Shown: one piece after another, positions 1 to 38,651 of the stretch
How positions within the stretch are numbered: the first letter of the stretch is position 1
Layout of the letters: the number at the start of each line of letters is the position of its first letter
Assembly: GCA_945885645.1 (NCBI GenBank)
Contig: CAMCYV010000001.1
Location: 1-38,651 of the forward strand
Source: Bifidobacterium breve
Lineage (GTDB): Bacteria > Actinomycetota > Actinomycetes > S36-B12
Direction: 5' to 3'
DNA length: 38,651 nucleotides
Program-made: the position numbers and the translations under genes
Notes under the pieces: model-generated
What the model was told of the DNA's origin: nothing
Seen by the model: the letters and a program-made list of their open reading frames with translations, nothing else
Database searches by the model: none

Positions 1-230
1 AACTGCCACACCTTGCGCCACACTTTATCCACTTCACGATCATGGAATTCGCGAGAGATGTACCGGTCAATGTCCATCGGGGCAGTCCCGAGATCCTCAT
101 TGATGTCGTATCGAAGTGCCGCTGGTACTGGACGTGAGTCTTCATCGAGATATGACTGAACACTGGTCCCCGGGGATCGCGGACTTGGTGGCTCAGTTGA
201 TTCACGCTGGGGAGATGCGAGTTCGGTCAT
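1..230 (-). CDS. Rieske-type ring-hydroxylating oxygenase alpha subunit, N-terminal fragment (gene continues past the left edge)
   Basis: ATG at 228-230 (minus) with AAGGAG 10 nt upstream. The translation MTELASPQRE...DIDRYISREFHDREVDKVWRKVWQ resembles the N-terminal region of the complete oxygenase at 23878-25086 (ISEYLDQDLWEREIKEIFQ). The Rieske Cys/His motif itself lies outside the window. Confidence 0.45.
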   Translation of the reverse strand, partial: MTELASPQRESTEPPSPRSPGTSVQSYLDEDSRPVPAALRYDINEDLGTAPMDIDRYISREFHDREVDKVWRKVWQ

Positions 231-280
231 AGCTGATGTGCTCCTTGCTTACGGGTATCAGAATTATGTCCCCGATGTTA

Positions 281-292
281 TAGGACGTCAAA
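281..292. promoter_or_regulatory. Operator-like site TAGGACGTCAAA (variant of TAGGA-NN-TCC)
   Basis: Intergenic, about 50 nt upstream of the partial Rieske gene start. Shares TAGGAC.TC.AA.TAAA with the sites at 13128 and 28099. Confidence 0.3.
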
Positions 293-310
293 TAAAGATG
301 CTTGCCCAAC

Positions 311-349
311 AAGGAAAGGGCCCGACCAAATTGGCCGGACCCTTTCCTT
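311..349 (-). terminator. Strong hairpin just downstream of the binding-protein gene; likely intrinsic (I-shaped) terminator
   Basis: AAGGAAAGGGCCCGACCA-AAT-TGGCCGGACCCTTTCCTT forms an 18-nt inverted repeat (two positions become G-U wobbles in the minus-strand RNA). It lies 20 nt after the stop at 369. There is no clean U-tract. Confidence 0.55.
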
Positions 350-368
350 TACAGCGAGTGCTTGAGAC

Positions 369-1472
369 TTACTTTACGCCCCAAAGCTTCTTGAACTGAT
401 TTACATAGTCCTTGACGCCCAAGTAGTCACCCTCTGCAGTGAGGACCAACGACTTAGCATTTTGCTTGGTCAGGATCTGTGTTGGCAATTCGTTTGTGAC
501 GTATGGCATACCGATCGAGTTACGGGCCATGCTGTCCACGACACTCCAACCAACGATGGGGAGTGAGTAGCCGGTCCATGCTGATTCGGTGCCGTCCTTG
601 AGTCCCTGGATATTTGCCTTACCAGCGGTCAAGCCACCGATTGCAATTGTAGGGTTTTTCAGAGCGGCAGAGACACCCGTGACCCAGCCACCGAGGTCGG
701 AGACGAGCCAGTTGGTACCTGGGTTTGCTGCAACAATGTTGACTGCTGCTTGAGGAACCTTACCCGCGAAGATGTCGGTCAACTGCTGATCATTTTCTTC
801 GTATGTGCACTTGGTTGGGCACAGCTTCTTCAGGTTCTTGGCGTAAGAAACGTCGAAGCGACGAAGGATTGGGTACAAAGGAACCGTGATTCCCTGAGCC
901 TTAACGTTGCCCTTTGTTGCTGCAACCGAGTAGGCAGCGATCATCTGGCCCCAAAGGTCAATTGTCTTTGGACCGGCAATGTGGGTGTCCTTGAGTGCTG
1001 ATGTTGGCTTGCTCATGCATGCAGAGCAGATAACGACAACACCCTGCTTCTCAGCCTTGGTCAGAAGATCTGACAGGGTTGATGGCTCAATACCGGAGAT
1101 GTGAATGTAGTTTGGCTTGAGTGACAGCGCCTGGCTGAAGAGTGAGCGCTGGGTTTCAGGGCTAACTGCGCCAACGAGTTCTTTGTACTTCCAGCCGAGT
1201 GTCTTGGCCGCAGCATCGATTGCTTCATCGAGCACCTTGTTTTCATCGCCACCGTTTGAGAGGGCCACGACAAACTGACCCTTTGGTGGAACAGACTTCA
1301 AAGGTGTGGTGATCCCAATGCTTGTTGGGGTCTTGTTGTACTTGTCCACAATCGCCGCGGCAAGGGTTACACCCTTATCCTGCGAATTTGCAGCAAAGGC
1401 TGCGGGTGCGATACCCGAAACCAAGAGGGAAGCGGCTCCTATAAAGGCTACCGCCGTGGTTAACTTACGCAT
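369..1472 (-). CDS. ABC transporter substrate-binding protein, sugar/ribose-type periplasmic binding fold, secreted
   Basis: Long ORF with an N-terminal signal peptide (MRKLTTAVAFIGAASLLVSGIAPAAFA|A). Paralogous to the next ORF, with the same C-terminal ...LWGVK end. I prefer the ATG at 1470-1472 (GGAAGAGAG 5 nt upstream) over the GTG at 1478. Confidence 0.75.
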   Translation of the reverse strand: MRKLTTAVAFIGAASLLVSGIAPAAFAANSQDKGVTLAAAIVDKYNKTPTSIGITTPLKSVPPKGQFVVALSNGGDENKVLDEAIDAAAKTLGWKYKELVGAVSPETQRSLFSQALSLKPNYIHISGIEPSTLSDLLTKAEKQGVVVICSACMSKPTSALKDTHIAGPKTIDLWGQMIAAYSVAATKGNVKAQGITVPLYPILRRFDVSYAKNLKKLCPTKCTYEENDQQLTDIFAGKVPQAAVNIVAANPGTNWLVSDLGGWVTGVSAALKNPTIAIGGLTAGKANIQGLKDGTESAWTGYSLPIVGWSVVDSMARNSIGMPYVTNELPTQILTKQNAKSLVLTAEGDYLGVKDYVNQFKKLWGVK

Positions 1473-1517
1473 TGACACTCTCTTCCATTAGTGGGACTTG
1501 AACGACGTTCGTCGCGT

Positions 1518-1523
1518 AGACTA
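1518..1523 (-). promoter_or_regulatory. Candidate -10 element TAGTCT (context GTGGGTAGTCT)
   Basis: Fits the actinobacterial TANNNT pattern, about 46 nt upstream of ATG 1472. Related 9-mers occur upstream of three other minus-strand genes. Confidence 0.3.
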
Positions 1524-1549
1524 CCCACAAAATTCACTTCTGGGTAGTC
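1519..1549. repeat. Perfect 9-bp inverted repeat GACTACCCA-N13-TGGGTAGTC
   Basis: Read directly in the 206-bp spacer between the binding-protein paralogs. It overlaps the candidate -10 at 1518-1523. Confidence 0.6.
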
Positions 1550-1573
1550 AGTTATTCATTTTGTTATAAATAT

Positions 1574-1585
1574 ACGGATATCCTA
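1574..1585. promoter_or_regulatory. Operator-like palindrome ACGGATATCCTA (minus-strand TAGGATATCCGT)
   Basis: Intergenic between the two binding-protein genes. Core is GGA-TA-TCC. Confidence 0.3.
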
Positions 1586-1684
1586 CTAAAAAACGGACAA
1601 TTCGACCAAGAAAAGGCCGTAAAAACCCAGTTTGGCTCCCGCAACCTATTTCCTCGTTACTGGTGCTAGTTACTCGTCCAGGAG

Positions 1685-2884
1685 TTACTTCACACCCCAC
1701 AAGGCGGTGAAGAGCTCGCGGTAGTTGGCAATACCCAGATAATTGCCGTTCTCATCGAGTACAGCATCAGCGACGTTGGTGACATTGAGGAGTTGACTCG
1801 GGAGGAGTCCATCAGCTGGTGCGTCACCCGCGAGCACTCGCGCGAACTGGTCAATAACCCGCCACGCCATCACTGGTACGGGCAGAGCCGTCCACGCCTG
1901 CAAGGCAGCAGCTGCTTCTGGGGTTGCTTCCGTTGATCCACTTTCCGGTGGGACCGCACCCGATGCAGCGAGGTCGACCAAGGATGTGATGTCTCTAGCA
2001 TTAGCACCACGGCCGATGAGAACCGTTGGTTCCAACACGAGTGCATCGGCCAAAGCCGCGGGGACATCGGTGGAAAGCTCCCCTGAGTCAAGGAGTGCCC
2101 AGCGGCCCAGGCTCGTGCTCATTGTGTCCGCGATAAACGTGGGCACCATGCTGAGATCGGTCGTATCAACCTCAGATTCAATCGCGGAACAATCGCGGCA
2201 CAAGCTAGCCAGAGTGTTAACGAATTCGGCATTGAAAGTTACCAGAGCTGGCACGGGAAGTGTGAAAACCTCTATGCCGGCAACTTCTTCTGCCGCCTGA
2301 TTGGCGATCACGTAACTCGCAAGTATTTGACCCCACAGGGCATTTTGTGCGTCGCCATCAATGCTTGTGTTCTTGATGGCACCCGTTGGCTCGCCCGAGC
2401 ATCCGGTACAAATCACGGCTACACCCGCAGCCTCAGCGTCCGCCAGTTGGGTGGCTAGAAAGTCAACGTACCGACCGGAAATCCGGATACCCGCCGGGTT
2501 GAGTGCGAGGGCTTCTTCGAATGCTGCGGGCGCCGATTCCACTGTTTCCGCTCCGGGAACCTCGGTGAACTCCCAACCGATTGCCGCGGCCGCCTCGGCC
2601 ATGGAGGTATTGAGCAAGGTATCAAATTCAGAACCGTCGGAGAGACTGACAATCAGTGAGCCAGCAGCCGGTGGTGCCGTAAGTGGGACATCCACGCCAA
2701 TGCTGGTGGGTGCGAGAAGTGCCGAAGCGAGGAGTTCAGGATCAACCGCGGTATCCGCGGCGGTTTCTTCACCGGCCACGGCCGCACCCTCGACAAAATT
2801 GGGGTCATCAGCTGGCATGGCGCAGGATGCTAAAGCCAAAGTGGCGGAAAGGGCAACGACAACCGAAAGCATTGACCGACGCAT
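1685..2884 (-). CDS. ABC transporter substrate-binding lipoprotein, paralog of 369-1472
   Basis: Lipobox LALASC after a basic N-terminus (MRRSMLSVVVALSATLALASC). The domain layout and C-terminus (...LFTALWGVK) match the neighbour. ATG at 2882-2884 is preceded by GAAAGAGAG. The ORF-track extension to 2941 has no RBS. Confidence 0.75.
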   Translation of the reverse strand: MRRSMLSVVVALSATLALASCAMPADDPNFVEGAAVAGEETAADTAVDPELLASALLAPTSIGVDVPLTAPPAAGSLIVSLSDGSEFDTLLNTSMAEAAAAIGWEFTEVPGAETVESAPAAFEEALALNPAGIRISGRYVDFLATQLADAEAAGVAVICTGCSGEPTGAIKNTSIDGDAQNALWGQILASYVIANQAAEEVAGIEVFTLPVPALVTFNAEFVNTLASLCRDCSAIESEVDTTDLSMVPTFIADTMSTSLGRWALLDSGELSTDVPAALADALVLEPTVLIGRGANARDITSLVDLAASGAVPPESGSTEATPEAAAALQAWTALPVPVMAWRVIDQFARVLAGDAPADGLLPSQLLNVTNVADAVLDENGNYLGIANYRELFTALWGVK

Positions 2885-3059
2885 GTGACTCTCTTTCAAA
2901 GATGTTAACGACTGAAAGCCCAAAACTACATGCACGTCCAATAAATTGTCTCAGCGACTCGGTTTCAACTTGATCACATTAAGCACGGCATGCGGGCTGT
3001 GGATCACTTGCTATTGTTGTGGCTCATCCATGAATATCCCGTCCCACCCCTGGAGTTCA

Positions 3060-4172
3060 ATGTCCTTCGAAAGTGCAACGTCCTTCGAACTACCCCTAGC
3101 GGCTCTCGACCCTGAAGAGATTGCCGATTTGCGAGCCACCGTGCGCTCGGCTGCAACAGAGTCGGGTTACCCAACCGCAGTGCTTGAACTCGAAAAATCA
3201 GAGACTGGTCTGGACCTCTCACTGTGGTCACTGCTCGCACAAGACATCGGGCTTTCTGCGGTCGGACTACCTGAGTCTGCGGGGGGTTTGGGCGGCCTTG
3301 CCGAAATTTTGGCGGTGGCTGAAGAACTGGGTGCCACTTTGGCGCCCGTTCCCTTTATTACGAGCACGGTTCTGTGTGGCCAAGTTTTGGCTGCATGTGA
3401 TGAAAGTGCAGCTCCCTTTCTTGAGCGAATTGCCGGAGGTGAAATTGCTGCTCCTGCTGTAACGAATGCGCGCGGCCTGTGGTCTGCCAGCGATATTTCA
3501 TGTACGAGTGATGGTGAGAAAGTTTCGGGTACGGTTCGATTCGCACCATTTGGTGCTAGTGCAACTTTTTTTGTCGTCGCCGCCCACACAGATTCGGGCA
3601 TTGATGTGTTTGTTGTTGAAGCTTCAGATGCACACATCAATGGGCTGCCATCAATGGATTTCTCGCGTCCATCGGCCACCGTAACTTTCGACAGCTCCCC
3701 GGCAGTGCGACTGACCACGGGTGGAAATGGCGAGAGTGTGATCACGCAGGCTGTTGACGTAGCACTGATGGCTGTTGCCGCTGATCAACTTGGCGGATCG
3801 CAGGCCTGTTTTGATATGACACTCGACTACATAAAGGTGCGTCGTCAATTCAATCGGGAAATTGGGAGCTTCCAAGCAATCAAACACCGAATGGCAGATG
3901 CCCTAATGCTCGTTGAAATGCTGCGTTCAGGCCTTGAAAAGGTGACATCAGGTGGCATGCAGGAACTTGCCGCCGATGCCGCAATGAATAAGTCCTGGGG
4001 ATCTGACTCTTACATTGCGATGACCGCCGAAGCAATTCAGTTGCACGGTGGTATCGGTTTCACGTGGGAACACACCGCGCACCTGTATTTCAGAAGGGCG
4101 CGCTACGACGCTGCGTTTTTAGGTGATGGTTCATTTCAGCGCGAGCGCCTCGCCACACTGCTTAATTGGTAA
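3060..4172 (+). CDS. Acyl-CoA dehydrogenase family protein
   Basis: C-terminal ACAD motifs are present (FQAIKHRMADA, QLHGGIGFTWEHTAHLYFRRA). ATG at 3060 has GGAG 5 nt upstream. The upstream part of the tracked ORF (2946-3059) is Cys/Trp-rich and looks non-coding. Confidence 0.8.
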   Translation: MSFESATSFELPLAALDPEEIADLRATVRSAATESGYPTAVLELEKSETGLDLSLWSLLAQDIGLSAVGLPESAGGLGGLAEILAVAEELGATLAPVPFITSTVLCGQVLAACDESAAPFLERIAGGEIAAPAVTNARGLWSASDISCTSDGEKVSGTVRFAPFGASATFFVVAAHTDSGIDVFVVEASDAHINGLPSMDFSRPSATVTFDSSPAVRLTTGGNGESVITQAVDVALMAVAADQLGGSQACFDMTLDYIKVRRQFNREIGSFQAIKHRMADALMLVEMLRSGLEKVTSGGMQELAADAAMNKSWGSDSYIAMTAEAIQLHGGIGFTWEHTAHLYFRRARYDAAFLGDGSFQRERLATLLNW

Positions 4173-4195
4173 GAGCCCAACTAGTAGGAGGCCGA

Positions 4196-5449
4196 TCAAG
4201 ATTTGGCGAGTTGCGAGAATGGTGCCTTGTCGGTTCGGTGCTCAGCAGGGAGTCCAAGTACTCGTTCGGCGACAATATTGCGCTGCACTTCGTCGGTGCC
4301 ACCTGCCAAGCGGTAACCGGGAGCGCCAAGAACATGCTCACCCCAGGCAAACTCTCCCCACTCACCGCTGTCAGCGACCAATGCGGATCCGAGCATGTTC
4401 GCAGCCGTGTTTCCTATGCGCACGAGATTGTCAGATGCCAGTAGCTTTCCCAGAGATCCAGCCGGACCGGGATCCCCACCGGTTGCCGTAGCTCGAGCAA
4501 CTTTGGTCACCATCGCCGCATGCAGCCGGGTGCGGATCGTGATGTCGGCTAGTTCCTGACGCGTCACCGGGTCCGAGCTCAACCCCAAATGCTGCGCGAG
4601 TGCAACAAGATCCGAAGCGGTACCGCCTTTTCGTCGATGCCCCGATCCCGATGATGTCCGTTCAAAGCCAAGGGTGGTCTGCGCGACCTTCCAGCCCGCG
4701 TCGACATCACCGATGCGCATAGAGTCTGGGATCCGCGTTGCGTCAAACCACACTTCGTTGAAAGAAGCCGGGCCACTCATTTGACGGATGGGTCGAATCT
4801 CAACGCCGGGGGCATCCATGGGCACTAAAAATGCGGTGATGCCGCCTTGTTTCACCGCATCAGGATTGGTGCGGGCCAGAATGAAACCGTATTCGGAGAA
4901 TTGTGCGTTGGAGCTCCAAATCTTTTGTCCGGTGATCAACCAGTCATCGCCATCGCGAACCGCTTTGGTTGACAGGCCCGCAAGATCGGATCCGGCGCCG
5001 GGTTCGCTAAAGAGTTGGCAGCACAGTAGCTCGGTGCTCAGGAATGCTTTTGCGAATTGCTCGCGTTGTTCGGGTGTACCGAAGATGCTCACGGCCGATC
5101 CGACAAGACCCGTGGTCACCGAGATGATTTCGGAAGAGGGAGGAACAGCGAATTTGCGTTCTTCTTGGGCGAAGGCAACGGAGTAAACACTGGGAAGACC
5201 CGCGCCACCAAACTCAGCGGGGAGTGAGATGGCACCGTATCCCGCTTCGAATCGTTGGCGTCGGTATTCCCTGACGCGTGTAAGGAATGCAACTTCTTCG
5301 TCGTGACTCAATGCCAGAAAAATTTGCAGGCGCGGATCACCCTCACCCCACACAAAAACTTCTTCTTGAGCTGGTTCAGCGACGGATGCAAGCCAAGCGC
5401 GCACTTCGCCGCGCCAGGTGTCTAAATGCTGCTGGTCTATTTCGCTCAC
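4196..5449 (-). CDS. Acyl-CoA dehydrogenase family protein
   Basis: 417-aa ORF with an ACAD middle and C-terminal signature (ITGQKIWSSNA, GGTDEVQRNIVAERVLGLP). GTG start has GAAGGAG upstream and overlaps the thiolase stop by 1 nt (TAGTG). Confidence 0.85.
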   Translation of the reverse strand: MSEIDQQHLDTWRGEVRAWLASVAEPAQEEVFVWGEGDPRLQIFLALSHDEEVAFLTRVREYRRQRFEAGYGAISLPAEFGGAGLPSVYSVAFAQEERKFAVPPSSEIISVTTGLVGSAVSIFGTPEQREQFAKAFLSTELLCCQLFSEPGAGSDLAGLSTKAVRDGDDWLITGQKIWSSNAQFSEYGFILARTNPDAVKQGGITAFLVPMDAPGVEIRPIRQMSGPASFNEVWFDATRIPDSMRIGDVDAGWKVAQTTLGFERTSSGSGHRRKGGTASDLVALAQHLGLSSDPVTRQELADITIRTRLHAAMVTKVARATATGGDPGPAGSLGKLLASDNLVRIGNTAANMLGSALVADSGEWGEFAWGEHVLGAPGYRLAGGTDEVQRNIVAERVLGLPAEHRTDKAPFSQLAKS

Positions 5450-6615
5450 TACTGTGCTCCTTCGCTGATCAGGACCGTACAGGCACTAATGCCCGGCGCT
5501 CCATAGACGTGGGTGAAACCAATTCGCGGGGCTCCCGGAACTTGTTTACCGTCAGCGCGACCCTGTAACTGTCTCACGATCTCGTGTACTTGTCGCAAGC
5601 CAGAAGCGCCCACCGGCTCTCCGTTGGCGAGTAAACCACCGTCGGTGTTGAGAGGGAGCCGACCATCAATTTCGAATTCACCGTTGCGGTAAGCGGCTTC
5701 CTGCTCCCCATGGGCAAGGAGGCCGGTCTCACCTAGGTGAATCACTTCGGCTCCGCTGTCAGTGTCCTGGAGCTGGGCTACCTGCACATCCGCTGGCGTC
5801 ATGCCAGCAAGGTCGAATGCTGCTTTCGCCGCGTCAATTGAAGGACTCGTACGGTCACCGGGTGAGAGCCAGGGTGAGAAAACTTCGAACGATCCTGGTC
5901 GGCGACCACGAAGCGCCACCGATGCCAGTCGAATCGGAGTTTCGCACAAGTCATAGGCCTTCGAGCCGCGAGCTAGGACAAGGGAAACCGCGCCAGCATC
6001 AGGGGCACAAAACATGAAACGCGTCAGGGGGTCATTGATCATGTCCGCATCCATTGCTTCATCAACGGAAACCGGCTTGCGCCGCCACGCGTACGGGTGT
6101 TCTTGCGCGTAATCAAATGCTTTTGCCGAGGCATAACCGAGGGTGCGCTGGCTTATTCCGTGTTCATGAAGGTAGCGCGCAATTTTCAGCGCAAAATATG
6201 AAGTAGTAACCATCATGCCTGTGGCGCCATACCAATCGCCCAGTCCATAGCGCGCCGGTGAAACATTGAAAGCTCCCCGAGCGTGATTGTCATAGCCGAC
6301 AACGCAAGCAACATTGAGATCTTCAGCAATTAACCCGTTACGCGCTGTCATGAGAGCCACAGCACCCGTCGCGCAACCATTCTTCACCGTTACGAATGGA
6401 AGCCCGGTGAGTCCCAATCGTGAGACTAGGTTGTCTGGCTTTGTCTCACCATTTGTGCCACCAACCGCGAACTCAATGTCAGACCAGACAAGGCCACAGT
6501 CGGCGAGCGCACCGCGAACCGCGGTCTCGGCAAGCTCGTTATCTTCGCCGTCAAATCTGCCGAACTCTGTTCGGGCTGCTCCGACTATAAAAATGTCGTT
6601 TGCATTCACACTCAT
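5449..6615 (-). CDS. SCP-x/Ltp-type thiolase-like protein (non-canonical catalytic residues)
   Basis: Thiolase fold motifs are present: VGAARTEFGRF, KNGCATGAVAL (Cys81), NTDGGLLANGEPVGASGL. The start overlaps the DUF35 stop (ATGA at 6612-6615). Confidence 0.8.
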   Translation of the reverse strand: MSVNANDIFIVGAARTEFGRFDGEDNELAETAVRGALADCGLVWSDIEFAVGGTNGETKPDNLVSRLGLTGLPFVTVKNGCATGAVALMTARNGLIAEDLNVACVVGYDNHARGAFNVSPARYGLGDWYGATGMMVTTSYFALKIARYLHEHGISQRTLGYASAKAFDYAQEHPYAWRRKPVSVDEAMDADMINDPLTRFMFCAPDAGAVSLVLARGSKAYDLCETPIRLASVALRGRRPGSFEVFSPWLSPGDRTSPSIDAAKAAFDLAGMTPADVQVAQLQDTDSGAEVIHLGETGLLAHGEQEAAYRNGEFEIDGRLPLNTDGGLLANGEPVGASGLRQVHEIVRQLQGRADGKQVPGAPRIGFTHVYGAPGISACTVLISEGAQ

Positions 6616-7019
6616 GTCACAGCCTCGAAACCAAACGTGAAGACGGGTGCACCTTCATGTGTCCAAGCTTTAGCGAGCACCAAACTGACCTGCTCCCCAA
6701 TTGTCCATTCAGTTTTCCCCACTAGCCAGCCTTCAACAATCACAGGGCCGAGGTCTACATAGCCGATGGAAAAAGGAGCAAATTCATCGGTGCGAAATGG
6801 TGGCTTCGGTGCGAAGTGTTGGGTTGTCCACGACCAGACGGTCCCCTCTGTGGGCAGGCTCACTTTCGTGACGTCAAGGCTCGAGCATGTTGGACAGGAA
6901 TCCATGGCCGGGAAAACGTGTGCACCACATGCTTCACACATGGATCCCGCCAAAACAACCGGATCCACAGAAGAAAACAACGTCGAGTCAACAACTTCGA
7001 TGCCCACAGGAATGTTCAT
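6612..7019 (-). CDS. DUF35 Zn-ribbon/OB-fold protein (thiolase/aldolase partner)
   Basis: Zn ribbon CEACGAHVFPAMDSCPTC is followed by OB-fold-like sequence (GTVWSWTT...FSIGYVDLGP.VIVEGWL). ATG at 7017-7019 has GAAGG upstream. The tracked extension to 7310 overlaps the upstream gene and looks spurious. Confidence 0.8.
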   Translation of the reverse strand: MNIPVGIEVVDSTLFSSVDPVVLAGSMCEACGAHVFPAMDSCPTCSSLDVTKVSLPTEGTVWSWTTQHFAPKPPFRTDEFAPFSIGYVDLGPVIVEGWLVGKTEWTIGEQVSLVLAKAWTHEGAPVFTFGFEAVT

Positions 7020-7035
7020 GTATTCGCCTTCGGGA

Positions 7036-8043
7036 TTAGGCCGAAAGGCGCACGAGCGCCTTGCCGAAGTTCGCACCGGACAGTAAACCCTCGAGGCCCG
7101 CTCCTGCGGCGCCAATACCTTCAACAATCGTCGCACGGTCGACCAACTGACCGCTTGCCAACCAACCACTGACTTTCGCTTCAAACTCCGGACGCAGATC
7201 CTCGTAGTCTCGGACAATAAATCCCGTGATGGTAAGTCGTCGGAGGACTGCTTCAATGAGGACCGCGATAGATGGCTGCTCCTGAGTTCCAAAGTTGGAC
7301 ACTGCACCACACATGCTGATACGCCCGCGAATCTTCATGTTATGCAAAGCCGATGCGAATTGCTCGCCACCTACATTGTCAAAAAATAGATCGATTCCTT
7401 CGGGTGCAAGCTTGGATAGCTCCGCCGCGAAATCTTCATCGCGGTAATTGATTACTTCGTCGAAACCGCACTCGGTTGTAAGCCACGAGCATTTATCTGC
7501 ACCACCAGCACTGCCGATAACCCGCCCTGCGCCAAGCAACCTTGCGAACTGTCCAACCATGCTGCCCACGGCTCCACCGGCGCCGGTCACGAGAACCGTC
7601 TCACCCGCAGCCAGATGACCCACGGGAAGAAGTCCTGCGTAGGCGGTAAATCCGGTCTGGCCCATTGAACTCAACCATGAGATCGTTGGCGCCAGCGAAA
7701 GGTCACAAAGTGTTGCGGTCGCGTCGTCAACGACCGCATACTCGCGCCAGCCGAGGCGGTGACGAACTGTGGAACCTACCGGGAGAAGCTCTGAAGCGGA
7801 CTCCTCCACTATTCCGATTGCAGAGCCATCAAGTGGACCGCCGATCTCAAAATTGGTGGTGTACTGCTTCTCGCCCGGGTCCATGCGGCCACGGGTTGAT
7901 GGATCCAAACTCATGTATTGATTGCGCACAAGCGCGGTGCCCGGTGTGAGCTCGGGCAGGTCAATGGTTCCTAACGTGAGGTCACTAGCCACAAACGTTC
8001 GAGCTGGACGAGTGGCAAGAATGACGGCGGTTGTTTGCTTCAC
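7036..8043 (-). CDS. NADP-dependent oxidoreductase, zinc-free MDR family (enone/alkenal reductase-like)
   Basis: Rossmann motif VLVTGAGGAVGSMVGQFARLLGA and overall MDR layout. GTG start overlaps the stop of the upstream small ORF (GTGA at 8040-8043). Confidence 0.8.
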   Translation of the reverse strand: MKQTTAVILATRPARTFVASDLTLGTIDLPELTPGTALVRNQYMSLDPSTRGRMDPGEKQYTTNFEIGGPLDGSAIGIVEESASELLPVGSTVRHRLGWREYAVVDDATATLCDLSLAPTISWLSSMGQTGFTAYAGLLPVGHLAAGETVLVTGAGGAVGSMVGQFARLLGAGRVIGSAGGADKCSWLTTECGFDEVINYRDEDFAAELSKLAPEGIDLFFDNVGGEQFASALHNMKIRGRISMCGAVSNFGTQEQPSIAVLIEAVLRRLTITGFIVRDYEDLRPEFEAKVSGWLASGQLVDRATIVEGIGAAGAGLEGLLSGANFGKALVRLSA

Positions 8044-8255
8044 GCGTTCGCCTCGCGAAGGGCGCGAGCCTCAGGGGTGCGGCCAACCCAACCGGTAGCT
8101 TGTAGGTCAACGGTGAGCATCTCACCCTCTTGCCAGACACCATTGTCATCAAAAATTCCAATACGGTCAGTAGCAGGGTCATGGACTTCAACTAAGCCAA
8201 CCTCGTTGACCGAGTAGACGTATCCAGAGATGGGATGCTTGTAGACCTTGGCCAT
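8040..8255 (-). CDS. Hypothetical small protein (71 aa)
   Basis: ATG at 8253-8255 has a perfect AAGGAG 6 nt upstream. It is the first gene of the string and is translationally coupled to the MDR reductase. I recognise no motif. Confidence 0.5.
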   Translation of the reverse strand: MAKVYKHPISGYVYSVNEVGLVEVHDPATDRIGIFDDNGVWQEGEMLTVDLQATGWVGRTPEARALREANA

Positions 8256-8315
8256 AACGACTCCTTGACACGACTTGATGAATCCTTGAACGCTTTCACT
8301 GCACGATAGGTCCAC

Positions 8316-8321
8316 AGACTA
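8316..8321 (-). promoter_or_regulatory. Candidate -10 element TAGTCT (context GTGTAGTCT)
   Basis: About 61 nt upstream of ATG 8255. The 9-mer is identical to the one at 13101-13109. Confidence 0.3.
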
Positions 8322-8379
8322 CACAAGTTGCACCGCGGTAGGGTGGTGGAGCCTCACACTTTCATGTTAGGAAAAACAC

Positions 8380-8928
8380 ATGTCGATTGCAGCAAACCCC
8401 CTTCACGCCAACCTTCCGTCGAAGCTCGTGCAAATTGCCTACCGCGTCGACGACCTCGAAGCGGCGTGCCTTGAGTGGGCCCAAAAAGTGGGCGCTGGCC
8501 CTTTCCTGGTGCGCAGCCATTTACCCGTGAACGCAACCCACAACGGTGAACCCGCCATCTACGACCACAGCGCAGCATTCGGACAATGGGGTCCGGTAAT
8601 GCTCGAGATTATCCAGCTCCACGAATGCGAACCGACCAGCATGCGGGAAGTCCTCTGCCATGAGCAGCCCGGCCAGGTCAATCACTATGCGTGTTTCGTG
8701 GAGGACCTCGATGCCGCCAGCGCTGCACTGATCAGCCAAGGGATGCCACTCACGATGTCACTCACTTCGTCTTCGGGCATGGAAGTTCATTTCCATGATG
8801 CTCGCCACCTACTGGGTGGGGTTCTTGAACTCTATGTTGGCAACGTTCATCTGCGCGGTTTCTACGACAAGGTCGCGGCGCTAGCCGATGGCTGGGATGG
8901 CTCTGACGTAATTCGTTACATCAACTAA
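8380..8928 (+). CDS. VOC (glyoxalase/bleomycin-resistance/dioxygenase) family protein
   Basis: 182-aa ORF. The N-terminal LVQIAYRVDDLEAACLEWAQKVGAGPF and later NHYACFVEDLDAA resemble paired beta-alpha-beta-beta-beta VOC modules. AGGAAA lies upstream of the ATG. Confidence 0.6.
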   Translation: MSIAANPLHANLPSKLVQIAYRVDDLEAACLEWAQKVGAGPFLVRSHLPVNATHNGEPAIYDHSAAFGQWGPVMLEIIQLHECEPTSMREVLCHEQPGQVNHYACFVEDLDAASAALISQGMPLTMSLTSSSGMEVHFHDARHLLGGVLELYVGNVHLRGFYDKVAALADGWDGSDVIRYIN

Positions 8929-8949
8929 TTACACAACGCGAAAATCATT

Positions 8950-9594
8950 TCAGCGATTGGTCAGCAGGCTTCGGTCACCCATCACGTGCGCATGGTCGTT
9001 AAACGAGACAAGTGACAATCCTCGAGCACCTGCTACAACGGTGGTGATCGAGGCATTAACACTCACCCTGTTCATCGAGATCACGCCTTGAGTGTCCGCA
9101 CCTAAGAGTCGACCGGCTAATACCGCACTCACTCCCGCTGAAGTAGCAACGATTGCATCAGACCCGCTTGGCAAACTATCGGCAAGTTCAGTGAGCGCTG
9201 CGAATACTCCGTCGGTGAACTCTTGCCACTCACTTTTTCCATTTTCCATCCAGTCGGTCATAACCGCGTCGAGATGCTGCTGAAATTGCGAAGATGGCAT
9301 CCCTCGCGTTGCCATCGCGTCACCCAAGTGGACATTCACTGCCGCATGAGCATCAAATTCGTTAAATCGAGAATCAATACCCGTGGGAATCACATTAAGT
9401 GACTTTGCCGCAATTTGAGCGGTGTCAATCTGTCTACGCAAACTTCCACTCACTACGACAGGCGAACGAACGCCTCGACGTGCCAATTCCTGACCGGCAA
9501 TATCCGCCTGTCGGCGGCCAAGGTCTGACAAGACGTCGTAGTCGTCGGTACCGAAACTCGCTTGACCGTGTCGCAGAAGGTAGATAACAGGCAT
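8950..9594 (-). CDS. Histidine phosphatase (phosphoglycerate mutase-like) family protein, atypical second motif
   Basis: N-terminal LLRHGQASFG (RHG motif), SGSLRRQIDTA and FNEFD are present. The expected S/T-H-G motif reads TSAG. It is the last gene of the E1/E2 string, 6 nt after the E2 stop. Confidence 0.7.
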   Translation of the reverse strand: MPVIYLLRHGQASFGTDDYDVLSDLGRRQADIAGQELARRGVRSPVVVSGSLRRQIDTAQIAAKSLNVIPTGIDSRFNEFDAHAAVNVHLGDAMATRGMPSSQFQQHLDAVMTDWMENGKSEWQEFTDGVFAALTELADSLPSGSDAIVATSAGVSAVLAGRLLGADTQGVISMNRVSVNASITTVVAGARGLSLVSFNDHAHVMGDRSLLTNR

Positions 9595-9600
9595 GAGGTT

Positions 9601-11001
9601 TTAGGAAACCAGAACGAGTGGTCGTGCCAGTAGTTGGGCAATTGTTTGGAGGTACTCCGCTGCTGGGGCTCCGTCAACCGCACGGTGATCAAACGTCAGG
9701 CTAAGAGTGAGTACCTGTGTTCGGACAAATGTTTCGCCCTCCCACTTGCCAGAGTCGCGCAGTCGACCAACACCGAGGATACCGACGTTGCCAGGGTTAA
9801 TGACAGGCGTGAAAAAGTCAACGCCGTAGGTACCTAAGGAAGTTACGGCAAATGTCGCACCCTCAAGCTCATCCAGGCTAATCGAACCCGTACGACAACG
9901 ATCTGCAACATCGCGCGTTGCGCGAGCCAACTCGGGAAGTGAGAGTTGATCAGCATCGTGGATGACGGGGACCATGAGCCCGCCAGGAACCGCGACCGCG
10001 AGACCCATGTGGATCCGACCCAACAGGTGGATTTCCTTGTCAATAATTGTTGCGTTAAGAATCGGGTGTTGGCGTAGAGCAAGTGCCGCAGCCCGGACAA
10101 CAAAGTCATTAAGACTGGGGACTGCCACGCCAAGAGCGACGTACTGATCCTTCATTTCAGCGCGCAGTTGCACCACGGCGTCCATCGAGACTTCAAATCC
10201 ATGGGTGAGCTGCGCCATTTCGGTCAGACTTTGCAACATCCGGGCAGCAATTGTTCCTCGCATGCCTTTCATTGGGATTATTGAAGTTGTTTCCGAGTGG
10301 GCAACGGAACTACCTGTTTGTTGAGTTGGCGTTGGGGCAAGCGCTGCCGATGCATTGTTCTGTGGTGTCGAGGCGGCGGCGCCACGCACATCACTGCGTC
10401 GAACAACACCATCGTCCGTCGAAATTCCAGCAGGATCAATTCCTGCATCACGGGCATCGCGTCGGGCTAATGGCGAGATAACTTTGCCAGGACGAATGTT
10501 TCCGGCGTCGGGATTGGTATTTGATGCTGCCGCAACAACGTCTTCCGACAGGATCCGCCCACCGGGGCCGGTACCCGAAACACGTGCGAGGTCCACCTGC
10601 ATTTCCCGAGCAACCCGGCGAGCATTCGGACTGATAAACGCGCGTCCCCCGGACTGTGAAACATCATTGTGGTTATTGGCCGGCATTGTTGTGATAACAA
10701 CCGCGTCGCTCTGTGCTGAATCCGAAGTGGGGGCACTGGGCGCAAAGCCATTCGGCGCGGACTCCCCACTCGCGAGCAGCCAACCGAGCACCGAACCAGG
10801 CTCTAAGGTCGCTCCATCAGGCACTGCTCGTGCCAAGATTCCGTCGGCCTCTGCCTCAACGTCCACGTCGATTTTGTCTGTTGCCAGTCGCAGCAGCGGC
10901 ATACCGACAGTTATCACGGCGCCGTCAGCAACGAGCCATTCTTCGACGGTTCCCTCCTCCATGGTTAGACCAAGTTTGGGAAGGAGGATCTCAATAGCCA
11001 T
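9601..11001 (-). CDS. Dihydrolipoamide acyltransferase (E2) of a 2-oxoacid dehydrogenase complex
   Basis: Lipoyl domain with ATDKIDV (Lys codon 10873-10875). Peripheral subunit-binding motif ISPNARRVAREMQVDLARVSGTGPGGRILSEDV. Catalytic LSLTFDHRAVDG. Confidence 0.9.
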   Translation of the reverse strand: MAIEILLPKLGLTMEEGTVEEWLVADGAVITVGMPLLRLATDKIDVDVEAEADGILARAVPDGATLEPGSVLGWLLASGESAPNGFAPSAPTSDSAQSDAVVITTMPANNHNDVSQSGGRAFISPNARRVAREMQVDLARVSGTGPGGRILSEDVVAAASNTNPDAGNIRPGKVISPLARRDARDAGIDPAGISTDDGVVRRSDVRGAAASTPQNNASAALAPTPTQQTGSSVAHSETTSIIPMKGMRGTIAARMLQSLTEMAQLTHGFEVSMDAVVQLRAEMKDQYVALGVAVPSLNDFVVRAAALALRQHPILNATIIDKEIHLLGRIHMGLAVAVPGGLMVPVIHDADQLSLPELARATRDVADRCRTGSISLDELEGATFAVTSLGTYGVDFFTPVINPGNVGILGVGRLRDSGKWEGETFVRTQVLTLSLTFDHRAVDGAPAAEYLQTIAQLLARPLVLVS

Positions 11002-11004
11002 GAG

Positions 11005-11991
11005 CTACTTCCGTTCAAGGAGTCGGCGCACGACGGCTTCAATGCGTGGAGCATCAGGTACGTAAGCGTTCTCCAAAATTGGAGCGAAAGGAACGGGTGC
11101 AAACGGAGCCGCAAGCCGGGTCACCGGTGCATCAAGATAATCAAATGCGGACTCTTGAATTTGCGATGAAATCTCGGCACCAATGCCACCAAACTCGACC
11201 GCTTCATGAACAACGAGCACCCGATTCGTTTTTTTTACCGACGTGACGATGGTGTCAATGTCGAGTGGCTGAACAGTTCGAGGGTCAATGATTTCAACGG
11301 ATATCCCGTCTTTTTCTAAATTCTCGGCAGCTTTTTCTGCCTCAACAACCATTCGCCCGATGGCGACGATTGTTGCGTTGTTACCTTCACGAACGATATT
11401 GGCGACACCAAATGGGATTGAGTACAACTCTTCGGGCACGGGTCCCTTAACTCCGAGCATCTTCTTGTTGAGAACCACGATGGTGGGGTTGTCGTCGCGG
11501 ATGGCGCCAACGATTAATCCTTTAGCGTCGTACGGGCTAGCCGGCATCGCGACTTTAAGGCCTGGGATGTGTGCAAGCCAAGCTTCAAGGCTTTGGCTGT
11601 GCTGAGCAGCTGCTGACATTCCGGCGCCACCTGCAGTAGTGATAGTCAATGGGACCGACACGTTGCCACCGAACATGTACTTCATTTTTGCAGCCTGATT
11701 GAAAATTTGATCCATTGCAACGCCAACGAAGTCCATAAACATCAAGTCGCACACGGGGCGAAGGCCTCGGGCTGCAGCACCAACACCAAGGCCAATGATC
11801 GCCTGCTCGGAAATGGGTGTGTCAACAACACGGGTCCCCCCAAACTCGGTCAGGAGTCCGTCAAACATATGGAATACCCCACCGTAGCCCGCAACATCTT
11901 CACCGATGAGAAAGACGTCGGGGTCTTCGGCCATGACCTGGTGCATACCTTCGTTGAAGGCTTTGACGTAAGTAAGTTCACGCGTTGTCAC
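11005..11991 (-). CDS. 2-oxoacid (pyruvate/acetoin-type) dehydrogenase E1 beta subunit
   Basis: Typical transketolase-like beta-subunit sequence (VFLIGEDVAGYGGVF, RVVDTPISEQAIIG, PLDIDTI). GTG start has GGAGGGA upstream. Confidence 0.9.
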   Translation of the reverse strand: MTTRELTYVKAFNEGMHQVMAEDPDVFLIGEDVAGYGGVFHMFDGLLTEFGGTRVVDTPISEQAIIGLGVGAAARGLRPVCDLMFMDFVGVAMDQIFNQAAKMKYMFGGNVSVPLTITTAGGAGMSAAAQHSQSLEAWLAHIPGLKVAMPASPYDAKGLIVGAIRDDNPTIVVLNKKMLGVKGPVPEELYSIPFGVANIVREGNNATIVAIGRMVVEAEKAAENLEKDGISVEIIDPRTVQPLDIDTIVTSVKKTNRVLVVHEAVEFGGIGAEISSQIQESAFDYLDAPVTRLAAPFAPVPFAPILENAYVPDAPRIEAVVRRLLERK

Positions 11992-12054
11992 TGAGAGTCC
12001 CTCCGGGATTTCATCGGGTCGGCATTGTGGGCTTGGGTGAAATGTAAGTACTTT

Positions 12055-13056
12055 TTAAGCGGTATAAACATCGTCGAGTATGTCTACCGGGTCAGGGTCT
12101 GGGCTCGTGCGCGCAAATTCAATACCGTCATCGATGTCAGCTTCGGTTTGCGCCCAGATTTCGGCGAATTCTTCCGCGCTCACCAAACCACGCTCAACAC
12201 CGATTGCTTCGATGAGGTTGATAGCGTCACGGGTTTTCCACGCCTCTACTTCAGCAGGATCGCGATAAAGGATACGCATTCCCTTAATACCTTGATGATC
12301 GAAGTAGCGGTAGGTTTTGGCTTCGATGAGAGTGGGACCTTCACCCCGCTTTGCCCGATCGATCGCTTCCAGTGCAACGTTGCGAACGGCGAGCACATCC
12401 ATTCCGTCGACGATAACGCCGGGGATTCCATAAGAACTTGCTCGGTCGGCGATGTCCGTTAACTTCATGTGCCGATCCTGTGGCGTGAACTCTGCATAAC
12501 CGTTGTTCTCGATCACAAAAACGACAGGAAGATTCAAAACCGCAGCCATGTTCACGGATTCATGGAATGCGCCAATATTTGTGGCTCCATCGCCAAAGAA
12601 TGACACTGCGACAGTGCCGTCACCGCGATACTGCGAGGCGAATGCAGCGCCGACCGCGATCGGGATTCCTCCACCCACAATCGCATTAGCACCGAGCATG
12701 CCACGGTTCATATCCACGATGTGCATTGAACCGCCACGGCCTTTGCAGTAGCCGGTGGTCTTGCCGTATAACTCTGCGAACATTGGGCGAAAATCGGCGC
12801 CCTTAGCTATTGCGTGGCCGTGGCCACGGTGCGTTGAAGTAATTTGATCTGCATCGGTGAGGGCTGAACACACGCCTGCGGCAACTGCTTCTTGACCCAC
12901 GTAAAGATGCAAAAAACCTGGCATGTCTCCCGACTCGACAAGCTTGCCGGCCCGCTCTTCAAAGCGACGGATTCGCACCATACGGCGGTGCAAATCCAGG
13001 ACCAATTCACGAGTGGTTGGCATGACCGACTCGAGGGCTTCCGTGGGTGTGGCCAT
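12055..13056 (-). CDS. 2-oxoacid (pyruvate/acetoin-type) dehydrogenase E1 alpha subunit, ThDP-dependent
   Basis: ThDP motif GDGATNIGAFHESVNMAA...VFVIENNGYA, plus LHLYVGQEA and TYRYFDH. ATG at 13054-13056 has GGAGA upstream. The tracked extension to 13290 crosses the divergent promoter and is rejected. Confidence 0.9.
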   Translation of the reverse strand: MATPTEALESVMPTTRELVLDLHRRMVRIRRFEERAGKLVESGDMPGFLHLYVGQEAVAAGVCSALTDADQITSTHRGHGHAIAKGADFRPMFAELYGKTTGYCKGRGGSMHIVDMNRGMLGANAIVGGGIPIAVGAAFASQYRGDGTVAVSFFGDGATNIGAFHESVNMAAVLNLPVVFVIENNGYAEFTPQDRHMKLTDIADRASSYGIPGVIVDGMDVLAVRNVALEAIDRAKRGEGPTLIEAKTYRYFDHQGIKGMRILYRDPAEVEAWKTRDAINLIEAIGVERGLVSAEEFAEIWAQTEADIDDGIEFARTSPDPDPVDILDDVYTA

Positions 13057-13100
13057 CAAGGTCTCCGGTTCGATTGAATGAAGCTGTAAATGTCCAGCGC

Positions 13101-13106
13101 AGACTA
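13101..13106 (-). promoter_or_regulatory. Candidate -10 element TAGTCT (context GTGTAGTCT)
   Basis: About 45 nt upstream of the E1 alpha ATG at 13056. Confidence 0.3.
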
Positions 13107-13127
13107 CACTAATCGAAATCGCTGAAC

Positions 13128-13139
13128 TAGGACATCCAA
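13128..13139. promoter_or_regulatory. Operator-like site TAGGACATCCAA
   Basis: Lies in the divergent region between E1 alpha and the ThuA-like gene, 23 nt upstream of GTG 13162. Confidence 0.35.
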
Positions 13140-13161
13140 GTAAATTGCACCGGGAGGCAAA

Positions 13162-14010
13162 GTGCTCCGTCGTATTCTCGTAGTGACCGGCGGACACCGG
13201 GTTGCAATCGACGATTTTCTGGGTGCCATCTCGGCAATCTGCGCGGAACGTGGCTGGGTTTGGGCCCACTGCACCCAACCAAGTGCTCAACGTTGGCTCA
13301 GTGCTGAGCTCGCTGGATCATGGGATGCGATTCTGCTCCATGACATCCCGGGTTTGGCGCTTAAACGAGGGGAAGAACCCACGGTTGTCGGGCCTGATCC
13401 CCAAACTGCGCAAGATGTTGTCAATCTCCTCGACACCGGTCAGGGATTGGTGATTTTGCACCACGCCATTTCAGCGTGGCCGGGCTGGGAAGGTTGGGCC
13501 GAAGTAGTCGGTGCCCGATTCCTGTACCGCCCAGGACAACTTCGCGGAGAGAACCTTCCATCCTCGGGATACCGGATGGGCAACTACACGGTGCGTGTCA
13601 CCGACCCGAGCCACCCGATCACACGCGGTATCAGCGACTTCGAAATCGATGACGAACTGTATTTCGCACCATTTCTCACCGACCGATTGACGCCTTTCCT
13701 CGACAACGACGCCGACATGGATGGCGCACTGTTTCAGGACACATTCGATGTAGTGAGTAACGGCGCCTCAACGGGAATCACTTGTGCGGGGCGCGGACAA
13801 GACGGCGGGCTTCACGGGGGCAGCCGACACATGGGTTGGACGACGACCGCTGGCAAAAGCCCGATCGCGACACTACTTATGGGTGATGGACCTTCTACTT
13901 TCGCAAACCCAATGTTCCGCAGTTTGCTCGGCAATGCACTCGAGTGGGTTGCAAGTGAGGAAGCAAACAGGGCCGCTCGCGAAAACTCATTTACGATCCC
14001 TTTGCCGTAA
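13162..14010 (+). CDS. ThuA-like (class-I glutamine amidotransferase-like fold) domain protein
   Basis: GTG start has GGGAGG 5 nt upstream. The N-terminal ILVVTGGH and later LILHH..ISAWPGW resemble ThuA-domain proteins. Assignment is from memory of family features only. Confidence 0.55.
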   Translation: MLRRILVVTGGHRVAIDDFLGAISAICAERGWVWAHCTQPSAQRWLSAELAGSWDAILLHDIPGLALKRGEEPTVVGPDPQTAQDVVNLLDTGQGLVILHHAISAWPGWEGWAEVVGARFLYRPGQLRGENLPSSGYRMGNYTVRVTDPSHPITRGISDFEIDDELYFAPFLTDRLTPFLDNDADMDGALFQDTFDVVSNGASTGITCAGRGQDGGLHGGSRHMGWTTTAGKSPIATLLMGDGPSTFANPMFRSLLGNALEWVASEEANRAARENSFTIPLP

Positions 14011-14037
14011 TGGACACGAGGAAACGGGGATGCGAGA

Positions 14038-15018
14038 TTAGCCTTGGCGTCGAGCAGTTCGTGAGGCCAGCGCAACAGCAATAATCAGTGCGGCACCGTT
14101 GAACAGTTGAGTCACATAAGAAGGTGCGCCCGCTAGTTGCAGACCGGTCACACCGGTTGCAAGTAGGAAGATCGCAACAAGTGTTCCGAGCACGTTCACT
14201 CGCCCAGGTCGAATTTGGGTCGCACCAAGAAAAACTGCTGAGAACGCGGGGAGTAGATATCCGCTGCCGCTGTCCGGCGTGGCCGTACCGATAGTGGCCA
14301 GGTAAACGATTCCAGCGAAGGCAGAAGTCACGCCGGAAGAAATGAATGCGACCATGGTTACGCGCCCAACTCGAACTCCAGCAAGTCGGGAAGCGACCGG
14401 GTTTCCACCCACGGCGTAGAGGTAACGACCACCCGGGGTGTATTCCAAGATCCACCAGAAAAATAGTGCTATCAGCGCGGCGTAATACACCGAAAGTGGC
14501 AAACCAAACACTTCGGTCCGGGCAAACTCAAAGAATGGAGCGTAGCCCGCGGTGCTCAATACGATCTGGGAACTATCGGTAATCATGTAGGCAATCGCAA
14601 TCAGAACGCTGCTCATACCGAGGGTGCCGATAAACGAGTCGACCTTGAGTTTGACCACCACCAACGAGTTGGCGAGCCCGATAATGACACCGATCAAGAT
14701 CGATCCCCCGGCCGCAACAACAATTCCATGGCCATTTGTCAGAGCCCACGCAGTGAAACACACCGATACCGTCAACGTTCCCGCGATTGTCAGGTCAAAG
14801 GCCCCCGCTGCCACCGGTAAGAGGAGACCCAACGCGACGATCGCACTGATAGCTTGGAAGGTCAAAACCTGCTTGAGCGTGCTTGTCTGAAGGAACAGGT
14901 CAGGGATCCACAGTGCGAAAACCAGTACTAGTAAGGCCCACACATAGATTCCGCTGTACTTATCAAAGCCAAAATTGATGCGGCGGCGAGGGGCTGCTAC
15001 TTCTTGTATCTCAGACAT
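14038..15018 (-). CDS. ABC transporter permease, monosaccharide (RbsC/XylH-like) type
   Basis: 326 aa and very hydrophobic, with about 9-10 predicted TM segments. Directly downstream of the two-domain ATPase. Confidence 0.8.
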   Translation of the reverse strand: MSEIQEVAAPRRRINFGFDKYSGIYVWALLVLVFALWIPDLFLQTSTLKQVLTFQAISAIVALGLLLPVAAGAFDLTIAGTLTVSVCFTAWALTNGHGIVVAAGGSILIGVIIGLANSLVVVKLKVDSFIGTLGMSSVLIAIAYMITDSSQIVLSTAGYAPFFEFARTEVFGLPLSVYYAALIALFFWWILEYTPGGRYLYAVGGNPVASRLAGVRVGRVTMVAFISSGVTSAFAGIVYLATIGTATPDSGSGYLLPAFSAVFLGATQIRPGRVNVLGTLVAIFLLATGVTGLQLAGAPSYVTQLFNGAALIIAVALASRTARRQG

Positions 15019-15087
15019 GGAATCCGCTCTGGGTCTCGGCGACGTGGTGTCGATTGGTGGGTTGATTTCTTGGGTTATTAAGTGTTG

Positions 15088-16629
15088 CTAGGCCGCAGGT
15101 TCTGCCGAATCGCGGCCAATTGTTGCAGCCGTGATGTTGTCCACGGTGATTTTGTCTCCGCGAAGAATCTCCGCTGCCCGACCGCGGCGCATGATCACGA
15201 CGCGATCGCAAACGCGGACAAGTTCTTCATGGTCGGTTGAGCACAGGAGGACTGCTGCCCCCTGGGCCGCGGCTTCATCAACAAGAGTGTGGATGTCAGC
15301 TTTTGCTCCAACGTCCACTCCTTGTGTGGGCTCGTCTAAGACAAGTACCGATGGCTCCTGTCGCAACCAGCGAGCCAAGATCACCTTCTGCTGGTTGCCG
15401 CCGGACAACTGATTCATCTTGTATTCCGTCTGTCCACTTGGCTTCACGGACAAACGGTCCAACCATACGCGAACGTCAGATTTCTCCGGATTGCGTCGCA
15501 AGATACCTAATGACATGTGTCGACCGGGATCAACGAGAGTGATGTTTTCGCGCAATGTTTGATCAAGAAGTGATGCATTGGCATGCCTCTCAGCGGGGAC
15601 AAGCGCAACACCCCGCTGAATCGAGATGTCAGGTCGATTCTGGGGCAGCGTCTTTCCCTCTACGAGAATCTCCCCCGATCTTTCGTGGCCACCGAAAACC
15701 AGCGCGGCCACTTCCTCGCGACCTGAACCGGTTATGCCAGCAACTCCCACTACTTCACCCTGATGAACGGTGAGATCCATTCCGGAAACATTGCGTCCAC
15801 CCACACCCGACAGTTGCAGTACCTCTGTCCCGTGCTCGCGATCAACGGCCTCGCCCTTGTCATGTTCTTCAAGCTTGCGACCGACAACGAGCTCAATCAG
15901 TGCTTCTTCGGTCAATCCAGCGACCGGGAGCGTGTCTATCAACTTTCCGTCGCGCAGCACCGTCACGGATTCGGCCATCTCGAAAACTTCATCGAAGTGG
16001 TGCGAGACAAACAACACGGCCACACCAGAGTCCGCTACTCGGCGAACAAGTTGATACAACCGTTGCGCTTCTGGACCGGGAAGGTTTGCGGTGGGTTCAT
16101 CGAGAATCAGCATTTTCGGTGGCGTTCCACGCTCAGACATTGCCCGAGCGATTGCAACCGCAGTTCGCTCAGACATCTGGAGTGCCGCGACCGGCATGTT
16201 CACGTTGATTTCGTAACCCAATGCGGCGAGGGCCTCACGAGCCTTTGACCGCTCCTTGCGCCAACTAATTGTTTTAGTTGCGTTCGTGATGTAGCCCTGG
16301 CCCAAAGCCATGTTGTCAACGGTGTCCAAATTACCTACAAGTCCGAGGTCTTGATGCACAAAACGCAGACCGGCTGCCTCACTGGCTACCGGGTCTCCCA
16401 GAGCAAGTTCACTTCCGCCGACGAGGACTTCAATACCTGGCTCGGGTTCGTGAAAACCGGCCAAAATCTTGATCAGAGTGGATTTGCCGCAGCCGTTTTG
16501 CCCGACCAGCGCGCGGACTTCCCCCGCTGCAACCTCAATGGTTACGTTGTCCAGTGCGACCTGTGCCCCAAAAACCTTCGTGGCGTTGCGCACGCTGAGC
16601 GCGGATGTCGCAGGTGTTGCCGATGTCAT
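15088..16629 (-). CDS. Sugar ABC transporter ATP-binding protein with duplicated ATPase domains (RbsA/MglA-like)
   Basis: Walker A GQNGCGKST, signature LSGGNQQKV, Walker B VLVLDEPT, and a degenerate first-half signature. ATG has AAGGAGG upstream. Confidence 0.9.
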   Translation of the reverse strand: MTSATPATSALSVRNATKVFGAQVALDNVTIEVAAGEVRALVGQNGCGKSTLIKILAGFHEPEPGIEVLVGGSELALGDPVASEAAGLRFVHQDLGLVGNLDTVDNMALGQGYITNATKTISWRKERSKAREALAALGYEINVNMPVAALQMSERTAVAIARAMSERGTPPKMLILDEPTANLPGPEAQRLYQLVRRVADSGVAVLFVSHHFDEVFEMAESVTVLRDGKLIDTLPVAGLTEEALIELVVGRKLEEHDKGEAVDREHGTEVLQLSGVGGRNVSGMDLTVHQGEVVGVAGITGSGREEVAALVFGGHERSGEILVEGKTLPQNRPDISIQRGVALVPAERHANASLLDQTLRENITLVDPGRHMSLGILRRNPEKSDVRVWLDRLSVKPSGQTEYKMNQLSGGNQQKVILARWLRQEPSVLVLDEPTQGVDVGAKADIHTLVDEAAAQGAAVLLCSTDHEELVRVCDRVVIMRRGRAAEILRGDKITVDNITAATIGRDSAEPAA

Positions 16630-16702
16630 GGAGCCTCCTTAACGGTCGAACCAAGGTTACCGACAAATTTCGGAGATGCAAGGCTTTCCAAGTATTTTCC
16701 GA

Positions 16703-19288
16703 TCACGATCCGGTACTGCTCTTTTCCATCGCAACAGGTGCAACATTGACGGACCCGACTCGGGCATGTGCTGCCGCTAACCGGGCGACCGGAATGCGCG
16801 ACGGTGAACATGAAACATAGTCCAGCCCCAGTCGTTCGCAGATCTCTATCGATGACGGATCGCCACCGTGCTCCCCACAAATCCCTAACTTGATATCAGG
16901 TCGTACAGATCGAGCTTTGTCAACCGCATAGGACATCAATGCTCCGACACCGGATTCGTCGAGCTCAGCAAATGGACTGGCTGTCATGAGTCCTTTGGAG
17001 AGATAGGTACCAAGCATGCGCCGTTCAACGTCATCTCGGGAGAAGCCGTACGTGAGCTGCGTTAAATCATTAGTGCCGAATGAAATGAAGTCAGCCCATT
17101 GGGCTAATTGATCGGCTAACAGCGCCGCCCTCGGTGTCTCGACCATGGTGCCGATTTGGAAGGGGATCACCATTCCGCTCCGCGATGAAACTTCTTGGTT
17201 CACCCGGCGGATCAGTCGGAGCATCATGAGCAATTCATCAGGGATCGACACCAACGGAATCATCACTTCAAGTTCAGGGTGGGCATCACCGGAAGAGACC
17301 ACGTCGACCCATGCATTGAAAAGTCCTTCAACCTGCGCGGGATACAAACCCTCATGCATCAATGCGAGCCGCACACCGCGCACACCCAGCATTGGATTTT
17401 CTTCGTGCATGTGTTCCAACATCCGGGCCTGATTCGCATCTTCTGCTTGATCGGCGCTGGCGGGGAGGAATTCGTGCATCGGTGCATCAAGTAATCGAAC
17501 GGTGACCGGCCGGTCACCCACGGCGCGCAATAAATCACGGAAGTCTTCACGTTGGGCATCGGCGAGGGCGGCGAGGGCGGCTTCTTCCGCGTCAAAGTCG
17601 TGGGAAAGGATCACCCGACGCACGAGCGGCAAACGGTCGCCCATGAACTGGTGCTCGGTGCGACACAAACCAATTCCCTCGGCACCACTGTCCATAGCAA
17701 TGGCGGCATCTGCGCCGTTGTCGGCATTGGCACGAACACCTAGCCTTCGCAAGTCATCAGCCCAACCCAGCAGAGCGGTCAAACTTGGTGAAGGAACAGG
17801 GGGCTCAATAATTAATTCACCAACGTATGCGACACCGGTAGCACCGTCAATTGAAATAACGTCACCGGCGCGCAACACATGAGCACCCGCGGTGAGGGTT
17901 TGCGCTTCATGATCAATGCGTAGATCCCCCGCTCCGCAGATCGCCGGCCGACCCATCCCGCGAGCAACCACGGCTGCATGTGAGGCCGAGCCACCATTAA
18001 TCGTCATGATTCCGGTTGCAGCCATCATGCCGGGTAAATCACCCGGGGTTGTCTCACTCATGACCAGGAGTACGGACTCTCCCGACTCAGCCAAATCAAC
18101 CGCACTCTCACTGGTGATTGCAATGCGGCCGACCGCTGCCCCCGGAGATGCGGCCAGACCTGAAACAAAAGGAACTTCTGCACCGGTGAGCTTGGGCTGA
18201 GGGTGGAGTAACTCCAGTACATGTGGGGATTCGACCGCGCGCACCGCGTCGATTTCACTGCTAATTCCCCGTGTGACCAGGTCAACGACGAGGCTCGTGG
18301 CTACCCGCGCATTAGGCTTGCGCAACTGTTCCAACCCAACGAGAGCCAGGCCTTCAGGCCCAAATTCAAAGTCGACAATCACCGAACTGCGGAGCCGACC
18401 CTCGAGCTCGGCCAACACGCCGGTCAACATTTCCACTCCGTTGGGCAACATGCTTAACGGAAGTCCACCTTGCTGCCGTTCGCTACCTGAACGGAAGCCA
18501 TGTCGGAACAAGCCATTGGGTGCAAACTGCCCGGAGTCCATTTCACGTGACATGGCAAAACCATGACCCTCTGCATCATGCTCGGTGACAACGATTGTTT
18601 CAAGATGAAGGGCCAAAGGGAGATCAGCGGGAAGATTCTGCTTGCGTCGGGCACGCGCTGCGCGCGGTGAATTCCAGCGAGCCAACATTGCCTGGGCTGC
18701 AGCCGCAACCTGCTCACTTCGCTTAGTGGGAAACGGTGATGAGCCTTTTTCCTTGCACAACCGCCGGAACGGTTCAACCCGTTCAACGAGATCCGGGTAG
18801 TCAAAATCAAGTGTGCCCAAGTCTTCAATGGGAACACCCAATGCGTGCTCGGCAATAAATGCTGCGGTTTTCCACCAGGCAACACCCAGTTCACCTCGCG
18901 CTTTAGGACCCAGCCCTTCAGGGATAACACTTCGCTTGAGTCCGAGACAGGTGAGGTCCGGCGGTAGGCCAGCAGCAGCGACCGGTGCACTCGCACTCAA
19001 TCGCAGAAGTACAAGACCACCAGTTTCGGTCGTGGAACTGATCTCGCGACCAGCGATATTTTCCACTAAGTTCATTGCTGCTTTAGCCCGGTCCGGGGAG
19101 GTGAAGCCGGGAACGTTTGGCACAGGAATTGTTAGACCTGCGCCAACAGGAAGGCCAAGGCCTGCAAGAGTTTCTAGTTCAATGCCTCGGGTACACAGTG
19201 ATCGCGCATCGAGTCCGCGCTGTAATCCACTGCCGAATGGGACAAGTCCAACGTCATCGATTGGCCCTGTTCGAAATATTGGGCTCAC
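16703..19288 (-). CDS. Pyruvate,phosphate dikinase-like PEP-utilizing enzyme with a divergent N-terminal domain
   Basis: GGSASHAAVVARGMG (His codon 17978-17980), GIGLCRTEH, SFGTNDLTQLTYGFSRDD and KLGICGEHGGDPSSI are collinear with PPDK. The N-terminal ~340 aa are poorly conserved. GTG start overlaps the upstream stop (GTGA). Confidence 0.8.
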   Translation of the reverse strand: MSPIFRTGPIDDVGLVPFGSGLQRGLDARSLCTRGIELETLAGLGLPVGAGLTIPVPNVPGFTSPDRAKAAMNLVENIAGREISSTTETGGLVLLRLSASAPVAAAGLPPDLTCLGLKRSVIPEGLGPKARGELGVAWWKTAAFIAEHALGVPIEDLGTLDFDYPDLVERVEPFRRLCKEKGSSPFPTKRSEQVAAAAQAMLARWNSPRAARARRKQNLPADLPLALHLETIVVTEHDAEGHGFAMSREMDSGQFAPNGLFRHGFRSGSERQQGGLPLSMLPNGVEMLTGVLAELEGRLRSSVIVDFEFGPEGLALVGLEQLRKPNARVATSLVVDLVTRGISSEIDAVRAVESPHVLELLHPQPKLTGAEVPFVSGLAASPGAAVGRIAITSESAVDLAESGESVLLVMSETTPGDLPGMMAATGIMTINGGSASHAAVVARGMGRPAICGAGDLRIDHEAQTLTAGAHVLRAGDVISIDGATGVAYVGELIIEPPVPSPSLTALLGWADDLRRLGVRANADNGADAAIAMDSGAEGIGLCRTEHQFMGDRLPLVRRVILSHDFDAEEAALAALADAQREDFRDLLRAVGDRPVTVRLLDAPMHEFLPASADQAEDANQARMLEHMHEENPMLGVRGVRLALMHEGLYPAQVEGLFNAWVDVVSSGDAHPELEVMIPLVSIPDELLMMLRLIRRVNQEVSSRSGMVIPFQIGTMVETPRAALLADQLAQWADFISFGTNDLTQLTYGFSRDDVERRMLGTYLSKGLMTASPFAELDESGVGALMSYAVDKARSVRPDIKLGICGEHGGDPSSIEICERLGLDYVSCSPSRIPVARLAAAHARVGSVNVAPVAMEKSSTGS

Positions 19289-19899
19289 GCCCCGCTCTCC
19301 GCAATGAGGCGCTCCTCAAGCTCCTCGTCTTCTTTACGCGACATTCCGATGGTCAAGATAAGTTCTTGGTGAAGGTGCATCCAGACCGTGTGGTACGAGT
19401 CAATTAGTGGAGATGCGAGCCAAGCGTCTTCACCGTCGTCAAGTTTGGCGAGAGCCTCCGTGAGTTTTTCGCGGTAACCGGCCATTCGGGGAATGTCCTC
19501 GGTGAATCGTTTGAGAAGTGGCGCCACTGAATCGTCGATGTCGTCCAGGCGGTCACGGATATCAGCGTCATAGTTTTCATCGGAGTGGTCATTGACGCTG
19601 CCATCGGGACGAACCTGCCACGATGTACACAAGTCGCGTAGTGCGCGGTTTACCGGAAGAAAACGGTGAAAAGTAGCCATGATGCGCTCGCGCTCGGGGG
19701 CCTGATCGGGCAGTCGAAGTGACTCTGAGACAAATTCGGTGCCGGCCGGGGTCGGCATCATGATCGGTCCTTTGATCAGAATCAACCCAGCGTCGGCCAG
19801 AGCCTGTTGCTGTGCTGAGACCTCGCCACGGGCCATTCCCCGAATAACCAAAGTCACGAGCGCGTCGCGCTCTTCTTCTGCCAAGACCACGTCGCTCAT
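19285..19899 (-). CDS. Hypothetical protein (204 aa), translationally coupled to the PPDK-like gene
   Basis: ATG has GGAGAAG upstream. Acidic, helix-rich sequence with no motif I recognise. 4-nt overlap with the next gene. Confidence 0.55.
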   Translation of the reverse strand: MSDVVLAEEERDALVTLVIRGMARGEVSAQQQALADAGLILIKGPIMMPTPAGTEFVSESLRLPDQAPERERIMATFHRFLPVNRALRDLCTSWQVRPDGSVNDHSDENYDADIRDRLDDIDDSVAPLLKRFTEDIPRMAGYREKLTEALAKLDDGEDAWLASPLIDSYHTVWMHLHQELILTIGMSRKEDEELEERLIAESGA

Positions 19900-19950
19900 T
19901 TTTTGCTTCTCCGCACCACGGGGCCGCCGTTTGAGCGGCTGGCCGATTAA

Positions 19951-19962
19951 TAGGAAGTCCTA
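19951..19962. promoter_or_regulatory. Operator-like palindrome TAGGAAGTCCTA (best palindrome of the set)
   Basis: Lies in the divergent region between the 204-aa ORF/PPDK-like string and the FadH-like gene. A second weaker copy, TACGAAGTCCTG, sits at 20045-20056. Confidence 0.35.
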
Positions 19963-20070
19963 CTATTGCATAACCTGCCCCCATTTATATAGGAATACGC
20001 AAACTCTGCAACTCCCGGGTCCCGCCACCTGTGTCATGCGCTGTTACGAAGTCCTGTGTCATAGTTTGCC

Positions 20071-22044
20071 GTGACCATTACTGCCGCCAGCCCACTTCAG
20101 GCCGCCCTCCAACCAATCACGGTTGGCACCATGGACTTATCGCATCGATTATTCGTGCCAACCCACGGAGGCGGTGCGGGATCGCTGACCGGTGACGACT
20201 CCCGCTTCCAAGCGATGCTCGACTACTGGCTCTCCCGCGTTGAAGACGGTTTCCAATGGATCGGTGGTCCACCATGTCACGTACAGCATCTGCAGATTCC
20301 TGGCTTTGAAGCCACCGGTATCGGGGCGCTTGGAAAGCAAGATGGAAACTTCCGTCACCCGCTCTTCCACGACCGGATGTCACACTTCGTTGACCGTGTT
20401 CACTCTGCCGGCGGCTACATGGGCATTCAACTTCTCCAGCAGGGCGGCATGCCCAGCGCTCCCTCTCCCACTTTTTCCGGATTTCTCGACCACCGCGGTG
20501 TCCACGTTATGAATCGCGACGAAGTGAAATGGGTCATTAACGAATACATTGAATCAGCCGTAATTGCAGCACGAACCGGTGCGGATTCAATTGAACTTCA
20601 CAGTAATCACGATGACATTATTGAGTGGTTTCTTTCGCCGCTCACTAACACTCGAACCGATGAATACGGCGGTTCGTACGCCAACAGGCGACGCTTCTTG
20701 CAAGAGATCACCGACGGTGTTCGCTTACGTGTTGATAGGCCAATCACATTTGGTTTGCGCCTCGCACTCGATCAGGACATGGACGGTGGTTACGGACTCG
20801 ACGAATGCTTGCGTTTAATGCAAAGCTTTGAGGCCGATGGCACTGTCGATTATTTCAACCTTGATATGGGTGGAAACTGGGGAGCAATCACCTACCTGCA
20901 ACACGGCATGTACCCGGAAGCTGCATGGGCACACATGTGCGGTGAAGCAAAAGCGGTCACAAAACTGCCCGTGCTTTATGTGGGTCGAGTTGTGCACGCT
21001 GAGACAGCCGAAAAAGTGATCGCAGACGGCAACGCCGACATGGTGGGAATGGTTCGTGCGCTGATCGCAGACCGCGAATGGTTGCGCAAAACACTCGACG
21101 GACGGCCCGACGAAGTTCGGCCATGTATTGCATTAAACGACTGTATCCACCGATACACATTGGAAGGCCTGAGCTTTGGCTGTGGTGTTAATCCGCATGC
21201 GGGCCGTGAATCACTGCCGCCAATAACGGTGAGTGAGAAGTCTTTGCGCTTACTTGTTGTCGGTGGTGGTCCAGCCGGGATGGAACTGGCTGCAAATGCT
21301 GCAGAGCGCGGACACGCTGTTGAATTGTGGGAAGAAAAAGCCGAACTCGGTGGTCGCTTCGCAATCGCAGCCAAGCTGCGGACAAACCCGACCTACCAAG
21401 ACTGGATCGACTGGTCCGCGGCTCGATTGCCGAGATTGGGAGTCAACACCTACCTCGGCCGGCGCGCTTCGGTGCGCTCAATTCTTGATGGCAACTTCGA
21501 CGTCGTCGCATTTGCTACAGGTTCGCACGCGCGACGCCCCGGAATCCCCGGTGAATATCTTCCGCACGTGTTCGGTGCGGACGCCGTTATTCGCGGGTTC
21601 ACTCAACCCTTAGGGCACCGAGTGCTGGTGATCGCAGCCGACGACGGACCATCTCCACTCACCGTGTCCGATCACCTCGCGCATTTAGGCCACGAAGTTG
21701 TTCTGGCATTTGAAACACCAGGACCTTCACCACTTGTGGGCAAGTACTCAGCGGGCGCGATGTTTGAAAGTTTGGACGAAGCCGGTGTTGAGATTTTGCA
21801 GATGGCTGTTGCAACCGAGATTCGAGTCAATGAAGTTGAGTTTGCCAATGCATACAGTCGTCTCAGATTCACGGTCGGTGGAATTGACTCGGTGGTTCTG
21901 GTCACCGGTGGGGTAGGCAACGACGCCCTTTATCGGTCGGTGTCTATGCACCACCCGCGAACCCACCTACTCGGGGACGCATGGGCTCCGCGACGGATGA
22001 CATTCGCGACCAAGCAGGCATTCGAACTGGCCCAGCTGCTGTAG
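20071..22044 (+). CDS. FadH/2,4-dienoyl-CoA reductase-like two-module flavoprotein (OYE-like TIM barrel plus FAD/NAD(P) domain)
   Basis: OYE-family block LSPLTNTRTDEYGGSYANRRRF, linker CIALNDCIH...FGCGVNP, and dinucleotide fold LLVVGGGPAGMELA. GTG 20071 is the first in-frame start after the stop at 20062. No obvious SD. Confidence 0.8.
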   Translation: MTITAASPLQAALQPITVGTMDLSHRLFVPTHGGGAGSLTGDDSRFQAMLDYWLSRVEDGFQWIGGPPCHVQHLQIPGFEATGIGALGKQDGNFRHPLFHDRMSHFVDRVHSAGGYMGIQLLQQGGMPSAPSPTFSGFLDHRGVHVMNRDEVKWVINEYIESAVIAARTGADSIELHSNHDDIIEWFLSPLTNTRTDEYGGSYANRRRFLQEITDGVRLRVDRPITFGLRLALDQDMDGGYGLDECLRLMQSFEADGTVDYFNLDMGGNWGAITYLQHGMYPEAAWAHMCGEAKAVTKLPVLYVGRVVHAETAEKVIADGNADMVGMVRALIADREWLRKTLDGRPDEVRPCIALNDCIHRYTLEGLSFGCGVNPHAGRESLPPITVSEKSLRLLVVGGGPAGMELAANAAERGHAVELWEEKAELGGRFAIAAKLRTNPTYQDWIDWSAARLPRLGVNTYLGRRASVRSILDGNFDVVAFATGSHARRPGIPGEYLPHVFGADAVIRGFTQPLGHRVLVIAADDGPSPLTVSDHLAHLGHEVVLAFETPGPSPLVGKYSAGAMFESLDEAGVEILQMAVATEIRVNEVEFANAYSRLRFTVGGIDSVVLVTGGVGNDALYRSVSMHHPRTHLLGDAWAPRRMTFATKQAFELAQLL

Positions 22045-22076
22045 CCGGGCCAGTTACACGAATGACTAATTAATGA

Positions 22077-23792
22077 TTAAGCGGTCTCGAGTACTTCGAT
22101 GGTGCCCTTGGCGCCGTCAACTCGAAGCAGATCGCCAGTTTTAAACATCTTGGTGGCACCGGGCAGACCGGCAACACAAGGAATGCCGAGTTCGCGAGCA
22201 ACTATCATTGCGTGCGAAGCCATTGAGCCGGTGTTCACCACGACAGCCGTGGCCAACATGAATAACGGTGTCCATGACGGGTCGGTCTGGGGTGCGACCA
22301 AGATTTCACCCGGCTCAAACTCCCCAATTGCATCAGTGCCCAAAACAATGCGTGCACGTCCCTCGACCACACCCTGCGATGCGGCAGCTCCATTGAAAGA
22401 ATCACCGACCTTTGCGCGATCAACGGCAACTGAACCCTTGCGGGGTATTTCCGATACTGGCGGGATTGGCTTTCCACTGTCCAAGAAGGTGGGAACTTCG
22501 AGGTCTTTGAGCGCCAACCACTGGGTTTGGCGTTCGCGGATACTCGGTAGCAGTGCGCCGTTGCCGAGTGCGAGGGCGTCCAACTCGTTGTCGAGTGCGA
22601 TGAAAATCTGTCGCGAATCATCAAGGACACCCTGTGCTGCAAGGCGGTTACCCAATTCAATTAAGGCCATCCGGGCTTCGTTCATAATCTTGATACAGGA
22701 TGACTTTCCGCTTTCACGCCAACCGGCGAAACGTCGAGCTGAACCGATAGCTCCACGGAACATCGCCTCAGTTGCGGCGTCCATACCTGCTGTGGCCTCG
22801 AGCATCGCTTGGTCGGTAGCCGCAGCGTGCAATGCCTGCTTTGCCGAAGGTGATTCCGAGTCTTCGAGTAAACGCATCTTGTCAACGAGTGCGAGTGCAA
22901 GTGAAGGCTTGGACTCCCATGACTCGGTTCCCAGATCCCATTCGGATGGACCGCGGTAACCGAACTCTCCGATAAATGCAGCGAACTCATTCCAGAAACC
23001 ACCGGTTGCTGTCGGGAGTTGGGCTTCAACCTTGTCCATTCCGCTGTTAAACAACTTGGTCATCTCTGGGCTGTTCTTCACCGTGCGCGAGAGCGACCAC
23101 AGTGAATAGGTTGGTGCCGCAGACTCAACGTCACCGGCGTAGCCGAGGATCGTGATCAGCAAATGGGCCTTGTCAGCGCCGAGAATTTGACCGGCAACGG
23201 CTGGGCCAACCGCCGCGTTTGAGGCGCCAATCTGTTCCGAGCGCCAAGCCAGACGTTCATATGGCATCACGGAGCGTGCTCGTGCAACGAGTGCGCGGTT
23301 GCTCATGGCCTTGAGGTTAGGGCGATTGCGACGTAGATCATCAGCGATTGCAGAGTCTTCGTCGGCGCCCTCAAACTTTGACGTGTTGAGTACCCAGCCA
23401 GCGCGCGCACCCCCGAGTGCGGTGAGTAACTCATTGGCATCGGTTGCTGATGCAACGTGGGGTGGGGCTCCAGGGGAATTAAAGAAGATTGAGTCGATGA
23501 TATCCGCGGTCATGCCCTTGCGGATTCCCAAAACTCGGACGTTACTCTGATTTATATAGAGGTATCCGTAAAAGAATCCAGCGACGGCGGATTCTTCGGT
23601 GAGCTCGTCTGCTGTGAAACAAACGTCTTCGACGTAACCGGATGCCCAACCGGGAAGAACGTTGGGGATCCAACACATGGTTGCACCAAGTGGTGTAATC
23701 GGATCAGCCATCACGTCTGCGGCATTGAGCCGGGTATAAATCGGGAACCTTACGCTGGGCTCGGTATCAGTGAGCCACGCCTTTTTTGACAT
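22077..23792 (-). CDS. PEP-utilizing swivel-His domain protein lacking an ATP-grasp domain (rifampin-phosphotransferase-like substrate plus His domains), paralog 1
   Basis: C-terminal VVEGRARIVL..EPGEILVAPQTDPSWTPLFM..GSMASHAMIVARELGIPCVAG (His codon 22212-22214). The N-terminus MSKKAWLTDTEPSVRFPIYTR parallels the paralog start. An alternative ATG lies at 23804. Confidence 0.75.
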   Translation of the reverse strand: MSKKAWLTDTEPSVRFPIYTRLNAADVMADPITPLGATMCWIPNVLPGWASGYVEDVCFTADELTEESAVAGFFYGYLYINQSNVRVLGIRKGMTADIIDSIFFNSPGAPPHVASATDANELLTALGGARAGWVLNTSKFEGADEDSAIADDLRRNRPNLKAMSNRALVARARSVMPYERLAWRSEQIGASNAAVGPAVAGQILGADKAHLLITILGYAGDVESAAPTYSLWSLSRTVKNSPEMTKLFNSGMDKVEAQLPTATGGFWNEFAAFIGEFGYRGPSEWDLGTESWESKPSLALALVDKMRLLEDSESPSAKQALHAAATDQAMLEATAGMDAATEAMFRGAIGSARRFAGWRESGKSSCIKIMNEARMALIELGNRLAAQGVLDDSRQIFIALDNELDALALGNGALLPSIRERQTQWLALKDLEVPTFLDSGKPIPPVSEIPRKGSVAVDRAKVGDSFNGAAASQGVVEGRARIVLGTDAIGEFEPGEILVAPQTDPSWTPLFMLATAVVVNTGSMASHAMIVARELGIPCVAGLPGATKMFKTGDLLRVDGAKGTIEVLETA

Positions 23793-23855
23793 GTGAACGT
23801 CCATTTCGTGTGAGGGTGAAAGGGTCAGAGTTAGCGAATGTTACCACCGCCAAAC

Positions 23856-23867
23856 TAGGACTACCTA
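23856..23867. promoter_or_regulatory. Operator-like site TAGGACTACCTA
   Basis: Lies in the 85-bp gap between the Rieske oxygenase stop (23878) and swivel-His paralog 1 (preferred start 23792). One mismatch to TAGGA-NN-TCCTA. Confidence 0.3.
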
Positions 23868-23877
23868 TGAAATCACA

Positions 23878-25086
23878 CTATCGAGGGCCGTGTACCGGCT
23901 CATGGGCGAGCAGTCGACGAATCGTTTCATGGGCGTGCTGAACGGCAATCTCATTACGACCGATGGTCATGTACTGATCAGCGAGTGAAGCGAGGCCATT
24001 TTGCACGTCGGTCTGCGCCGTGTAGTCCTCATCACGGAAGGCAGCGAAAAACCATTCGGCGGTTTTCTCTGCCTCGAGAAACTCTTCGGGAGTTTGGGGC
24101 GGCGTGCGCAGCAGCGTTGTCTGCCACGTCATTGACTCACCCCATGAGTCACCCGGAAGCATGATCGAGATTACGGTGCGCTCACGCAATCCACCAGCAA
24201 TCGCCATACCTGGAAAGACCCAGTACACAAGGCCCATGGCCTCTGCGGGATCCCATTCATCTCGCGGTTTTTCCATCATGGCGTCAAGGGTTTTCAGCGC
24301 GAACACATTACGCACGTGCGGACCAAATGAATCTAACGTCATGCGGTTGGTGTGGTTGGTGAGGGCAACGGTTTTTGCGTGCAGTGAACTGAAGTGATAA
24401 CCCTCGAGGTACCCGTCCAAAGTCACTTTCCAGTTGGGGCCGGGCAATGTTTTCGTGGTGAAGTGTGTGCACTTGTCAAGCTCGAGCGCCTCGAGGTGCG
24501 GCAGTACCTCACCGAGCCAAGCGTCGATCCCCAAGTCCATGTCGGGGGTAAGTCCAATGAAAATGAAACCGGCCCGTTCTACACACGGCAGTTGCACCAA
24601 ACTGAAATCTTCTTTGTTTACTTCACCGAAAGTATCTTCACCGGGAACTCCCGTAAGTTTTCCGTCGGTGTCATAGGTCCACGAGTGGTAGCCACAGGTG
24701 AATCTGCGCGCACTTCCGCAGCCATCGGCTAGAAGTTTCATGGCGCGGTGACGACACACATTGATCATCGCTCGCATCGTGCCGTCCTTGCCGCGAACAA
24801 GGATGATTTCTTTGCCGACCACTCGCATTGTTTTAAAGTCACCAACGTTTGCGAGTTCGGCCGAAGTACCTACTGGCAAGGGAATTGCTTGAAAGATCTC
24901 CTTGATCTCCCGTTCCCACAAATCTTGATCCAAGTACTCCGAAATCGGGACCTTCAGTTGCTCAGGTGCCATGTCGGTCGTCTGGTTACGCAGATGGGAA
25001 GCAAGTCGATCAAGGATGGACATTGCTTCTTCACGGCTCAACGCGGTGTGCGTGCCCGATGTGTATTGGGGCAGTGTCTCGGTCAT
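23878..25086 (-). CDS. Rieske [2Fe-2S] / mononuclear iron oxygenase alpha subunit
   Basis: Rieske motif CRHRAMKLLADGCGSARRFTCGYHSW (24685-24756). Iron ligands EGYHFSSLH and a downstream Asp. No beta subunit gene is adjacent. Confidence 0.9.
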   Translation of the reverse strand: MTETLPQYTSGTHTALSREEAMSILDRLASHLRNQTTDMAPEQLKVPISEYLDQDLWEREIKEIFQAIPLPVGTSAELANVGDFKTMRVVGKEIILVRGKDGTMRAMINVCRHRAMKLLADGCGSARRFTCGYHSWTYDTDGKLTGVPGEDTFGEVNKEDFSLVQLPCVERAGFIFIGLTPDMDLGIDAWLGEVLPHLEALELDKCTHFTTKTLPGPNWKVTLDGYLEGYHFSSLHAKTVALTNHTNRMTLDSFGPHVRNVFALKTLDAMMEKPRDEWDPAEAMGLVYWVFPGMAIAGGLRERTVISIMLPGDSWGESMTWQTTLLRTPPQTPEEFLEAEKTAEWFFAAFRDEDYTAQTDVQNGLASLADQYMTIGRNEIAVQHAHETIRRLLAHEPVHGPR

Positions 25087-25092
25087 AGAAAA

Positions 25093-25098
25093 ATACTA
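25093..25098 (-). promoter_or_regulatory. Candidate -10 element TAGTAT (context GTGTAGTAT), positioned for a leaderless Rieske oxygenase mRNA
   Basis: The hexamer is followed by exactly 6 nt (TTTTCT) and then ATG 25086. No well-spaced SD precedes this ATG. Confidence 0.35.
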
Positions 25099-25120
25099 CA
25101 CCTCGGTAGCAAGTGAGTGA

Positions 25121-25834
25121 TCAGTTTGTCCGGATGCCGTCATGCAGGTGCTGGCTCTCATTGATTGAATGCACTCGACGAATATCTCCCTTAATCCACA
25201 CCCGGCTCAGTGAACAGTGTGATGGCAAGAAGAACATGTCTTCTTCGATCCCCAAGATCTCACTAATGACTGCATTGATGACACCGCCGTGGCTCACCAA
25301 AACAATGTGCTGTCCTTCGTAGTCTGCAATCAATTTTTTAATGGCTCCCATGACGCGGGCACGAAACTCTGCTGAACCTTCACCAAAAAACATGTGGTCC
25401 CACATGACTTGGCGATAAAAGGCCTGCTCGCGTGCGGCCCATTCCTCGGGGTCAACCAAAGTCTGCGGGTTAACCCCTGGTTCGAGCTCGCGGTAAGACG
25501 CGATCTCAACAAACTCAGGACGCACTTCTGGTGTGAGCCCGAGCGGAAACGCAATGATCTCCGCTGTTTCCTTTGCCCGATGCATTGAGCTACACACGAC
25601 AACATCAACTTCCTGCTCGGTCAGCACACCTGCAAGTGCAGCTGCCTGAACCCGACCAAGATCACTCAACATTGGGTCATCCCACGCGGTGTGGTCAAAC
25701 TCTTCTTCGGTTGGGAACACCTGCTGGGCATGGCGAACCAACGTCAGTCGGGTAACACCATCTTCGAGCAGGAGAAACGGGATCCGAACAGAAAACGGTG
25801 GCTCAGGTGACAGCGGAGGAAGAACTATCTTCAT
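25121..25834 (-). CDS. Histidine phosphatase (phosphoglycerate mutase-like) family protein
   Basis: LTLVRHAQQ (RH motif), CSSMHRAKETA and VLVSHGGVINA are present. The start overlaps the stop of the upstream swivel-His gene (ATGA at 25831-25834). Confidence 0.75.
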   Translation of the reverse strand: MKIVLPPLSPEPPFSVRIPFLLLEDGVTRLTLVRHAQQVFPTEEEFDHTAWDDPMLSDLGRVQAAALAGVLTEQEVDVVVCSSMHRAKETAEIIAFPLGLTPEVRPEFVEIASYRELEPGVNPQTLVDPEEWAAREQAFYRQVMWDHMFFGEGSAEFRARVMGAIKKLIADYEGQHIVLVSHGGVINAVISEILGIEEDMFFLPSHCSLSRVWIKGDIRRVHSINESQHLHDGIRTN

Positions 25835-27567
25835 ACAGACTCAATCACCTTCACGGTGCCGGTGGATCCATCGAGTTCAACGAGCGTGCCACTCGGCAGT
25901 GATGTACTCGCACCCGCCAATGAGACAACACAGGGGACTCCTAGTTCTCGGCTGACAATCACCGCGTGGCTGGCTTGGGCACCGATTTCACAGATCACCG
26001 CACTGGCGATCATGAAAAGTGGAACCCACGAAGGGTCGGTGGTTGTGCAGACAAGAATTTCACCGGGCTCCAATGAGTCAGCGTCGGCGAGGTCCAAGAT
26101 CACCCGGGTGCGAGCCGTCACTGCACCTTGTGAACCGGGAATGCCTTTCATCTGCGTTCCCGCCGCGGCTCCGACACCCTCGGCGAACCGGCGGCGCTTG
26201 GGCCACTCACTAATCGGTGGAATTGGACGATCGCGGATCACCAAATAGGGCGGCTCAAGTTCAGCGAGTGTCAACCATTGCGCGTGCCGTGCTGCCGTTA
26301 TTTCAGTGAAGGATGCTGGATCTGCGATGAATGAATCCAATTCACTTTCCAGTATTTGGAATACATGCATTGGGTCCGCAAGGAGACCGCGCTCGTGCAT
26401 CCGACGGCCCAGTTCGCGGAAAGCGAGTTTGGGCTCCTGCATCAACATAACGGTGGCATTTTTGCCGGCTTCACGTAGTCGATATGCGATTTGACCCGAG
26501 GAAATCCCCGCAGCCAGTAAGCCTGCTGTTGCTTCGTCACCAGCAACAGCTGCGGTAAGTTCTTCGACTGCAGCTTGACGGCGTTTGGCTGATTCGCCAG
26601 CCCGCAGTGTTGGGGACATTGCGTCCTCCTGTCGGCGGACGCGGTCAATCATTTGGTAGGCGAGCGTCGGGTTGATCAGCCACGTCTGAGCACTGATTTC
26701 CCATTCGTTTACACCGCGATGACCGAACATGCTGATCAATTCATCAAATTCTGAATTGAACTTAGCCGCGGTCGGTTCAGCGGCAAGGCGTTCGGCGAGA
26801 CCGTCCATGCCAGCGTCGAAGGCAGCTGTTAGTTCTGCTGATCCGCGAACCAGACGGGAGAGATCCCAGACCCGCTCGGGCATTCCCGCTGAGGCGACGT
26901 CACCTAATGCGCCAAAGATTTGAATTGCTAATTCGGATTTACCGACCGCATCAGCGATCCCTTGCACAATTTGCGGCCCCACCGTTGCTCCAATAACAAC
27001 CTGTGCGTAAGCATCCCAACCTGGACGCTGCCACCGGGCCGAGGTGCGTCCGTACTCGACAAGAGCTGCATCCGAAATGGTTGCAAGGTCTGGTCGACTG
27101 GCACGCCACTTCGCGGCATCCGCCAAATATTTCGCGGCCAGCGCTTCCTGGGCCCCACCCAGAATTGCGCCGAAGGATTCACCCAACTTCGCCGAGCATG
27201 CTTCATTGTCATCACGCGGATCGTGAACATACGGTGGAACAGTCGAGTTTTGGCCGAAGAAAGAAATATCAATTGCATCAGGGGTCGCGCCTGGCATGCG
27301 ATGACCGAACACTCGACCGAGTGAAACCTGGTTGTAGAAATAGCCGCCCCATGATCCATATGTTTCTGGTTGCGTCCACAAAAACTCATCGGGTTCAAAA
27401 GTGCCGAGGGCGATCCAGGCATCGGCTGTACCCGGCGCCATCCCTTGTTCCCATGTCAGCGTCCAGTTCAACGGTGTGAATGGCTCCGGGCCGACTTCGT
27501 CGGCATTGGCGCGCGTGTAAATAGGGAAACGCTCGCTGGGCTCAGTGTCAGCTATCCACGTTTTCAT
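25831..27567 (-). CDS. PEP-utilizing swivel-His domain protein lacking an ATP-grasp domain, paralog 2
   Basis: C-terminal AVTARTRVIL..EPGEILVCTTTDPSWVPLFM..GAQASHAVIVSRELGVPCVV (His codon 25966-25968). N-terminus is MKTWIADTEPSERFPIYTR. ATG has GGAGGA upstream. Confidence 0.8.
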   Translation of the reverse strand: MKTWIADTEPSERFPIYTRANADEVGPEPFTPLNWTLTWEQGMAPGTADAWIALGTFEPDEFLWTQPETYGSWGGYFYNQVSLGRVFGHRMPGATPDAIDISFFGQNSTVPPYVHDPRDDNEACSAKLGESFGAILGGAQEALAAKYLADAAKWRASRPDLATISDAALVEYGRTSARWQRPGWDAYAQVVIGATVGPQIVQGIADAVGKSELAIQIFGALGDVASAGMPERVWDLSRLVRGSAELTAAFDAGMDGLAERLAAEPTAAKFNSEFDELISMFGHRGVNEWEISAQTWLINPTLAYQMIDRVRRQEDAMSPTLRAGESAKRRQAAVEELTAAVAGDEATAGLLAAGISSGQIAYRLREAGKNATVMLMQEPKLAFRELGRRMHERGLLADPMHVFQILESELDSFIADPASFTEITAARHAQWLTLAELEPPYLVIRDRPIPPISEWPKRRRFAEGVGAAAGTQMKGIPGSQGAVTARTRVILDLADADSLEPGEILVCTTTDPSWVPLFMIASAVICEIGAQASHAVIVSRELGVPCVVSLAGASTSLPSGTLVELDGSTGTVKVIESV

Positions 27568-27614
27568 CGTTCCTCCAAAAAATTAAGCAATGAATAAAAC
27601 AGGTTCAATCACGT

Positions 27615-28064
27615 TCAGGATGCACCAGAGATGACCTCGCGGTCACCCTCTTTCCACAGCCGATCCAACCGGCGGTAATCGATCCGCCAACCTTCGGGGG
27701 TGCGAACAACTCGGTCGGCGTACTCGCCTCCCAAAGCGTAGTGCTTCACCGGGCCGGGTGTTGATTCCCTGATGTGCTGGGAAATGAGATACGTCTTCAC
27801 TTCGGCCTGGTCACCGTCGAGCTCAATGAGACTTTTACCAATCAGGTGCTGGGTTGAGTCCAATCCGGTCAGGGTGCCTTCAATCATTGCTCGGATCTGC
27901 GGGGCACCGGTTGGGCAGCCAAGGCTTCCCCCGTCAAAAATGGCATCGGGGGTAAACAGGGTCTCGAGCGTGTCAAAGTCCTTGGAGTCAATTGCCCGCG
28001 CATAACGAACAAGCAGTTCCTCAATCTCAATTCGATCTACTATTTGCGCAAGGTTCATGGTCAT
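27615..28064 (-). CDS. NTF2/SnoaL-like family protein
   Basis: IEIEELLVRYARAIDSKDFDTLETLFTPDAIFD is typical of SnoaL_4-type NTF2 folds. The start is ambiguous (ATG 28064 or 28058, or GTG 28091). Confidence 0.6.
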   Translation of the reverse strand: MTMNLAQIVDRIEIEELLVRYARAIDSKDFDTLETLFTPDAIFDGGSLGCPTGAPQIRAMIEGTLTGLDSTQHLIGKSLIELDGDQAEVKTYLISQHIRESTPGPVKHYALGGEYADRVVRTPEGWRIDYRRLDRLWKEGDREVISGAS

Positions 28065-28098
28065 AATGAGGAAAATAGACCGTGGCTTCACTTAATGC

Positions 28099-28110
28099 AA
28101 GGACTTCCAA
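28099..28110. promoter_or_regulatory. Operator-like site AAGGACTTCCAA followed by TAAAGT
   Basis: Lies in the divergent region between the NTF2/swivel-His/Rieske string and the PPOX/SDR/esterase string. Confidence 0.3.
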
Positions 28111-28159
28111 TAAAGTCCGCTCAAGGCGATTAACAATTTCTGCGATCAAGGAGTATTCC

Positions 28160-28687
28160 ATGTCCGAAAAGGCAAAGAACTGGGAGGACGTTAAGTCCTA
28201 TTCCCTCGATGAGGCAGACGAACAAGAAATGTTCGATGCTCAAATTGAATGCACCTTGATCTGGGCCGGTAAAGAAGGGTGGCCCATGGGAGTGATCGTT
28301 AATTACATTCACCGTGATGGCCGCTTCTGGTTGACCGCAAGCGAAGAGCGTCCACGCGTTAACTCGATCCGCAAAGACCCACGAGTCAGCATCGCCATCA
28401 CTTCAAAAGGTTCGCGTGTCATCGAGCGTCGCTCACTGACCTACAAGTGCAACGCGATCGTTCATACGGATCGCGAAACTCTCGACTGGGTACTTCCCGA
28501 GTTTGCAAACGCCATGCGTCCGGGTGAACCAGAAAAGGCCGAAGCTTTCCGCGAGATGCTCGACTCCCCCGGCCGCGTTGTCTTTGAACTGATTCCAGAA
28601 ACTCGGATTGGATTCGATAGCGCCAAGATGTGGAAAGCCTCCGAGGCCGCACGTCCGAGTGATTCACCCTCCGCACCCACTCACTAA
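28160..28687 (+). CDS. Pyridoxamine 5'-phosphate oxidase (PPOX)-fold flavin/F420-binding family protein
   Basis: ATG has a perfect AAGGAG 6 nt upstream. GWPMGVIVNYIHRDGRFWLTASEERPRVNSIRKDPRVSIAI fits the split-barrel PPOX pattern. The tracked start at 28082 has no RBS. Confidence 0.65.
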   Translation: MSEKAKNWEDVKSYSLDEADEQEMFDAQIECTLIWAGKEGWPMGVIVNYIHRDGRFWLTASEERPRVNSIRKDPRVSIAITSKGSRVIERRSLTYKCNAIVHTDRETLDWVLPEFANAMRPGEPEKAEAFREMLDSPGRVVFELIPETRIGFDSAKMWKASEAARPSDSPSAPTH

Positions 28688-28711
28688 CACCCACTTGCTG
28701 AAAGGAACACC

Positions 28712-29464
28712 ATGCGCTTTGAAAAAAAGGTCCTGTTTGTCACCGGAGGCTCAAGCGGTATCGGTCGCGCTACCGCCGAGCGGGTTGTAGCAGAGGGTGG
28801 GCGTGCCGCACTGGTTGATCTCGACCTCGCGAAGGCTCAGGCTGTCGCCGCAGAAATCGGTGGCGGCTGTATCGGTCTGGAAGCGAATGTTGCTGACGAA
28901 GCACAGGTCAAAGCCGCCGTCGAAGCAACAGTTGCAGCACTCGGTGGAATTGACCTCGTGCTTGCAGCTGCCGGCCATGCAGAGTTCGGTCCACTCGCAG
29001 AGTGGGACATAGCTCGCTTTAACAAAATGATGGAAGTTCACGTTGGTGGCACTTTCAATGTGTGCAAGTACACGACTCCTGTTATGAAAGCACGGGGCGG
29101 CGGCTCAATCGTAACAATCGCATCTGTTGCTGCATTCAAGGCCAACAACAACAATGTTCCCTACGGCGCGGCCAAAGCAGCAATCGCTGGCCTTACTCGT
29201 CAGTTCACCCTGGAAGCACTCCCGGAAGTTCGCATCAACTGCATTGCACCCGGTCGCACGATCACTGGGATGACTACTCCACTCATGTTGGCCCGCGGTG
29301 GCGACATGGAAAAAGGTGAAGAGGTATTTGGCGCGGCGGTTCCCATGAAGCGCATGGCCAGGGCCAATGAGCTGGCAGCCGTAATTTGCTTCTTCCTCAG
29401 CGAGGAAGCTTCCTTCATCACGGGACAGACCCTGCTCGTGGATGGTGGAGAAACTCTCGCATAA
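28712..29464 (+). CDS. SDR family oxidoreductase
   Basis: TGGSSGIGRATA cofactor motif, NNVPYGAAKAA catalytic YxxxK, and C-terminal ITGQTLLVDGG. Confidence 0.9.
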   Translation: MRFEKKVLFVTGGSSGIGRATAERVVAEGGRAALVDLDLAKAQAVAAEIGGGCIGLEANVADEAQVKAAVEATVAALGGIDLVLAAAGHAEFGPLAEWDIARFNKMMEVHVGGTFNVCKYTTPVMKARGGGSIVTIASVAAFKANNNNVPYGAAKAAIAGLTRQFTLEALPEVRINCIAPGRTITGMTTPLMLARGGDMEKGEEVFGAAVPMKRMARANELAAVICFFLSEEASFITGQTLLVDGGETLA

Positions 29465-29553
29465 CGAGAATTCCACGCCAAATTCTCAGAATTCATGCAA
29501 TACTCCGCTCACTAAATTAACAGAGTTGAATTCACAAGGCCACCGGAGGAATC

Positions 29554-30513
29554 ATGCCGCAGCACGAAAACATTGACCCACAATCCTTGGAACCATTGGT
29601 GGCGCTCTACTCGGCGCTTCCCGGCGGTTTCAATGCCATTCCCGACATCAATGCGCGCCGAGCAACACTTAACGGCATGTTAGAAGCGATGACTGCGGAT
29701 TTGCCACCCAATGAAAATGTGCTCCTCGAAGACCGGGTCATTCCTGGGCCCGCAGGTAACCCCGACCTCATGGTGCGGATCTACCGTCCAGCTAAGTCAA
29801 GTGGCCCACTGCCAGGCATCCTGTTTATACATGGTGGCGGAATGGTGATGGGCACCCTGGACACGGATCACCTCACCGCGGTCATGCTGTGCGAAACAAT
29901 CGGAGCGCTCATCGTTTCCGTTGACTACCGGCTTGCACCCGAACACCCAGCACCGGCTGCGATCGAAGACTGCTATGCCGCCCTTCAATGGATGACCTCC
30001 AACGCCGCTGAACTTGGCTACGGCCCTGTGGATCGGCTAGCCATTTATGGCGGAAGCGCCGGTGGTGGCCTGACAATCGCCACGGCGCTCGTATCCCGCG
30101 ACCGTGGTGGACCCTCAATTGGTTTCTTGATGGCTCCATATCCGATGATCGACGACCGCAATGTAACGGACTCGAGTCAGGCAATCCTCGATATCGGTAT
30201 CTGGGATCGCTCGGGCAATATCGAAGCCTGGGAGTGGTACCTCGGCGGCAAATCTGCTGACCAATACTCGGCCCCCACCCGGGCTAGTGACCTGACGGGA
30301 CTACCACCAACATTTATTGATGTCGGCGACCAAGACATGTTCATGGATGAAGACCTGGAATTCGCGGGCCGGCTAAAAGATGCACAAGTACCGGTTGAAC
30401 TACATGTTTACCCCGGCGCCTATCACGCATCGGAAGTCTTCGCGCCAACAGCTGAACTCAGTCAGCGAATCTGGGCCGCGCGCATTGCTGCATTGCAAAC
30501 CGCTCTGGCCTAA
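29554..30513 (+). CDS. Alpha/beta hydrolase, HSL-type esterase/lipase family
   Basis: Oxyanion HGGGM, nucleophile elbow GGSAGG, and late DxD / YPGAYHAS. GGAGGA RBS. Confidence 0.85.
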   Translation: MPQHENIDPQSLEPLVALYSALPGGFNAIPDINARRATLNGMLEAMTADLPPNENVLLEDRVIPGPAGNPDLMVRIYRPAKSSGPLPGILFIHGGGMVMGTLDTDHLTAVMLCETIGALIVSVDYRLAPEHPAPAAIEDCYAALQWMTSNAAELGYGPVDRLAIYGGSAGGGLTIATALVSRDRGGPSIGFLMAPYPMIDDRNVTDSSQAILDIGIWDRSGNIEAWEWYLGGKSADQYSAPTRASDLTGLPPTFIDVGDQDMFMDEDLEFAGRLKDAQVPVELHVYPGAYHASEVFAPTAELSQRIWAARIAALQTALA

Positions 30514-30558
30514 CTCCTTTGCGGCAGTGACCTGAAAGTGCACGTAAATGGTTGCGAT

Positions 30559-31308
30559 TTAGTCGAGGATGGTTTCGCGCAAGCGGTTGATATCGCTTGC
30601 GTCTAAACCTTTTGCGCGAGCCCATTCCTCTGCACTGCCGTAGTTACTCGTCATGCGTGCCAGGAATTCGCGCATGGTGTCCGGCTCGGAGGCGAAGATC
30701 CAATCGGGAGCCCCGGCCAAGCCGTTGTCTTTGAATACTTGGGCGGAGCGAATTCGCTCGATAATCGGGGCCATGTTGGTGGTGGTGACGTGATAGTCAG
30801 CAACAATATTTTCGTGCGAGACTCCGAGAATGTCGAGAAGCATCGCAATGACAACCCCAGTGCGGTCCTTTCCTGCTGTGCAGTGAACAACAAGTGGTCG
30901 GTTCTGCGGATCTGCCATTAAACGTAGAGCCTCAATTATTGATGGTGCGTTGATTTCAATCTGACGCAGATAGTCGTCAACCAAATTGTCTGCGCCGCCT
31001 GCTTCGATTTGCTCTGGGGTGATACCCGACTGGGGGATCATCGGCAGGTGCACCATACGTGCAGATTCGTGCCCGATCACATAACCCTCATGGGTCACCT
31101 CGAGCGCCATCCGTAAATCAACTACGAGCGCCGGAGCAATTTCTTCTGACAAATCCAACTGGCCCTGCTCGGTCATTCCTTTCGGGTTATCACTGCGAAT
31201 CACTTGACGCGACCGAATCAGTCGACCGTCTTGTACCTGTAGTCCACCAAGATCACGAACATTAACCAGGCCATCTATTCGTAGTTCTTCAGCCCGAGAC
31301 TCACTCAT
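30559..31308 (-). CDS. Cys-based (CX5R) tyrosine/dual-specificity phosphatase family protein
   Basis: Active-site loop VHCTAGKDRTG. The start overlaps the upstream stop (ATGA at 31305-31308). Confidence 0.8.
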   Translation of the reverse strand: MSESRAEELRIDGLVNVRDLGGLQVQDGRLIRSRQVIRSDNPKGMTEQGQLDLSEEIAPALVVDLRMALEVTHEGYVIGHESARMVHLPMIPQSGITPEQIEAGGADNLVDDYLRQIEINAPSIIEALRLMADPQNRPLVVHCTAGKDRTGVVIAMLLDILGVSHENIVADYHVTTTNMAPIIERIRSAQVFKDNGLAGAPDWIFASEPDTMREFLARMTSNYGSAEEWARAKGLDASDINRLRETILD

Positions 31309-32120
31309 GCCTCTACACCTGCAACTCGGTGAGCCGATGCCAACATTTCGCGGGCCAAGGCAACGGGATCACCCGGATCGGATTGACCTTTTAAGGGTGA
31401 CTCAACGGTAAGGATTGTTTCTGAGGGGAGCGCGGCGATGAACTCTCGAACCGGGAGATCACCTTGATCGGGCATCAGACGCCCGTGTACGCCTTCACCG
31501 CGTGCGGTTTCCGCATCAAGCGCCGCACCTGCCCCCGGAGCGCTACAGATCTGGGCGTACGCAAAAAGTTCTGGTGGGTACAAACGCAGATCACTCGGGT
31601 GTCCGCCGGAGCGCTCCAAATGCAATGAGTCAGCGAGTACAACAACGTTGGGTGCACCACACTGCGTAACAATCTGGACGCACGTCGCAAGATCTTTCGC
31701 TGCCGAAAACAACATGAATTCAACCGCGATTGACGTCCCGTGTTCGGCTGCCAATTCGGCGATCTGCGCGAGTGTTTCCACCCTGCGTACGGGATCTTCG
31801 TCTTCCACCGTGGCGATTACATACCGGGCCCCCAGCGCCTGGGCTGCCTCCAAAAGCGGGCGGGCCCCCACGACGGCGGACGGGTCGGTCATGCGGATTA
31901 CTTCAACGTCAAGAATGTTGATGCCTTCACTGTCAACTGCGCGAGCCAACGCTTCAAGCGCACGGTCATTACCTAAAACGGCGTGGTCGATACCGGTTGA
32001 AGGGCTGGGTGTCAGCCGAAAACCGGTGAAGTCAAAACCTGCTTCGGCGGCAACGGCTGCAAGTCGTGCAGGTGGAACAGTCATCATGGAAAGATGCGCG
32101 AGTCCGAAAGCCCGCGACAA
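31305..32120 (-). CDS. Sugar phosphate isomerase/epimerase (xylose isomerase-like TIM barrel) family protein
   Basis: FGLAHLS...AAEAGFDFTGFRL, EF..F and the layout are typical of this family. Start is uncertain: TTG 32120 (1 nt after the upstream stop) is preferred. The tracked GTG 32177 would overlap the LLM gene by 56 nt, and ATG 32087 would remove conserved N-terminal residues. Confidence 0.6.
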   Translation of the reverse strand: MSRAFGLAHLSMMTVPPARLAAVAAEAGFDFTGFRLTPSPSTGIDHAVLGNDRALEALARAVDSEGINILDVEVIRMTDPSAVVGARPLLEAAQALGARYVIATVEDEDPVRRVETLAQIAELAAEHGTSIAVEFMLFSAAKDLATCVQIVTQCGAPNVVVLADSLHLERSGGHPSDLRLYPPELFAYAQICSAPGAGAALDAETARGEGVHGRLMPDQGDLPVREFIAALPSETILTVESPLKGQSDPGDPVALAREMLASAHRVAGVEA

Positions 32121-32121
32121 T

Positions 32122-33096
32122 TTACGTACCCGCCAATCGCTCGACGATCGGCAGATACGCATCCAAGTGTGCATCACCTACGGTGATGTATGAGAAGCCG
32201 TACTCCTCACGTCGACGTTCTAACTCCTCGCATATTTCTTCGACACTGCCAACAGCCGCATGTGGGAAACGTTTTAGTTCAGCTAATTCCAAACCTGTTC
32301 GAGCCACGACCGACTCTGCTGTGATCTCTGAACGACCTTGAACCGAGATGAAGTAGGTGGCTGCTTCCAATTCAAGGTCGTCAAAACGCTCACCCGCACC
32401 CGCTTTAATCCACTCAATTTTTTTGCGCGTTTCATCTTCTGTTGAGGACGAAATACTTCCCGCTCCCACAGTTCCGCTGCTGTTATTGAAATTGACACTG
32501 ACAATGTCAGCGAGTTCACCGGCTAAGCCCAAAACTTTGGGTGCACCACCACCGATCATCAATGGTGGCCACGGACGCTGGATCGGTTGTGGTACCGCAC
32601 GGTAACCGAATGACTCGATAAATTCACCGTGGTAGTCGACTTCACCTTCGTCGGCGTATGCCATGCGCATGAACTCTGCAGTTTCACGTAGTAATTGAAT
32701 GCGCCGGCCCGCGGATTCCCATGGAATCCCGAGGGCTTCGTACTCATTAACCAACCAGCCTGCGCCCAGCCCGATTTCAAGTCGACCTTCGGAGAGAACG
32801 TCAATTGAAGCCATTTCCTTAGTTAGGACGGTGGGTAGGTGATAACTCACGCACGCCATTCGGGAACCGATTCGAAGTGTGGTCGTGGCCATTGCAGCAG
32901 CTGTCATTGCTGGGATGATTGCAAGGGTTTGAACCCGGTGCCCCGTTCCTTCAATTTTGCTTCCAGGGCCCAGTAGGTGGTCGGCGACGTGCAGGGTGGA
33001 GTACCCGCTGTCTTCGACCTTGCGAGCAAGGTCAACCCATTCCTTCAATGAAGTCGAACTAAAAGCCTGAATTGCAAACCGAAATGGGCGTTTCAT
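32122..33096 (-). CDS. LLM-class (luciferase-like) F420-dependent oxidoreductase
   Basis: N-terminal FRFAIQAF...WVDLARKVEDSGYSTLHVADHL and the overall LLM layout. The start overlaps the upstream SDR stop (ATGA). Confidence 0.75.
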   Translation of the reverse strand: MKRPFRFAIQAFSSTSLKEWVDLARKVEDSGYSTLHVADHLLGPGSKIEGTGHRVQTLAIIPAMTAAAMATTTLRIGSRMACVSYHLPTVLTKEMASIDVLSEGRLEIGLGAGWLVNEYEALGIPWESAGRRIQLLRETAEFMRMAYADEGEVDYHGEFIESFGYRAVPQPIQRPWPPLMIGGGAPKVLGLAGELADIVSVNFNNSSGTVGAGSISSSTEDETRKKIEWIKAGAGERFDDLELEAATYFISVQGRSEITAESVVARTGLELAELKRFPHAAVGSVEEICEELERRREEYGFSYITVGDAHLDAYLPIVERLAGT

Positions 33097-33851
33097 GAAC
33101 GTGCCTTTCGTGCGGAGCGGAAGAAGGATCCGTGCGCGGCTGTAAACCCACCGTCAACAAAAAGTGTTTGCCCGGTAATCCACGATGCCTGTTCGGAACA
33201 GAGAAAACTGACTGCATTAGCGATGTCCTGCGACTCGCCCATCCGACTAATGGGAAGCACTCCAGCAATTGATGCCTGCGCCTTTTCATCACCGTAATGG
33301 CCAGCGGTCCCTTCGGTGAGCACGGTTCCAGGTCCGACCGCATTACAGCGCACACCCCAAGGAGCAAACTCCAAGGCCATGGCTTCGGTGAGTTGGTTCA
33401 CCGCAGCCTTTGACGCCGGATACAGAGATGTACCGGTTGCGTGAGCCCTCGATGTAATTGACGAAAGATTGATGACCACTCCACCGCCATTCGTCGCCAT
33501 TATTGGGACGAGCGCCTGAGCCATGAGGACCGGTCCAATCACATTGACGTCAAGGATGGCGCGCATTTCCTCATGTGTTGTGTGTAAAAGATCTTGGTAA
33601 CGCTGGATTGCAGCGTTGTTGACAAGCACCCGGCAATTCGGGGCCAACGCCGCGACCGTCGCCACCGCTTCGCTGTCGCAGACGTCCACGATCGCAGTGC
33701 GAACACCGAGTGACTCACGCACATCAGTGAGTGGACCTTCTGCAACGTCTAATGCAAGGACGTCATAACCGTCGGTGACAAGTCGCTCAACAATCGCCCG
33801 ACCGATACCTTGACCCGCTCCAGTTACGACCGCGGTTCCCTTGTTACTCAT
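33093..33851 (-). CDS. SDR family oxidoreductase
   Basis: TGAGQGIGRAI, NNAA, YPASKAA and ITGQTLFVDGG. The start overlaps the upstream stop (ATGA). Confidence 0.9.
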   Translation of the reverse strand: MSNKGTAVVTGAGQGIGRAIVERLVTDGYDVLALDVAEGPLTDVRESLGVRTAIVDVCDSEAVATVAALAPNCRVLVNNAAIQRYQDLLHTTHEEMRAILDVNVIGPVLMAQALVPIMATNGGGVVINLSSITSRAHATGTSLYPASKAAVNQLTEAMALEFAPWGVRCNAVGPGTVLTEGTAGHYGDEKAQASIAGVLPISRMGESQDIANAVSFLCSEQASWITGQTLFVDGGFTAAHGSFFRSARKARS

Positions 33852-34684
33852 CCACTCTCCTCATCGGTTTCACCGTGCACCGCCCACGCTACACATCGTC
33901 GTAAGATCTCGCGGTATTGCACAGATTCCCATGCGACCCGGTCCACTGTTCCGGTGTCAGCAATCCCAAGGTCAGTAACGTCAAATCGCCCGCGGCAGTG
34001 GCCGAGGGTGAAATACACAACTTCGCCCTTTCCTTCCGCGCGAGTAAACAACACCGGGTGTCGCGTGCGTGAGCCGGAGTGCGAAACCTCGAAGCCGGGG
34101 CATTCCCCCGTGAACTCAGTGTCAAGGATGACTTCGAGATCCTCGCGCACATCCAACACGTACAACTCGTCGGTGGTCACAAAGGATGAAACTCCTGCTA
34201 CAAGCGGGTGCTCGGGTTGTACAACATCAACGCGCCAAGGTGAAATTTTTGGGTGCGCAAGGAATCGATTGCCAAGCAATGCACTGAACTCGGGCATCGC
34301 GTCGGGGGTGCGAAACACTTTTGGTCCGCCTGCAACAGGTGGGTCAAGCGCCGAGTTTGTTGCGTGTAGTGCGAGGAAGCGCATTCCACCGCGGACCGCT
34401 TGCGTCAGGGCTAGCGATTCTTCCTGTGTAGGCCGGACATCACATGTGTACGCAACAACTGCATCTGCTTGTCCAAGTACGTCAATATCGGAGTAGTCGG
34501 AATGCACCGAGCATCGAATTGAATCGTATTCGCCAAGCAATGTAAGTAATTCGAGCCGGGCATAGTCAACGTCGTGCCATCGCCCACCGACAACGAGCGC
34601 AACCTTGACTGGCAGTACTGAATTGACTTGGGGGGTGGCGCAGTGCATCACATGTGGCATGCGATTGACCACCCCCTTCGTCAC
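33848..34684 (-). CDS. ThuA-like domain protein (second copy)
   Basis: VKVALVVGGRWHD... and the overall length and shape resemble the ThuA/GATase1-like fold and the ORF at 13162-14010. The start codon is uncertain (GTG 34684, ATG 34660). Confidence 0.5.
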   Translation of the reverse strand: MTKGVVNRMPHVMHCATPQVNSVLPVKVALVVGGRWHDVDYARLELLTLLGEYDSIRCSVHSDYSDIDVLGQADAVVAYTCDVRPTQEESLALTQAVRGGMRFLALHATNSALDPPVAGGPKVFRTPDAMPEFSALLGNRFLAHPKISPWRVDVVQPEHPLVAGVSSFVTTDELYVLDVREDLEVILDTEFTGECPGFEVSHSGSRTRHPVLFTRAEGKGEVVYFTLGHCRGRFDVTDLGIADTGTVDRVAWESVQYREILRRCVAWAVHGETDEESG

Positions 34685-34697
34685 CGACGAATTGTTA

Positions 34698-35462
34698 TTA
34701 GAACTGGGTTCGAACGGTCATGCCGCCGTCGCACACAACGTTGGTGCCCACGCAGTAACCCATGACCGGACTTGCCAAACCGACGATAACCGCGGCGATC
34801 TCGCTGGGCTTGCCCATATGTCCCAATGGAATTGATGCAAGAACTTTTTCGTATACCTCGGGACGACCGGACTTGATTTTGCTCCAGTCGCCCTCTTCGA
34901 AATAGACGGGTCCGGGTGAAACAGTGTTCACGCGGATCCCCTTGGGAGCGAGGGCGTGCGCGGCGGCGGAAGCATGCCGAACAATTGCCGCTTTGAAAGC
35001 ACCGTAGGAATTGGGGGAACTGGGCCATACGTTGTCAAAGCCAAAAGTTGAGGACAGCGCGATGATCGAACCGCCGCCAGCAGCTTCAAGGATGGGTGTG
35101 GCTTCGTCGATCAGGTGGACCAACGGAAGAAGGTCAAGTTCGAGGCTCTGCTGCCACTGCTCAGGACCTTTAATTGAGCCACCGGTGACATTGGACACCA
35201 AGATGTCAAGCCCACCGAGGTTCTCGGCCGCATCACGGATGAATCCTTTGAGTTGGTCTTCCTTGCTCACGTCAATTGCGCGAGCGAACACCGTAACTCC
35301 AGCGCCGCGTAATTCGGCGGCAAAAGCCTCAACGGCTTCTTCGTTGCGGGCGCAAAATGCTACGGATGCACCCTCGGCGGCTAGAAGTTCAACAGTAGCG
35401 CGACCAATACCGCGGGTACCACCGGTTACAAGAGCACGTTTTCCAGTAAGACCAAGATCCAT
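34698..35462 (-). CDS. SDR family oxidoreductase
   Basis: TGGTRGIGRAT, YGAFKAA and a PG motif. First gene of a six-gene minus-strand string. Confidence 0.9.
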   Translation of the reverse strand: MDLGLTGKRALVTGGTRGIGRATVELLAAEGASVAFCARNEEAVEAFAAELRGAGVTVFARAIDVSKEDQLKGFIRDAAENLGGLDILVSNVTGGSIKGPEQWQQSLELDLLPLVHLIDEATPILEAAGGGSIIALSSTFGFDNVWPSSPNSYGAFKAAIVRHASAAAHALAPKGIRVNTVSPGPVYFEEGDWSKIKSGRPEVYEKVLASIPLGHMGKPSEIAAVIVGLASPVMGYCVGTNVVCDGGMTVRTQF

Positions 35463-35506
35463 GATGTTCCATTCTTTGGGGTGTTAGACACTTTTCGTGC
35501 CGAAGC

Positions 35507-35518
35507 TAGGATGTCCAT
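35507..35518. promoter_or_regulatory. Operator-like site TAGGATGTCCAT
   Basis: Lies in the divergent region between the six-gene SDR/ThuA/LLM string and the ferredoxin string. Confidence 0.35.
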
Positions 35519-35565
35519 GTTATCGGATCAGCGTGACAACATAAACTCGCTCTACTCCCATCGTG

Positions 35566-35610
35566 TTTCATCTCGCTACTTTTCATCAGTTCAATTTTCA
35601 TCATTTCACC
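35566..35610 (+). repeat. Phased direct repeats TTTCATC x3 (15-bp period) plus TTTCACC, abutting the ferredoxin RBS
   Basis: Copies at 35566-35572, 35581-35587 and 35596-35602, with a degenerate copy at 35604-35610. GGAGG at 35611-35615 and ATG at 35621. Confidence 0.6.
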
Positions 35611-35620
35611 GGAGGCGCCC

Positions 35621-35932
35621 ATGAATCACGTGACGGTACTCCCGCTTGGCCTCGAACTCGAGGTAGCAGAAAACCAGGCGGTCATGGAAGCAGCGCATCA
35701 AGCAGGTTATATCTGGCCCACCGAATGCCAGGGGGAAGCTTCCTGCGGCCTATGCGTCAGCATCATTCGTGAGGGCACCGAGAACTGCGCACCCATGCTT
35801 GATGAAGAACGGGAAACACTCGAGCGAACGATGGGCATGATTGATTCATCTCGGAGACTCGCCTGTCGTTTGTTAGTCACAGGCCCGGTGACCTTGACCA
35901 AGCGCGGCGTTCGCCAAAGTGAGGAGGCATAA
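35621..35932 (+). CDS. [2Fe-2S] ferredoxin, adrenodoxin/putidaredoxin-type Cys spacing
   Basis: CQGEASCGLC...(36 aa)...C gives C-x5-C-x2-C-x36-C, with LDEERETL....SSRRLAC as in vertebrate-type ferredoxins. GGAGG RBS. Confidence 0.8.
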   Translation: MNHVTVLPLGLELEVAENQAVMEAAHQAGYIWPTECQGEASCGLCVSIIREGTENCAPMLDEERETLERTMGMIDSSRRLACRLLVTGPVTLTKRGVRQSEEA

Positions 35933-35935
35933 AAG

Positions 35936-36814
35936 ATGAGCGAATCTACCGACCTTCATGCACTTGCCCAACGACTTGAACGGCTCGAGACAACCGAGGC
36001 TGCCCGATCAACTCTGTTTGCCTATGCGCAGGCGGTTGACACCCGAAATTGGTCGATGCTCGGCGGAGTTTTCAGCGAAGATGCCGTATGTGAAATGCCC
36101 GGTCTACTCCTCACCGGTCGCACCGCGATCGTAGAAGCGCTGCAGGGCATGCTGCCCACTGAATTCATTACCCGACACTTGATCGTGAACCCGCAAGTAA
36201 CGTGGACAGCACCCGGACGGGCCACTGTTCGCGCAACTGTCTACTACGCGCACGAGGGCAGTGGCTTTGAGGCAACCGGTTGGGGGGATTACACCGACGA
36301 GATAGTGGTTACTGACGGAATCGGCGTTATCACGCGTACGGTTTTCACACCGGCAGTGCATTTGCCGGGAAGTATCTCGAGCCTTGCCCCACGTGTGCAG
36401 CAACTTGAAACGGCCGAATTGGCTCGCGCGGTTTCATGGCGCTACGCGAACGCTGTCGACGCTCCAGACTTCGACTTGTTGAAAAGTGTCTTCACCGAAA
36501 ATGCTGTCCTAACAACAAGTAAAGGCTCGCGCACCGGTCGCGAGGAAGTACTCAAATATTACGCAACCGCGCTCACTGGTCCGGTAAAACGAAAGCACTT
36601 CTTGTTGAATCAGTCACTCACCCCACTCGGTCCTGATTTGGTCTTACTGGAGTCCTACTTTTTATACACATTCTCCGGCGAAGACACCTCCACCATTGGT
36701 TGGGGAAACTACGTAGATCGCATCCACATCATCGACGGTGTCGGTTACATCCAGGACAAACGGATTTCAGCGGACCTTCATGCTGACTCCCGTATTGGTT
36801 GGGCGCGTCCGTGA
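35936..36814 (+). CDS. Tandem double NTF2/SnoaL-like domain protein
   Basis: Two repeats of the same module: LERLETTEAARSTLFAYAQAVDTRNWSMLGGVFSEDAV and VQQLETAELARAVSWRYANAVDAPDFDLLKSVFTENAV. GAGGAGG RBS. Confidence 0.65.
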   Translation: MSESTDLHALAQRLERLETTEAARSTLFAYAQAVDTRNWSMLGGVFSEDAVCEMPGLLLTGRTAIVEALQGMLPTEFITRHLIVNPQVTWTAPGRATVRATVYYAHEGSGFEATGWGDYTDEIVVTDGIGVITRTVFTPAVHLPGSISSLAPRVQQLETAELARAVSWRYANAVDAPDFDLLKSVFTENAVLTTSKGSRTGREEVLKYYATALTGPVKRKHFLLNQSLTPLGPDLVLLESYFLYTFSGEDTSTIGWGNYVDRIHIIDGVGYIQDKRISADLHADSRIGWARP

Positions 36815-37500
36815 GTGATGCACTTAAAGCGCATAACAACCCGCCATACAACCTCGTATTGCTTGATCTCGACGGAACCGTGATTGATTCCGAACCTGGC
36901 GTGCAGGCTGCAGTGCGGCATGCACTCATCACCGGTTTTGGAATAACACCGACCAAAGACGAACTCGAAGAGTTTATGGGTCCACCGCTCTCTGACGTAC
37001 TACCGCGAATTTTTGGACTCAATGATCCAGCCGATGAAAAACTCTTCTTCGAGTTATTTTGCGCGGTGTACTTCCATGGCATGGAGTACGACTTTGATCT
37101 GTACCCGGGCATGCTCGATCTGGTCAATGACCTATTTGACGCCGGGGTCTCAATTGCCTTAGCAACATCTAAGCCCGCGGAATCCGCGGAGCGAATCTTG
37201 CAGCGCGCCAACATTGATCATCGCTTCACTTTCATAGCGGGATCCGCATCTGATGGTTCGCGTCAAAACAAGACCGATGTACTTGCACATGCCTTCACTC
37301 AGATGCAAGCAAGTGCTGCAACGCATCGAATTGTAATGGTGGGTGATCGCGCCATTGATCTACATGCCGCACAGGACCACGGAGTCGACAGCATTGCGGT
37401 CTACTGGGGATACGCACCGGAGAGTGAACTCGATGAATGCGCCGCAACCCATCGGGTAGTAAACGTTACAGAGCTAAGAAAGGTGCTGTTACCGGACTGA
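36811..37500 (+). CDS. HAD-superfamily hydrolase (phosphoglycolate phosphatase-like, subfamily IA)
   Basis: Motif I LLDLDGTVIDSE, motif II ATSK, motif IV MVGDRAIDL. I prefer GTG 36811 (GTGA overlap with the upstream stop) over the tracked TTG 36799. Confidence 0.8.
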   Translation: MSDALKAHNNPPYNLVLLDLDGTVIDSEPGVQAAVRHALITGFGITPTKDELEEFMGPPLSDVLPRIFGLNDPADEKLFFELFCAVYFHGMEYDFDLYPGMLDLVNDLFDAGVSIALATSKPAESAERILQRANIDHRFTFIAGSASDGSRQNKTDVLAHAFTQMQASAATHRIVMVGDRAIDLHAAQDHGVDSIAVYWGYAPESELDECAATHRVVNVTELRKVLLPD

Positions 37501-37516
37501 GTTGGTTGATCCCCGG

Positions 37517-38440
37517 CTAGCGAACAGCCGCGTCAAGTAATGGAGCAAGGCGATCAGGTATACCGATCCAATCTTGTGGAGAAACAATTGCAGGATCAAA
37601 GTTTGCATCGATTGAAACGGCGTCAACTCCTGCTGCAGCAGCGGCGGCCACCTCAACACACAACTCGTCCACACTGAGCGGACGCAGATTGGCCACGACC
37701 ACCGGTGGATCGGTGAACAGGTCCCAACACATTTTCAGAGGTGCTAGATGGGCCGGACGCATCGATGCGAGAAGGTCCATCTTTTCTAAATGCTGCTCAA
37801 GTGTCCCCGATGCCGGATTCCACCAGTCAAATTGTTCGGCGGTCCGCGCGAGCCCTACTTCCGATCGCATACCCGACATGAGTGGCGGGTGCGGTCGCTG
37901 GATTGGTTTAGGGTCAACATCAGATGCAGGAATGGAAAAAAACTCACCTTGGTGATTGACGGGATCAGGACCCCAGCAGGCTTTCATCGCGTCAATAAAT
38001 TCACCGGCGCGACGGCCCCTGGTCCGCGGGTCAACGTCATATTGCGCGTGCTCTTCATCGGACCAACCAACACTAAAACCGAAAATGGTTCGCCCACCCG
38101 AGAGGACATCCAGCGTTGTGATCCGCTGGGCTAGGTCAACCGGGCGGTTGTAACCGGCCACCAGAACGCTCGTTCCTAAAATGATTTCAGTAGTCCAACC
38201 CGCAACGACTGATAACAATTCAAGTGGCTGCAATACCGAACGATACGCCTGCGGAACAGCCAATCCCGGTCGCGCTGAGTAACCCGAGAGCACTTCGTGC
38301 GGATAGAACAGATGCTGTTGAACAAACAGGTGCCCAAACCCCAGTTCCTCCGCTCGCTCTGCAAAGCCGCGCACTGCACCAGCGTCAACGTTGGTGCCCA
38401 ACTGGGGCAGTGACAGGCCAACGCGCATGCGATCAATCAC
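37517..38440 (-). CDS. LLM-class (luciferase-like) flavin/F420-dependent oxidoreductase
   Basis: MRVGLSLPQLG...FAERAEELGFGHLFVQQHL. Start options are GTG 38440 (GTGA overlap with the upstream SDR stop), ATG 38428 and the tracked TTG 38446. Confidence 0.75.
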   Translation of the reverse strand: MIDRMRVGLSLPQLGTNVDAGAVRGFAERAEELGFGHLFVQQHLFYPHEVLSGYSARPGLAVPQAYRSVLQPLELLSVVAGWTTEIILGTSVLVAGYNRPVDLAQRITTLDVLSGGRTIFGFSVGWSDEEHAQYDVDPRTRGRRAGEFIDAMKACWGPDPVNHQGEFFSIPASDVDPKPIQRPHPPLMSGMRSEVGLARTAEQFDWWNPASGTLEQHLEKMDLLASMRPAHLAPLKMCWDLFTDPPVVVANLRPLSVDELCVEVAAAAAAGVDAVSIDANFDPAIVSPQDWIGIPDRLAPLLDAAVR

Positions 38441-38651
38441 GGCCAAAGACCGCCACCAACAGTGACGACTTCGCCATGCATGTAAGGAACTTCGTCACTG
38501 AGCAGCCAAGCGGCCGTTGCGGCGATTTCTTCCGGTTCTGCGTACCGACCCATAGGAACCGCAGCACTCATCGCGCCCTTGAATGTCGCTACGTCAATAC
38601 CCGCCAAGGCCGCTAGGCCTTCTTCGAGTGGGCGCATCATGCGCGTATCAA
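38437..38651 (-). CDS. SDR family oxidoreductase, C-terminal fragment (gene starts beyond the right edge)
   Basis: The open frame runs to the window edge. It ends ...PMGRYAEPEEIAATAAWLLSDEVPYMHGEVVTVGGGLWP, the typical SDR C-terminus. Confidence 0.6.
   Translation of the reverse strand, partial: DTRMMRPLEEGLAALAGIDVATFKGAMSAAVPMGRYAEPEEIAATAAWLLSDEVPYMHGEVVTVGGGLWP

What the first reader, a model, noticed from the sequence alone, without database searches (positions are those of the whole stretch)
281..35518. A palindromic TAGGA-NN-TCC motif recurs in most intergenic regions of the window: signature of one regulon with no regulator gene in view
Seen directly: TAGGAAGTCCTA (19951-19962), TAGGACATCCAA (13128-13139), TAGGATGTCCAT (35507-35518), minus-strand TAGGATATCCGT (1574-1585), TAGGACTACCTA (23856-23867), AAGGACTTCCAA (28099-28110) and TAGGACGTCAAA (281-292). 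Weaker copies: TACGAAGTCCTG (20045-20056), AAGGCTTTCCAA (16680-16691) and ATGCACGTCCAA (2930-2941). Several extend to a longer shared string: GGAC-N-TCCAA-N-TAAA at 13130, 28101 and 2933, with variants at 283 (GGACGTCAAATAAA) and 16682 (GGCTTTCCAAGTAT). All lie in the roughly 2 kb of non-coding DNA in the window, mostly in the divergent promoter regions that feed the operons. An 8-specified-base pattern such as TAGGANNTCC is expected well under once by chance in that much sequence, yet four exact copies occur. Inference: a dimeric transcription factor (TetR/IclR/GntR-like; family unknown) co-regulates the dehydrogenase complex, the ThuA genes, the PPDK-like/ABC string, the FadH-like gene, the swivel-His/Rieske string, the SDR/LLM string and the ferredoxin string. 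That would tie these heterogeneous genes into one pathway. I recognised no transcription-factor gene in the window, although the 204-aa (19285-19899) and 71-aa (8040-8255) ORFs are of unknown function.
Basis: partly seen in the sequence, partly recalled or inferred. Interest (0 to 1): 0.6.

Follow-up and report, generated by a model that had tools for sequence, protein, structure and literature searches.

The report
Conserved operator of a catabolic cluster
A 20-22 bp palindromic DNA signal sits on the promoters of most operons in a 40-75 kb nutrient-breakdown gene cluster of uncultured freshwater actinobacteria and is conserved across five genera, so it is most likely the docking site of one cluster-specific regulator protein; this is an ordinary kind of control, but a previously undescribed instance.

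Summary
TAGGANNTCC occurs at 4 sites in 1.85 kb of window intergenic DNA, against 3 in the other 151 kb of intergenic DNA in this genome.

It is a 22-bp dyad, consensus AATACTAGGAC|GTCCTAGTATT, with only GG/CC near-invariant.

The whole cluster is syntenic in 5 genera of freshwater 'Ca. Nanopelagicales'-type Actinomycetota. The dyad is kept at orthologous promoters while the flanks diverge:
- 16675 in all 17 genomes examined;
- 19946, 13123 and 28094 in 2-3 genera each.

A matrix trained only on the other genera ranks five window sites 1-5 of 1.6 million genome positions. In three complete relatives every top hit lies inside the cluster.

The site always overlaps a core promoter, but at varying distance from the -10 box. 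That favours a dimeric repressor.

Not members:
- 281 is the -35 of a TTGACG-17-CATAAT promoter.
- 20045 is unrelated.

Weaker or lineage-specific: 35507, 1574, 23856 and 2930.

A regulator gene does exist, just off the window's left edge: a HutC-type GntR, the only transcription-factor gene found in the cluster and co-inherited with it. The motif does not fit the usual HutC consensus, so this assignment is unproven.

Overall this is a new member of a known kind.

The parts
19946..19967 (.). Site A: strongest copy (ATTAATAGGAAGTCCTACTATT). It lies upstream of the 204-aa gene/PPDK-like operon and is divergent to the FadH-like gene. On the minus strand it contains TGC-AATAGT, an extended -10-like box.
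   Evidence: Rank 1 of 1.6 M genome positions, 25.4 bits, with a matrix trained on other genera. Conserved in genera g1, g6 and g13.
16675..16696 (.). Site B (GATGCAAGGCTTTCCAAGTATT), between the PPDK-like gene and the ABC ATPase gene. On the minus strand its TTGCAT arm serves as a -35.
   Evidence: Rank 2, 20.0 bits. Present in all 17 genomes examined, across five genera. A TAnnnT box follows exactly 15 nt after the 22-mer in 13 of 16 genomes.
16654..16659 (-). Inferred -10 box TAACCT of the ABC ATPase promoter, 15 nt downstream of site B.
   Evidence: Position is conserved as TAnnnT across genera although the spacer sequence varies. No transcription start site data.
28094..28115 (.). Site C (AATGCAAGGACTTCCAATAAAG), in the divergent region between the SnoaL/swivel-His/Rieske operon and the PNPOx/SDR/hydrolase operon.
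   Evidence: Rank 4, 18.4 bits. Conserved in g1, g6 and g15.
28062..28077 (-). Inferred -10 box TATTTT (28077-28072), then 7 nt, then the ATG at 28064. This geometry fits a leaderless SnoaL transcript.
   Evidence: The box lies 16 nt after the 22-mer in 7 of 7 genomes. The same +7 nt ATG spacing is seen in G000, G016, G163 and G147.
13123..13144 (.). Site D (TGAACTAGGACATCCAAGTAAA), between the E1alpha-E1beta-E2 operon and the ThuA gene.
   Evidence: Rank 5, 16.8 bits. Conserved in g1 and 8 g6 genomes, where it directly abuts the palindromic -10 ACTATAGT. Degenerate in g15, g13 and g9.
35502..35523 (.). Site I (GAAGCTAGGATGTCCATGTTAT), between the SDR/ThuA/LLM operon and the ferredoxin operon. 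It overlaps the -10 TAGGAT of a plus-strand promoter-like site TAGACA-16-TAGGAT (35485-35512).
   Evidence: Rank 3, 18.7 bits in G000. The same-genus genome G016 reads TAAGAT, and G026 and G035 lack the site. Promoter scan. Lineage-specific at best.
1569..1590 (.). Site G (AATATACGGATATCCTACTAAA), upstream of the first solute-binding-protein gene.
   Evidence: Rank 7, 14.3 bits, at the edge of the noise. The G016 ortholog scores better, at 18.6 bits. There is no cross-genus ortholog of this intergenic region.
2925..2946 (.). Site F: an atypical copy (ACTACATGCACGTCCAATAAAT) that lacks the left GG. It lies between the second solute-binding-protein gene and an acyl-CoA dehydrogenase gene.
   Evidence: Only 9.7 bits, rank 47. 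However, TACATGCACGTCCWA is kept in G016, G035 and G026.
23851..23872 (.). Site E: a weak copy (CAAACTAGGACTACCTATGAAA), between the Rieske gene and the 575-aa swivel-His gene.
   Evidence: 11.2 bits, rank 25. An equivalent site occurs in G147 (14.8 bits), but none in most other genomes.
263..291 (-). Sigma70-type promoter TTGACG-17-CATAAT for the Rieske gene at 3-230.
   Evidence: Best promoter-like match in 1-20000, 10 of 12. Matrix score 3.0 bits, rank 872. G026 keeps TTGACG at the same place.
20045..20056 (.). Rejected.
   Evidence: -7.6 bits, rank 21,805. The stretch is absent or altered in the same-genus genomes G016 and G003.

Best explanation
The recurring sequence is the operator of one dedicated, dimeric transcription factor. 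That factor controls most operons of a conserved 40-75 kb catabolic gene cluster in freshwater Nanopelagicales-type Actinomycetota.

The unit is a 20-22 bp imperfect palindrome, AATACTAGGAC|GTCCTAGTATT, with half-site TRCWWGGA. Only GG/CC are near-invariant.

High-confidence copies in the window are at 19946, 16675, 28094 and 13123. Probable lineage-specific copies are at 35502 and 1569. Doubtful copies are at 2925 and 23851.

Each copy overlaps a core promoter:
- at 16675 and 28094 the TTGCAT arm of the site is itself the -35 hexamer;
- in genus g6 the 13123 ortholog abuts the -10 box;
- at 19946 the site covers an extended -10 and the expected start point.

Because the position relative to the -10 varies between 0, 15 and 16 nt, I infer a repressor that occludes RNA polymerase and is released by a pathway metabolite.

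The most likely protein (about 50%) is the HutC-type GntR regulator. Its gene lies roughly 1.5 kb beyond the window's left end (G000 contig C105, 704->3). It is the only transcription-factor gene found in the cluster.

Shown: the sites, their symmetry, their conservation, their restriction to the cluster, and their positions relative to conserved TAnnnT boxes.

Inferred: protein binding, repression, transcription start points and the identity of the regulator.
For: 1. Local enrichment. There are 4 exact sites in 1,846 bp of window intergenic DNA against 3 in the other 151 kb of intergenic DNA. None of 200 intergenic shuffles reached the observed count.

2. Synteny. The whole cluster is syntenic in G016, G026, G035 and G033. 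It is present in 41 of 173 genomes of the family, in 5 of 16 genera.

3. Footprints. Cross-genus pairwise identity is 0.68-0.80 inside the 22-mer and 0.30-0.44 in the 20-nt flanks, for all four site classes.

4. Location of hits in relatives. In the cluster regions (8-60 kb each) of 17 relatives, every matrix hit of at least 13.5 bits is intergenic. Nearly all fall at the same orthologous promoters.

5. Independent matrix. A matrix built from 29 sites of four other genera ranks window sites 1-5 of 1,597,470 positions in G000. The best hit outside the window is a 14.5-bit match in coding DNA.

6. Complete genomes. In G026, G171 and G172, all hits with E <= 2 of a sequence-only model lie inside the cluster.

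7. Dyad symmetry. Sites show 5.8 of 11 complementary pairs against 2.7 for random 22-mers. The majority consensus is a perfect 22-bp palindrome.

8. Promoter geometry. TAnnnT follows the site at +15 nt in 13 of 16 genomes (site B), at +16 in 7 of 7 (site C) and at 0 in 8 of 8 g6 genomes (site D). TAnnnT is this genome's -10 box and peaks 10-19 nt before start codons.

9. Regulator candidate.
- It has GntR and UTRA domains.
- Its phyletic pattern matches the cluster's: 40 of 173 genomes, the same 5 genera, and the same 5 genomes of the window's own genus.
- It sits a constant 21-22 kb from the 204-aa gene.
- The equivalents of NagR Arg48 and Gly69 are kept. In NagR, two Arg residues read a GG in each half-site (PMC4333415).
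Against: - No binding or expression data exist.
- The motif does not match the HutC consensus GTMTAKAC (PMC4494728). Its GG and CC are 4 bp apart, not 6 as in dre sites.
- The NagR Arg38 position is Ser in this protein.
- The regulator's own upstream region has no copy of the motif in any of 30 genomes.
- G163 carries a stop codon in the GntR gene and G162 has a divergent copy, yet their sites are intact. These may be long-read assembly errors.
- At sites B and C the centre lies near -39. That also fits a class II activator.
- Parts of the motif double as promoter elements: TTGCAT as a -35, and TAGGAT or AATAGT as a -10. Some of the conservation is therefore owed to RNA polymerase rather than to a regulator.
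- The complete-genome scan scored only 150 of 420-550 first-look candidates per genome.
Confidence: 0.65

Rival explanations
1. It is a transcription-factor site of the same kind, but the factor is an activator. It would bind centred near -39/-40, overlapping the -35 region in the class II manner, and recruit RNA polymerase to the cluster promoters when the substrate is present.
For: At site B (16 genomes) and site C (7 genomes) the 22-mer ends 15-16 nt before the -10 box. That puts its centre at about -38.5 to -40.5 with very strict spacing. The genome as a whole shows no -35 consensus.
Against: At site D in g6 the dyad abuts the -10, with its centre near -23, and it overlies the predicted ThuA start. 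At site A it covers the extended -10 and the start region. Activators need a fixed phase. HutC-type regulators characterised so far are mostly repressors (PMC4333415, PMC4494728). The TTGCAT arm already gives TTG of a -35.
Confidence: 0.15
2. No dedicated regulator is involved. The similarity reflects shared core-promoter architecture (-35 TTGCAT, -10 TAnnnT, extended -10) and the general excess of TAG-containing words in intergenic DNA of a genome with many leaderless genes.
For: - TAGGCT, TAGACT and TAGGAT are the most enriched upstream hexamers.
- 281 is a TTGACG-17-CATAAT promoter, and 35507's TAGGAT is the -10 of TAGACA-16-TAGGAT.
- G016 keeps TAnnnT at 35507 but loses the GG.
- TTGCAT in sites B and C sits 16-17 nt from a -10.
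Against: - General promoter elements would recur genome-wide, but strong matches exist only in this cluster.
- The arm distal to the -35 is equally conserved at site B, where no divergent gene exists.
- The sites show dyad symmetry.
- The spacing to the -10 differs between sites (0, 15, 16 nt). That rules out a single sigma-factor promoter.
Confidence: 0.1
3. The 204-aa protein encoded at 19285-19899 is the regulator. It would be a new winged-helix family that is autoregulated through site A, the strongest copy.
For: - Site A is the best site and lies in front of this gene.
- The high-confidence model (pLDDT 94) has an N-terminal helix / beta-hairpin 'wing' domain. That domain gives weak local matches to MarR- and PadR-type proteins.
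- The protein matches no known family.
Against: - The protein is acidic: pI 4.5 overall and 4.4 for the N-domain.
- Only one short helix lies between strand 1 and the wing, so there is no helix-turn-helix pair.
- No fold match reaches E <= 0.001.
- The gene overlaps the PPDK-like gene start.
- It is co-conserved with the PPDK-like gene in genera g9 and g15, and in Actinomadura, Goekera and Nonomuraea, where site A is absent.
Confidence: 0.05
4. The element acts in RNA, as a hairpin or leader signal, or the recurrence is chance.
For: DNA palindromes can fold in RNA. Site A lies in or near the 5' leader, next to a variable GC hairpin.
Against: - Rfam finds nothing in the window.
- The W positions of the two arms are not complementary. 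At site B, CTTGG faces CCTTG, so pairing is not preserved.
- Sites B and C lie upstream of the -10 of their genes.
- Chance is excluded by conservation across five genera.
Confidence: 0.03

Closest known systems
dre-type operators of GntR/HutC repressors (NagR/YvoA of Bacillus subtilis, DasR of Streptomyces)
   Same: - The operator is a 16-20 bp imperfect palindrome read by a homodimer.
- A GG (CC) dinucleotide in each half-site is the most conserved feature. In NagR it is contacted by Arg38 and Arg48 (PMC4333415).
- Natural sites are not perfectly symmetric.
- The regulon is a local catabolic one.
- A HutC-type gene (GntR + UTRA) lies inside the cluster.
- The equivalents of NagR Arg48 and Gly69 are present.
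   Different: - GG and CC are 4 bp apart here, against 6 in dre.
- The HutC core GTMTAKAC (PMC4494728) is absent.
- The Arg38 position is Ser, with Arg one residue later.
- There is no site in front of the regulator gene.
- Binding is untested.
KstR (TetR-family) regulon of actinobacterial steroid-catabolic clusters (comparison from my own knowledge, not tested here)
   Same: One palindromic operator is repeated in many, often divergent, intergenic regions of a large catabolic cluster. That cluster is rich in acyl-CoA dehydrogenases, thiolase/ChsH-like proteins, Rieske oxygenases and SDRs. Repression is lifted by a pathway intermediate.
   Different: The motif is different and there is no TetR gene in the cluster. 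The substrate here is unknown. The regulon here is smaller (4-8 sites) and confined to one locus.
Actinobacterial housekeeping promoters (-10 TAnnnT, weak or absent -35, many leaderless mRNAs)
   Same: Several listed copies are, or overlap, such elements. 281 is a -35. 35507's TAGGAT is a -10. AATAGT in site A is an extended -10. TTGCAT in sites B and C is a -35.
   Different: The dyad extends beyond any promoter element, is symmetric, is confined to one cluster and sits at varying distance from the -10.

Membership tests
Transcription-factor operator shared by a local regulon | The motif recurs in non-coding DNA more often than chance or the genomic background allow. | tested here: met
   4 sites in 1.85 kb against 3 in the other 151 kb of intergenic DNA; ranks 1-5 genome-wide.
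Transcription-factor operator shared by a local regulon | The motif is conserved at orthologous positions while the surrounding intergenic DNA diverges (phylogenetic footprint). | tested here: met
   Identity is 0.68-0.80 in the site and 0.30-0.44 in the flanks. Up to 5 genera and 17 genomes were compared.
Transcription-factor operator shared by a local regulon | The site shows the dyad symmetry expected for a dimeric helix-turn-helix protein. | tested here: met
   5.8 of 11 symmetric pairs against 2.7 for the null; the consensus is a perfect palindrome.
Transcription-factor operator shared by a local regulon | The site overlaps or adjoins the core promoters of the target operons. | tested here: met
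   relate the sites to conserved TAnnnT boxes. Transcription start sites are inferred, not measured.
Transcription-factor operator shared by a local regulon | A protein binds the site specifically, and this affects transcription. | not testable with these tools
GntR/HutC-family operator | A HutC-type regulator gene (GntR wHTH + UTRA) is linked to the regulated genes. | tested here: met
   The gene is on G000 contig C105, at a constant 21-22 kb from the 204-aa gene in relatives, with the same phyletic pattern as the cluster.
GntR/HutC-family operator | The site is a palindrome matching NyGTMTAKACNy, with GT and AC 4 nt apart (PMC4494728). | tested here: not met
   The consensus AATACTAGGACGTCCTAGTATT has a central ACGT and GG-N4-CC. 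There is no GTMTAKAC. The paper lists exceptions to the consensus.
GntR/HutC-family operator | The protein keeps the DNA-contacting residues that read GG in each half-site (NagR Arg38, Arg48, Gly69; PMC4333415). | tested here: inconclusive
   alignment: Arg43 corresponds to Arg48 and Gly64 to Gly69, so both are kept. The Arg38 position is Ser33, with Arg34 adjacent.
GntR/HutC-family operator | An autoregulatory site lies upstream of the regulator gene (common but not obligatory). | tested here: not met
   the best score in the gntR upstream region is below noise in 30 loci.
Promoter of an alternative sigma factor | The conserved upstream element lies at a fixed spacing from the -10 element. 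| tested here: not met
   the offset to TAnnnT is 15 nt at site B, 16 nt at site C and 0 nt at site D in g6. At site A there is none downstream.
Structured RNA element / riboswitch | The element matches a known RNA family or preserves base pairing. | tested here: not met
   no Rfam hit; the arms are degenerate at W positions without complementarity.
Dispersed repeat (REP/MITE-like) | Many copies are scattered over the genome, often with flanking repeats. | tested here: not met
   strong copies occur only in this cluster, at orthologous promoter positions.

The most novel reading that the evidence does not exclude
The operator is read by an atypical HutC-type GntR whose half-sites are 2 bp closer together than in all well-studied family members. 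Its effector is a phosphorylated intermediate made by the cluster's own PPDK-like and swivel-histidine phosphotransfer enzymes. In that case the regulon would delimit a new, phosphorylation-dependent route for degrading an unknown (possibly polycyclic) substrate in abundant freshwater actinobacteria.

A less likely variant is that the unclassified 204-aa winged-helix-like protein is the binder, which would make it a new family of regulators.
Probability: 0.15. Interest if true: 0.6.

Novelty: new member of a known kind. Interest (0 to 1): 0.38.

Why it matters
The cluster packs unusual enzymes: a PPDK-like protein, two ATP-grasp-less swivel-histidine proteins, Rieske oxygenases, ThuA-like proteins, histidine phosphatases, and an E1/E2 complex without E3. 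It occurs in uncultured freshwater actinobacteria that cannot yet be studied genetically.

A shared, conserved operator is the best available evidence that these operons form one functional unit. It shows which operons belong (E1/E2, ThuA, ABC importer, PPDK-like, SnoaL/swivel-His/Rieske, PNPOx/SDR/hydrolase) and which may not (the 8256 divergon has no site).

It also offers a practical handle. The 22-mer and the linked GntR can be tested in vitro, and effector screening of that regulator could reveal the substrate.

As regulation, it is conventional.

Tried and rejected
- Bare core GGANNTCC: not enriched, so the core alone is not the signal.
- Sigma54 reading of TGGAAG-N3-TTGCAT: the GG-GC spacing is 2 nt too short and differs at site A. 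Rejected by inspection.
- A fixed 51-52 nt distance to start codons as a translation-linked feature: the distance from site A to the ATG varies from 41 to 79 nt across genomes. The constancy elsewhere comes from promoter geometry.
- The 204-aa and 71-aa ORFs as regulators: they give no Pfam, NCBIfam or PDB sequence hits. The model of the 204-aa protein gives no significant fold match and the protein is acidic.
- A second palindrome, TGTAGTC-N-GACTACA, in the gntR divergon as the GntR operator. It occurs only there, only in some g6 genomes, and not in the window's genus. Single GTAGTCT-type words look like TAnnnT -10 boxes. Left open.
- More distant actinomycetes (Actinomadura, Goekera, Nonomuraea and others): they have the 204-aa gene but no copy of the motif.
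- My first script for shuffles timed out and was rerun.

Full report
**1. The observation**

All ten 12-mers are at the coordinates given.

TAGGANNTCC gives five strand hits, which is four sites: 1576 minus, 13128, the palindromic 19951, and 35507. Whole-window shuffles expect 0.43.

I set gene starts by coding potential and ribosome-binding sites. On that basis all four sites are intergenic. 13128 only appears 'coding' if the E1alpha ORF is extended to an implausible TTG.

To allow for the post-hoc choice of pattern, I counted every 5-N2-3 word in the 1.8 kb of window intergenic DNA. TAGGAnnTCC is the top word, and no dinucleotide shuffle out of 200 reached its count.

Genome-wide the word is not enriched: 15 sites in 1.6 Mb. 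Its distribution is extreme, though:
- 4 sites in 1,846 bp of window intergenic DNA;
- 3 in the other 151 kb of intergenic DNA;
- 8 in 1.45 Mb of coding DNA.

At the rest-of-genome intergenic rate, the Poisson probability of four or more is 7e-8.

Two cautions apply:
- The bare core GGANNTCC is not enriched.
- TAG-containing hexamers are the most over-represented upstream words in this genome. Its -10 box is TAnnnT (TAGGCT 40 against 3.8 expected). These boxes peak 10-19 nt before start codons, the signature of many leaderless mRNAs.

**2. The setting**

The window is a whole contig of a 1.6 Mb, 79%-complete MAG. Close relatives are labelled 'Candidatus Nanopelagicales' or Actinomycetota from lakes.

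Pfam shows a dense catabolic cluster:
- solute-binding proteins;
- acyl-CoA dehydrogenases;
- a thiolase with a ChsH2-like OB protein;
- an E1alpha/E1beta/E2 set;
- two ThuA-like proteins;
- an ABC permease and ATPase;
- a PPDK-like protein;
- two proteins carrying only the PEP-utilizer mobile domain;
- Rieske oxygenases;
- histidine phosphatases;
- SnoaL-like proteins, SDRs and luciferase-like monooxygenases;
- a ferredoxin.

No transcription-factor domain was found in the window.

**3. Comparative evidence**

The 204-aa gene has orthologs in 41 of 173 genomes of the family, in 5 of 16 genera.

tblastn of all window proteins shows that the whole ~38 kb is syntenic in four genomes:
- G016, the same genus;
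- G026, a complete genome with the cluster inverted;
- G035;
- G033, in part.

The central 18 kb is also syntenic in 13 further genomes. This allowed footprinting of every intergenic region.

Four sites are conserved across genera while their flanks are not:

| Site | Window position | Location | Conservation |
|---|---|---|---|
| B | 16675 | between the PPDK-like and ABC ATPase genes | all 17 genomes |
| A | 19946 | upstream of the 204-aa gene | g1, g6, g13 |
| D | 13123 | E1alpha / ThuA divergon | g1 and eight g6 genomes |
| C | 28094 | SnoaL / PNPOx divergon | g1, g6, g15 |

Cross-genus pairwise identity is 0.68-0.80 inside the 22-mer and 0.30-0.44 in the adjoining 20 nt.

A position matrix was first trained on eight sites of G026, G035 and G033. 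Scanned over all fetched cluster regions, it gave only intergenic hits at 13.5 bits or more, and nearly all fall at the same orthologous positions.

I then retrained it on 29 distinct sites from the four other genera, with nothing from the window's own genus. This matrix ranks the window sites as follows among 1,597,470 positions of the window's genome:

| Window position | Rank |
|---|---|
| 19946 | 1 |
| 16675 | 2 |
| 35502 | 3 |
| 28094 | 4 |
| 13123 | 5 |
| 1569 | 7 |
| 23851 | 25 |
| 2925 | 47 |
| 281 | 872 |
| 20045 | 21,805 |

The best hit outside the window is a 14.5-bit match in coding DNA.

A sequence-only covariance model of the sites was searched in three complete relatives of 3.5-3.7 Mb. 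It returned hits only inside the cluster at E <= 2. One caveat: only 150 of 420-550 first-look candidates per genome were scored.

**4. Anatomy of the motif**

Thirty-four distinct sites give 23.7 bits of information. G8, G9, C14 and C15 (and T3 in the gene-sense orientation) are invariant or nearly so.

The majority consensus, AATACTAGGACGTCCTAGTATT, is a perfect 22-bp palindrome.

Individual sites have 5.8 of 11 complementary pairs on average, against 2.7 for random 22-mers.

The half-site is TRCWWGGA. The W positions of the two arms are often not complementary to each other. That argues for recognition by a protein dimer and against an RNA hairpin. Rfam finds nothing in the window.

**5. 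Geometry relative to promoters**

All positions below are read on the strand of the downstream gene.

- **Site B.** The site is followed by 15 nt of variable sequence and then TAnnnT, in 13 of 16 genomes at exactly that offset. The TTGCAT arm of the dyad therefore sits 16 nt from the -10 and serves as the -35.
- **Site C.** The offset is 16 nt in 7 of 7 genomes. In four genomes the -10 is followed by 7 nt and then the ATG, which indicates a leaderless SnoaL mRNA.
- **Site D in genus g6.** The dyad abuts the palindromic -10 ACTATAGT, which reads TATAGT on both strands.
  - For E1alpha the operator spans about -34 to -13.
  - For ThuA the predicted start falls inside the operator.
  - In the window's genus a 14-nt insertion separates the dyad from TAGTGT/TAGTCT.
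- **Site A.** The dyad itself contains TGC-(G/A)ATAGT, an extended -10, so it covers roughly -14 to +8.

The site is therefore always on a core promoter, but in different registers. That pattern is typical of a repressor. It also excludes a promoter for an alternative sigma factor.

Transcription start points are inferred from the conserved -10 boxes.

**6. Copies that are something else, or weak**

- **281.** On the minus strand it reads TTGACG-17-CATAAT, the best sigma70-like match in the first 20 kb. It scores 3 bits on the matrix. G026 keeps TTGACG at the same place.
- **20045.** It scores -7.6 bits and is missing from same-genus relatives.
- **35507.** It scores well in this genome (18.7 bits). 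Three things count against it:
  - Its TAGGAT is also the -10 of TAGACA-16-TAGGAT.
  - G016 has TAAGAT, which is still TAnnnT but lacks the GG.
  - Other genera have unrelated sequence there.
  It is at best a lineage-specific operator.
- **1569.** It is marginal here (14.3 bits) but better in G016 (18.6 bits).
- **2925.** It lacks one GG, yet TACATGCACGTCCWA is kept in three genera.
- **23851.** It is weak, with an equivalent only in G147.

**7. The regulator**

In G026 the Rieske gene whose first 76 codons end the window is followed by a convergent 246-aa gene. Orthologs lie at the same place in G016 and G035. In the window's own genome the ortholog is at the end of contig C105 (704->3, cut by the contig end).

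The protein has GntR and UTRA domains, so it belongs to the HutC subfamily.

Its distribution mirrors the cluster's: 40 of 173 genomes, the same five genera, and the same five genomes of the window's genus. Wherever both are on one contig it lies 21-22 kb from the 204-aa gene.

The cluster continues beyond the regulator gene with further genes of similar kinds:
- SnoaL;
- a tyrosine phosphatase;
- an aldehyde dehydrogenase;
- a histidine phosphatase;
- Rieske proteins.

One further motif copy precedes a Rieske gene in G026.

I found no other transcription-factor gene in about 75 kb of G026. This rests on N-terminal sequence inspection of the extra ORFs, not on domain searches of each one.

A regulon confined to one cluster argues for a regulator encoded in it.

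Points in favour of this protein:
- In the NagR-DNA structure two arginines read a GG in each half-site and Gly69 anchors the wing (PMC4333415).
- This protein keeps the equivalents of Arg48 and Gly69.

Points against:
- The Arg38 position is Ser, with Arg one residue later.
- The motif lacks the HutC core GTMTAKAC (PMC4494728).
- Its GG and CC are 4 bp apart rather than 6.
- The regulator's own upstream region has no copy in 30 genomes.
- Two long-read MAGs with apparently damaged GntR genes keep their sites.

I put the assignment at about 50%.

The 204-aa protein is a poor candidate:
- it matches no family;
- its confident model has a wing-like N-domain without a helix-turn-helix pair, plus a helical bundle, and has no significant PDB neighbour;
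- its pI is 4.5;
- it is co-conserved with the PPDK-like gene in lineages that lack site A.

**8. Verdict**

Those regions serve six to eight operons. The motif is redefined and the site list pruned.

It works like a classical local repressor-operator system. Membership in the HutC operator class is not established, because a defining sequence feature is not met.

No such regulon turned up in my literature searches, but these were brief. The novelty is that of a new motif and regulon in an uncultured lineage, not a new mechanism.

Noticed in passing
window 19982-20008 (read on the minus strand) and loci L100-L118: A block GTTTCTT(G/T)A(G/C)...CTCTATAAAT lies upstream of the 204-aa gene. Its core, TTTCTTGAC, is kept even in Actinophytocola, Goekera, Blastococcus, Trujillonella and Nonomuraea, where the dyad is absent. 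Its distance to the next TA-rich box (8-10 nt) does not fit a -35/-10 pair. It may be a second, older regulatory site of the PPDK-like operon.
   Followed up: partly
G000 contig C105 (3-704 minus; genes to 5351): C105 carries the HutC-type GntR gene cut at the contig end. It also carries SnoaL, tyrosine-phosphatase, aldehyde dehydrogenase, histidine-phosphatase and Rieske-type genes. By synteny with G016, G026 and G035 it should join the left end of the window across the missing ~1.2 kb of the Rieske gene.
   Followed up: partly
whole genome; examples at window 28062-28077 and 16654-16659: The upstream hexamers most enriched genome-wide are TAGGCT, TAGACT, TAGAGT and TAAACT. They peak 10-19 nt before start codons and there is no -35 consensus. 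This indicates an actinobacterial TAnnnT -10 and many leaderless genes.
   Followed up: partly
window 13101-13111; G026, G162, G163 and others, E1alpha/ThuA divergon: In genus g6 the two divergent genes share a palindromic -10 (ACTATAGT reads TATAGT on both strands) directly beside the operator. The window's genus has a 14-nt insertion there and uses TAGTGT/TAGTCT.
   Followed up: partly
loci L126, L129, L130, L132, L134, L136 (gntR-SnoaL intergenic region of g6 genomes): A palindrome TGTAGTC-N-GACTACA, whose centre GTCAGAC fits the general GntR GT..AC rule, lies between the regulator gene and the divergent SnoaL gene. It is seen only in some g6 genomes, not in the window's genus and not elsewhere in the cluster. 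It relates to the GTGTAGTCT words noted by another reader.
   Followed up: partly
window 19285-19899: The 204-aa protein gives a very confident model (pLDDT 94): a small wing-like N-domain plus a five-helix bundle. Conserved motifs include NDHSD..YD and SYHTVWMHLHQE, each with several invariant residues. It has no significant structural neighbour in the PDB.
   Followed up: partly
window 19905-19945 and orthologs: Between site A and the ribosome-binding site of the 204-aa gene, every genome has a GC-rich hairpin of different sequence but similar size. This could be a leader structure.
   Followed up: no
window 35517-35624: An ATG lies 4 nt after the TAGGAT box and opens a 35-codon ORF (MLSDQRDNINSLYSHRV...). 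Its stop overlaps the ferredoxin start (ATGA). It could be a leaderless upstream ORF or nothing.
   Followed up: no
G163:C3:259453-259923 and G162:C5:951844-952413: The GntR ortholog carries an in-frame TGA in G163 and is truncated or divergent in G162, while the operator copies in both genomes are intact. These may be assembly errors in long-read MAGs or recent loss.
   Followed up: no
window 8256-8379: This divergent region has no copy of the dyad. It serves the 71-aa/ADH/ChsH2-like/thiolase/ACAD string and the glyoxalase-fold gene. It shares ACACAAGTTG-like words with the gntR upstream region of the window's genus (GTACTGCAAACAACTTGTC).
   Followed up: no

Follow-up and report, generated by a model that had tools for sequence, protein, structure and literature searches.

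An actinobacterial PPDK homologue with intact histidine and PEP sites, a pseudo-nucleotide-binding domain and an Rv1126c-like partner protein

The window analysed here, a stretch of 38,651 nucleotides from a freshwater actinobacterium, carries a gene for a pyruvate, phosphate dikinase (PPDK)-like protein within a catabolic island that includes a Rieske oxygenase, phosphatases and CoA-dependent enzymes. All features of the window described below lie on the minus strand. The PPDK-like ORF (positions 16703-19288, taken from the ORF list and its translation) encodes 861 amino acids and is preceded by an ORF for a 204-aa, Rv1126c-like partner protein (19285-19899, identified by translation and HMM). 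The two genes overlap in a GTGA (19285-19288; ...GGG GCG TGA / GTG AGC CCA...), which combines the stop of the 204-aa ORF with the GTG start of the PPDK-like gene and is predicted to couple their translation. Downstream of the PPDK-like gene are a sugar-type ABC ATPase (15088-16629) and an ABC permease (14038-15018), both recognized by Pfam and NCBIfam models, at the 73- and 69-bp gaps reported in the first-pass annotation. The proposed link to an ABC importer was found in the window and in the related locus L004, but not in Streptomyces-type loci, which have an acyl-CoA dehydrogenase at the position of the ABC genes. Thus, this linkage is limited to the window's clade and is not general.

Two ATP-grasp-less ("headless") Rph/HpeH-like proteins are encoded in the same window, one of 575 aa (22077-23804) and one of 578 aa (25831-27567, identified by Pfam and NCBIfam), and both are candidate phosphoryl acceptors. 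The 575-aa protein consists of a substrate-binding part and a swivel His domain (PF00391 at residues 496-567), with residues 211-574 aligning to positions 530-892 of the Rph-type NCBIfam models. Between the two genes lie a Rieske oxygenase alpha subunit (23878-25086) and a histidine-phosphatase-fold protein (25121-25834), both assigned by Pfam; these neighbours provide a context for a "phosphorylate, oxidise, dephosphorylate" route. For the thiolase-like/DUF35 genes, an analogy with the anaerobic 25-hydroxysteroid kinase/lyase system was considered.

The 861-aa protein is a PPDK homologue along its full length, and all motifs quoted from it in the first-pass annotation are present in the translation. 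A Pfam scan revealed PEP-utilizers (residues 405-485) and PEP-utilizers_C (residues 505-842) matches, while PPDK_N (PF01326) was undetected. The TIGR01828 model (pyruvate, phosphate dikinase) aligned to residues 161-844 only and gave 652.4 bits, below its curated cut-off of 843.45 bits. Scores against NF004531 (VadK type, 128.7 bits, cut-off 456) and TIGR01417 (PTS Enzyme I, 127.5 bits, cut-off 341.7) were also below threshold. The AlphaFold model (pLDDT 88.3) shows a three-domain PPDK fold comprising an ATP-grasp nucleotide-binding domain (NBD), a swivel domain and a TIM barrel, and only PPDK structures appear among its best Foldseek matches (E 1e-73 to 1e-60). Domain order and fold are the same as in PPDK (EC 2.7.9.1; Clostridium symbiosum 1DIK/1KBL and Flaveria 5JVL), and the Foldseek alignments show sequence identities of approximately 33-34% and TM scores of up to 0.74. 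Relatives of this protein are named only "putative PEP-binding protein" by NCBI, a name for which a full-text literature search found no paper, although some sources annotate them as PPDK. In the assembled genome, the 861-aa protein is the sole PEP-utilizers_C protein.

The swivel phosphohistidine domain (residues 372-495, positions 17804-18175; PF00391, 67.7 bits) was aligned to 1GGO/2R82. Its catalytic His437 (codon 17978-17980) is the equivalent of PPDK His455, and the segment Ser436-His437-Ala438-Ala439-Val440-Val441 is invariant in 61 aligned sequences, whereas Ala435 takes the place of the regulatory T453 found in PPDK. The PEP/pyruvate-binding TIM barrel (residues 500-845, positions 16754-17791; PF02896, 246.6 bits) was compared with an active-site residue checklist in 1DIK numbering (PMC13147460). 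Residues R543, R598, E717, N740, D741 and C804, which correspond to R561, R617, E745, N768, D769 and C831 of the C. symbiosum enzyme, are invariant in the 61 sequences. Thus, the catalytic His and the PEP/pyruvate active site of the 861-aa protein are intact and the same as in PPDK.

The N-terminal domain (residues 1-345, positions 18254-19288) retains the PPDK NBD fold with its ATP, Mg and Pi ligands replaced. It aligned to canonical PPDK with 100% hhalign probability (E 4.5e-42, 22% identity), and the fold was confidently modelled (AlphaFold pLDDT 80-95). None of the five nucleotide-site residues on the published checklist (K22, R92, D321, E323 and R337; PMC13147460) is kept. Based on the hhalign residue pairs (C. 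symbiosum PPDK to 861-aa protein), K22 is replaced by R34 (His in Streptomyces), R92 by S98, Q240 by E230, T253 by H242, D321 by I304, E323 by D306 (a position variable within the family), Q335 by G318 and R337 by E320. Neither of the two Mg-ligand positions is retained, and deletions have removed the NAQGEDVVA loop and a segment of 14 residues. This formal alignment bears out the earlier claim of a degenerate NBD accompanied by intact His and PEP sites. Of the two caveats attached to that claim, the possible retention of an Arg near R92 has some substance, as a family-invariant R96 lies two residues before the R92 position, but the acidic residues of the DFEF motif align with E323 and T325 rather than with D321 and E323.

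However, the description of this domain as "eroded" was wrong, because it is under purifying selection and has invariant residues of its own, including R96, G107-L108-P109, R204, W205, R209, R212, R214, H228 and R248. The dN/dS ratio is approximately 0.05-0.12 in all three domains of the protein, and the N-terminal domains from Nanopelagicales and Streptomyces share 40% sequence identity. Hence, the interpretation of the locus as a decaying or pseudo-enzyme remnant with a functionless N-domain and small ORF, prompted by the lost canonical motifs and by a small ORF without family annotation, is ruled out by the data on selection and conservation, the latter of which extend to the 204-aa protein described below.

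In a phylogenetic tree, proteins with this type of N-domain (the pseudo-N family) form one monophyletic clade (100/100) on a long branch, apart from both canonical PPDKs and VadK and spanning Nanopelagicales to Streptomyces. The opposite outcome raised in the first-pass annotation, clustering with bona fide PPDKs and conservation of all nucleotide ligands, was not seen. The separate clade, the partner gene and the missing nucleotide-site residues, loop and Thr453 distinguish the 861-aa protein from PPDK. Canonical PPDKs co-exist with the pseudo-N protein in related genomes, in one case directly adjacent, and therefore the latter is not the housekeeping enzyme. A search of 400 genomes across the phylum with a pseudo-N profile found no other sampled genome above 200 bits, a tally that is not discriminating because the profile also matches canonical PPDKs at 105-155 bits.

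The 204-aa protein has no match in Pfam or NCBIfam, and a permissive Pfam scan of 29 members of its family produced no consistent assignment, with sporadic weak MarR/TrmB/PadR-like matches to the 204-aa protein. With 644 close homologues and a family of 1342 representatives (50% identity), it is the product of a real gene; its sequence is 47-64% identical to Streptomyces-type and other divergent homologues. The AlphaFold model (pLDDT 93.9) contains an N-terminal winged-helix-like part followed by a five-helix bundle. In the PDB, a sequence search was empty and a fold search yielded only weak winged-helix look-alikes (MukE/F, PadR and MntR), none of them below E 0.04. Across 150 representatives, the winged-helix part is the least conserved and conservation is concentrated in the helical bundle, where the motifs Asn-Asp-His-x-Asp-x-x-Tyr-Asp (103-111) and Ser-Tyr-His-x-x-Trp-x-x-x-His (168-177) are at least 88% conserved. 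Near-invariant residues of the family are N103, D104, H105, D107, Y110, D111, H170, W173, H177 and R188. After rv1127c had been located in a 4.4-Mb Mycobacterium genome using the primer from PMC13400623, the HMM of the 204-aa family matched an ORF overlapping the end of this gene by 4 nt (E 1.7e-46). The 204-aa protein belongs to a large family that contains Rv1126c and has no Pfam model.

The pairing of the two genes is conserved. In all six loci found via the PPDK-like protein, the 204-aa gene is located directly upstream, and 51 of the 60 loci found via the 204-aa protein have a PPDK-like gene as the immediate downstream neighbour. Loci from Nanopelagicales, Streptomyces, Rhodococcus and Actinomadura likewise show the 4-nt overlap or a gap of less than 10 nt. 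Second copies are among the nine exceptions, and each of the five genomes tested from this group holds a pseudo-N-type sequence elsewhere (full-length in four, fragments only in one). For more remote members of the 204-aa family, no recognizable partner is encoded alongside. Together with the overlap and the Rv1126c homology, this survey supports the earlier suggestion that the small protein is a partner. In other genomes, the 204-aa domain is found in fusions of the types [204]-[swivel]-[PEP barrel] without an NBD, [VadK-type NBD]-[swivel]-[204] and [headless Rph-like]-[swivel]-[204], and it is also fused to a HAD hydrolase.

Headless Rph-like genes were present within approximately 35 kb of the PPDK-like gene in all ten genomes checked (4.5-12 Mb), which, with the fusions to the 204-aa domain in other organisms, substantiates the link between headless swivel proteins and the gene pair noted earlier. 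The window's genome contains one such pair and four headless kinases, two in the window and two on contig C100. Neither a PF01326 ATP-grasp nor HPr (PF00381) was found in this genome as assembled (78.7% complete), but the absence of the ATP-grasp is weak evidence because of the incompleteness of the genome and because relatives carry canonical PPDK and full-length Rph-like proteins. ATP-grasp absence as a general trait of carrier genomes was rejected, since each of five larger relatives carries PF01326 proteins elsewhere.

PPDK, PEP synthase, Enzyme I and the Rph/HpeHI dikinases share three kinds of module, and several of these systems resemble the locus described here. VadK (Rv1127c) is a truncated PPDK from Mycobacterium tuberculosis which has kept the ATP half, autophosphorylates with ATP/Mg and is required for virulence; Rv1126c improves its solubility and co-purifies with it, separation taking a 2 M NaCl wash, and the role proposed for the pair is the regulation of methylcitrate-cycle enzymes rather than phosphate donation to small-molecule kinases (PMC13400623). 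Like the 861-aa protein, VadK is an actinobacterial PPDK derivative with a functional swivel His, a 4-nt overlap with a gene of the same small-protein family and a position near propionate, steroid and lipid catabolic genes. In contrast, the two proteins are mirror images in domain content, VadK having lost the PEP barrel and kept the ATP-grasp, and the partner gene is downstream in M. tuberculosis but upstream in the window. An origin of both as sister lineages from one Rv1126c-paired ancestor was rejected, as VadK nests among canonical PPDKs.

HpeH, CreH and PpsA consist of a substrate domain and a swivel domain without ATP-grasp and need a separate phosphodonor subunit, and HpeHI, CreHI and PpsAB start catabolic routes with a later dephosphorylation (PMC12167813; PMC9618137). 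The 575- and 578-aa proteins of the window have the same architecture. However, the known donors HpeI, CreI and PpsB are stand-alone ATP-grasp proteins using ATP, whereas the candidate donor in the window combines a PEP barrel with a dead ATP-grasp and has the 204-aa protein as an extra component. PTS Enzyme I shares the swivel His domain and a homologous PEP-binding barrel, and the proposed logic (PEP to His-P to a small partner to several acceptors) is also similar. Enzyme I differs in having a helical HPr-binding subdomain instead of the PPDK-type pseudo-ATP-grasp, and the acceptors proposed here are small-molecule kinases, not sugar permeases.

On balance, we consider the chances about even that the 861-aa protein is a PPDK paralogue turned into an Enzyme-I-like, PEP-dependent phosphohistidine donor, which together with the 204-aa partner feeds the headless kinases. 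PEP would bind to the intact C-terminal barrel and phosphorylate His437 of the swivel domain with release of pyruvate. The N-domain, with a PPDK fold devoid of AMP, PPi and ATP chemistry, would serve as a conserved scaffold holding the co-translated 204-aa protein in a complex. The latter would be the site visited by the phospho-swivel, acting either as a His-phosphocarrier through the invariant H105, H170 and H177 or as a docking or catalytic adaptor, although its three invariant His residues and Asp resemble a metal site as much as a phospho-acceptor. The phosphoryl group could then be transferred to the swivel histidines of the four ATP-grasp-less Rph/HpeH-like kinases, whose own substrates would be small-molecule intermediates of the catabolic island. 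We know of no precedent for a relay between two swivel domains, and the presence of its own swivel His in the 861-aa protein counts against this step; it is equally possible that the headless kinases dock directly on the PEP barrel.

A VadK-like regulatory switch, in which the pair senses the PEP/pyruvate ratio and, via phospho-His437 and the 204-aa protein, controls either the enzymes of the island or its transcription instead of passing phosphate on to a metabolite, seems unlikely but deserves the most attention among the other explanations. Regulation by PEP sensing has a precedent in PTS-Ntr Enzyme I. The winged-helix-like module of the 204-aa protein and its weak MarR/TrmB/PadR-like matches point towards a regulatory role, as does the description of VadK, which has a partner from the same family, as a regulatory histidine kinase contacting methylcitrate-cycle enzymes (PMC13400623). 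However, conservation is in the helical bundle and not in the winged-helix part, the fusions to enzymes (headless Rph-like kinases and a HAD hydrolase) are ill-suited to a DNA-binding factor, and the genes are tightly linked to HpeH-type kinases, which need a donor.

Slightly harder to sustain is a stand-alone PEP-dependent kinase, whose remodelled N-domain or docked 204-aa protein would bind a new small-molecule acceptor for direct phosphorylation by phospho-His437, independently of the headless kinases. The former ATP cleft with its invariant R96, H228, R248 and G107-L-P loop is under purifying selection, the 204-aa domain replaces the NBD in the [204]-[swivel]-[PEP barrel] fusions, and the cluster of invariant His and Asp residues in this domain may form a metal site with a catalytic role. 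This explanation accounts neither for the [headless Rph-like]-[swivel]-[204] fusions, which have no donor domain, nor for the charging of four headless kinases.

That the protein is a genuine PPDK (EC 2.7.9.1) whose nucleotide site is unusually divergent and may accept a different nucleotide or polyphosphate is improbable. The full-length collinearity, the fold identity, the annotation of relatives and the lack of any other PEP-utilizers_C protein in the genome as assembled agree with such a role, but the TIGR01828 score, the absence of PF01326, the cautious NCBI naming, the replacement of K22, R92, D321, E323 and R337 with loss of the Mg-ligand positions and the loop, and the canonical PPDKs in other genomes do not.

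Extending the donor reading beyond the window, we tentatively suggest that Actinobacteria may have a second, PTS-like catabolic phosphorelay, in which a PEP-using (pseudo-N) or ATP-using (VadK) donor and a histidine phosphocarrier of the Rv1126c family, working between two swivel domains, charge substrate-specific HpeH/Rph-like kinases devoid of an ATP domain. If so, small molecules would be activated with PEP as the direct phosphoryl donor, and the relay would provide a mechanistic template for the M. tuberculosis virulence factor VadK/Rv1126c. The pseudo-N family would be the first example of a full PPDK that has kept only its PEP half-reaction and gained a new partner protein, and a harmless, widespread pseudo-N system with the same partner offers a route to working out the role of Rv1126c. 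If the proposed relay is correct, it is PEP, not ATP, that serves to activate intermediates of catabolism in abundant freshwater Actinobacteria as well as in Streptomyces, Rhodococcus and Actinomadura, and the "pyruvate, phosphate dikinase" annotations of such genes would misstate central carbon metabolism.

The PPDK-like protein P0001 is encoded by an 861-aa ORF on the minus strand of the window (16703-19288). The 204-aa ORF lies directly upstream on the same strand (19285-19899), and reading of the DNA showed that its stop codon and the PPDK-like start codon overlap in GTGA. Genes for a sugar-type ABC ATPase and permease follow, with gaps of 73 and 69 bp. Coordinates, translation and DNA all agree with this arrangement as described in the first-pass annotation. 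In the PPDK-like protein, Pfam identified a swivel domain (PF00391, residues 405-485) and a PEP barrel (PF02896, residues 505-842), and gave no match to PPDK_N. With the PPDK equivalog model TIGR01828, the protein scored 652 bits, below the 843-bit cut-off, and the alignment started only at residue 161, and a phmmer search of PDB behaved in the same way.

A profile of 53 N-domains from this family aligned with the canonical N-domain profile over 343 columns (probability 100%, E 4.5e-42, 22% identity), and a MAFFT alignment was consistent with this result. Over residues 1-381, the reference PPDK sequence from C. symbiosum matches 9PZL/1DIK at 100% identity, so the residue numbering of the literature is valid for it. 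The residues compared were K22, R92, D321, E323, R337, H455, R561, R617, D769 and E745 (PMC13147460, citing Herzberg 1996). In P0001, K22 is replaced by R34 (His in Streptomyces), R92 by S98, D321 by I304, E323 by D306 and R337 by E320, the last two positions being variable in the family. H455 (H437 in P0001), R561 (R543), R617 (R598), E745 (E717) and D769 (D741) are kept and are invariant in 61 sequences; N740 and C804 are likewise kept. Elsewhere in the N-domain, Gly takes the place of Q335, Glu that of Q240 and His that of T253, and both the NAQGEDVVA loop and a stretch of 14 residues around position 160 have been lost. The regulatory Thr453 is replaced by Ala. The residue mapping and the loop deletion indicate that the nucleotide half-site is formally gone, whereas the machinery for the His/PEP half-reaction is intact. 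Thus, the formal profile alignment and the residue comparison uphold the earlier claim of a degenerate nucleotide site combined with canonical His and PEP sites.

The same annotation had called the N-domain eroded, which is contradicted by a confident structural model, a set of invariant residues of its own and low dN/dS; the domain is repurposed, not eroded. AlphaFold gave a pLDDT of 88.3 for the whole protein and 80-95 for the N-domain, and the top Foldseek matches of this model were exclusively PPDK structures. Residues invariant across the family include R96, S100-A101, G107-L108-P109, R204, W205, P208, R209, R212 and R214, as well as H228, G241, G243, S247 and R248, among others. Between Nanopelagicales orthologues, Nei-Gojobori dN/dS came to about 0.05-0.12 (N-domain), 0.04-0.21 (swivel) and 0.03-0.14 (barrel), values that are approximate because dS is near saturation. 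Decay of the PPDK-like gene is ruled out by these selection data.

Homologues without PF01326, named 'putative PEP-binding protein' by NCBI, span freshwater MAGs at one end and Streptomyces and Actinomadura at the other, with about 40% identity in the N-domain. In a tree built from the nucleotide-binding domain (NBD) together with the swivel, the PPDK-like family comes out as a single long-branched clade (100/100), and the VadK types are nested within the canonical PPDKs. Canonical PPDKs are present alongside the PPDK-like family in other genomes, directly adjacent once. A canonical full-length PPDK gene lies divergent and about 290 bp from the pair in L042:3782-10131, and another is found 3.7 kb away from a 204-aa paralogue in L074:3487-10585. 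This proximity hints that the family with the degenerate NBD (pseudo-N) originated by local PPDK duplication.

The 204-aa protein has no match in Pfam, NCBIfam or PDB sequences, but its close homologues number 644, and at 50% identity the family has 1342 representatives. In the AlphaFold model (pLDDT 93.9), the N-terminus resembles a winged helix and is joined by a bundle of five helices, and Foldseek found no PDB relative below E 0.04. Among 150 representatives, the near-invariant residues are F80, N84, W94, Q95, N103, D104, H105, D107, Y110 and D111, together with R138, Y142, G156, S168, Y169, H170, W173, H177 and R188, and conservation is lowest in the winged-helix part.

A gene of this family is located directly upstream of the PPDK-like gene in all six loci compared (the window, L002, L003, L004, L092 and L093), as identified by translation in L002-L004 and as 209-226 aa without a Pfam match in L092 and L093. 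For the reverse survey, 80 loci of the 204-aa family from reference genomes were scanned with six custom HMMs. Sixty close homologues had sufficient sequence beyond their 3' side, and in 51 of these a pseudo-N + swivel + barrel gene came immediately downstream. The linkage is seen from both sides. In the nine exceptions, the next gene mostly encodes an acyl-CoA dehydrogenase. In four of five such genomes tested, a pseudo-N PPDK-like gene of full length is present at another site (358-375 bits), so at least four of the extra 204-aa copies are paralogues; the fifth, G711 (from L044), gave only fragmentary pseudo-N matches of 138 and 78 bits. The paralogue is followed directly by acyl-CoA dehydrogenase in L040:9920-11709 (with a 4-nt overlap), L074:9956-11815, L041, L044-L046, L050 and L051. 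In Streptomyces-type loci, the dehydrogenase gene comes after the PPDK-like one, so the arrangement at the paralogues resembles the outcome of an excision of the PPDK-like gene from between its two neighbours.

Distant members of the 204-aa family (Mycobacterium, Gordonia, Nocardia, Haloechinothrix) are found beside or fused to a barrel-less protein with canonical NBD and swivel, a short PPDK of the VadK type (NF004531) that usually has a headless Rph-like gene nearby. VadK (Rv1127c) autophosphorylates His422 with ATP/Mg, and its 'operonic partner' Rv1126c makes VadK more soluble, and its removal takes washing with 2 M NaCl (PMC13400623). VadK and Rv1126c had to be co-expressed. Using the rv1127c qPCR primer from that work as a search pattern, we obtained an exact match in one 4.4-Mb genome among 301 Mycobacterium genomes. 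Its VadK ORF contains a canonical N-domain (313 bits) and a swivel, and the ORF overlapping it by 4 nt matches the 204-aa HMM (E 1.7e-46), which places Rv1126c in the 204-aa family.

Four fusion architectures were found: [204]-[swivel]-[PEP barrel], which leaves no space for an NBD (P0206, P0209), [VadK-type NBD]-[swivel]-[204] (P0222, P0271, L091), [headless Rph-like]-[swivel]-[204] (P0248, P0251, P0294) and HAD-[204] (P0330). Three of the four link the 204-aa domain to a swivel, in proteins that are either donor or acceptor. A 197-aa distant family member also occurs in an operon (L005:2983-7082), placed between a TetR gene and a DUF7064-HAD hydrolase; a 291-aa protein without a Pfam match and a stand-alone 126-aa swivel come before the TetR gene.

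The window encodes two headless proteins of 575 aa (22077-23804) and 578 aa (25831-27567), each with a substrate domain and a swivel and no ATP-grasp. HpeH, CreH and PpsA share this layout and require a separate donor subunit (PMC12167813). All ten genomes examined (Streptomyces, Kitasatospora, Actinomadura, Rhodococcus and five soil MAGs; 4.5-12 Mb) have at least one close headless homologue no more than about 35 kb from the PPDK-like gene, and in several of them every one of the few headless homologues lies that close. This linkage and the headless Rph-like fusions bear out the suggested association of headless swivel proteins with the pair. The G000 assembly (1.6-Mb MAG, 78.7% complete) has a single 204-aa gene and five swivel domains: the PPDK-like protein, the two headless proteins of the window and a headless tandem on contig C100 (L095:1-5451; 1-1137, truncated where the contig stops, and 1246-3012). 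Neither PF01326 nor HPr was detected in this incomplete assembly, the PF01326 absence being weak evidence because larger relatives carry such proteins elsewhere. After the C100 tandem come two genes for glyoxalase-fold proteins and then one each for DUF3237 and an SDR; no 204-aa or PPDK-like gene lies beside it. In soil relatives (L003:1-1742, L092:701-5141), the headless Rph-like gene is co-oriented with and adjoins genes for a KstD-like FAD_binding_2 flavoprotein and an SDR, with overlap in L092, which suggests a steroid- or terpenoid-like substrate.

The surrounding catabolic island encodes a Rieske oxygenase, two His-phosphatase-fold proteins, a Tyr-phosphatase-like protein, a HAD protein, ACADs, a thiolase-like/DUF35 pair and E1/E2. 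Its four phosphatase-type genes (8950-9594, 25121-25834, 30559-31308 and 36799-37500; two His-phosphatase-fold, one Y_phosphatase3, one HAD) are consistent with phosphorylated intermediates. The region 5449-8255 contains a 71-73-aa ORF, an ADH_N_2 reductase, DUF35 (ChsH2-type OB), a thiolase-like gene and an ACAD; the same string, small ORF included, lies beside the pair in a distant soil actinobacterium (L092:14924-17848), accompanied there by ferredoxin and a Rieske oxygenase.

The most likely reading is a four-step relay from PEP through His437 and the 204-aa protein to the headless kinases. One rival is a regulatory switch like VadK, whose partner belongs to the same 204-aa family. A second is a PEP-dependent kinase complete in itself that acts on a new acceptor. 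A third, a true PPDK whose nucleotide site is unusual, is at variance with both the equivalog cut-off and the nucleotide residues, and a fourth, decay, is ruled out by dN/dS as above. The protein falls outside PPDK by that cut-off and those residues, and also outside VadK/NF004531 and Enzyme I; it putatively acts like the PEP half of the group formed by PPDK, VadK and Enzyme I. Its best placement is within the PEP-utilising/PPDK superfamily, and the family it pairs with lacks a Pfam model. In the favoured relay, PEP would phosphorylate His437 at the intact barrel, and the dead N-domain would be a scaffold holding the co-translated Rv1126c-like 204-aa protein, dispensable in fusions where the 204-aa domain is covalently attached. 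The phospho-swivel would visit the 204-aa protein as a station, and the headless kinases would then receive the phosphate on their swivel His and phosphorylate island intermediates.

What the first reader, a model, noticed from the sequence alone, without database searches (positions are those of the whole stretch)
22077..28064. Two ATP-grasp-less swivel-histidine proteins bracket a Rieske oxygenase and a histidine-phosphatase-fold gene: candidate split small-molecule phosphotransfer system
Seen: ORFs 22077-23792 and 25831-27567 are paralogs. They share an N-terminus (W-x-x-DTEPS-x-RFPIYTR-x-NA) and a C-terminus. The last ~100 aa of each carry the PEP-utilizing mobile phosphohistidine domain (VVEGRARIVL / EPGEILV..TDPSW.PLFM / ASHA.IV.RELG.PCV), with His codons at 22212-22214 and 25966-25968. 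From memory, both the C-terminal block and the N-terminal block (RFPIYTR..A..V..P.TPLG) align to rifampin-phosphotransferase-type enzymes starting exactly where their ~300-aa ATP-grasp domain ends. These ~575-aa proteins therefore look like substrate-binding domain plus His domain without the nucleotide-binding head. Between them lie a Rieske/non-heme-iron oxygenase and a histidine-phosphatase-fold gene whose start overlaps the stop of paralog 2 (ATGA). An NTF2/SnoaL gene heads the string. Established: in rifampin phosphotransferase and phenylphosphate synthase the phosphoryl group travels nucleotide -> swivel His -> substrate hydroxyl. In phenylphosphate synthase the ATP-binding part is a separate subunit. 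SixA shows that this phosphatase fold can act on phospho-His. Inference: this is a split phosphorylation system acting on a hydroxylated, possibly Rieske-generated, small molecule. The charging module would be supplied in trans (candidate: 16703-19288), and the phosphatase would act on either the product or the phospho-His. I know of no characterised system with this composition.
Basis: partly seen in the sequence, partly recalled or inferred. Interest (0 to 1): 0.75.

Follow-up and report, generated by a model that had tools for sequence, protein, structure and literature searches.

The report
Split small-molecule kinase with PEP-type donor
A freshwater actinobacterium carries two rifampin-phosphotransferase-like kinases that lack their ATP-binding head, next to an oxygenase and a phosphatase, and comparative genomics suggests a neighbouring degenerate pyruvate-phosphate-dikinase relative and a small helix-turn-helix protein charge them, which resembles known "phosphorylate, oxidise, dephosphorylate" catabolic pathways but uses a donor module that has not been characterised.

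Summary
ORFs 22077-23792 and 25831-27567 are paralogs (38% identity). Each consists of an RPH-type substrate-binding domain plus a swivel-His domain, with no ATP-grasp. They bracket a CntA-like Rieske oxygenase and a His_Phos_1 phosphatase.

The idea of a split dikinase is not new: PpsAB, CreHI and HpeHI are characterised. Kinase, oxygenase and phosphatase together mirror the Cre pathway.

The partner is what differs. No stand-alone ATP-grasp gene was found in the window or in 98 related loci.
- 16 of 80 species loci carry the 204-aa family.
- All 13 of those 80 loci with an ATP-grasp gene also carry it.
- Four independent fusions link the components, one of them joining all three.

Elsewhere the partner is ATP-grasp plus its own His, the architecture of M. 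tuberculosis VadK. In this window the ATP-grasp motifs are degenerate, while the catalytic His and the PEP-binding domain are intact. PEP is therefore the likelier phosphoryl donor.

Substrate, donor and the route between the two His domains are all inferred. Verdict: a real feature, a new variant of a known kind, moderately high interest.

The parts
27615..28064 (-). SnoaL_4 (NTF2-fold) protein, first gene of the string
   Evidence: Pfam PF13577, E = 1.3e-29. Weak partial NCBIfam hit to the small subunit of anthranilate dioxygenase. Called as 149 aa in identical contigs.
25831..27567 (-). Kinase paralog 2 (578 aa): RPH-type substrate-binding domain plus swivel-His domain, no ATP-grasp; catalytic His534
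   Evidence: PF00391 at residues 500-570. Precomputed PF27448 Rph_4th + PF00391. NCBIfam RPH/PigC/RedH-type models match only their C-terminal about 350 positions. His codon at 25966-25968.
25121..25834 (-). Histidine-phosphatase-superfamily (branch 1) enzyme; its start overlaps the stop of paralog 2
   Evidence: PF00300, E = 1.4e-34. Best PDB relatives are CobC, PhoE, PspA and GpgP, all small-molecule phosphatases. Motifs RHA and SHGG are present and the ATGA overlap is confirmed.
23878..25086 (-). Rieske non-heme-iron oxygenase alpha subunit (402 aa), CntA/GbcA-like
   Evidence: PF00355 + PF00848. Best full-length PDB match is carnitine monooxygenase CntA 6y8j, E = 3.6e-30. Best NCBIfam match is GbcA, below cut-off.
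22077..23792 (-). Kinase paralog 1 (571 aa): RPH-type substrate-binding domain plus swivel-His domain, no ATP-grasp; catalytic His527
   Evidence: PF00391. phmmer to Listeria RPH 5fbs residues 559-867, E = 3e-28. AF2 model with pLDDT 87. Foldseek to RPH with TM 0.67-0.68 over about 590 columns.
19285..19899 (-). 204-aa accessory protein (called unk204 here): N-terminal winged helix plus a five-helix domain with no solved relative; its stop overlaps the start of the PPDK-like gene (GTGA)
   Evidence: No Pfam or NCBIfam hit. AF2 pLDDT 94. Foldseek against PDB gives nothing better than E = 0.085. Invariant residues W94, Q95, N103, D104, H105, D107, D111, S168, Y169, H170, W173, H177, R188. Found in 16 of 80 species loci that hold a kinase homolog. 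Fused to PPDK-like proteins in L019, L060, L065 and P0169.
16703..19288 (-). PPDK-derived protein (861 aa): degenerate ATP-grasp, intact swivel His, intact PEP/pyruvate-binding domain; proposed phosphoryl-donor module
   Evidence: Pfam finds only PEP-utilizers + PEP-utilizers_C. The N-terminal 400 aa have no Pfam hit at E = 0.05. TIGR01828 scores 652 bits against a cut-off of 843. Nucleotide-site motifs are lost in alignment with VadK-type relatives. The PEP-site residues and the His are conserved against C. symbiosum PPDK.
20071..22044 (+). OYE/FadH-type Fe-S flavoenzyme, convergent with paralog 1; conserved neighbour, role unknown
   Evidence: Pfam Oxidored_FMN + Pyr_redox_2. NCBIfam hits to mycofactocin OYE_2 and BaiCD, below cut-off. 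Kept next to paralog 1 in L001, L005-L008 and L011-L013.
14038..16629 (-). CUT2-type ABC transporter ATPase (15088-16629) and permease (14038-15018), directly downstream of the PPDK-like gene
   Evidence: Pfam ABC_tran x2 and BPD_transp_2. The same transporter type sits immediately upstream of the triple-fusion protein P0169 and occurs beside kinase homologs in L003, the Streptomyces loci, L044 and L061.
35621..35932 (+). 2Fe-2S ferredoxin (103 aa), possible electron donor to the Rieske oxygenase
   Evidence: Pfam Fer2, E = 5.8e-9. Coordinates. The link to the Rieske enzyme is inference only.

Best explanation
The locus encodes a multi-component small-molecule phosphotransferase of the rifampin-phosphotransferase (RPH) superfamily, set inside a catabolic gene island.

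Proposed mechanism:
1. The two paralogs (571 and 578 aa) each bind a hydroxylated substrate or intermediate in their RPH-type helical domain. Each delivers a phosphoryl group from its own swivel histidine (His527, His534).
2. Lacking a nucleotide-binding head, they are charged in trans by the PPDK-derived protein 16703-19288. That protein works together with the co-translated 204-aa winged-helix protein 19285-19899.
3. In this lineage the donor protein has a degenerate ATP-grasp but an intact PEP-binding barrel and catalytic His. The phosphoryl group therefore most likely comes from PEP, as in Enzyme I. It would then travel donor His, to kinase His, to substrate hydroxyl.
4. The Rieske monooxygenase then transforms the phosphorylated intermediate, and the His_Phos_1 enzyme removes the phosphate. 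This follows the logic of the Cre (kinase, P450, phosphatase) and Hpe (kinase, carboxylase, phosphatase) pathways.

Shown here: domain architectures, loss of ATP-site motifs, conserved catalytic residues, conserved gene order, cross-phylum co-location and fusions.

Inferred: every catalytic step, the donor, the His-to-His transfer, the order of oxygenase and kinase, and the substrate (unknown).
For: **Architecture.** No PPDK_N domain is found in either paralog. The fold matches RPH over the whole length. The His and 70-odd other positions are invariant across 37 homologs down to 38% identity.

**Family size.** There are 1058 clusters (50% identity) at E <= 1e-30, and most are 570-590 aa. The headless form is therefore a stable architecture and not a truncation.

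**Partner linkage**
- Among 80 species loci with a kinase homolog, 16 hold an unk204-family gene or domain within 10 kb and 13 hold an ATP-grasp ORF. All 13 of the latter also have unk204.
- The ATP-grasp partners that could be read in full, 11 of the 13, carry their own swivel His. The other two are an RPH-like fusion (L051) and an ORF cut by the contig end (L052). None is a complete, bare ATP-grasp subunit.
- Starting from the unk204 family instead, 4 of 4 loci with enough contig contain all three genes plus P450, SDR, aldehyde dehydrogenase, CoA ligase and a phosphatase. These are Rhodococcus, Aldersonia, Rhodococcoides and a marine gammaproteobacterium.
- The kinase and partner genes overlap in L041 and L095.

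**Fusions**
- P0169 joins kinase + ATP-grasp + His + unk204 in one 1321-aa protein.
- L060 and L065 join ATP-grasp + His + unk204.
- L019 joins His + PEP-binding domain + unk204 with no ATP-grasp, and lies next to a Rieske gene and a homolog of paralog 1.

**Donor state in the window**
- VRSGAxxSMPGMMDT has become LSASAPVAAAGLPPD.
- QAMVFGN..SGTGV has become ETIVVTEHDA.EGHGF.
- LQxRxGKR has become LE.QLRKP.
- The motifs LCRTEH, VRLLDAPMHEF, GTMVETPRAA, FGTNDLTQ, GICGEHGGDP and GGSASHAAVVARG are kept.

**Precedents**
- Split dikinases HpeHI, CreHI and PpsAB exist, and HpeH alone transfers phosphate between substrates (PMC12167813).
- Pathway phosphatases HpeD and CreD act on the transformed phospho-intermediate (PMC9618137, PMC9549646).
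- A truncated PPDK, VadK, autophosphorylates its His and binds its small operonic partner tightly (PMC13400623).

**Phosphatase.** It resembles small-molecule phosphatases. SurE replaces it in the analogous Mycobacteriales clusters.
Against: - No biochemistry exists for any member of this kinase clade.
- Most loci of the Rieske-associated clade that contains both window paralogs show no donor module within 10 kb. This includes Streptomyces, Williamsia, Dietzia and Geodermatophilus. In that clade, donors were seen only in the window lineage and in L019; L082 carries an unk204 gene but no PPDK-like gene.
- In the window the donor pair is in a separate transcription unit, behind a convergent gene.
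- A swivel-His to swivel-His transfer has no direct precedent in this superfamily. The known split dikinases use a partner without a His domain.
- unk204 homologs are annotated as MarR-type regulators and have a winged-helix N-terminus. A purely regulatory role therefore remains possible.
- The triple fusion P0169 rests on one metagenome contig and could be a lost or miscalled stop codon.
- Loss of ATP binding is inferred from motifs only.
- The rest of the genome could not be searched for a stand-alone ATP-grasp gene.
Confidence: 0.5

Rival explanations
1. This is a classical two-component dikinase. The paralogs are charged from ATP by a stand-alone ATP-grasp subunit (PpsB/CreI/HpeI type, about 40 kDa) encoded elsewhere in the genome. 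The PPDK-like gene and its partner merely share the catabolic island.
For: All three characterised split dikinases work this way (PMC12167813). Most Rieske-clade loci lack any donor gene within 10 kb, so a distant partner must exist at least in those genomes.
Against: No complete, bare ATP-grasp gene was found in the window or in any of the other 98 loci examined. This used an HMM that detects both PPDK-type and RPH-type grasp domains. In characterised systems the two genes are adjacent. The co-location and fusion evidence links the PPDK-like/unk204 pair to this kinase family specifically.
Confidence: 0.2
2. The PPDK-like protein and the 204-aa winged-helix protein form a VadK-like sensor and regulator pair. 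It reads PEP or energy status and controls expression or activity of the island. It does not donate phosphate to the kinases' substrates.
For: VadK is described as a regulatory histidine kinase (PMC13400623). unk204 has a winged-helix N-terminus. NCBI names its homologs MarR-family regulators. The pair sits at the head of a transporter operon.
Against: Fusion of the kinase itself with the ATP-grasp-His-unk204 unit (P0169) and overlapping kinase and partner genes (L041, L095) fit an enzyme complex better than a regulator. Dedicated TetR regulators are already present in those clusters. The C-terminal domain of unk204 has invariant polar residues (His, Asp, Tyr) more typical of a catalytic or binding site.
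Confidence: 0.15
3. The headless kinases work without any charging module. They act as transphosphorylases or mutase-like enzymes that move a phosphoryl group between metabolites via the swivel His.
For: HpeH alone catalysed phosphotransfer from 4-phosphoacetophenone to acetovanillone (PMC12167813). The window holds four phosphatase-family genes and relatives carry APH-type kinases nearby, so phospho-metabolites could arise by other routes.
Against: This does not explain the conserved partner genes and fusions. A net pathway still needs a primary phosphoryl donor.
Confidence: 0.08

Closest known systems
Two-component small-molecule dikinases HpeHI (Rhodococcus rhodochrous), CreHI (Corynebacterium glutamicum), PpsAB (Thauera aromatica)
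   Same: - A subunit made of an RPH-like substrate-binding domain plus a swivel His, separated from the nucleotide-binding function.
- A catalytic His that is essential.
- Placement at the start of catabolic pathways in which a later enzyme acts on the phospho-intermediate and a dedicated phosphatase removes the phosphate (PMC12167813, PMC9618137).
   Different: - Their partner is a 40-kDa ATP-grasp-only protein encoded next door. Here no such gene was found.
- The linked partner has its own swivel His, a degenerate ATP-grasp, a PEP-binding domain and a third, 204-aa component.
- The kinase subunits here are shorter (571-578 aa against about 640 aa).
- At the sequence level they match NCBIfam's roughly 600-aa PRK08296 models only in the swivel domain.
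- Two paralogs are present.
Cre alkylphenol pathway (CreHI kinase, CreJEF P450 system, CreD phosphohydrolase)
   Same: Kinase plus oxygenase plus phosphatase in one cluster, with phosphate acting as a transient handle (PMC9549646; Du et al. 2017, doi 10.1073/pnas.1702317114, from my own knowledge).
   Different: - The oxygenase here is a CntA/GbcA-like Rieske enzyme, not a P450.
- The phosphatase is of the His_Phos_1 type.
- The donor module differs.
- The substrate is unknown and need not be a phenol.
Rifampin phosphotransferase (RPH; Listeria 5fbs/5fbt/5hv1)
   Same: Closest solved structure over the whole length: helical substrate-binding domain plus swivel-His domain.
   Different: RPH is a single chain with an N-terminal ATP-grasp. 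That domain is absent here.
VadK (Rv1127c) with Rv1126c of Mycobacterium tuberculosis
   Same: - A PPDK-derived protein with a catalytic swivel His, paired in an operon with a roughly 200-aa protein that binds it (PMC13400623).
- Partners of kinase homologs in Rhodococcus and other genera have exactly the VadK architecture.
- The Rhodococcus partner passes NCBIfam NF004531 (616 bits against a cut-off of 456).
   Different: - The window protein keeps the PEP-binding domain and has lost the ATP-site motifs, the opposite of VadK.
- Homology of the 204-aa protein to Rv1126c itself was not tested.
- VadK has been described as a regulator of the methylcitrate cycle, not as part of a small-molecule kinase.
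PTS Enzyme I
   Same: A swivel-His domain charged from PEP by a C-terminal PEP-binding barrel, which then passes the phosphate to another protein. The L019 relative has exactly His + PEP domain.
   Different: No HPr or EII components are present. The proposed acceptor is a soluble RPH-type kinase. The window protein retains a vestigial ATP-grasp.

Membership tests
Rifampin phosphotransferase (RPH) family | N-terminal ATP-grasp (PPDK_N, PF01326) domain in the same chain | tested here: not met
   No PF01326 hit in either paralog. NCBIfam RPH-type models match only model positions from about 520 onward. The AF2 model has no ATP-grasp fold.
Rifampin phosphotransferase (RPH) family | Helical RIF-binding-type domain followed by a C-terminal swivel domain with catalytic His | tested here: met
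   Foldseek to 5fbt, 5fbu and 5hv1: E about 1e-20, TM 0.67-0.68, about 590 columns. Precomputed PF27448 Rph_4th + PF00391. His527 and His534.
Two-component small-molecule dikinases (PpsAB/CreHI/HpeHI) | Alpha subunit = substrate-binding domain + swivel His, without ATP-grasp | tested here: met
Two-component small-molecule dikinases (PpsAB/CreHI/HpeHI) | Adjacent beta subunit consisting of an ATP-grasp domain only (about 40 kDa) | tested here: not met
   The grasp HMM found only the PPDK-like ORF in the window. In 98 related loci it found no complete ATP-grasp-only ORF: the hits were grasp + His proteins, one RPH-like fusion and one ORF cut by a contig end. The rest of the genome could not be searched.
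Two-component small-molecule dikinases (PpsAB/CreHI/HpeHI) | ATP-dependent phosphorylation of a phenolic hydroxyl via phospho-His | not testable with these tools
   Needs enzyme assays. The substrate is unknown.
Pyruvate, phosphate dikinase (for 16703-19288) | Functional nucleotide-binding ATP-grasp motifs | tested here: not met
   No PPDK_N hit at E = 0.05. The glycine-rich loop and the Arg/Gln motifs are replaced. TIGR01828 scores 652 bits against a cut-off of 843.
Pyruvate, phosphate dikinase (for 16703-19288) | Catalytic swivel His and PEP/pyruvate-binding barrel with its catalytic residues | tested here: met
   PF00391 + PF02896, E = 3.9e-73. Residue-level alignment to C. symbiosum PPDK. 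The residue numbering for that enzyme comes from my own knowledge.
VadK-type truncated PPDK (Rv1127c) with Rv1126c | ATP-grasp + swivel His only, no PEP domain; autophosphorylation from ATP | tested here: not met
   The window protein has the PEP domain and a degenerate grasp. Partners in L041, L093, L095, L098 and L099 do have the VadK architecture.
VadK-type truncated PPDK (Rv1127c) with Rv1126c | Operonic partner of about 200 aa homologous to Rv1126c | not tested
   A 204-aa gene overlaps the start of the PPDK-like gene. Its family sits next to VadK-type genes in Mycobacteriales. The Rv1126c sequence itself was not available for comparison.
SixA-type phosphohistidine protein phosphatase (for 25121-25834) | Close similarity to SixA; small size of about 160 aa | tested here: not met
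   It is 237 aa. The best families and structures are CobC, PhoE, PspA, GpgP and dPGM. No SixA hit was listed.
Rieske non-heme-iron oxygenase alpha subunit (for 23878-25086) | Rieske 2Fe-2S domain plus catalytic mononuclear-iron domain | tested here: met
   PF00355, E = 6e-19, and PF00848, E = 1.7e-24. CntA 6y8j, E = 3.6e-30, over residues 50-368.

The most novel reading that the evidence does not exclude
The window encodes a soluble, PTS-like phosphorelay for a non-sugar catabolic substrate.

- An Enzyme-I-like PPDK remnant has a dead ATP-grasp, a live PEP domain and a swivel His. With a dedicated winged-helix/helical partner, it would charge headless RPH-type kinases by His-to-His transfer.
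- The same donor family includes the VadK/Rv1126c type in its ATP-using form. The unknown phospho-acceptor of M. tuberculosis VadK would then be an RPH-type small-molecule kinase, for example an Rv2047c-like protein. That would make VadK a subunit of a metabolite kinase and not a protein-regulating histidine kinase.
Probability: 0.25. Interest if true: 0.85.

Novelty: new variant of a known kind. Interest (0 to 1): 0.65.

Why it matters
Transient phosphorylation as a handle for catabolism is a recently recognised strategy. It is known from phenol, cresol and acetovanillone pathways.

This locus and its relatives suggest the strategy is much more widespread: more than a thousand 50%-identity clusters of headless RPH-type kinases exist. 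The partners include Rieske oxygenases as well as P450s, and the hosts include abundant freshwater Actinomycetota.

The phosphoryl-donor side also looks more varied than the characterised ATP-grasp-only subunit. Two forms appear here, each with its own swivel His and a conserved 200-aa partner of unknown fold:
- PPDK-derived proteins with an ATP-grasp.
- Versions with only a PEP-binding domain.

If the linkage is functional, two things follow. It defines a PEP- or ATP-driven phosphorelay for small molecules. It also offers a concrete, testable acceptor class for the VadK type of truncated PPDK, whose target in M. tuberculosis is unknown.

Tried and rejected
- **Complete ATP-grasp hidden in the N-terminal half of the paralogs:** rejected.
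- **Stand-alone ATP-grasp gene in the window or related loci:** none that is complete was found.
- **16703-19288 as an ordinary PPDK:** rejected. It scores below the TIGR01828 cut-off, has no PPDK_N hit, and its nucleotide-site motifs are degenerate.
- **Phosphatase as a SixA-like protein phosphatase:** not supported.
- **Foldseek of that model:** no significant PDB relative. The function of its helical domain stays unknown.
- **Confirming that the 204-aa family includes Rv1126c:** the profile search returned Nocardia, Rhodococcus, Gordonia and Amycolatopsis proteins but no M. tuberculosis entry among the 120 listed. The VadK paper's supplements mention neither Rv2047c nor any description of Rv1126c.
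- **Anaerobic 25-hydroxysteroid kinase as a possible relative:** the text gave no family assignment. Dropped.
- **Rfam scan of the window:** no matches.
- **Promoter and terminator scan:** nothing above the shuffled expectation, so operon boundaries rest on gene spacing only.
- **Failed look-ups:** P0456 was not on record. The Cre PNAS paper PMC5495253 is not held.
- **Substrate identity:** steroid-like, terpenoid, cyclitol-like or quaternary-amine compounds were considered from the neighbouring genes. No reading was strong enough to commit to.

Full report
**1. What is in the sequence**

On the minus strand the window carries, in order:
- SnoaL_4 (27615-28064)
- kinase paralog 2 (25831-27567, 578 aa)
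- His_Phos_1 (25121-25834)
- a Rieske/Ring_hydroxyl_A alpha subunit (23878-25086)
- kinase paralog 1 (22077-23792, 571 aa from the start used by gene callers in identical contigs)

Gaps between the genes are 47, -4 (ATGA overlap), 34 and 85 nt.

The paralogs are 38% identical over their full length (E = 8e-122).

**2. The paralogs lack an ATP-grasp**

- Pfam finds only the PEP-utilizers mobile domain at the C-terminus of each.
- NCBIfam models of RPH, PigC/RedH and RPH-like "PEP synthases" (about 830-930 positions) match only from model position about 520 onward.
- phmmer against the PDB aligns residues 263-573 to Listeria RPH residues 559-867 (E = 3e-28).
- An AlphaFold2 model built on 37 homologs (pLDDT 87, pTM 0.89) is mostly helical up to residue about 430, followed by the small beta-rich swivel domain.
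- Foldseek places the model on RPH structures over about 590 columns (E about 1e-20, TM 0.67-0.68). Every other hit covers only the swivel domain.
- A family HMM aligns from its position 5-6 to residue 331-337 of full-length RPH-like proteins whose PPDK_N domain spans residues 18-320.
- The headless form is a large, stable family. There are 1058 clusters (50% identity) at E <= 1e-30, and most are 570-590 aa and match end to end.
- The precomputed annotation calls the family PF27448 (Rph_4th) + PF00391.

**3. Source organism and context**

The window is 98% identical to a contig of a Candidatus Nanopelagicales MAG. It is a catabolic island containing:
- two acyl-CoA dehydrogenases
- an SCP-x-type thiolase with a DUF35/ChsH2-like OB protein
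- 2-oxoacid dehydrogenase E1 alpha, E1 beta and E2
- a CUT2 ABC transporter
- several SDRs, ThuA, two luciferase-like enzymes, a xylose-isomerase-like barrel and a PNPOx-like protein
- an OYE/FadH flavoenzyme
- a 2Fe-2S ferredoxin
- four phosphatase-family genes: two His_Phos_1, one Y_phosphatase3 and one HAD

**4. What was already known**

Split dikinases of exactly this logic are characterised. In HpeHI, CreHI and PpsAB, one subunit carries the RPH-like substrate-binding and swivel domains. A separate 40-kDa subunit carries the ATP-grasp. The His is essential, and HpeH alone can move phosphate between substrates (PMC12167813; CreI and HpeI are 40% identical, PMC9618137).

In the Hpe pathway the carboxylase accepts only the phosphorylated compound, and HpeD dephosphorylates the product (PMC9618137). 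In the Cre system the set comprises CreH, CreI, the P450 CreJ with its redox partners CreE and CreF, and CreD (PMC9549646). That the P450 oxidises the phospho-alkylphenol and that CreD then removes the phosphate comes from my own knowledge of Du et al. 2017.

The general idea of kinase, then oxygenase, then phosphatase with a split kinase is therefore a known kind.

**5. Where is the charging module?**

No PPDK_N-only gene exists in the window. An ATP-grasp HMM found none that is complete in any of the other 98 loci held when it was last run.

- It has PEP-utilizers and PEP-utilizers_C domains but no PPDK_N hit, even at E = 0.05 on its first 400 residues.
- It scores below the PPDK cut-off (652 against 843 bits).
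- Its N-terminal region is still homologous to ATP-grasps: it aligns over the whole grasp HMM at 293 bits.
- The nucleotide-site motifs are gone:
  - VRSGAxxSMPGMMDT has become LSASAPVAAAGLPPD.
  - QAMVFGN..SGTGV has become ETIVVTEHDA.EGHGF.
  - GEDVVxG is lost.
  - LQxRxGKR has become LE.QLRKP.
- The swivel motif GGSASHAAVVARG and the PEP-site motifs are intact. The PEP-site motifs are LCRTEH, VRLLDAPMHEF, GTMVETPRAA, FGTNDLTQ and GICGEHGGDP.

The protein therefore looks able to exchange phosphate between PEP and its own His, but not to use ATP. This is inference from motifs.

**6. A third component**

The 204-aa ORF 19285-19899 overlaps the start of the PPDK-like gene (GTGA).
- It has no Pfam or NCBIfam match.
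- It folds with high confidence (pLDDT 94) into an N-terminal winged helix plus a five-helix domain.
- It has no significant PDB relative (best E = 0.085).
- NCBI names its homologs MarR-family regulators.
- Invariant residues cluster in WQ, NDHxD..YD and SYHxxWxxxH motifs.

**7. Comparative genomics links the three components**

*Sampling from the kinase side.* Among 80 species loci with a kinase homolog:
- 16 have a member of the 204-aa family within 10 kb, and 13 have an ATP-grasp ORF.
- All 13 with a grasp also have the 204-aa family.
- Restricting to the 41 loci of at least 18 kb, the counts are 11 and 10.
- The grasp partners that could be read in full, 11 of the 13, have the architecture PPDK_N + own swivel His, about 460-520 aa. 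L051 is an RPH-like fusion and L052 is cut by the contig end.
- The Rhodococcus partner, from locus L093 of the sampling described next, passes NCBIfam NF004531 (616 bits against 456). To my knowledge this is the Rv1127c-type truncated PPDK.

*Sampling from the 204-aa family side.* Four of four loci with enough contig contain all three genes. These are Rhodococcus sp. JVH1, Aldersonia, Rhodococcoides kyotonense and a marine gammaproteobacterium. Alongside the three genes they hold a P450, an SDR, an aldehyde dehydrogenase, a CoA ligase, a TetR regulator and a phosphatase. The phosphatase is SurE in Mycobacteriales and His_Phos_1 in proteobacteria. A Sphingomonadales MAG and a Rhodococcus plasmid show the same set. 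A Streptomyces contig that ends too early to show a kinase gene has the VadK-type gene, P450, SDR, aldehyde dehydrogenase and CoA ligase.

*Overlapping genes.* Kinase and partner genes overlap in L041 and L095.

*Fusions.*
- L060 and L065 (Chloroflexota): grasp + His + 204-aa domain.
- L019 (Acidimicrobiaceae): His + PEP domain + 204-aa domain, with no grasp, beside a Rieske gene and a homolog of paralog 1.
- P0169: kinase + grasp + His + 204-aa domain in one 1321-aa protein, directly downstream of CUT2 transporter genes like those in the window.
- Tandem kinase-kinase fusions also exist (P0199, P0207). These echo the two paralogs here.

**8. Limits of that evidence**

A neighbour-joining tree of 88 kinase homologs splits them into two groups:
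- a group associated with VadK-type partners, including the P450 clusters
- a Rieske-associated group that holds both window paralogs

In the Rieske-associated group, donor modules were seen only in the window lineage (window, L011, L001) and in L019. Both are the PEP-domain type. L082 in the same group has a 204-aa-family gene but no PPDK-like gene. Streptomyces, Williamsia, Dietzia and Geodermatophilus loci show none within 10 kb.

In the window the donor pair is separated from the kinase operon by a convergent flavoenzyme gene. P0169 rests on one contig.

The link is therefore strong for the superfamily and moderate for this particular clade.

**9. Other parts**

- **Rieske protein.** Its best full-length solved relative is carnitine monooxygenase CntA (E = 3.6e-30), and the best NCBIfam hit is GbcA, below cut-off. 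This points to an alpha-only monooxygenase type, not a classical ring dioxygenase. Its substrate cannot be read from this.
- **His_Phos_1 protein.** It resembles CobC, PhoE, PspA and GpgP. It has RHA and SHGG motifs. Analogous clusters put SurE in its place. This non-orthologous replacement argues for a small-molecule phosphoester substrate, as for CreD and HpeD, and against a phospho-His protein substrate.

**10. Most likely mechanism and its rivals**

Best explanation (confidence about 0.5), every step inferred:
1. PEP charges the swivel His of the PPDK-derived protein.
2. With help from the 204-aa partner, the phosphoryl group reaches the swivel His of the headless kinases and then a substrate hydroxyl.
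3. The Rieske enzyme transforms the phospho-intermediate.
4. His_Phos_1 removes the phosphate.

Rivals:
- A distant ATP-grasp-only subunit does the charging (0.2).
- The PPDK-like/204-aa pair is purely regulatory, as proposed for VadK in M. tuberculosis (PMC13400623) (0.15).
- The kinases act as donor-independent transphosphorylases (0.08).

A His-to-His step has no precedent in this superfamily, although PTS Enzyme I to HPr is a general analogue. In vitro, Enzyme I alone can phosphorylate rifampicin (PMC13099321).

**11. Novelty and score**

The class (split RPH-type dikinase in a phosphorylate, transform, dephosphorylate pathway) is known.

New elements:
- a donor module with its own His
- an ATP-dead, PEP-competent version of that module here
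- a conserved 204-aa partner with no solved structural relative
- a Rieske oxygenase in place of a P450
- paired kinase paralogs

The possible connection to VadK-type proteins makes an open question testable, namely what a phosphorylated VadK donates to. I rate it a new variant of a known kind, interest 0.65.

Noticed in passing
window 8950-9594, 25121-25834, 30559-31308, 36799-37500: Four phosphatase-family genes lie in one 38-kb island: two His_Phos_1, one Y_phosphatase3 and one HAD_2 (the class of HpeD). This suggests several phosphorylated intermediates. Y_phosphatase3 also recurs beside kinase homologs in L002 and L003.
   Followed up: partly
window 2946-13290, with Streptomyces loci L024, L028, L031, L033, L035, L036, Williamsia L017 and Acidimicrobiia L044, L061, L082: A larger conserved gene set travels with the kinase across Actinomycetota. 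It comprises 2-oxoacid dehydrogenase E1 alpha, E1 beta and E2, an SCP-x-type thiolase with a DUF35 OB protein, an MDR-type reductase, one or two Rieske genes, a CUT2 ABC transporter, ThuA and an SDR. No pathway is assigned to it.
   Followed up: partly
window 19285-19899 and homologs (A4): The 204-aa family has a very confident predicted fold (pLDDT 94) but no solved structural relative for its C-terminal five-helix domain. Its invariant motifs WQ, NDHxD..YD and SYHxxWxxxH look like a binding or catalytic site. Databases label it a MarR regulator.
   Followed up: partly
proteins P0153, P0194, P0206, P0222, P0226, P0232, P0233, P0240, P0245-P0247, P0250, P0251, P0270: Distant hits include giant proteins of 1200-2650 aa with three to six swivel-His domains. 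Many have one N-terminal ATP-grasp. These are multi-module RPH-like proteins of unknown function.
   Followed up: no
protein P0155 (849 aa): This is a fusion of an N-terminal SDR with a full headless kinase. NCBIfam NF004520 (PRK05865, 'sugar epimerase family protein', 854 positions) also matches the kinase part of the window proteins. I believe, from memory and untested, that this is the M. tuberculosis Rv2047c type.
   Followed up: no
window 35621-37500 (+ strand): A small operon on the plus strand holds a 2Fe-2S ferredoxin, a protein with two tandem SnoaL_4 domains (292 aa) and a HAD phosphatase. The same trio is seen in L005.
   Followed up: no
L002, L003, L098, L099: APH/EcKL-type kinase genes (PF01636) recur within a few kb of kinase homologs in Geodermatophilus, Aldersonia, Rhodococcoides and an uncultured actinobacterium. 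This is a second, unrelated kinase type in the same clusters.
   Followed up: no
window 6612-7310 and 7036-8043: The listed ORFs for the DUF35/ChsH2-like protein and the MDR-type reductase overlap by about 275 nt on the same strand. The DUF35 gene probably starts at a later codon than the longest ORF suggests.
   Followed up: no
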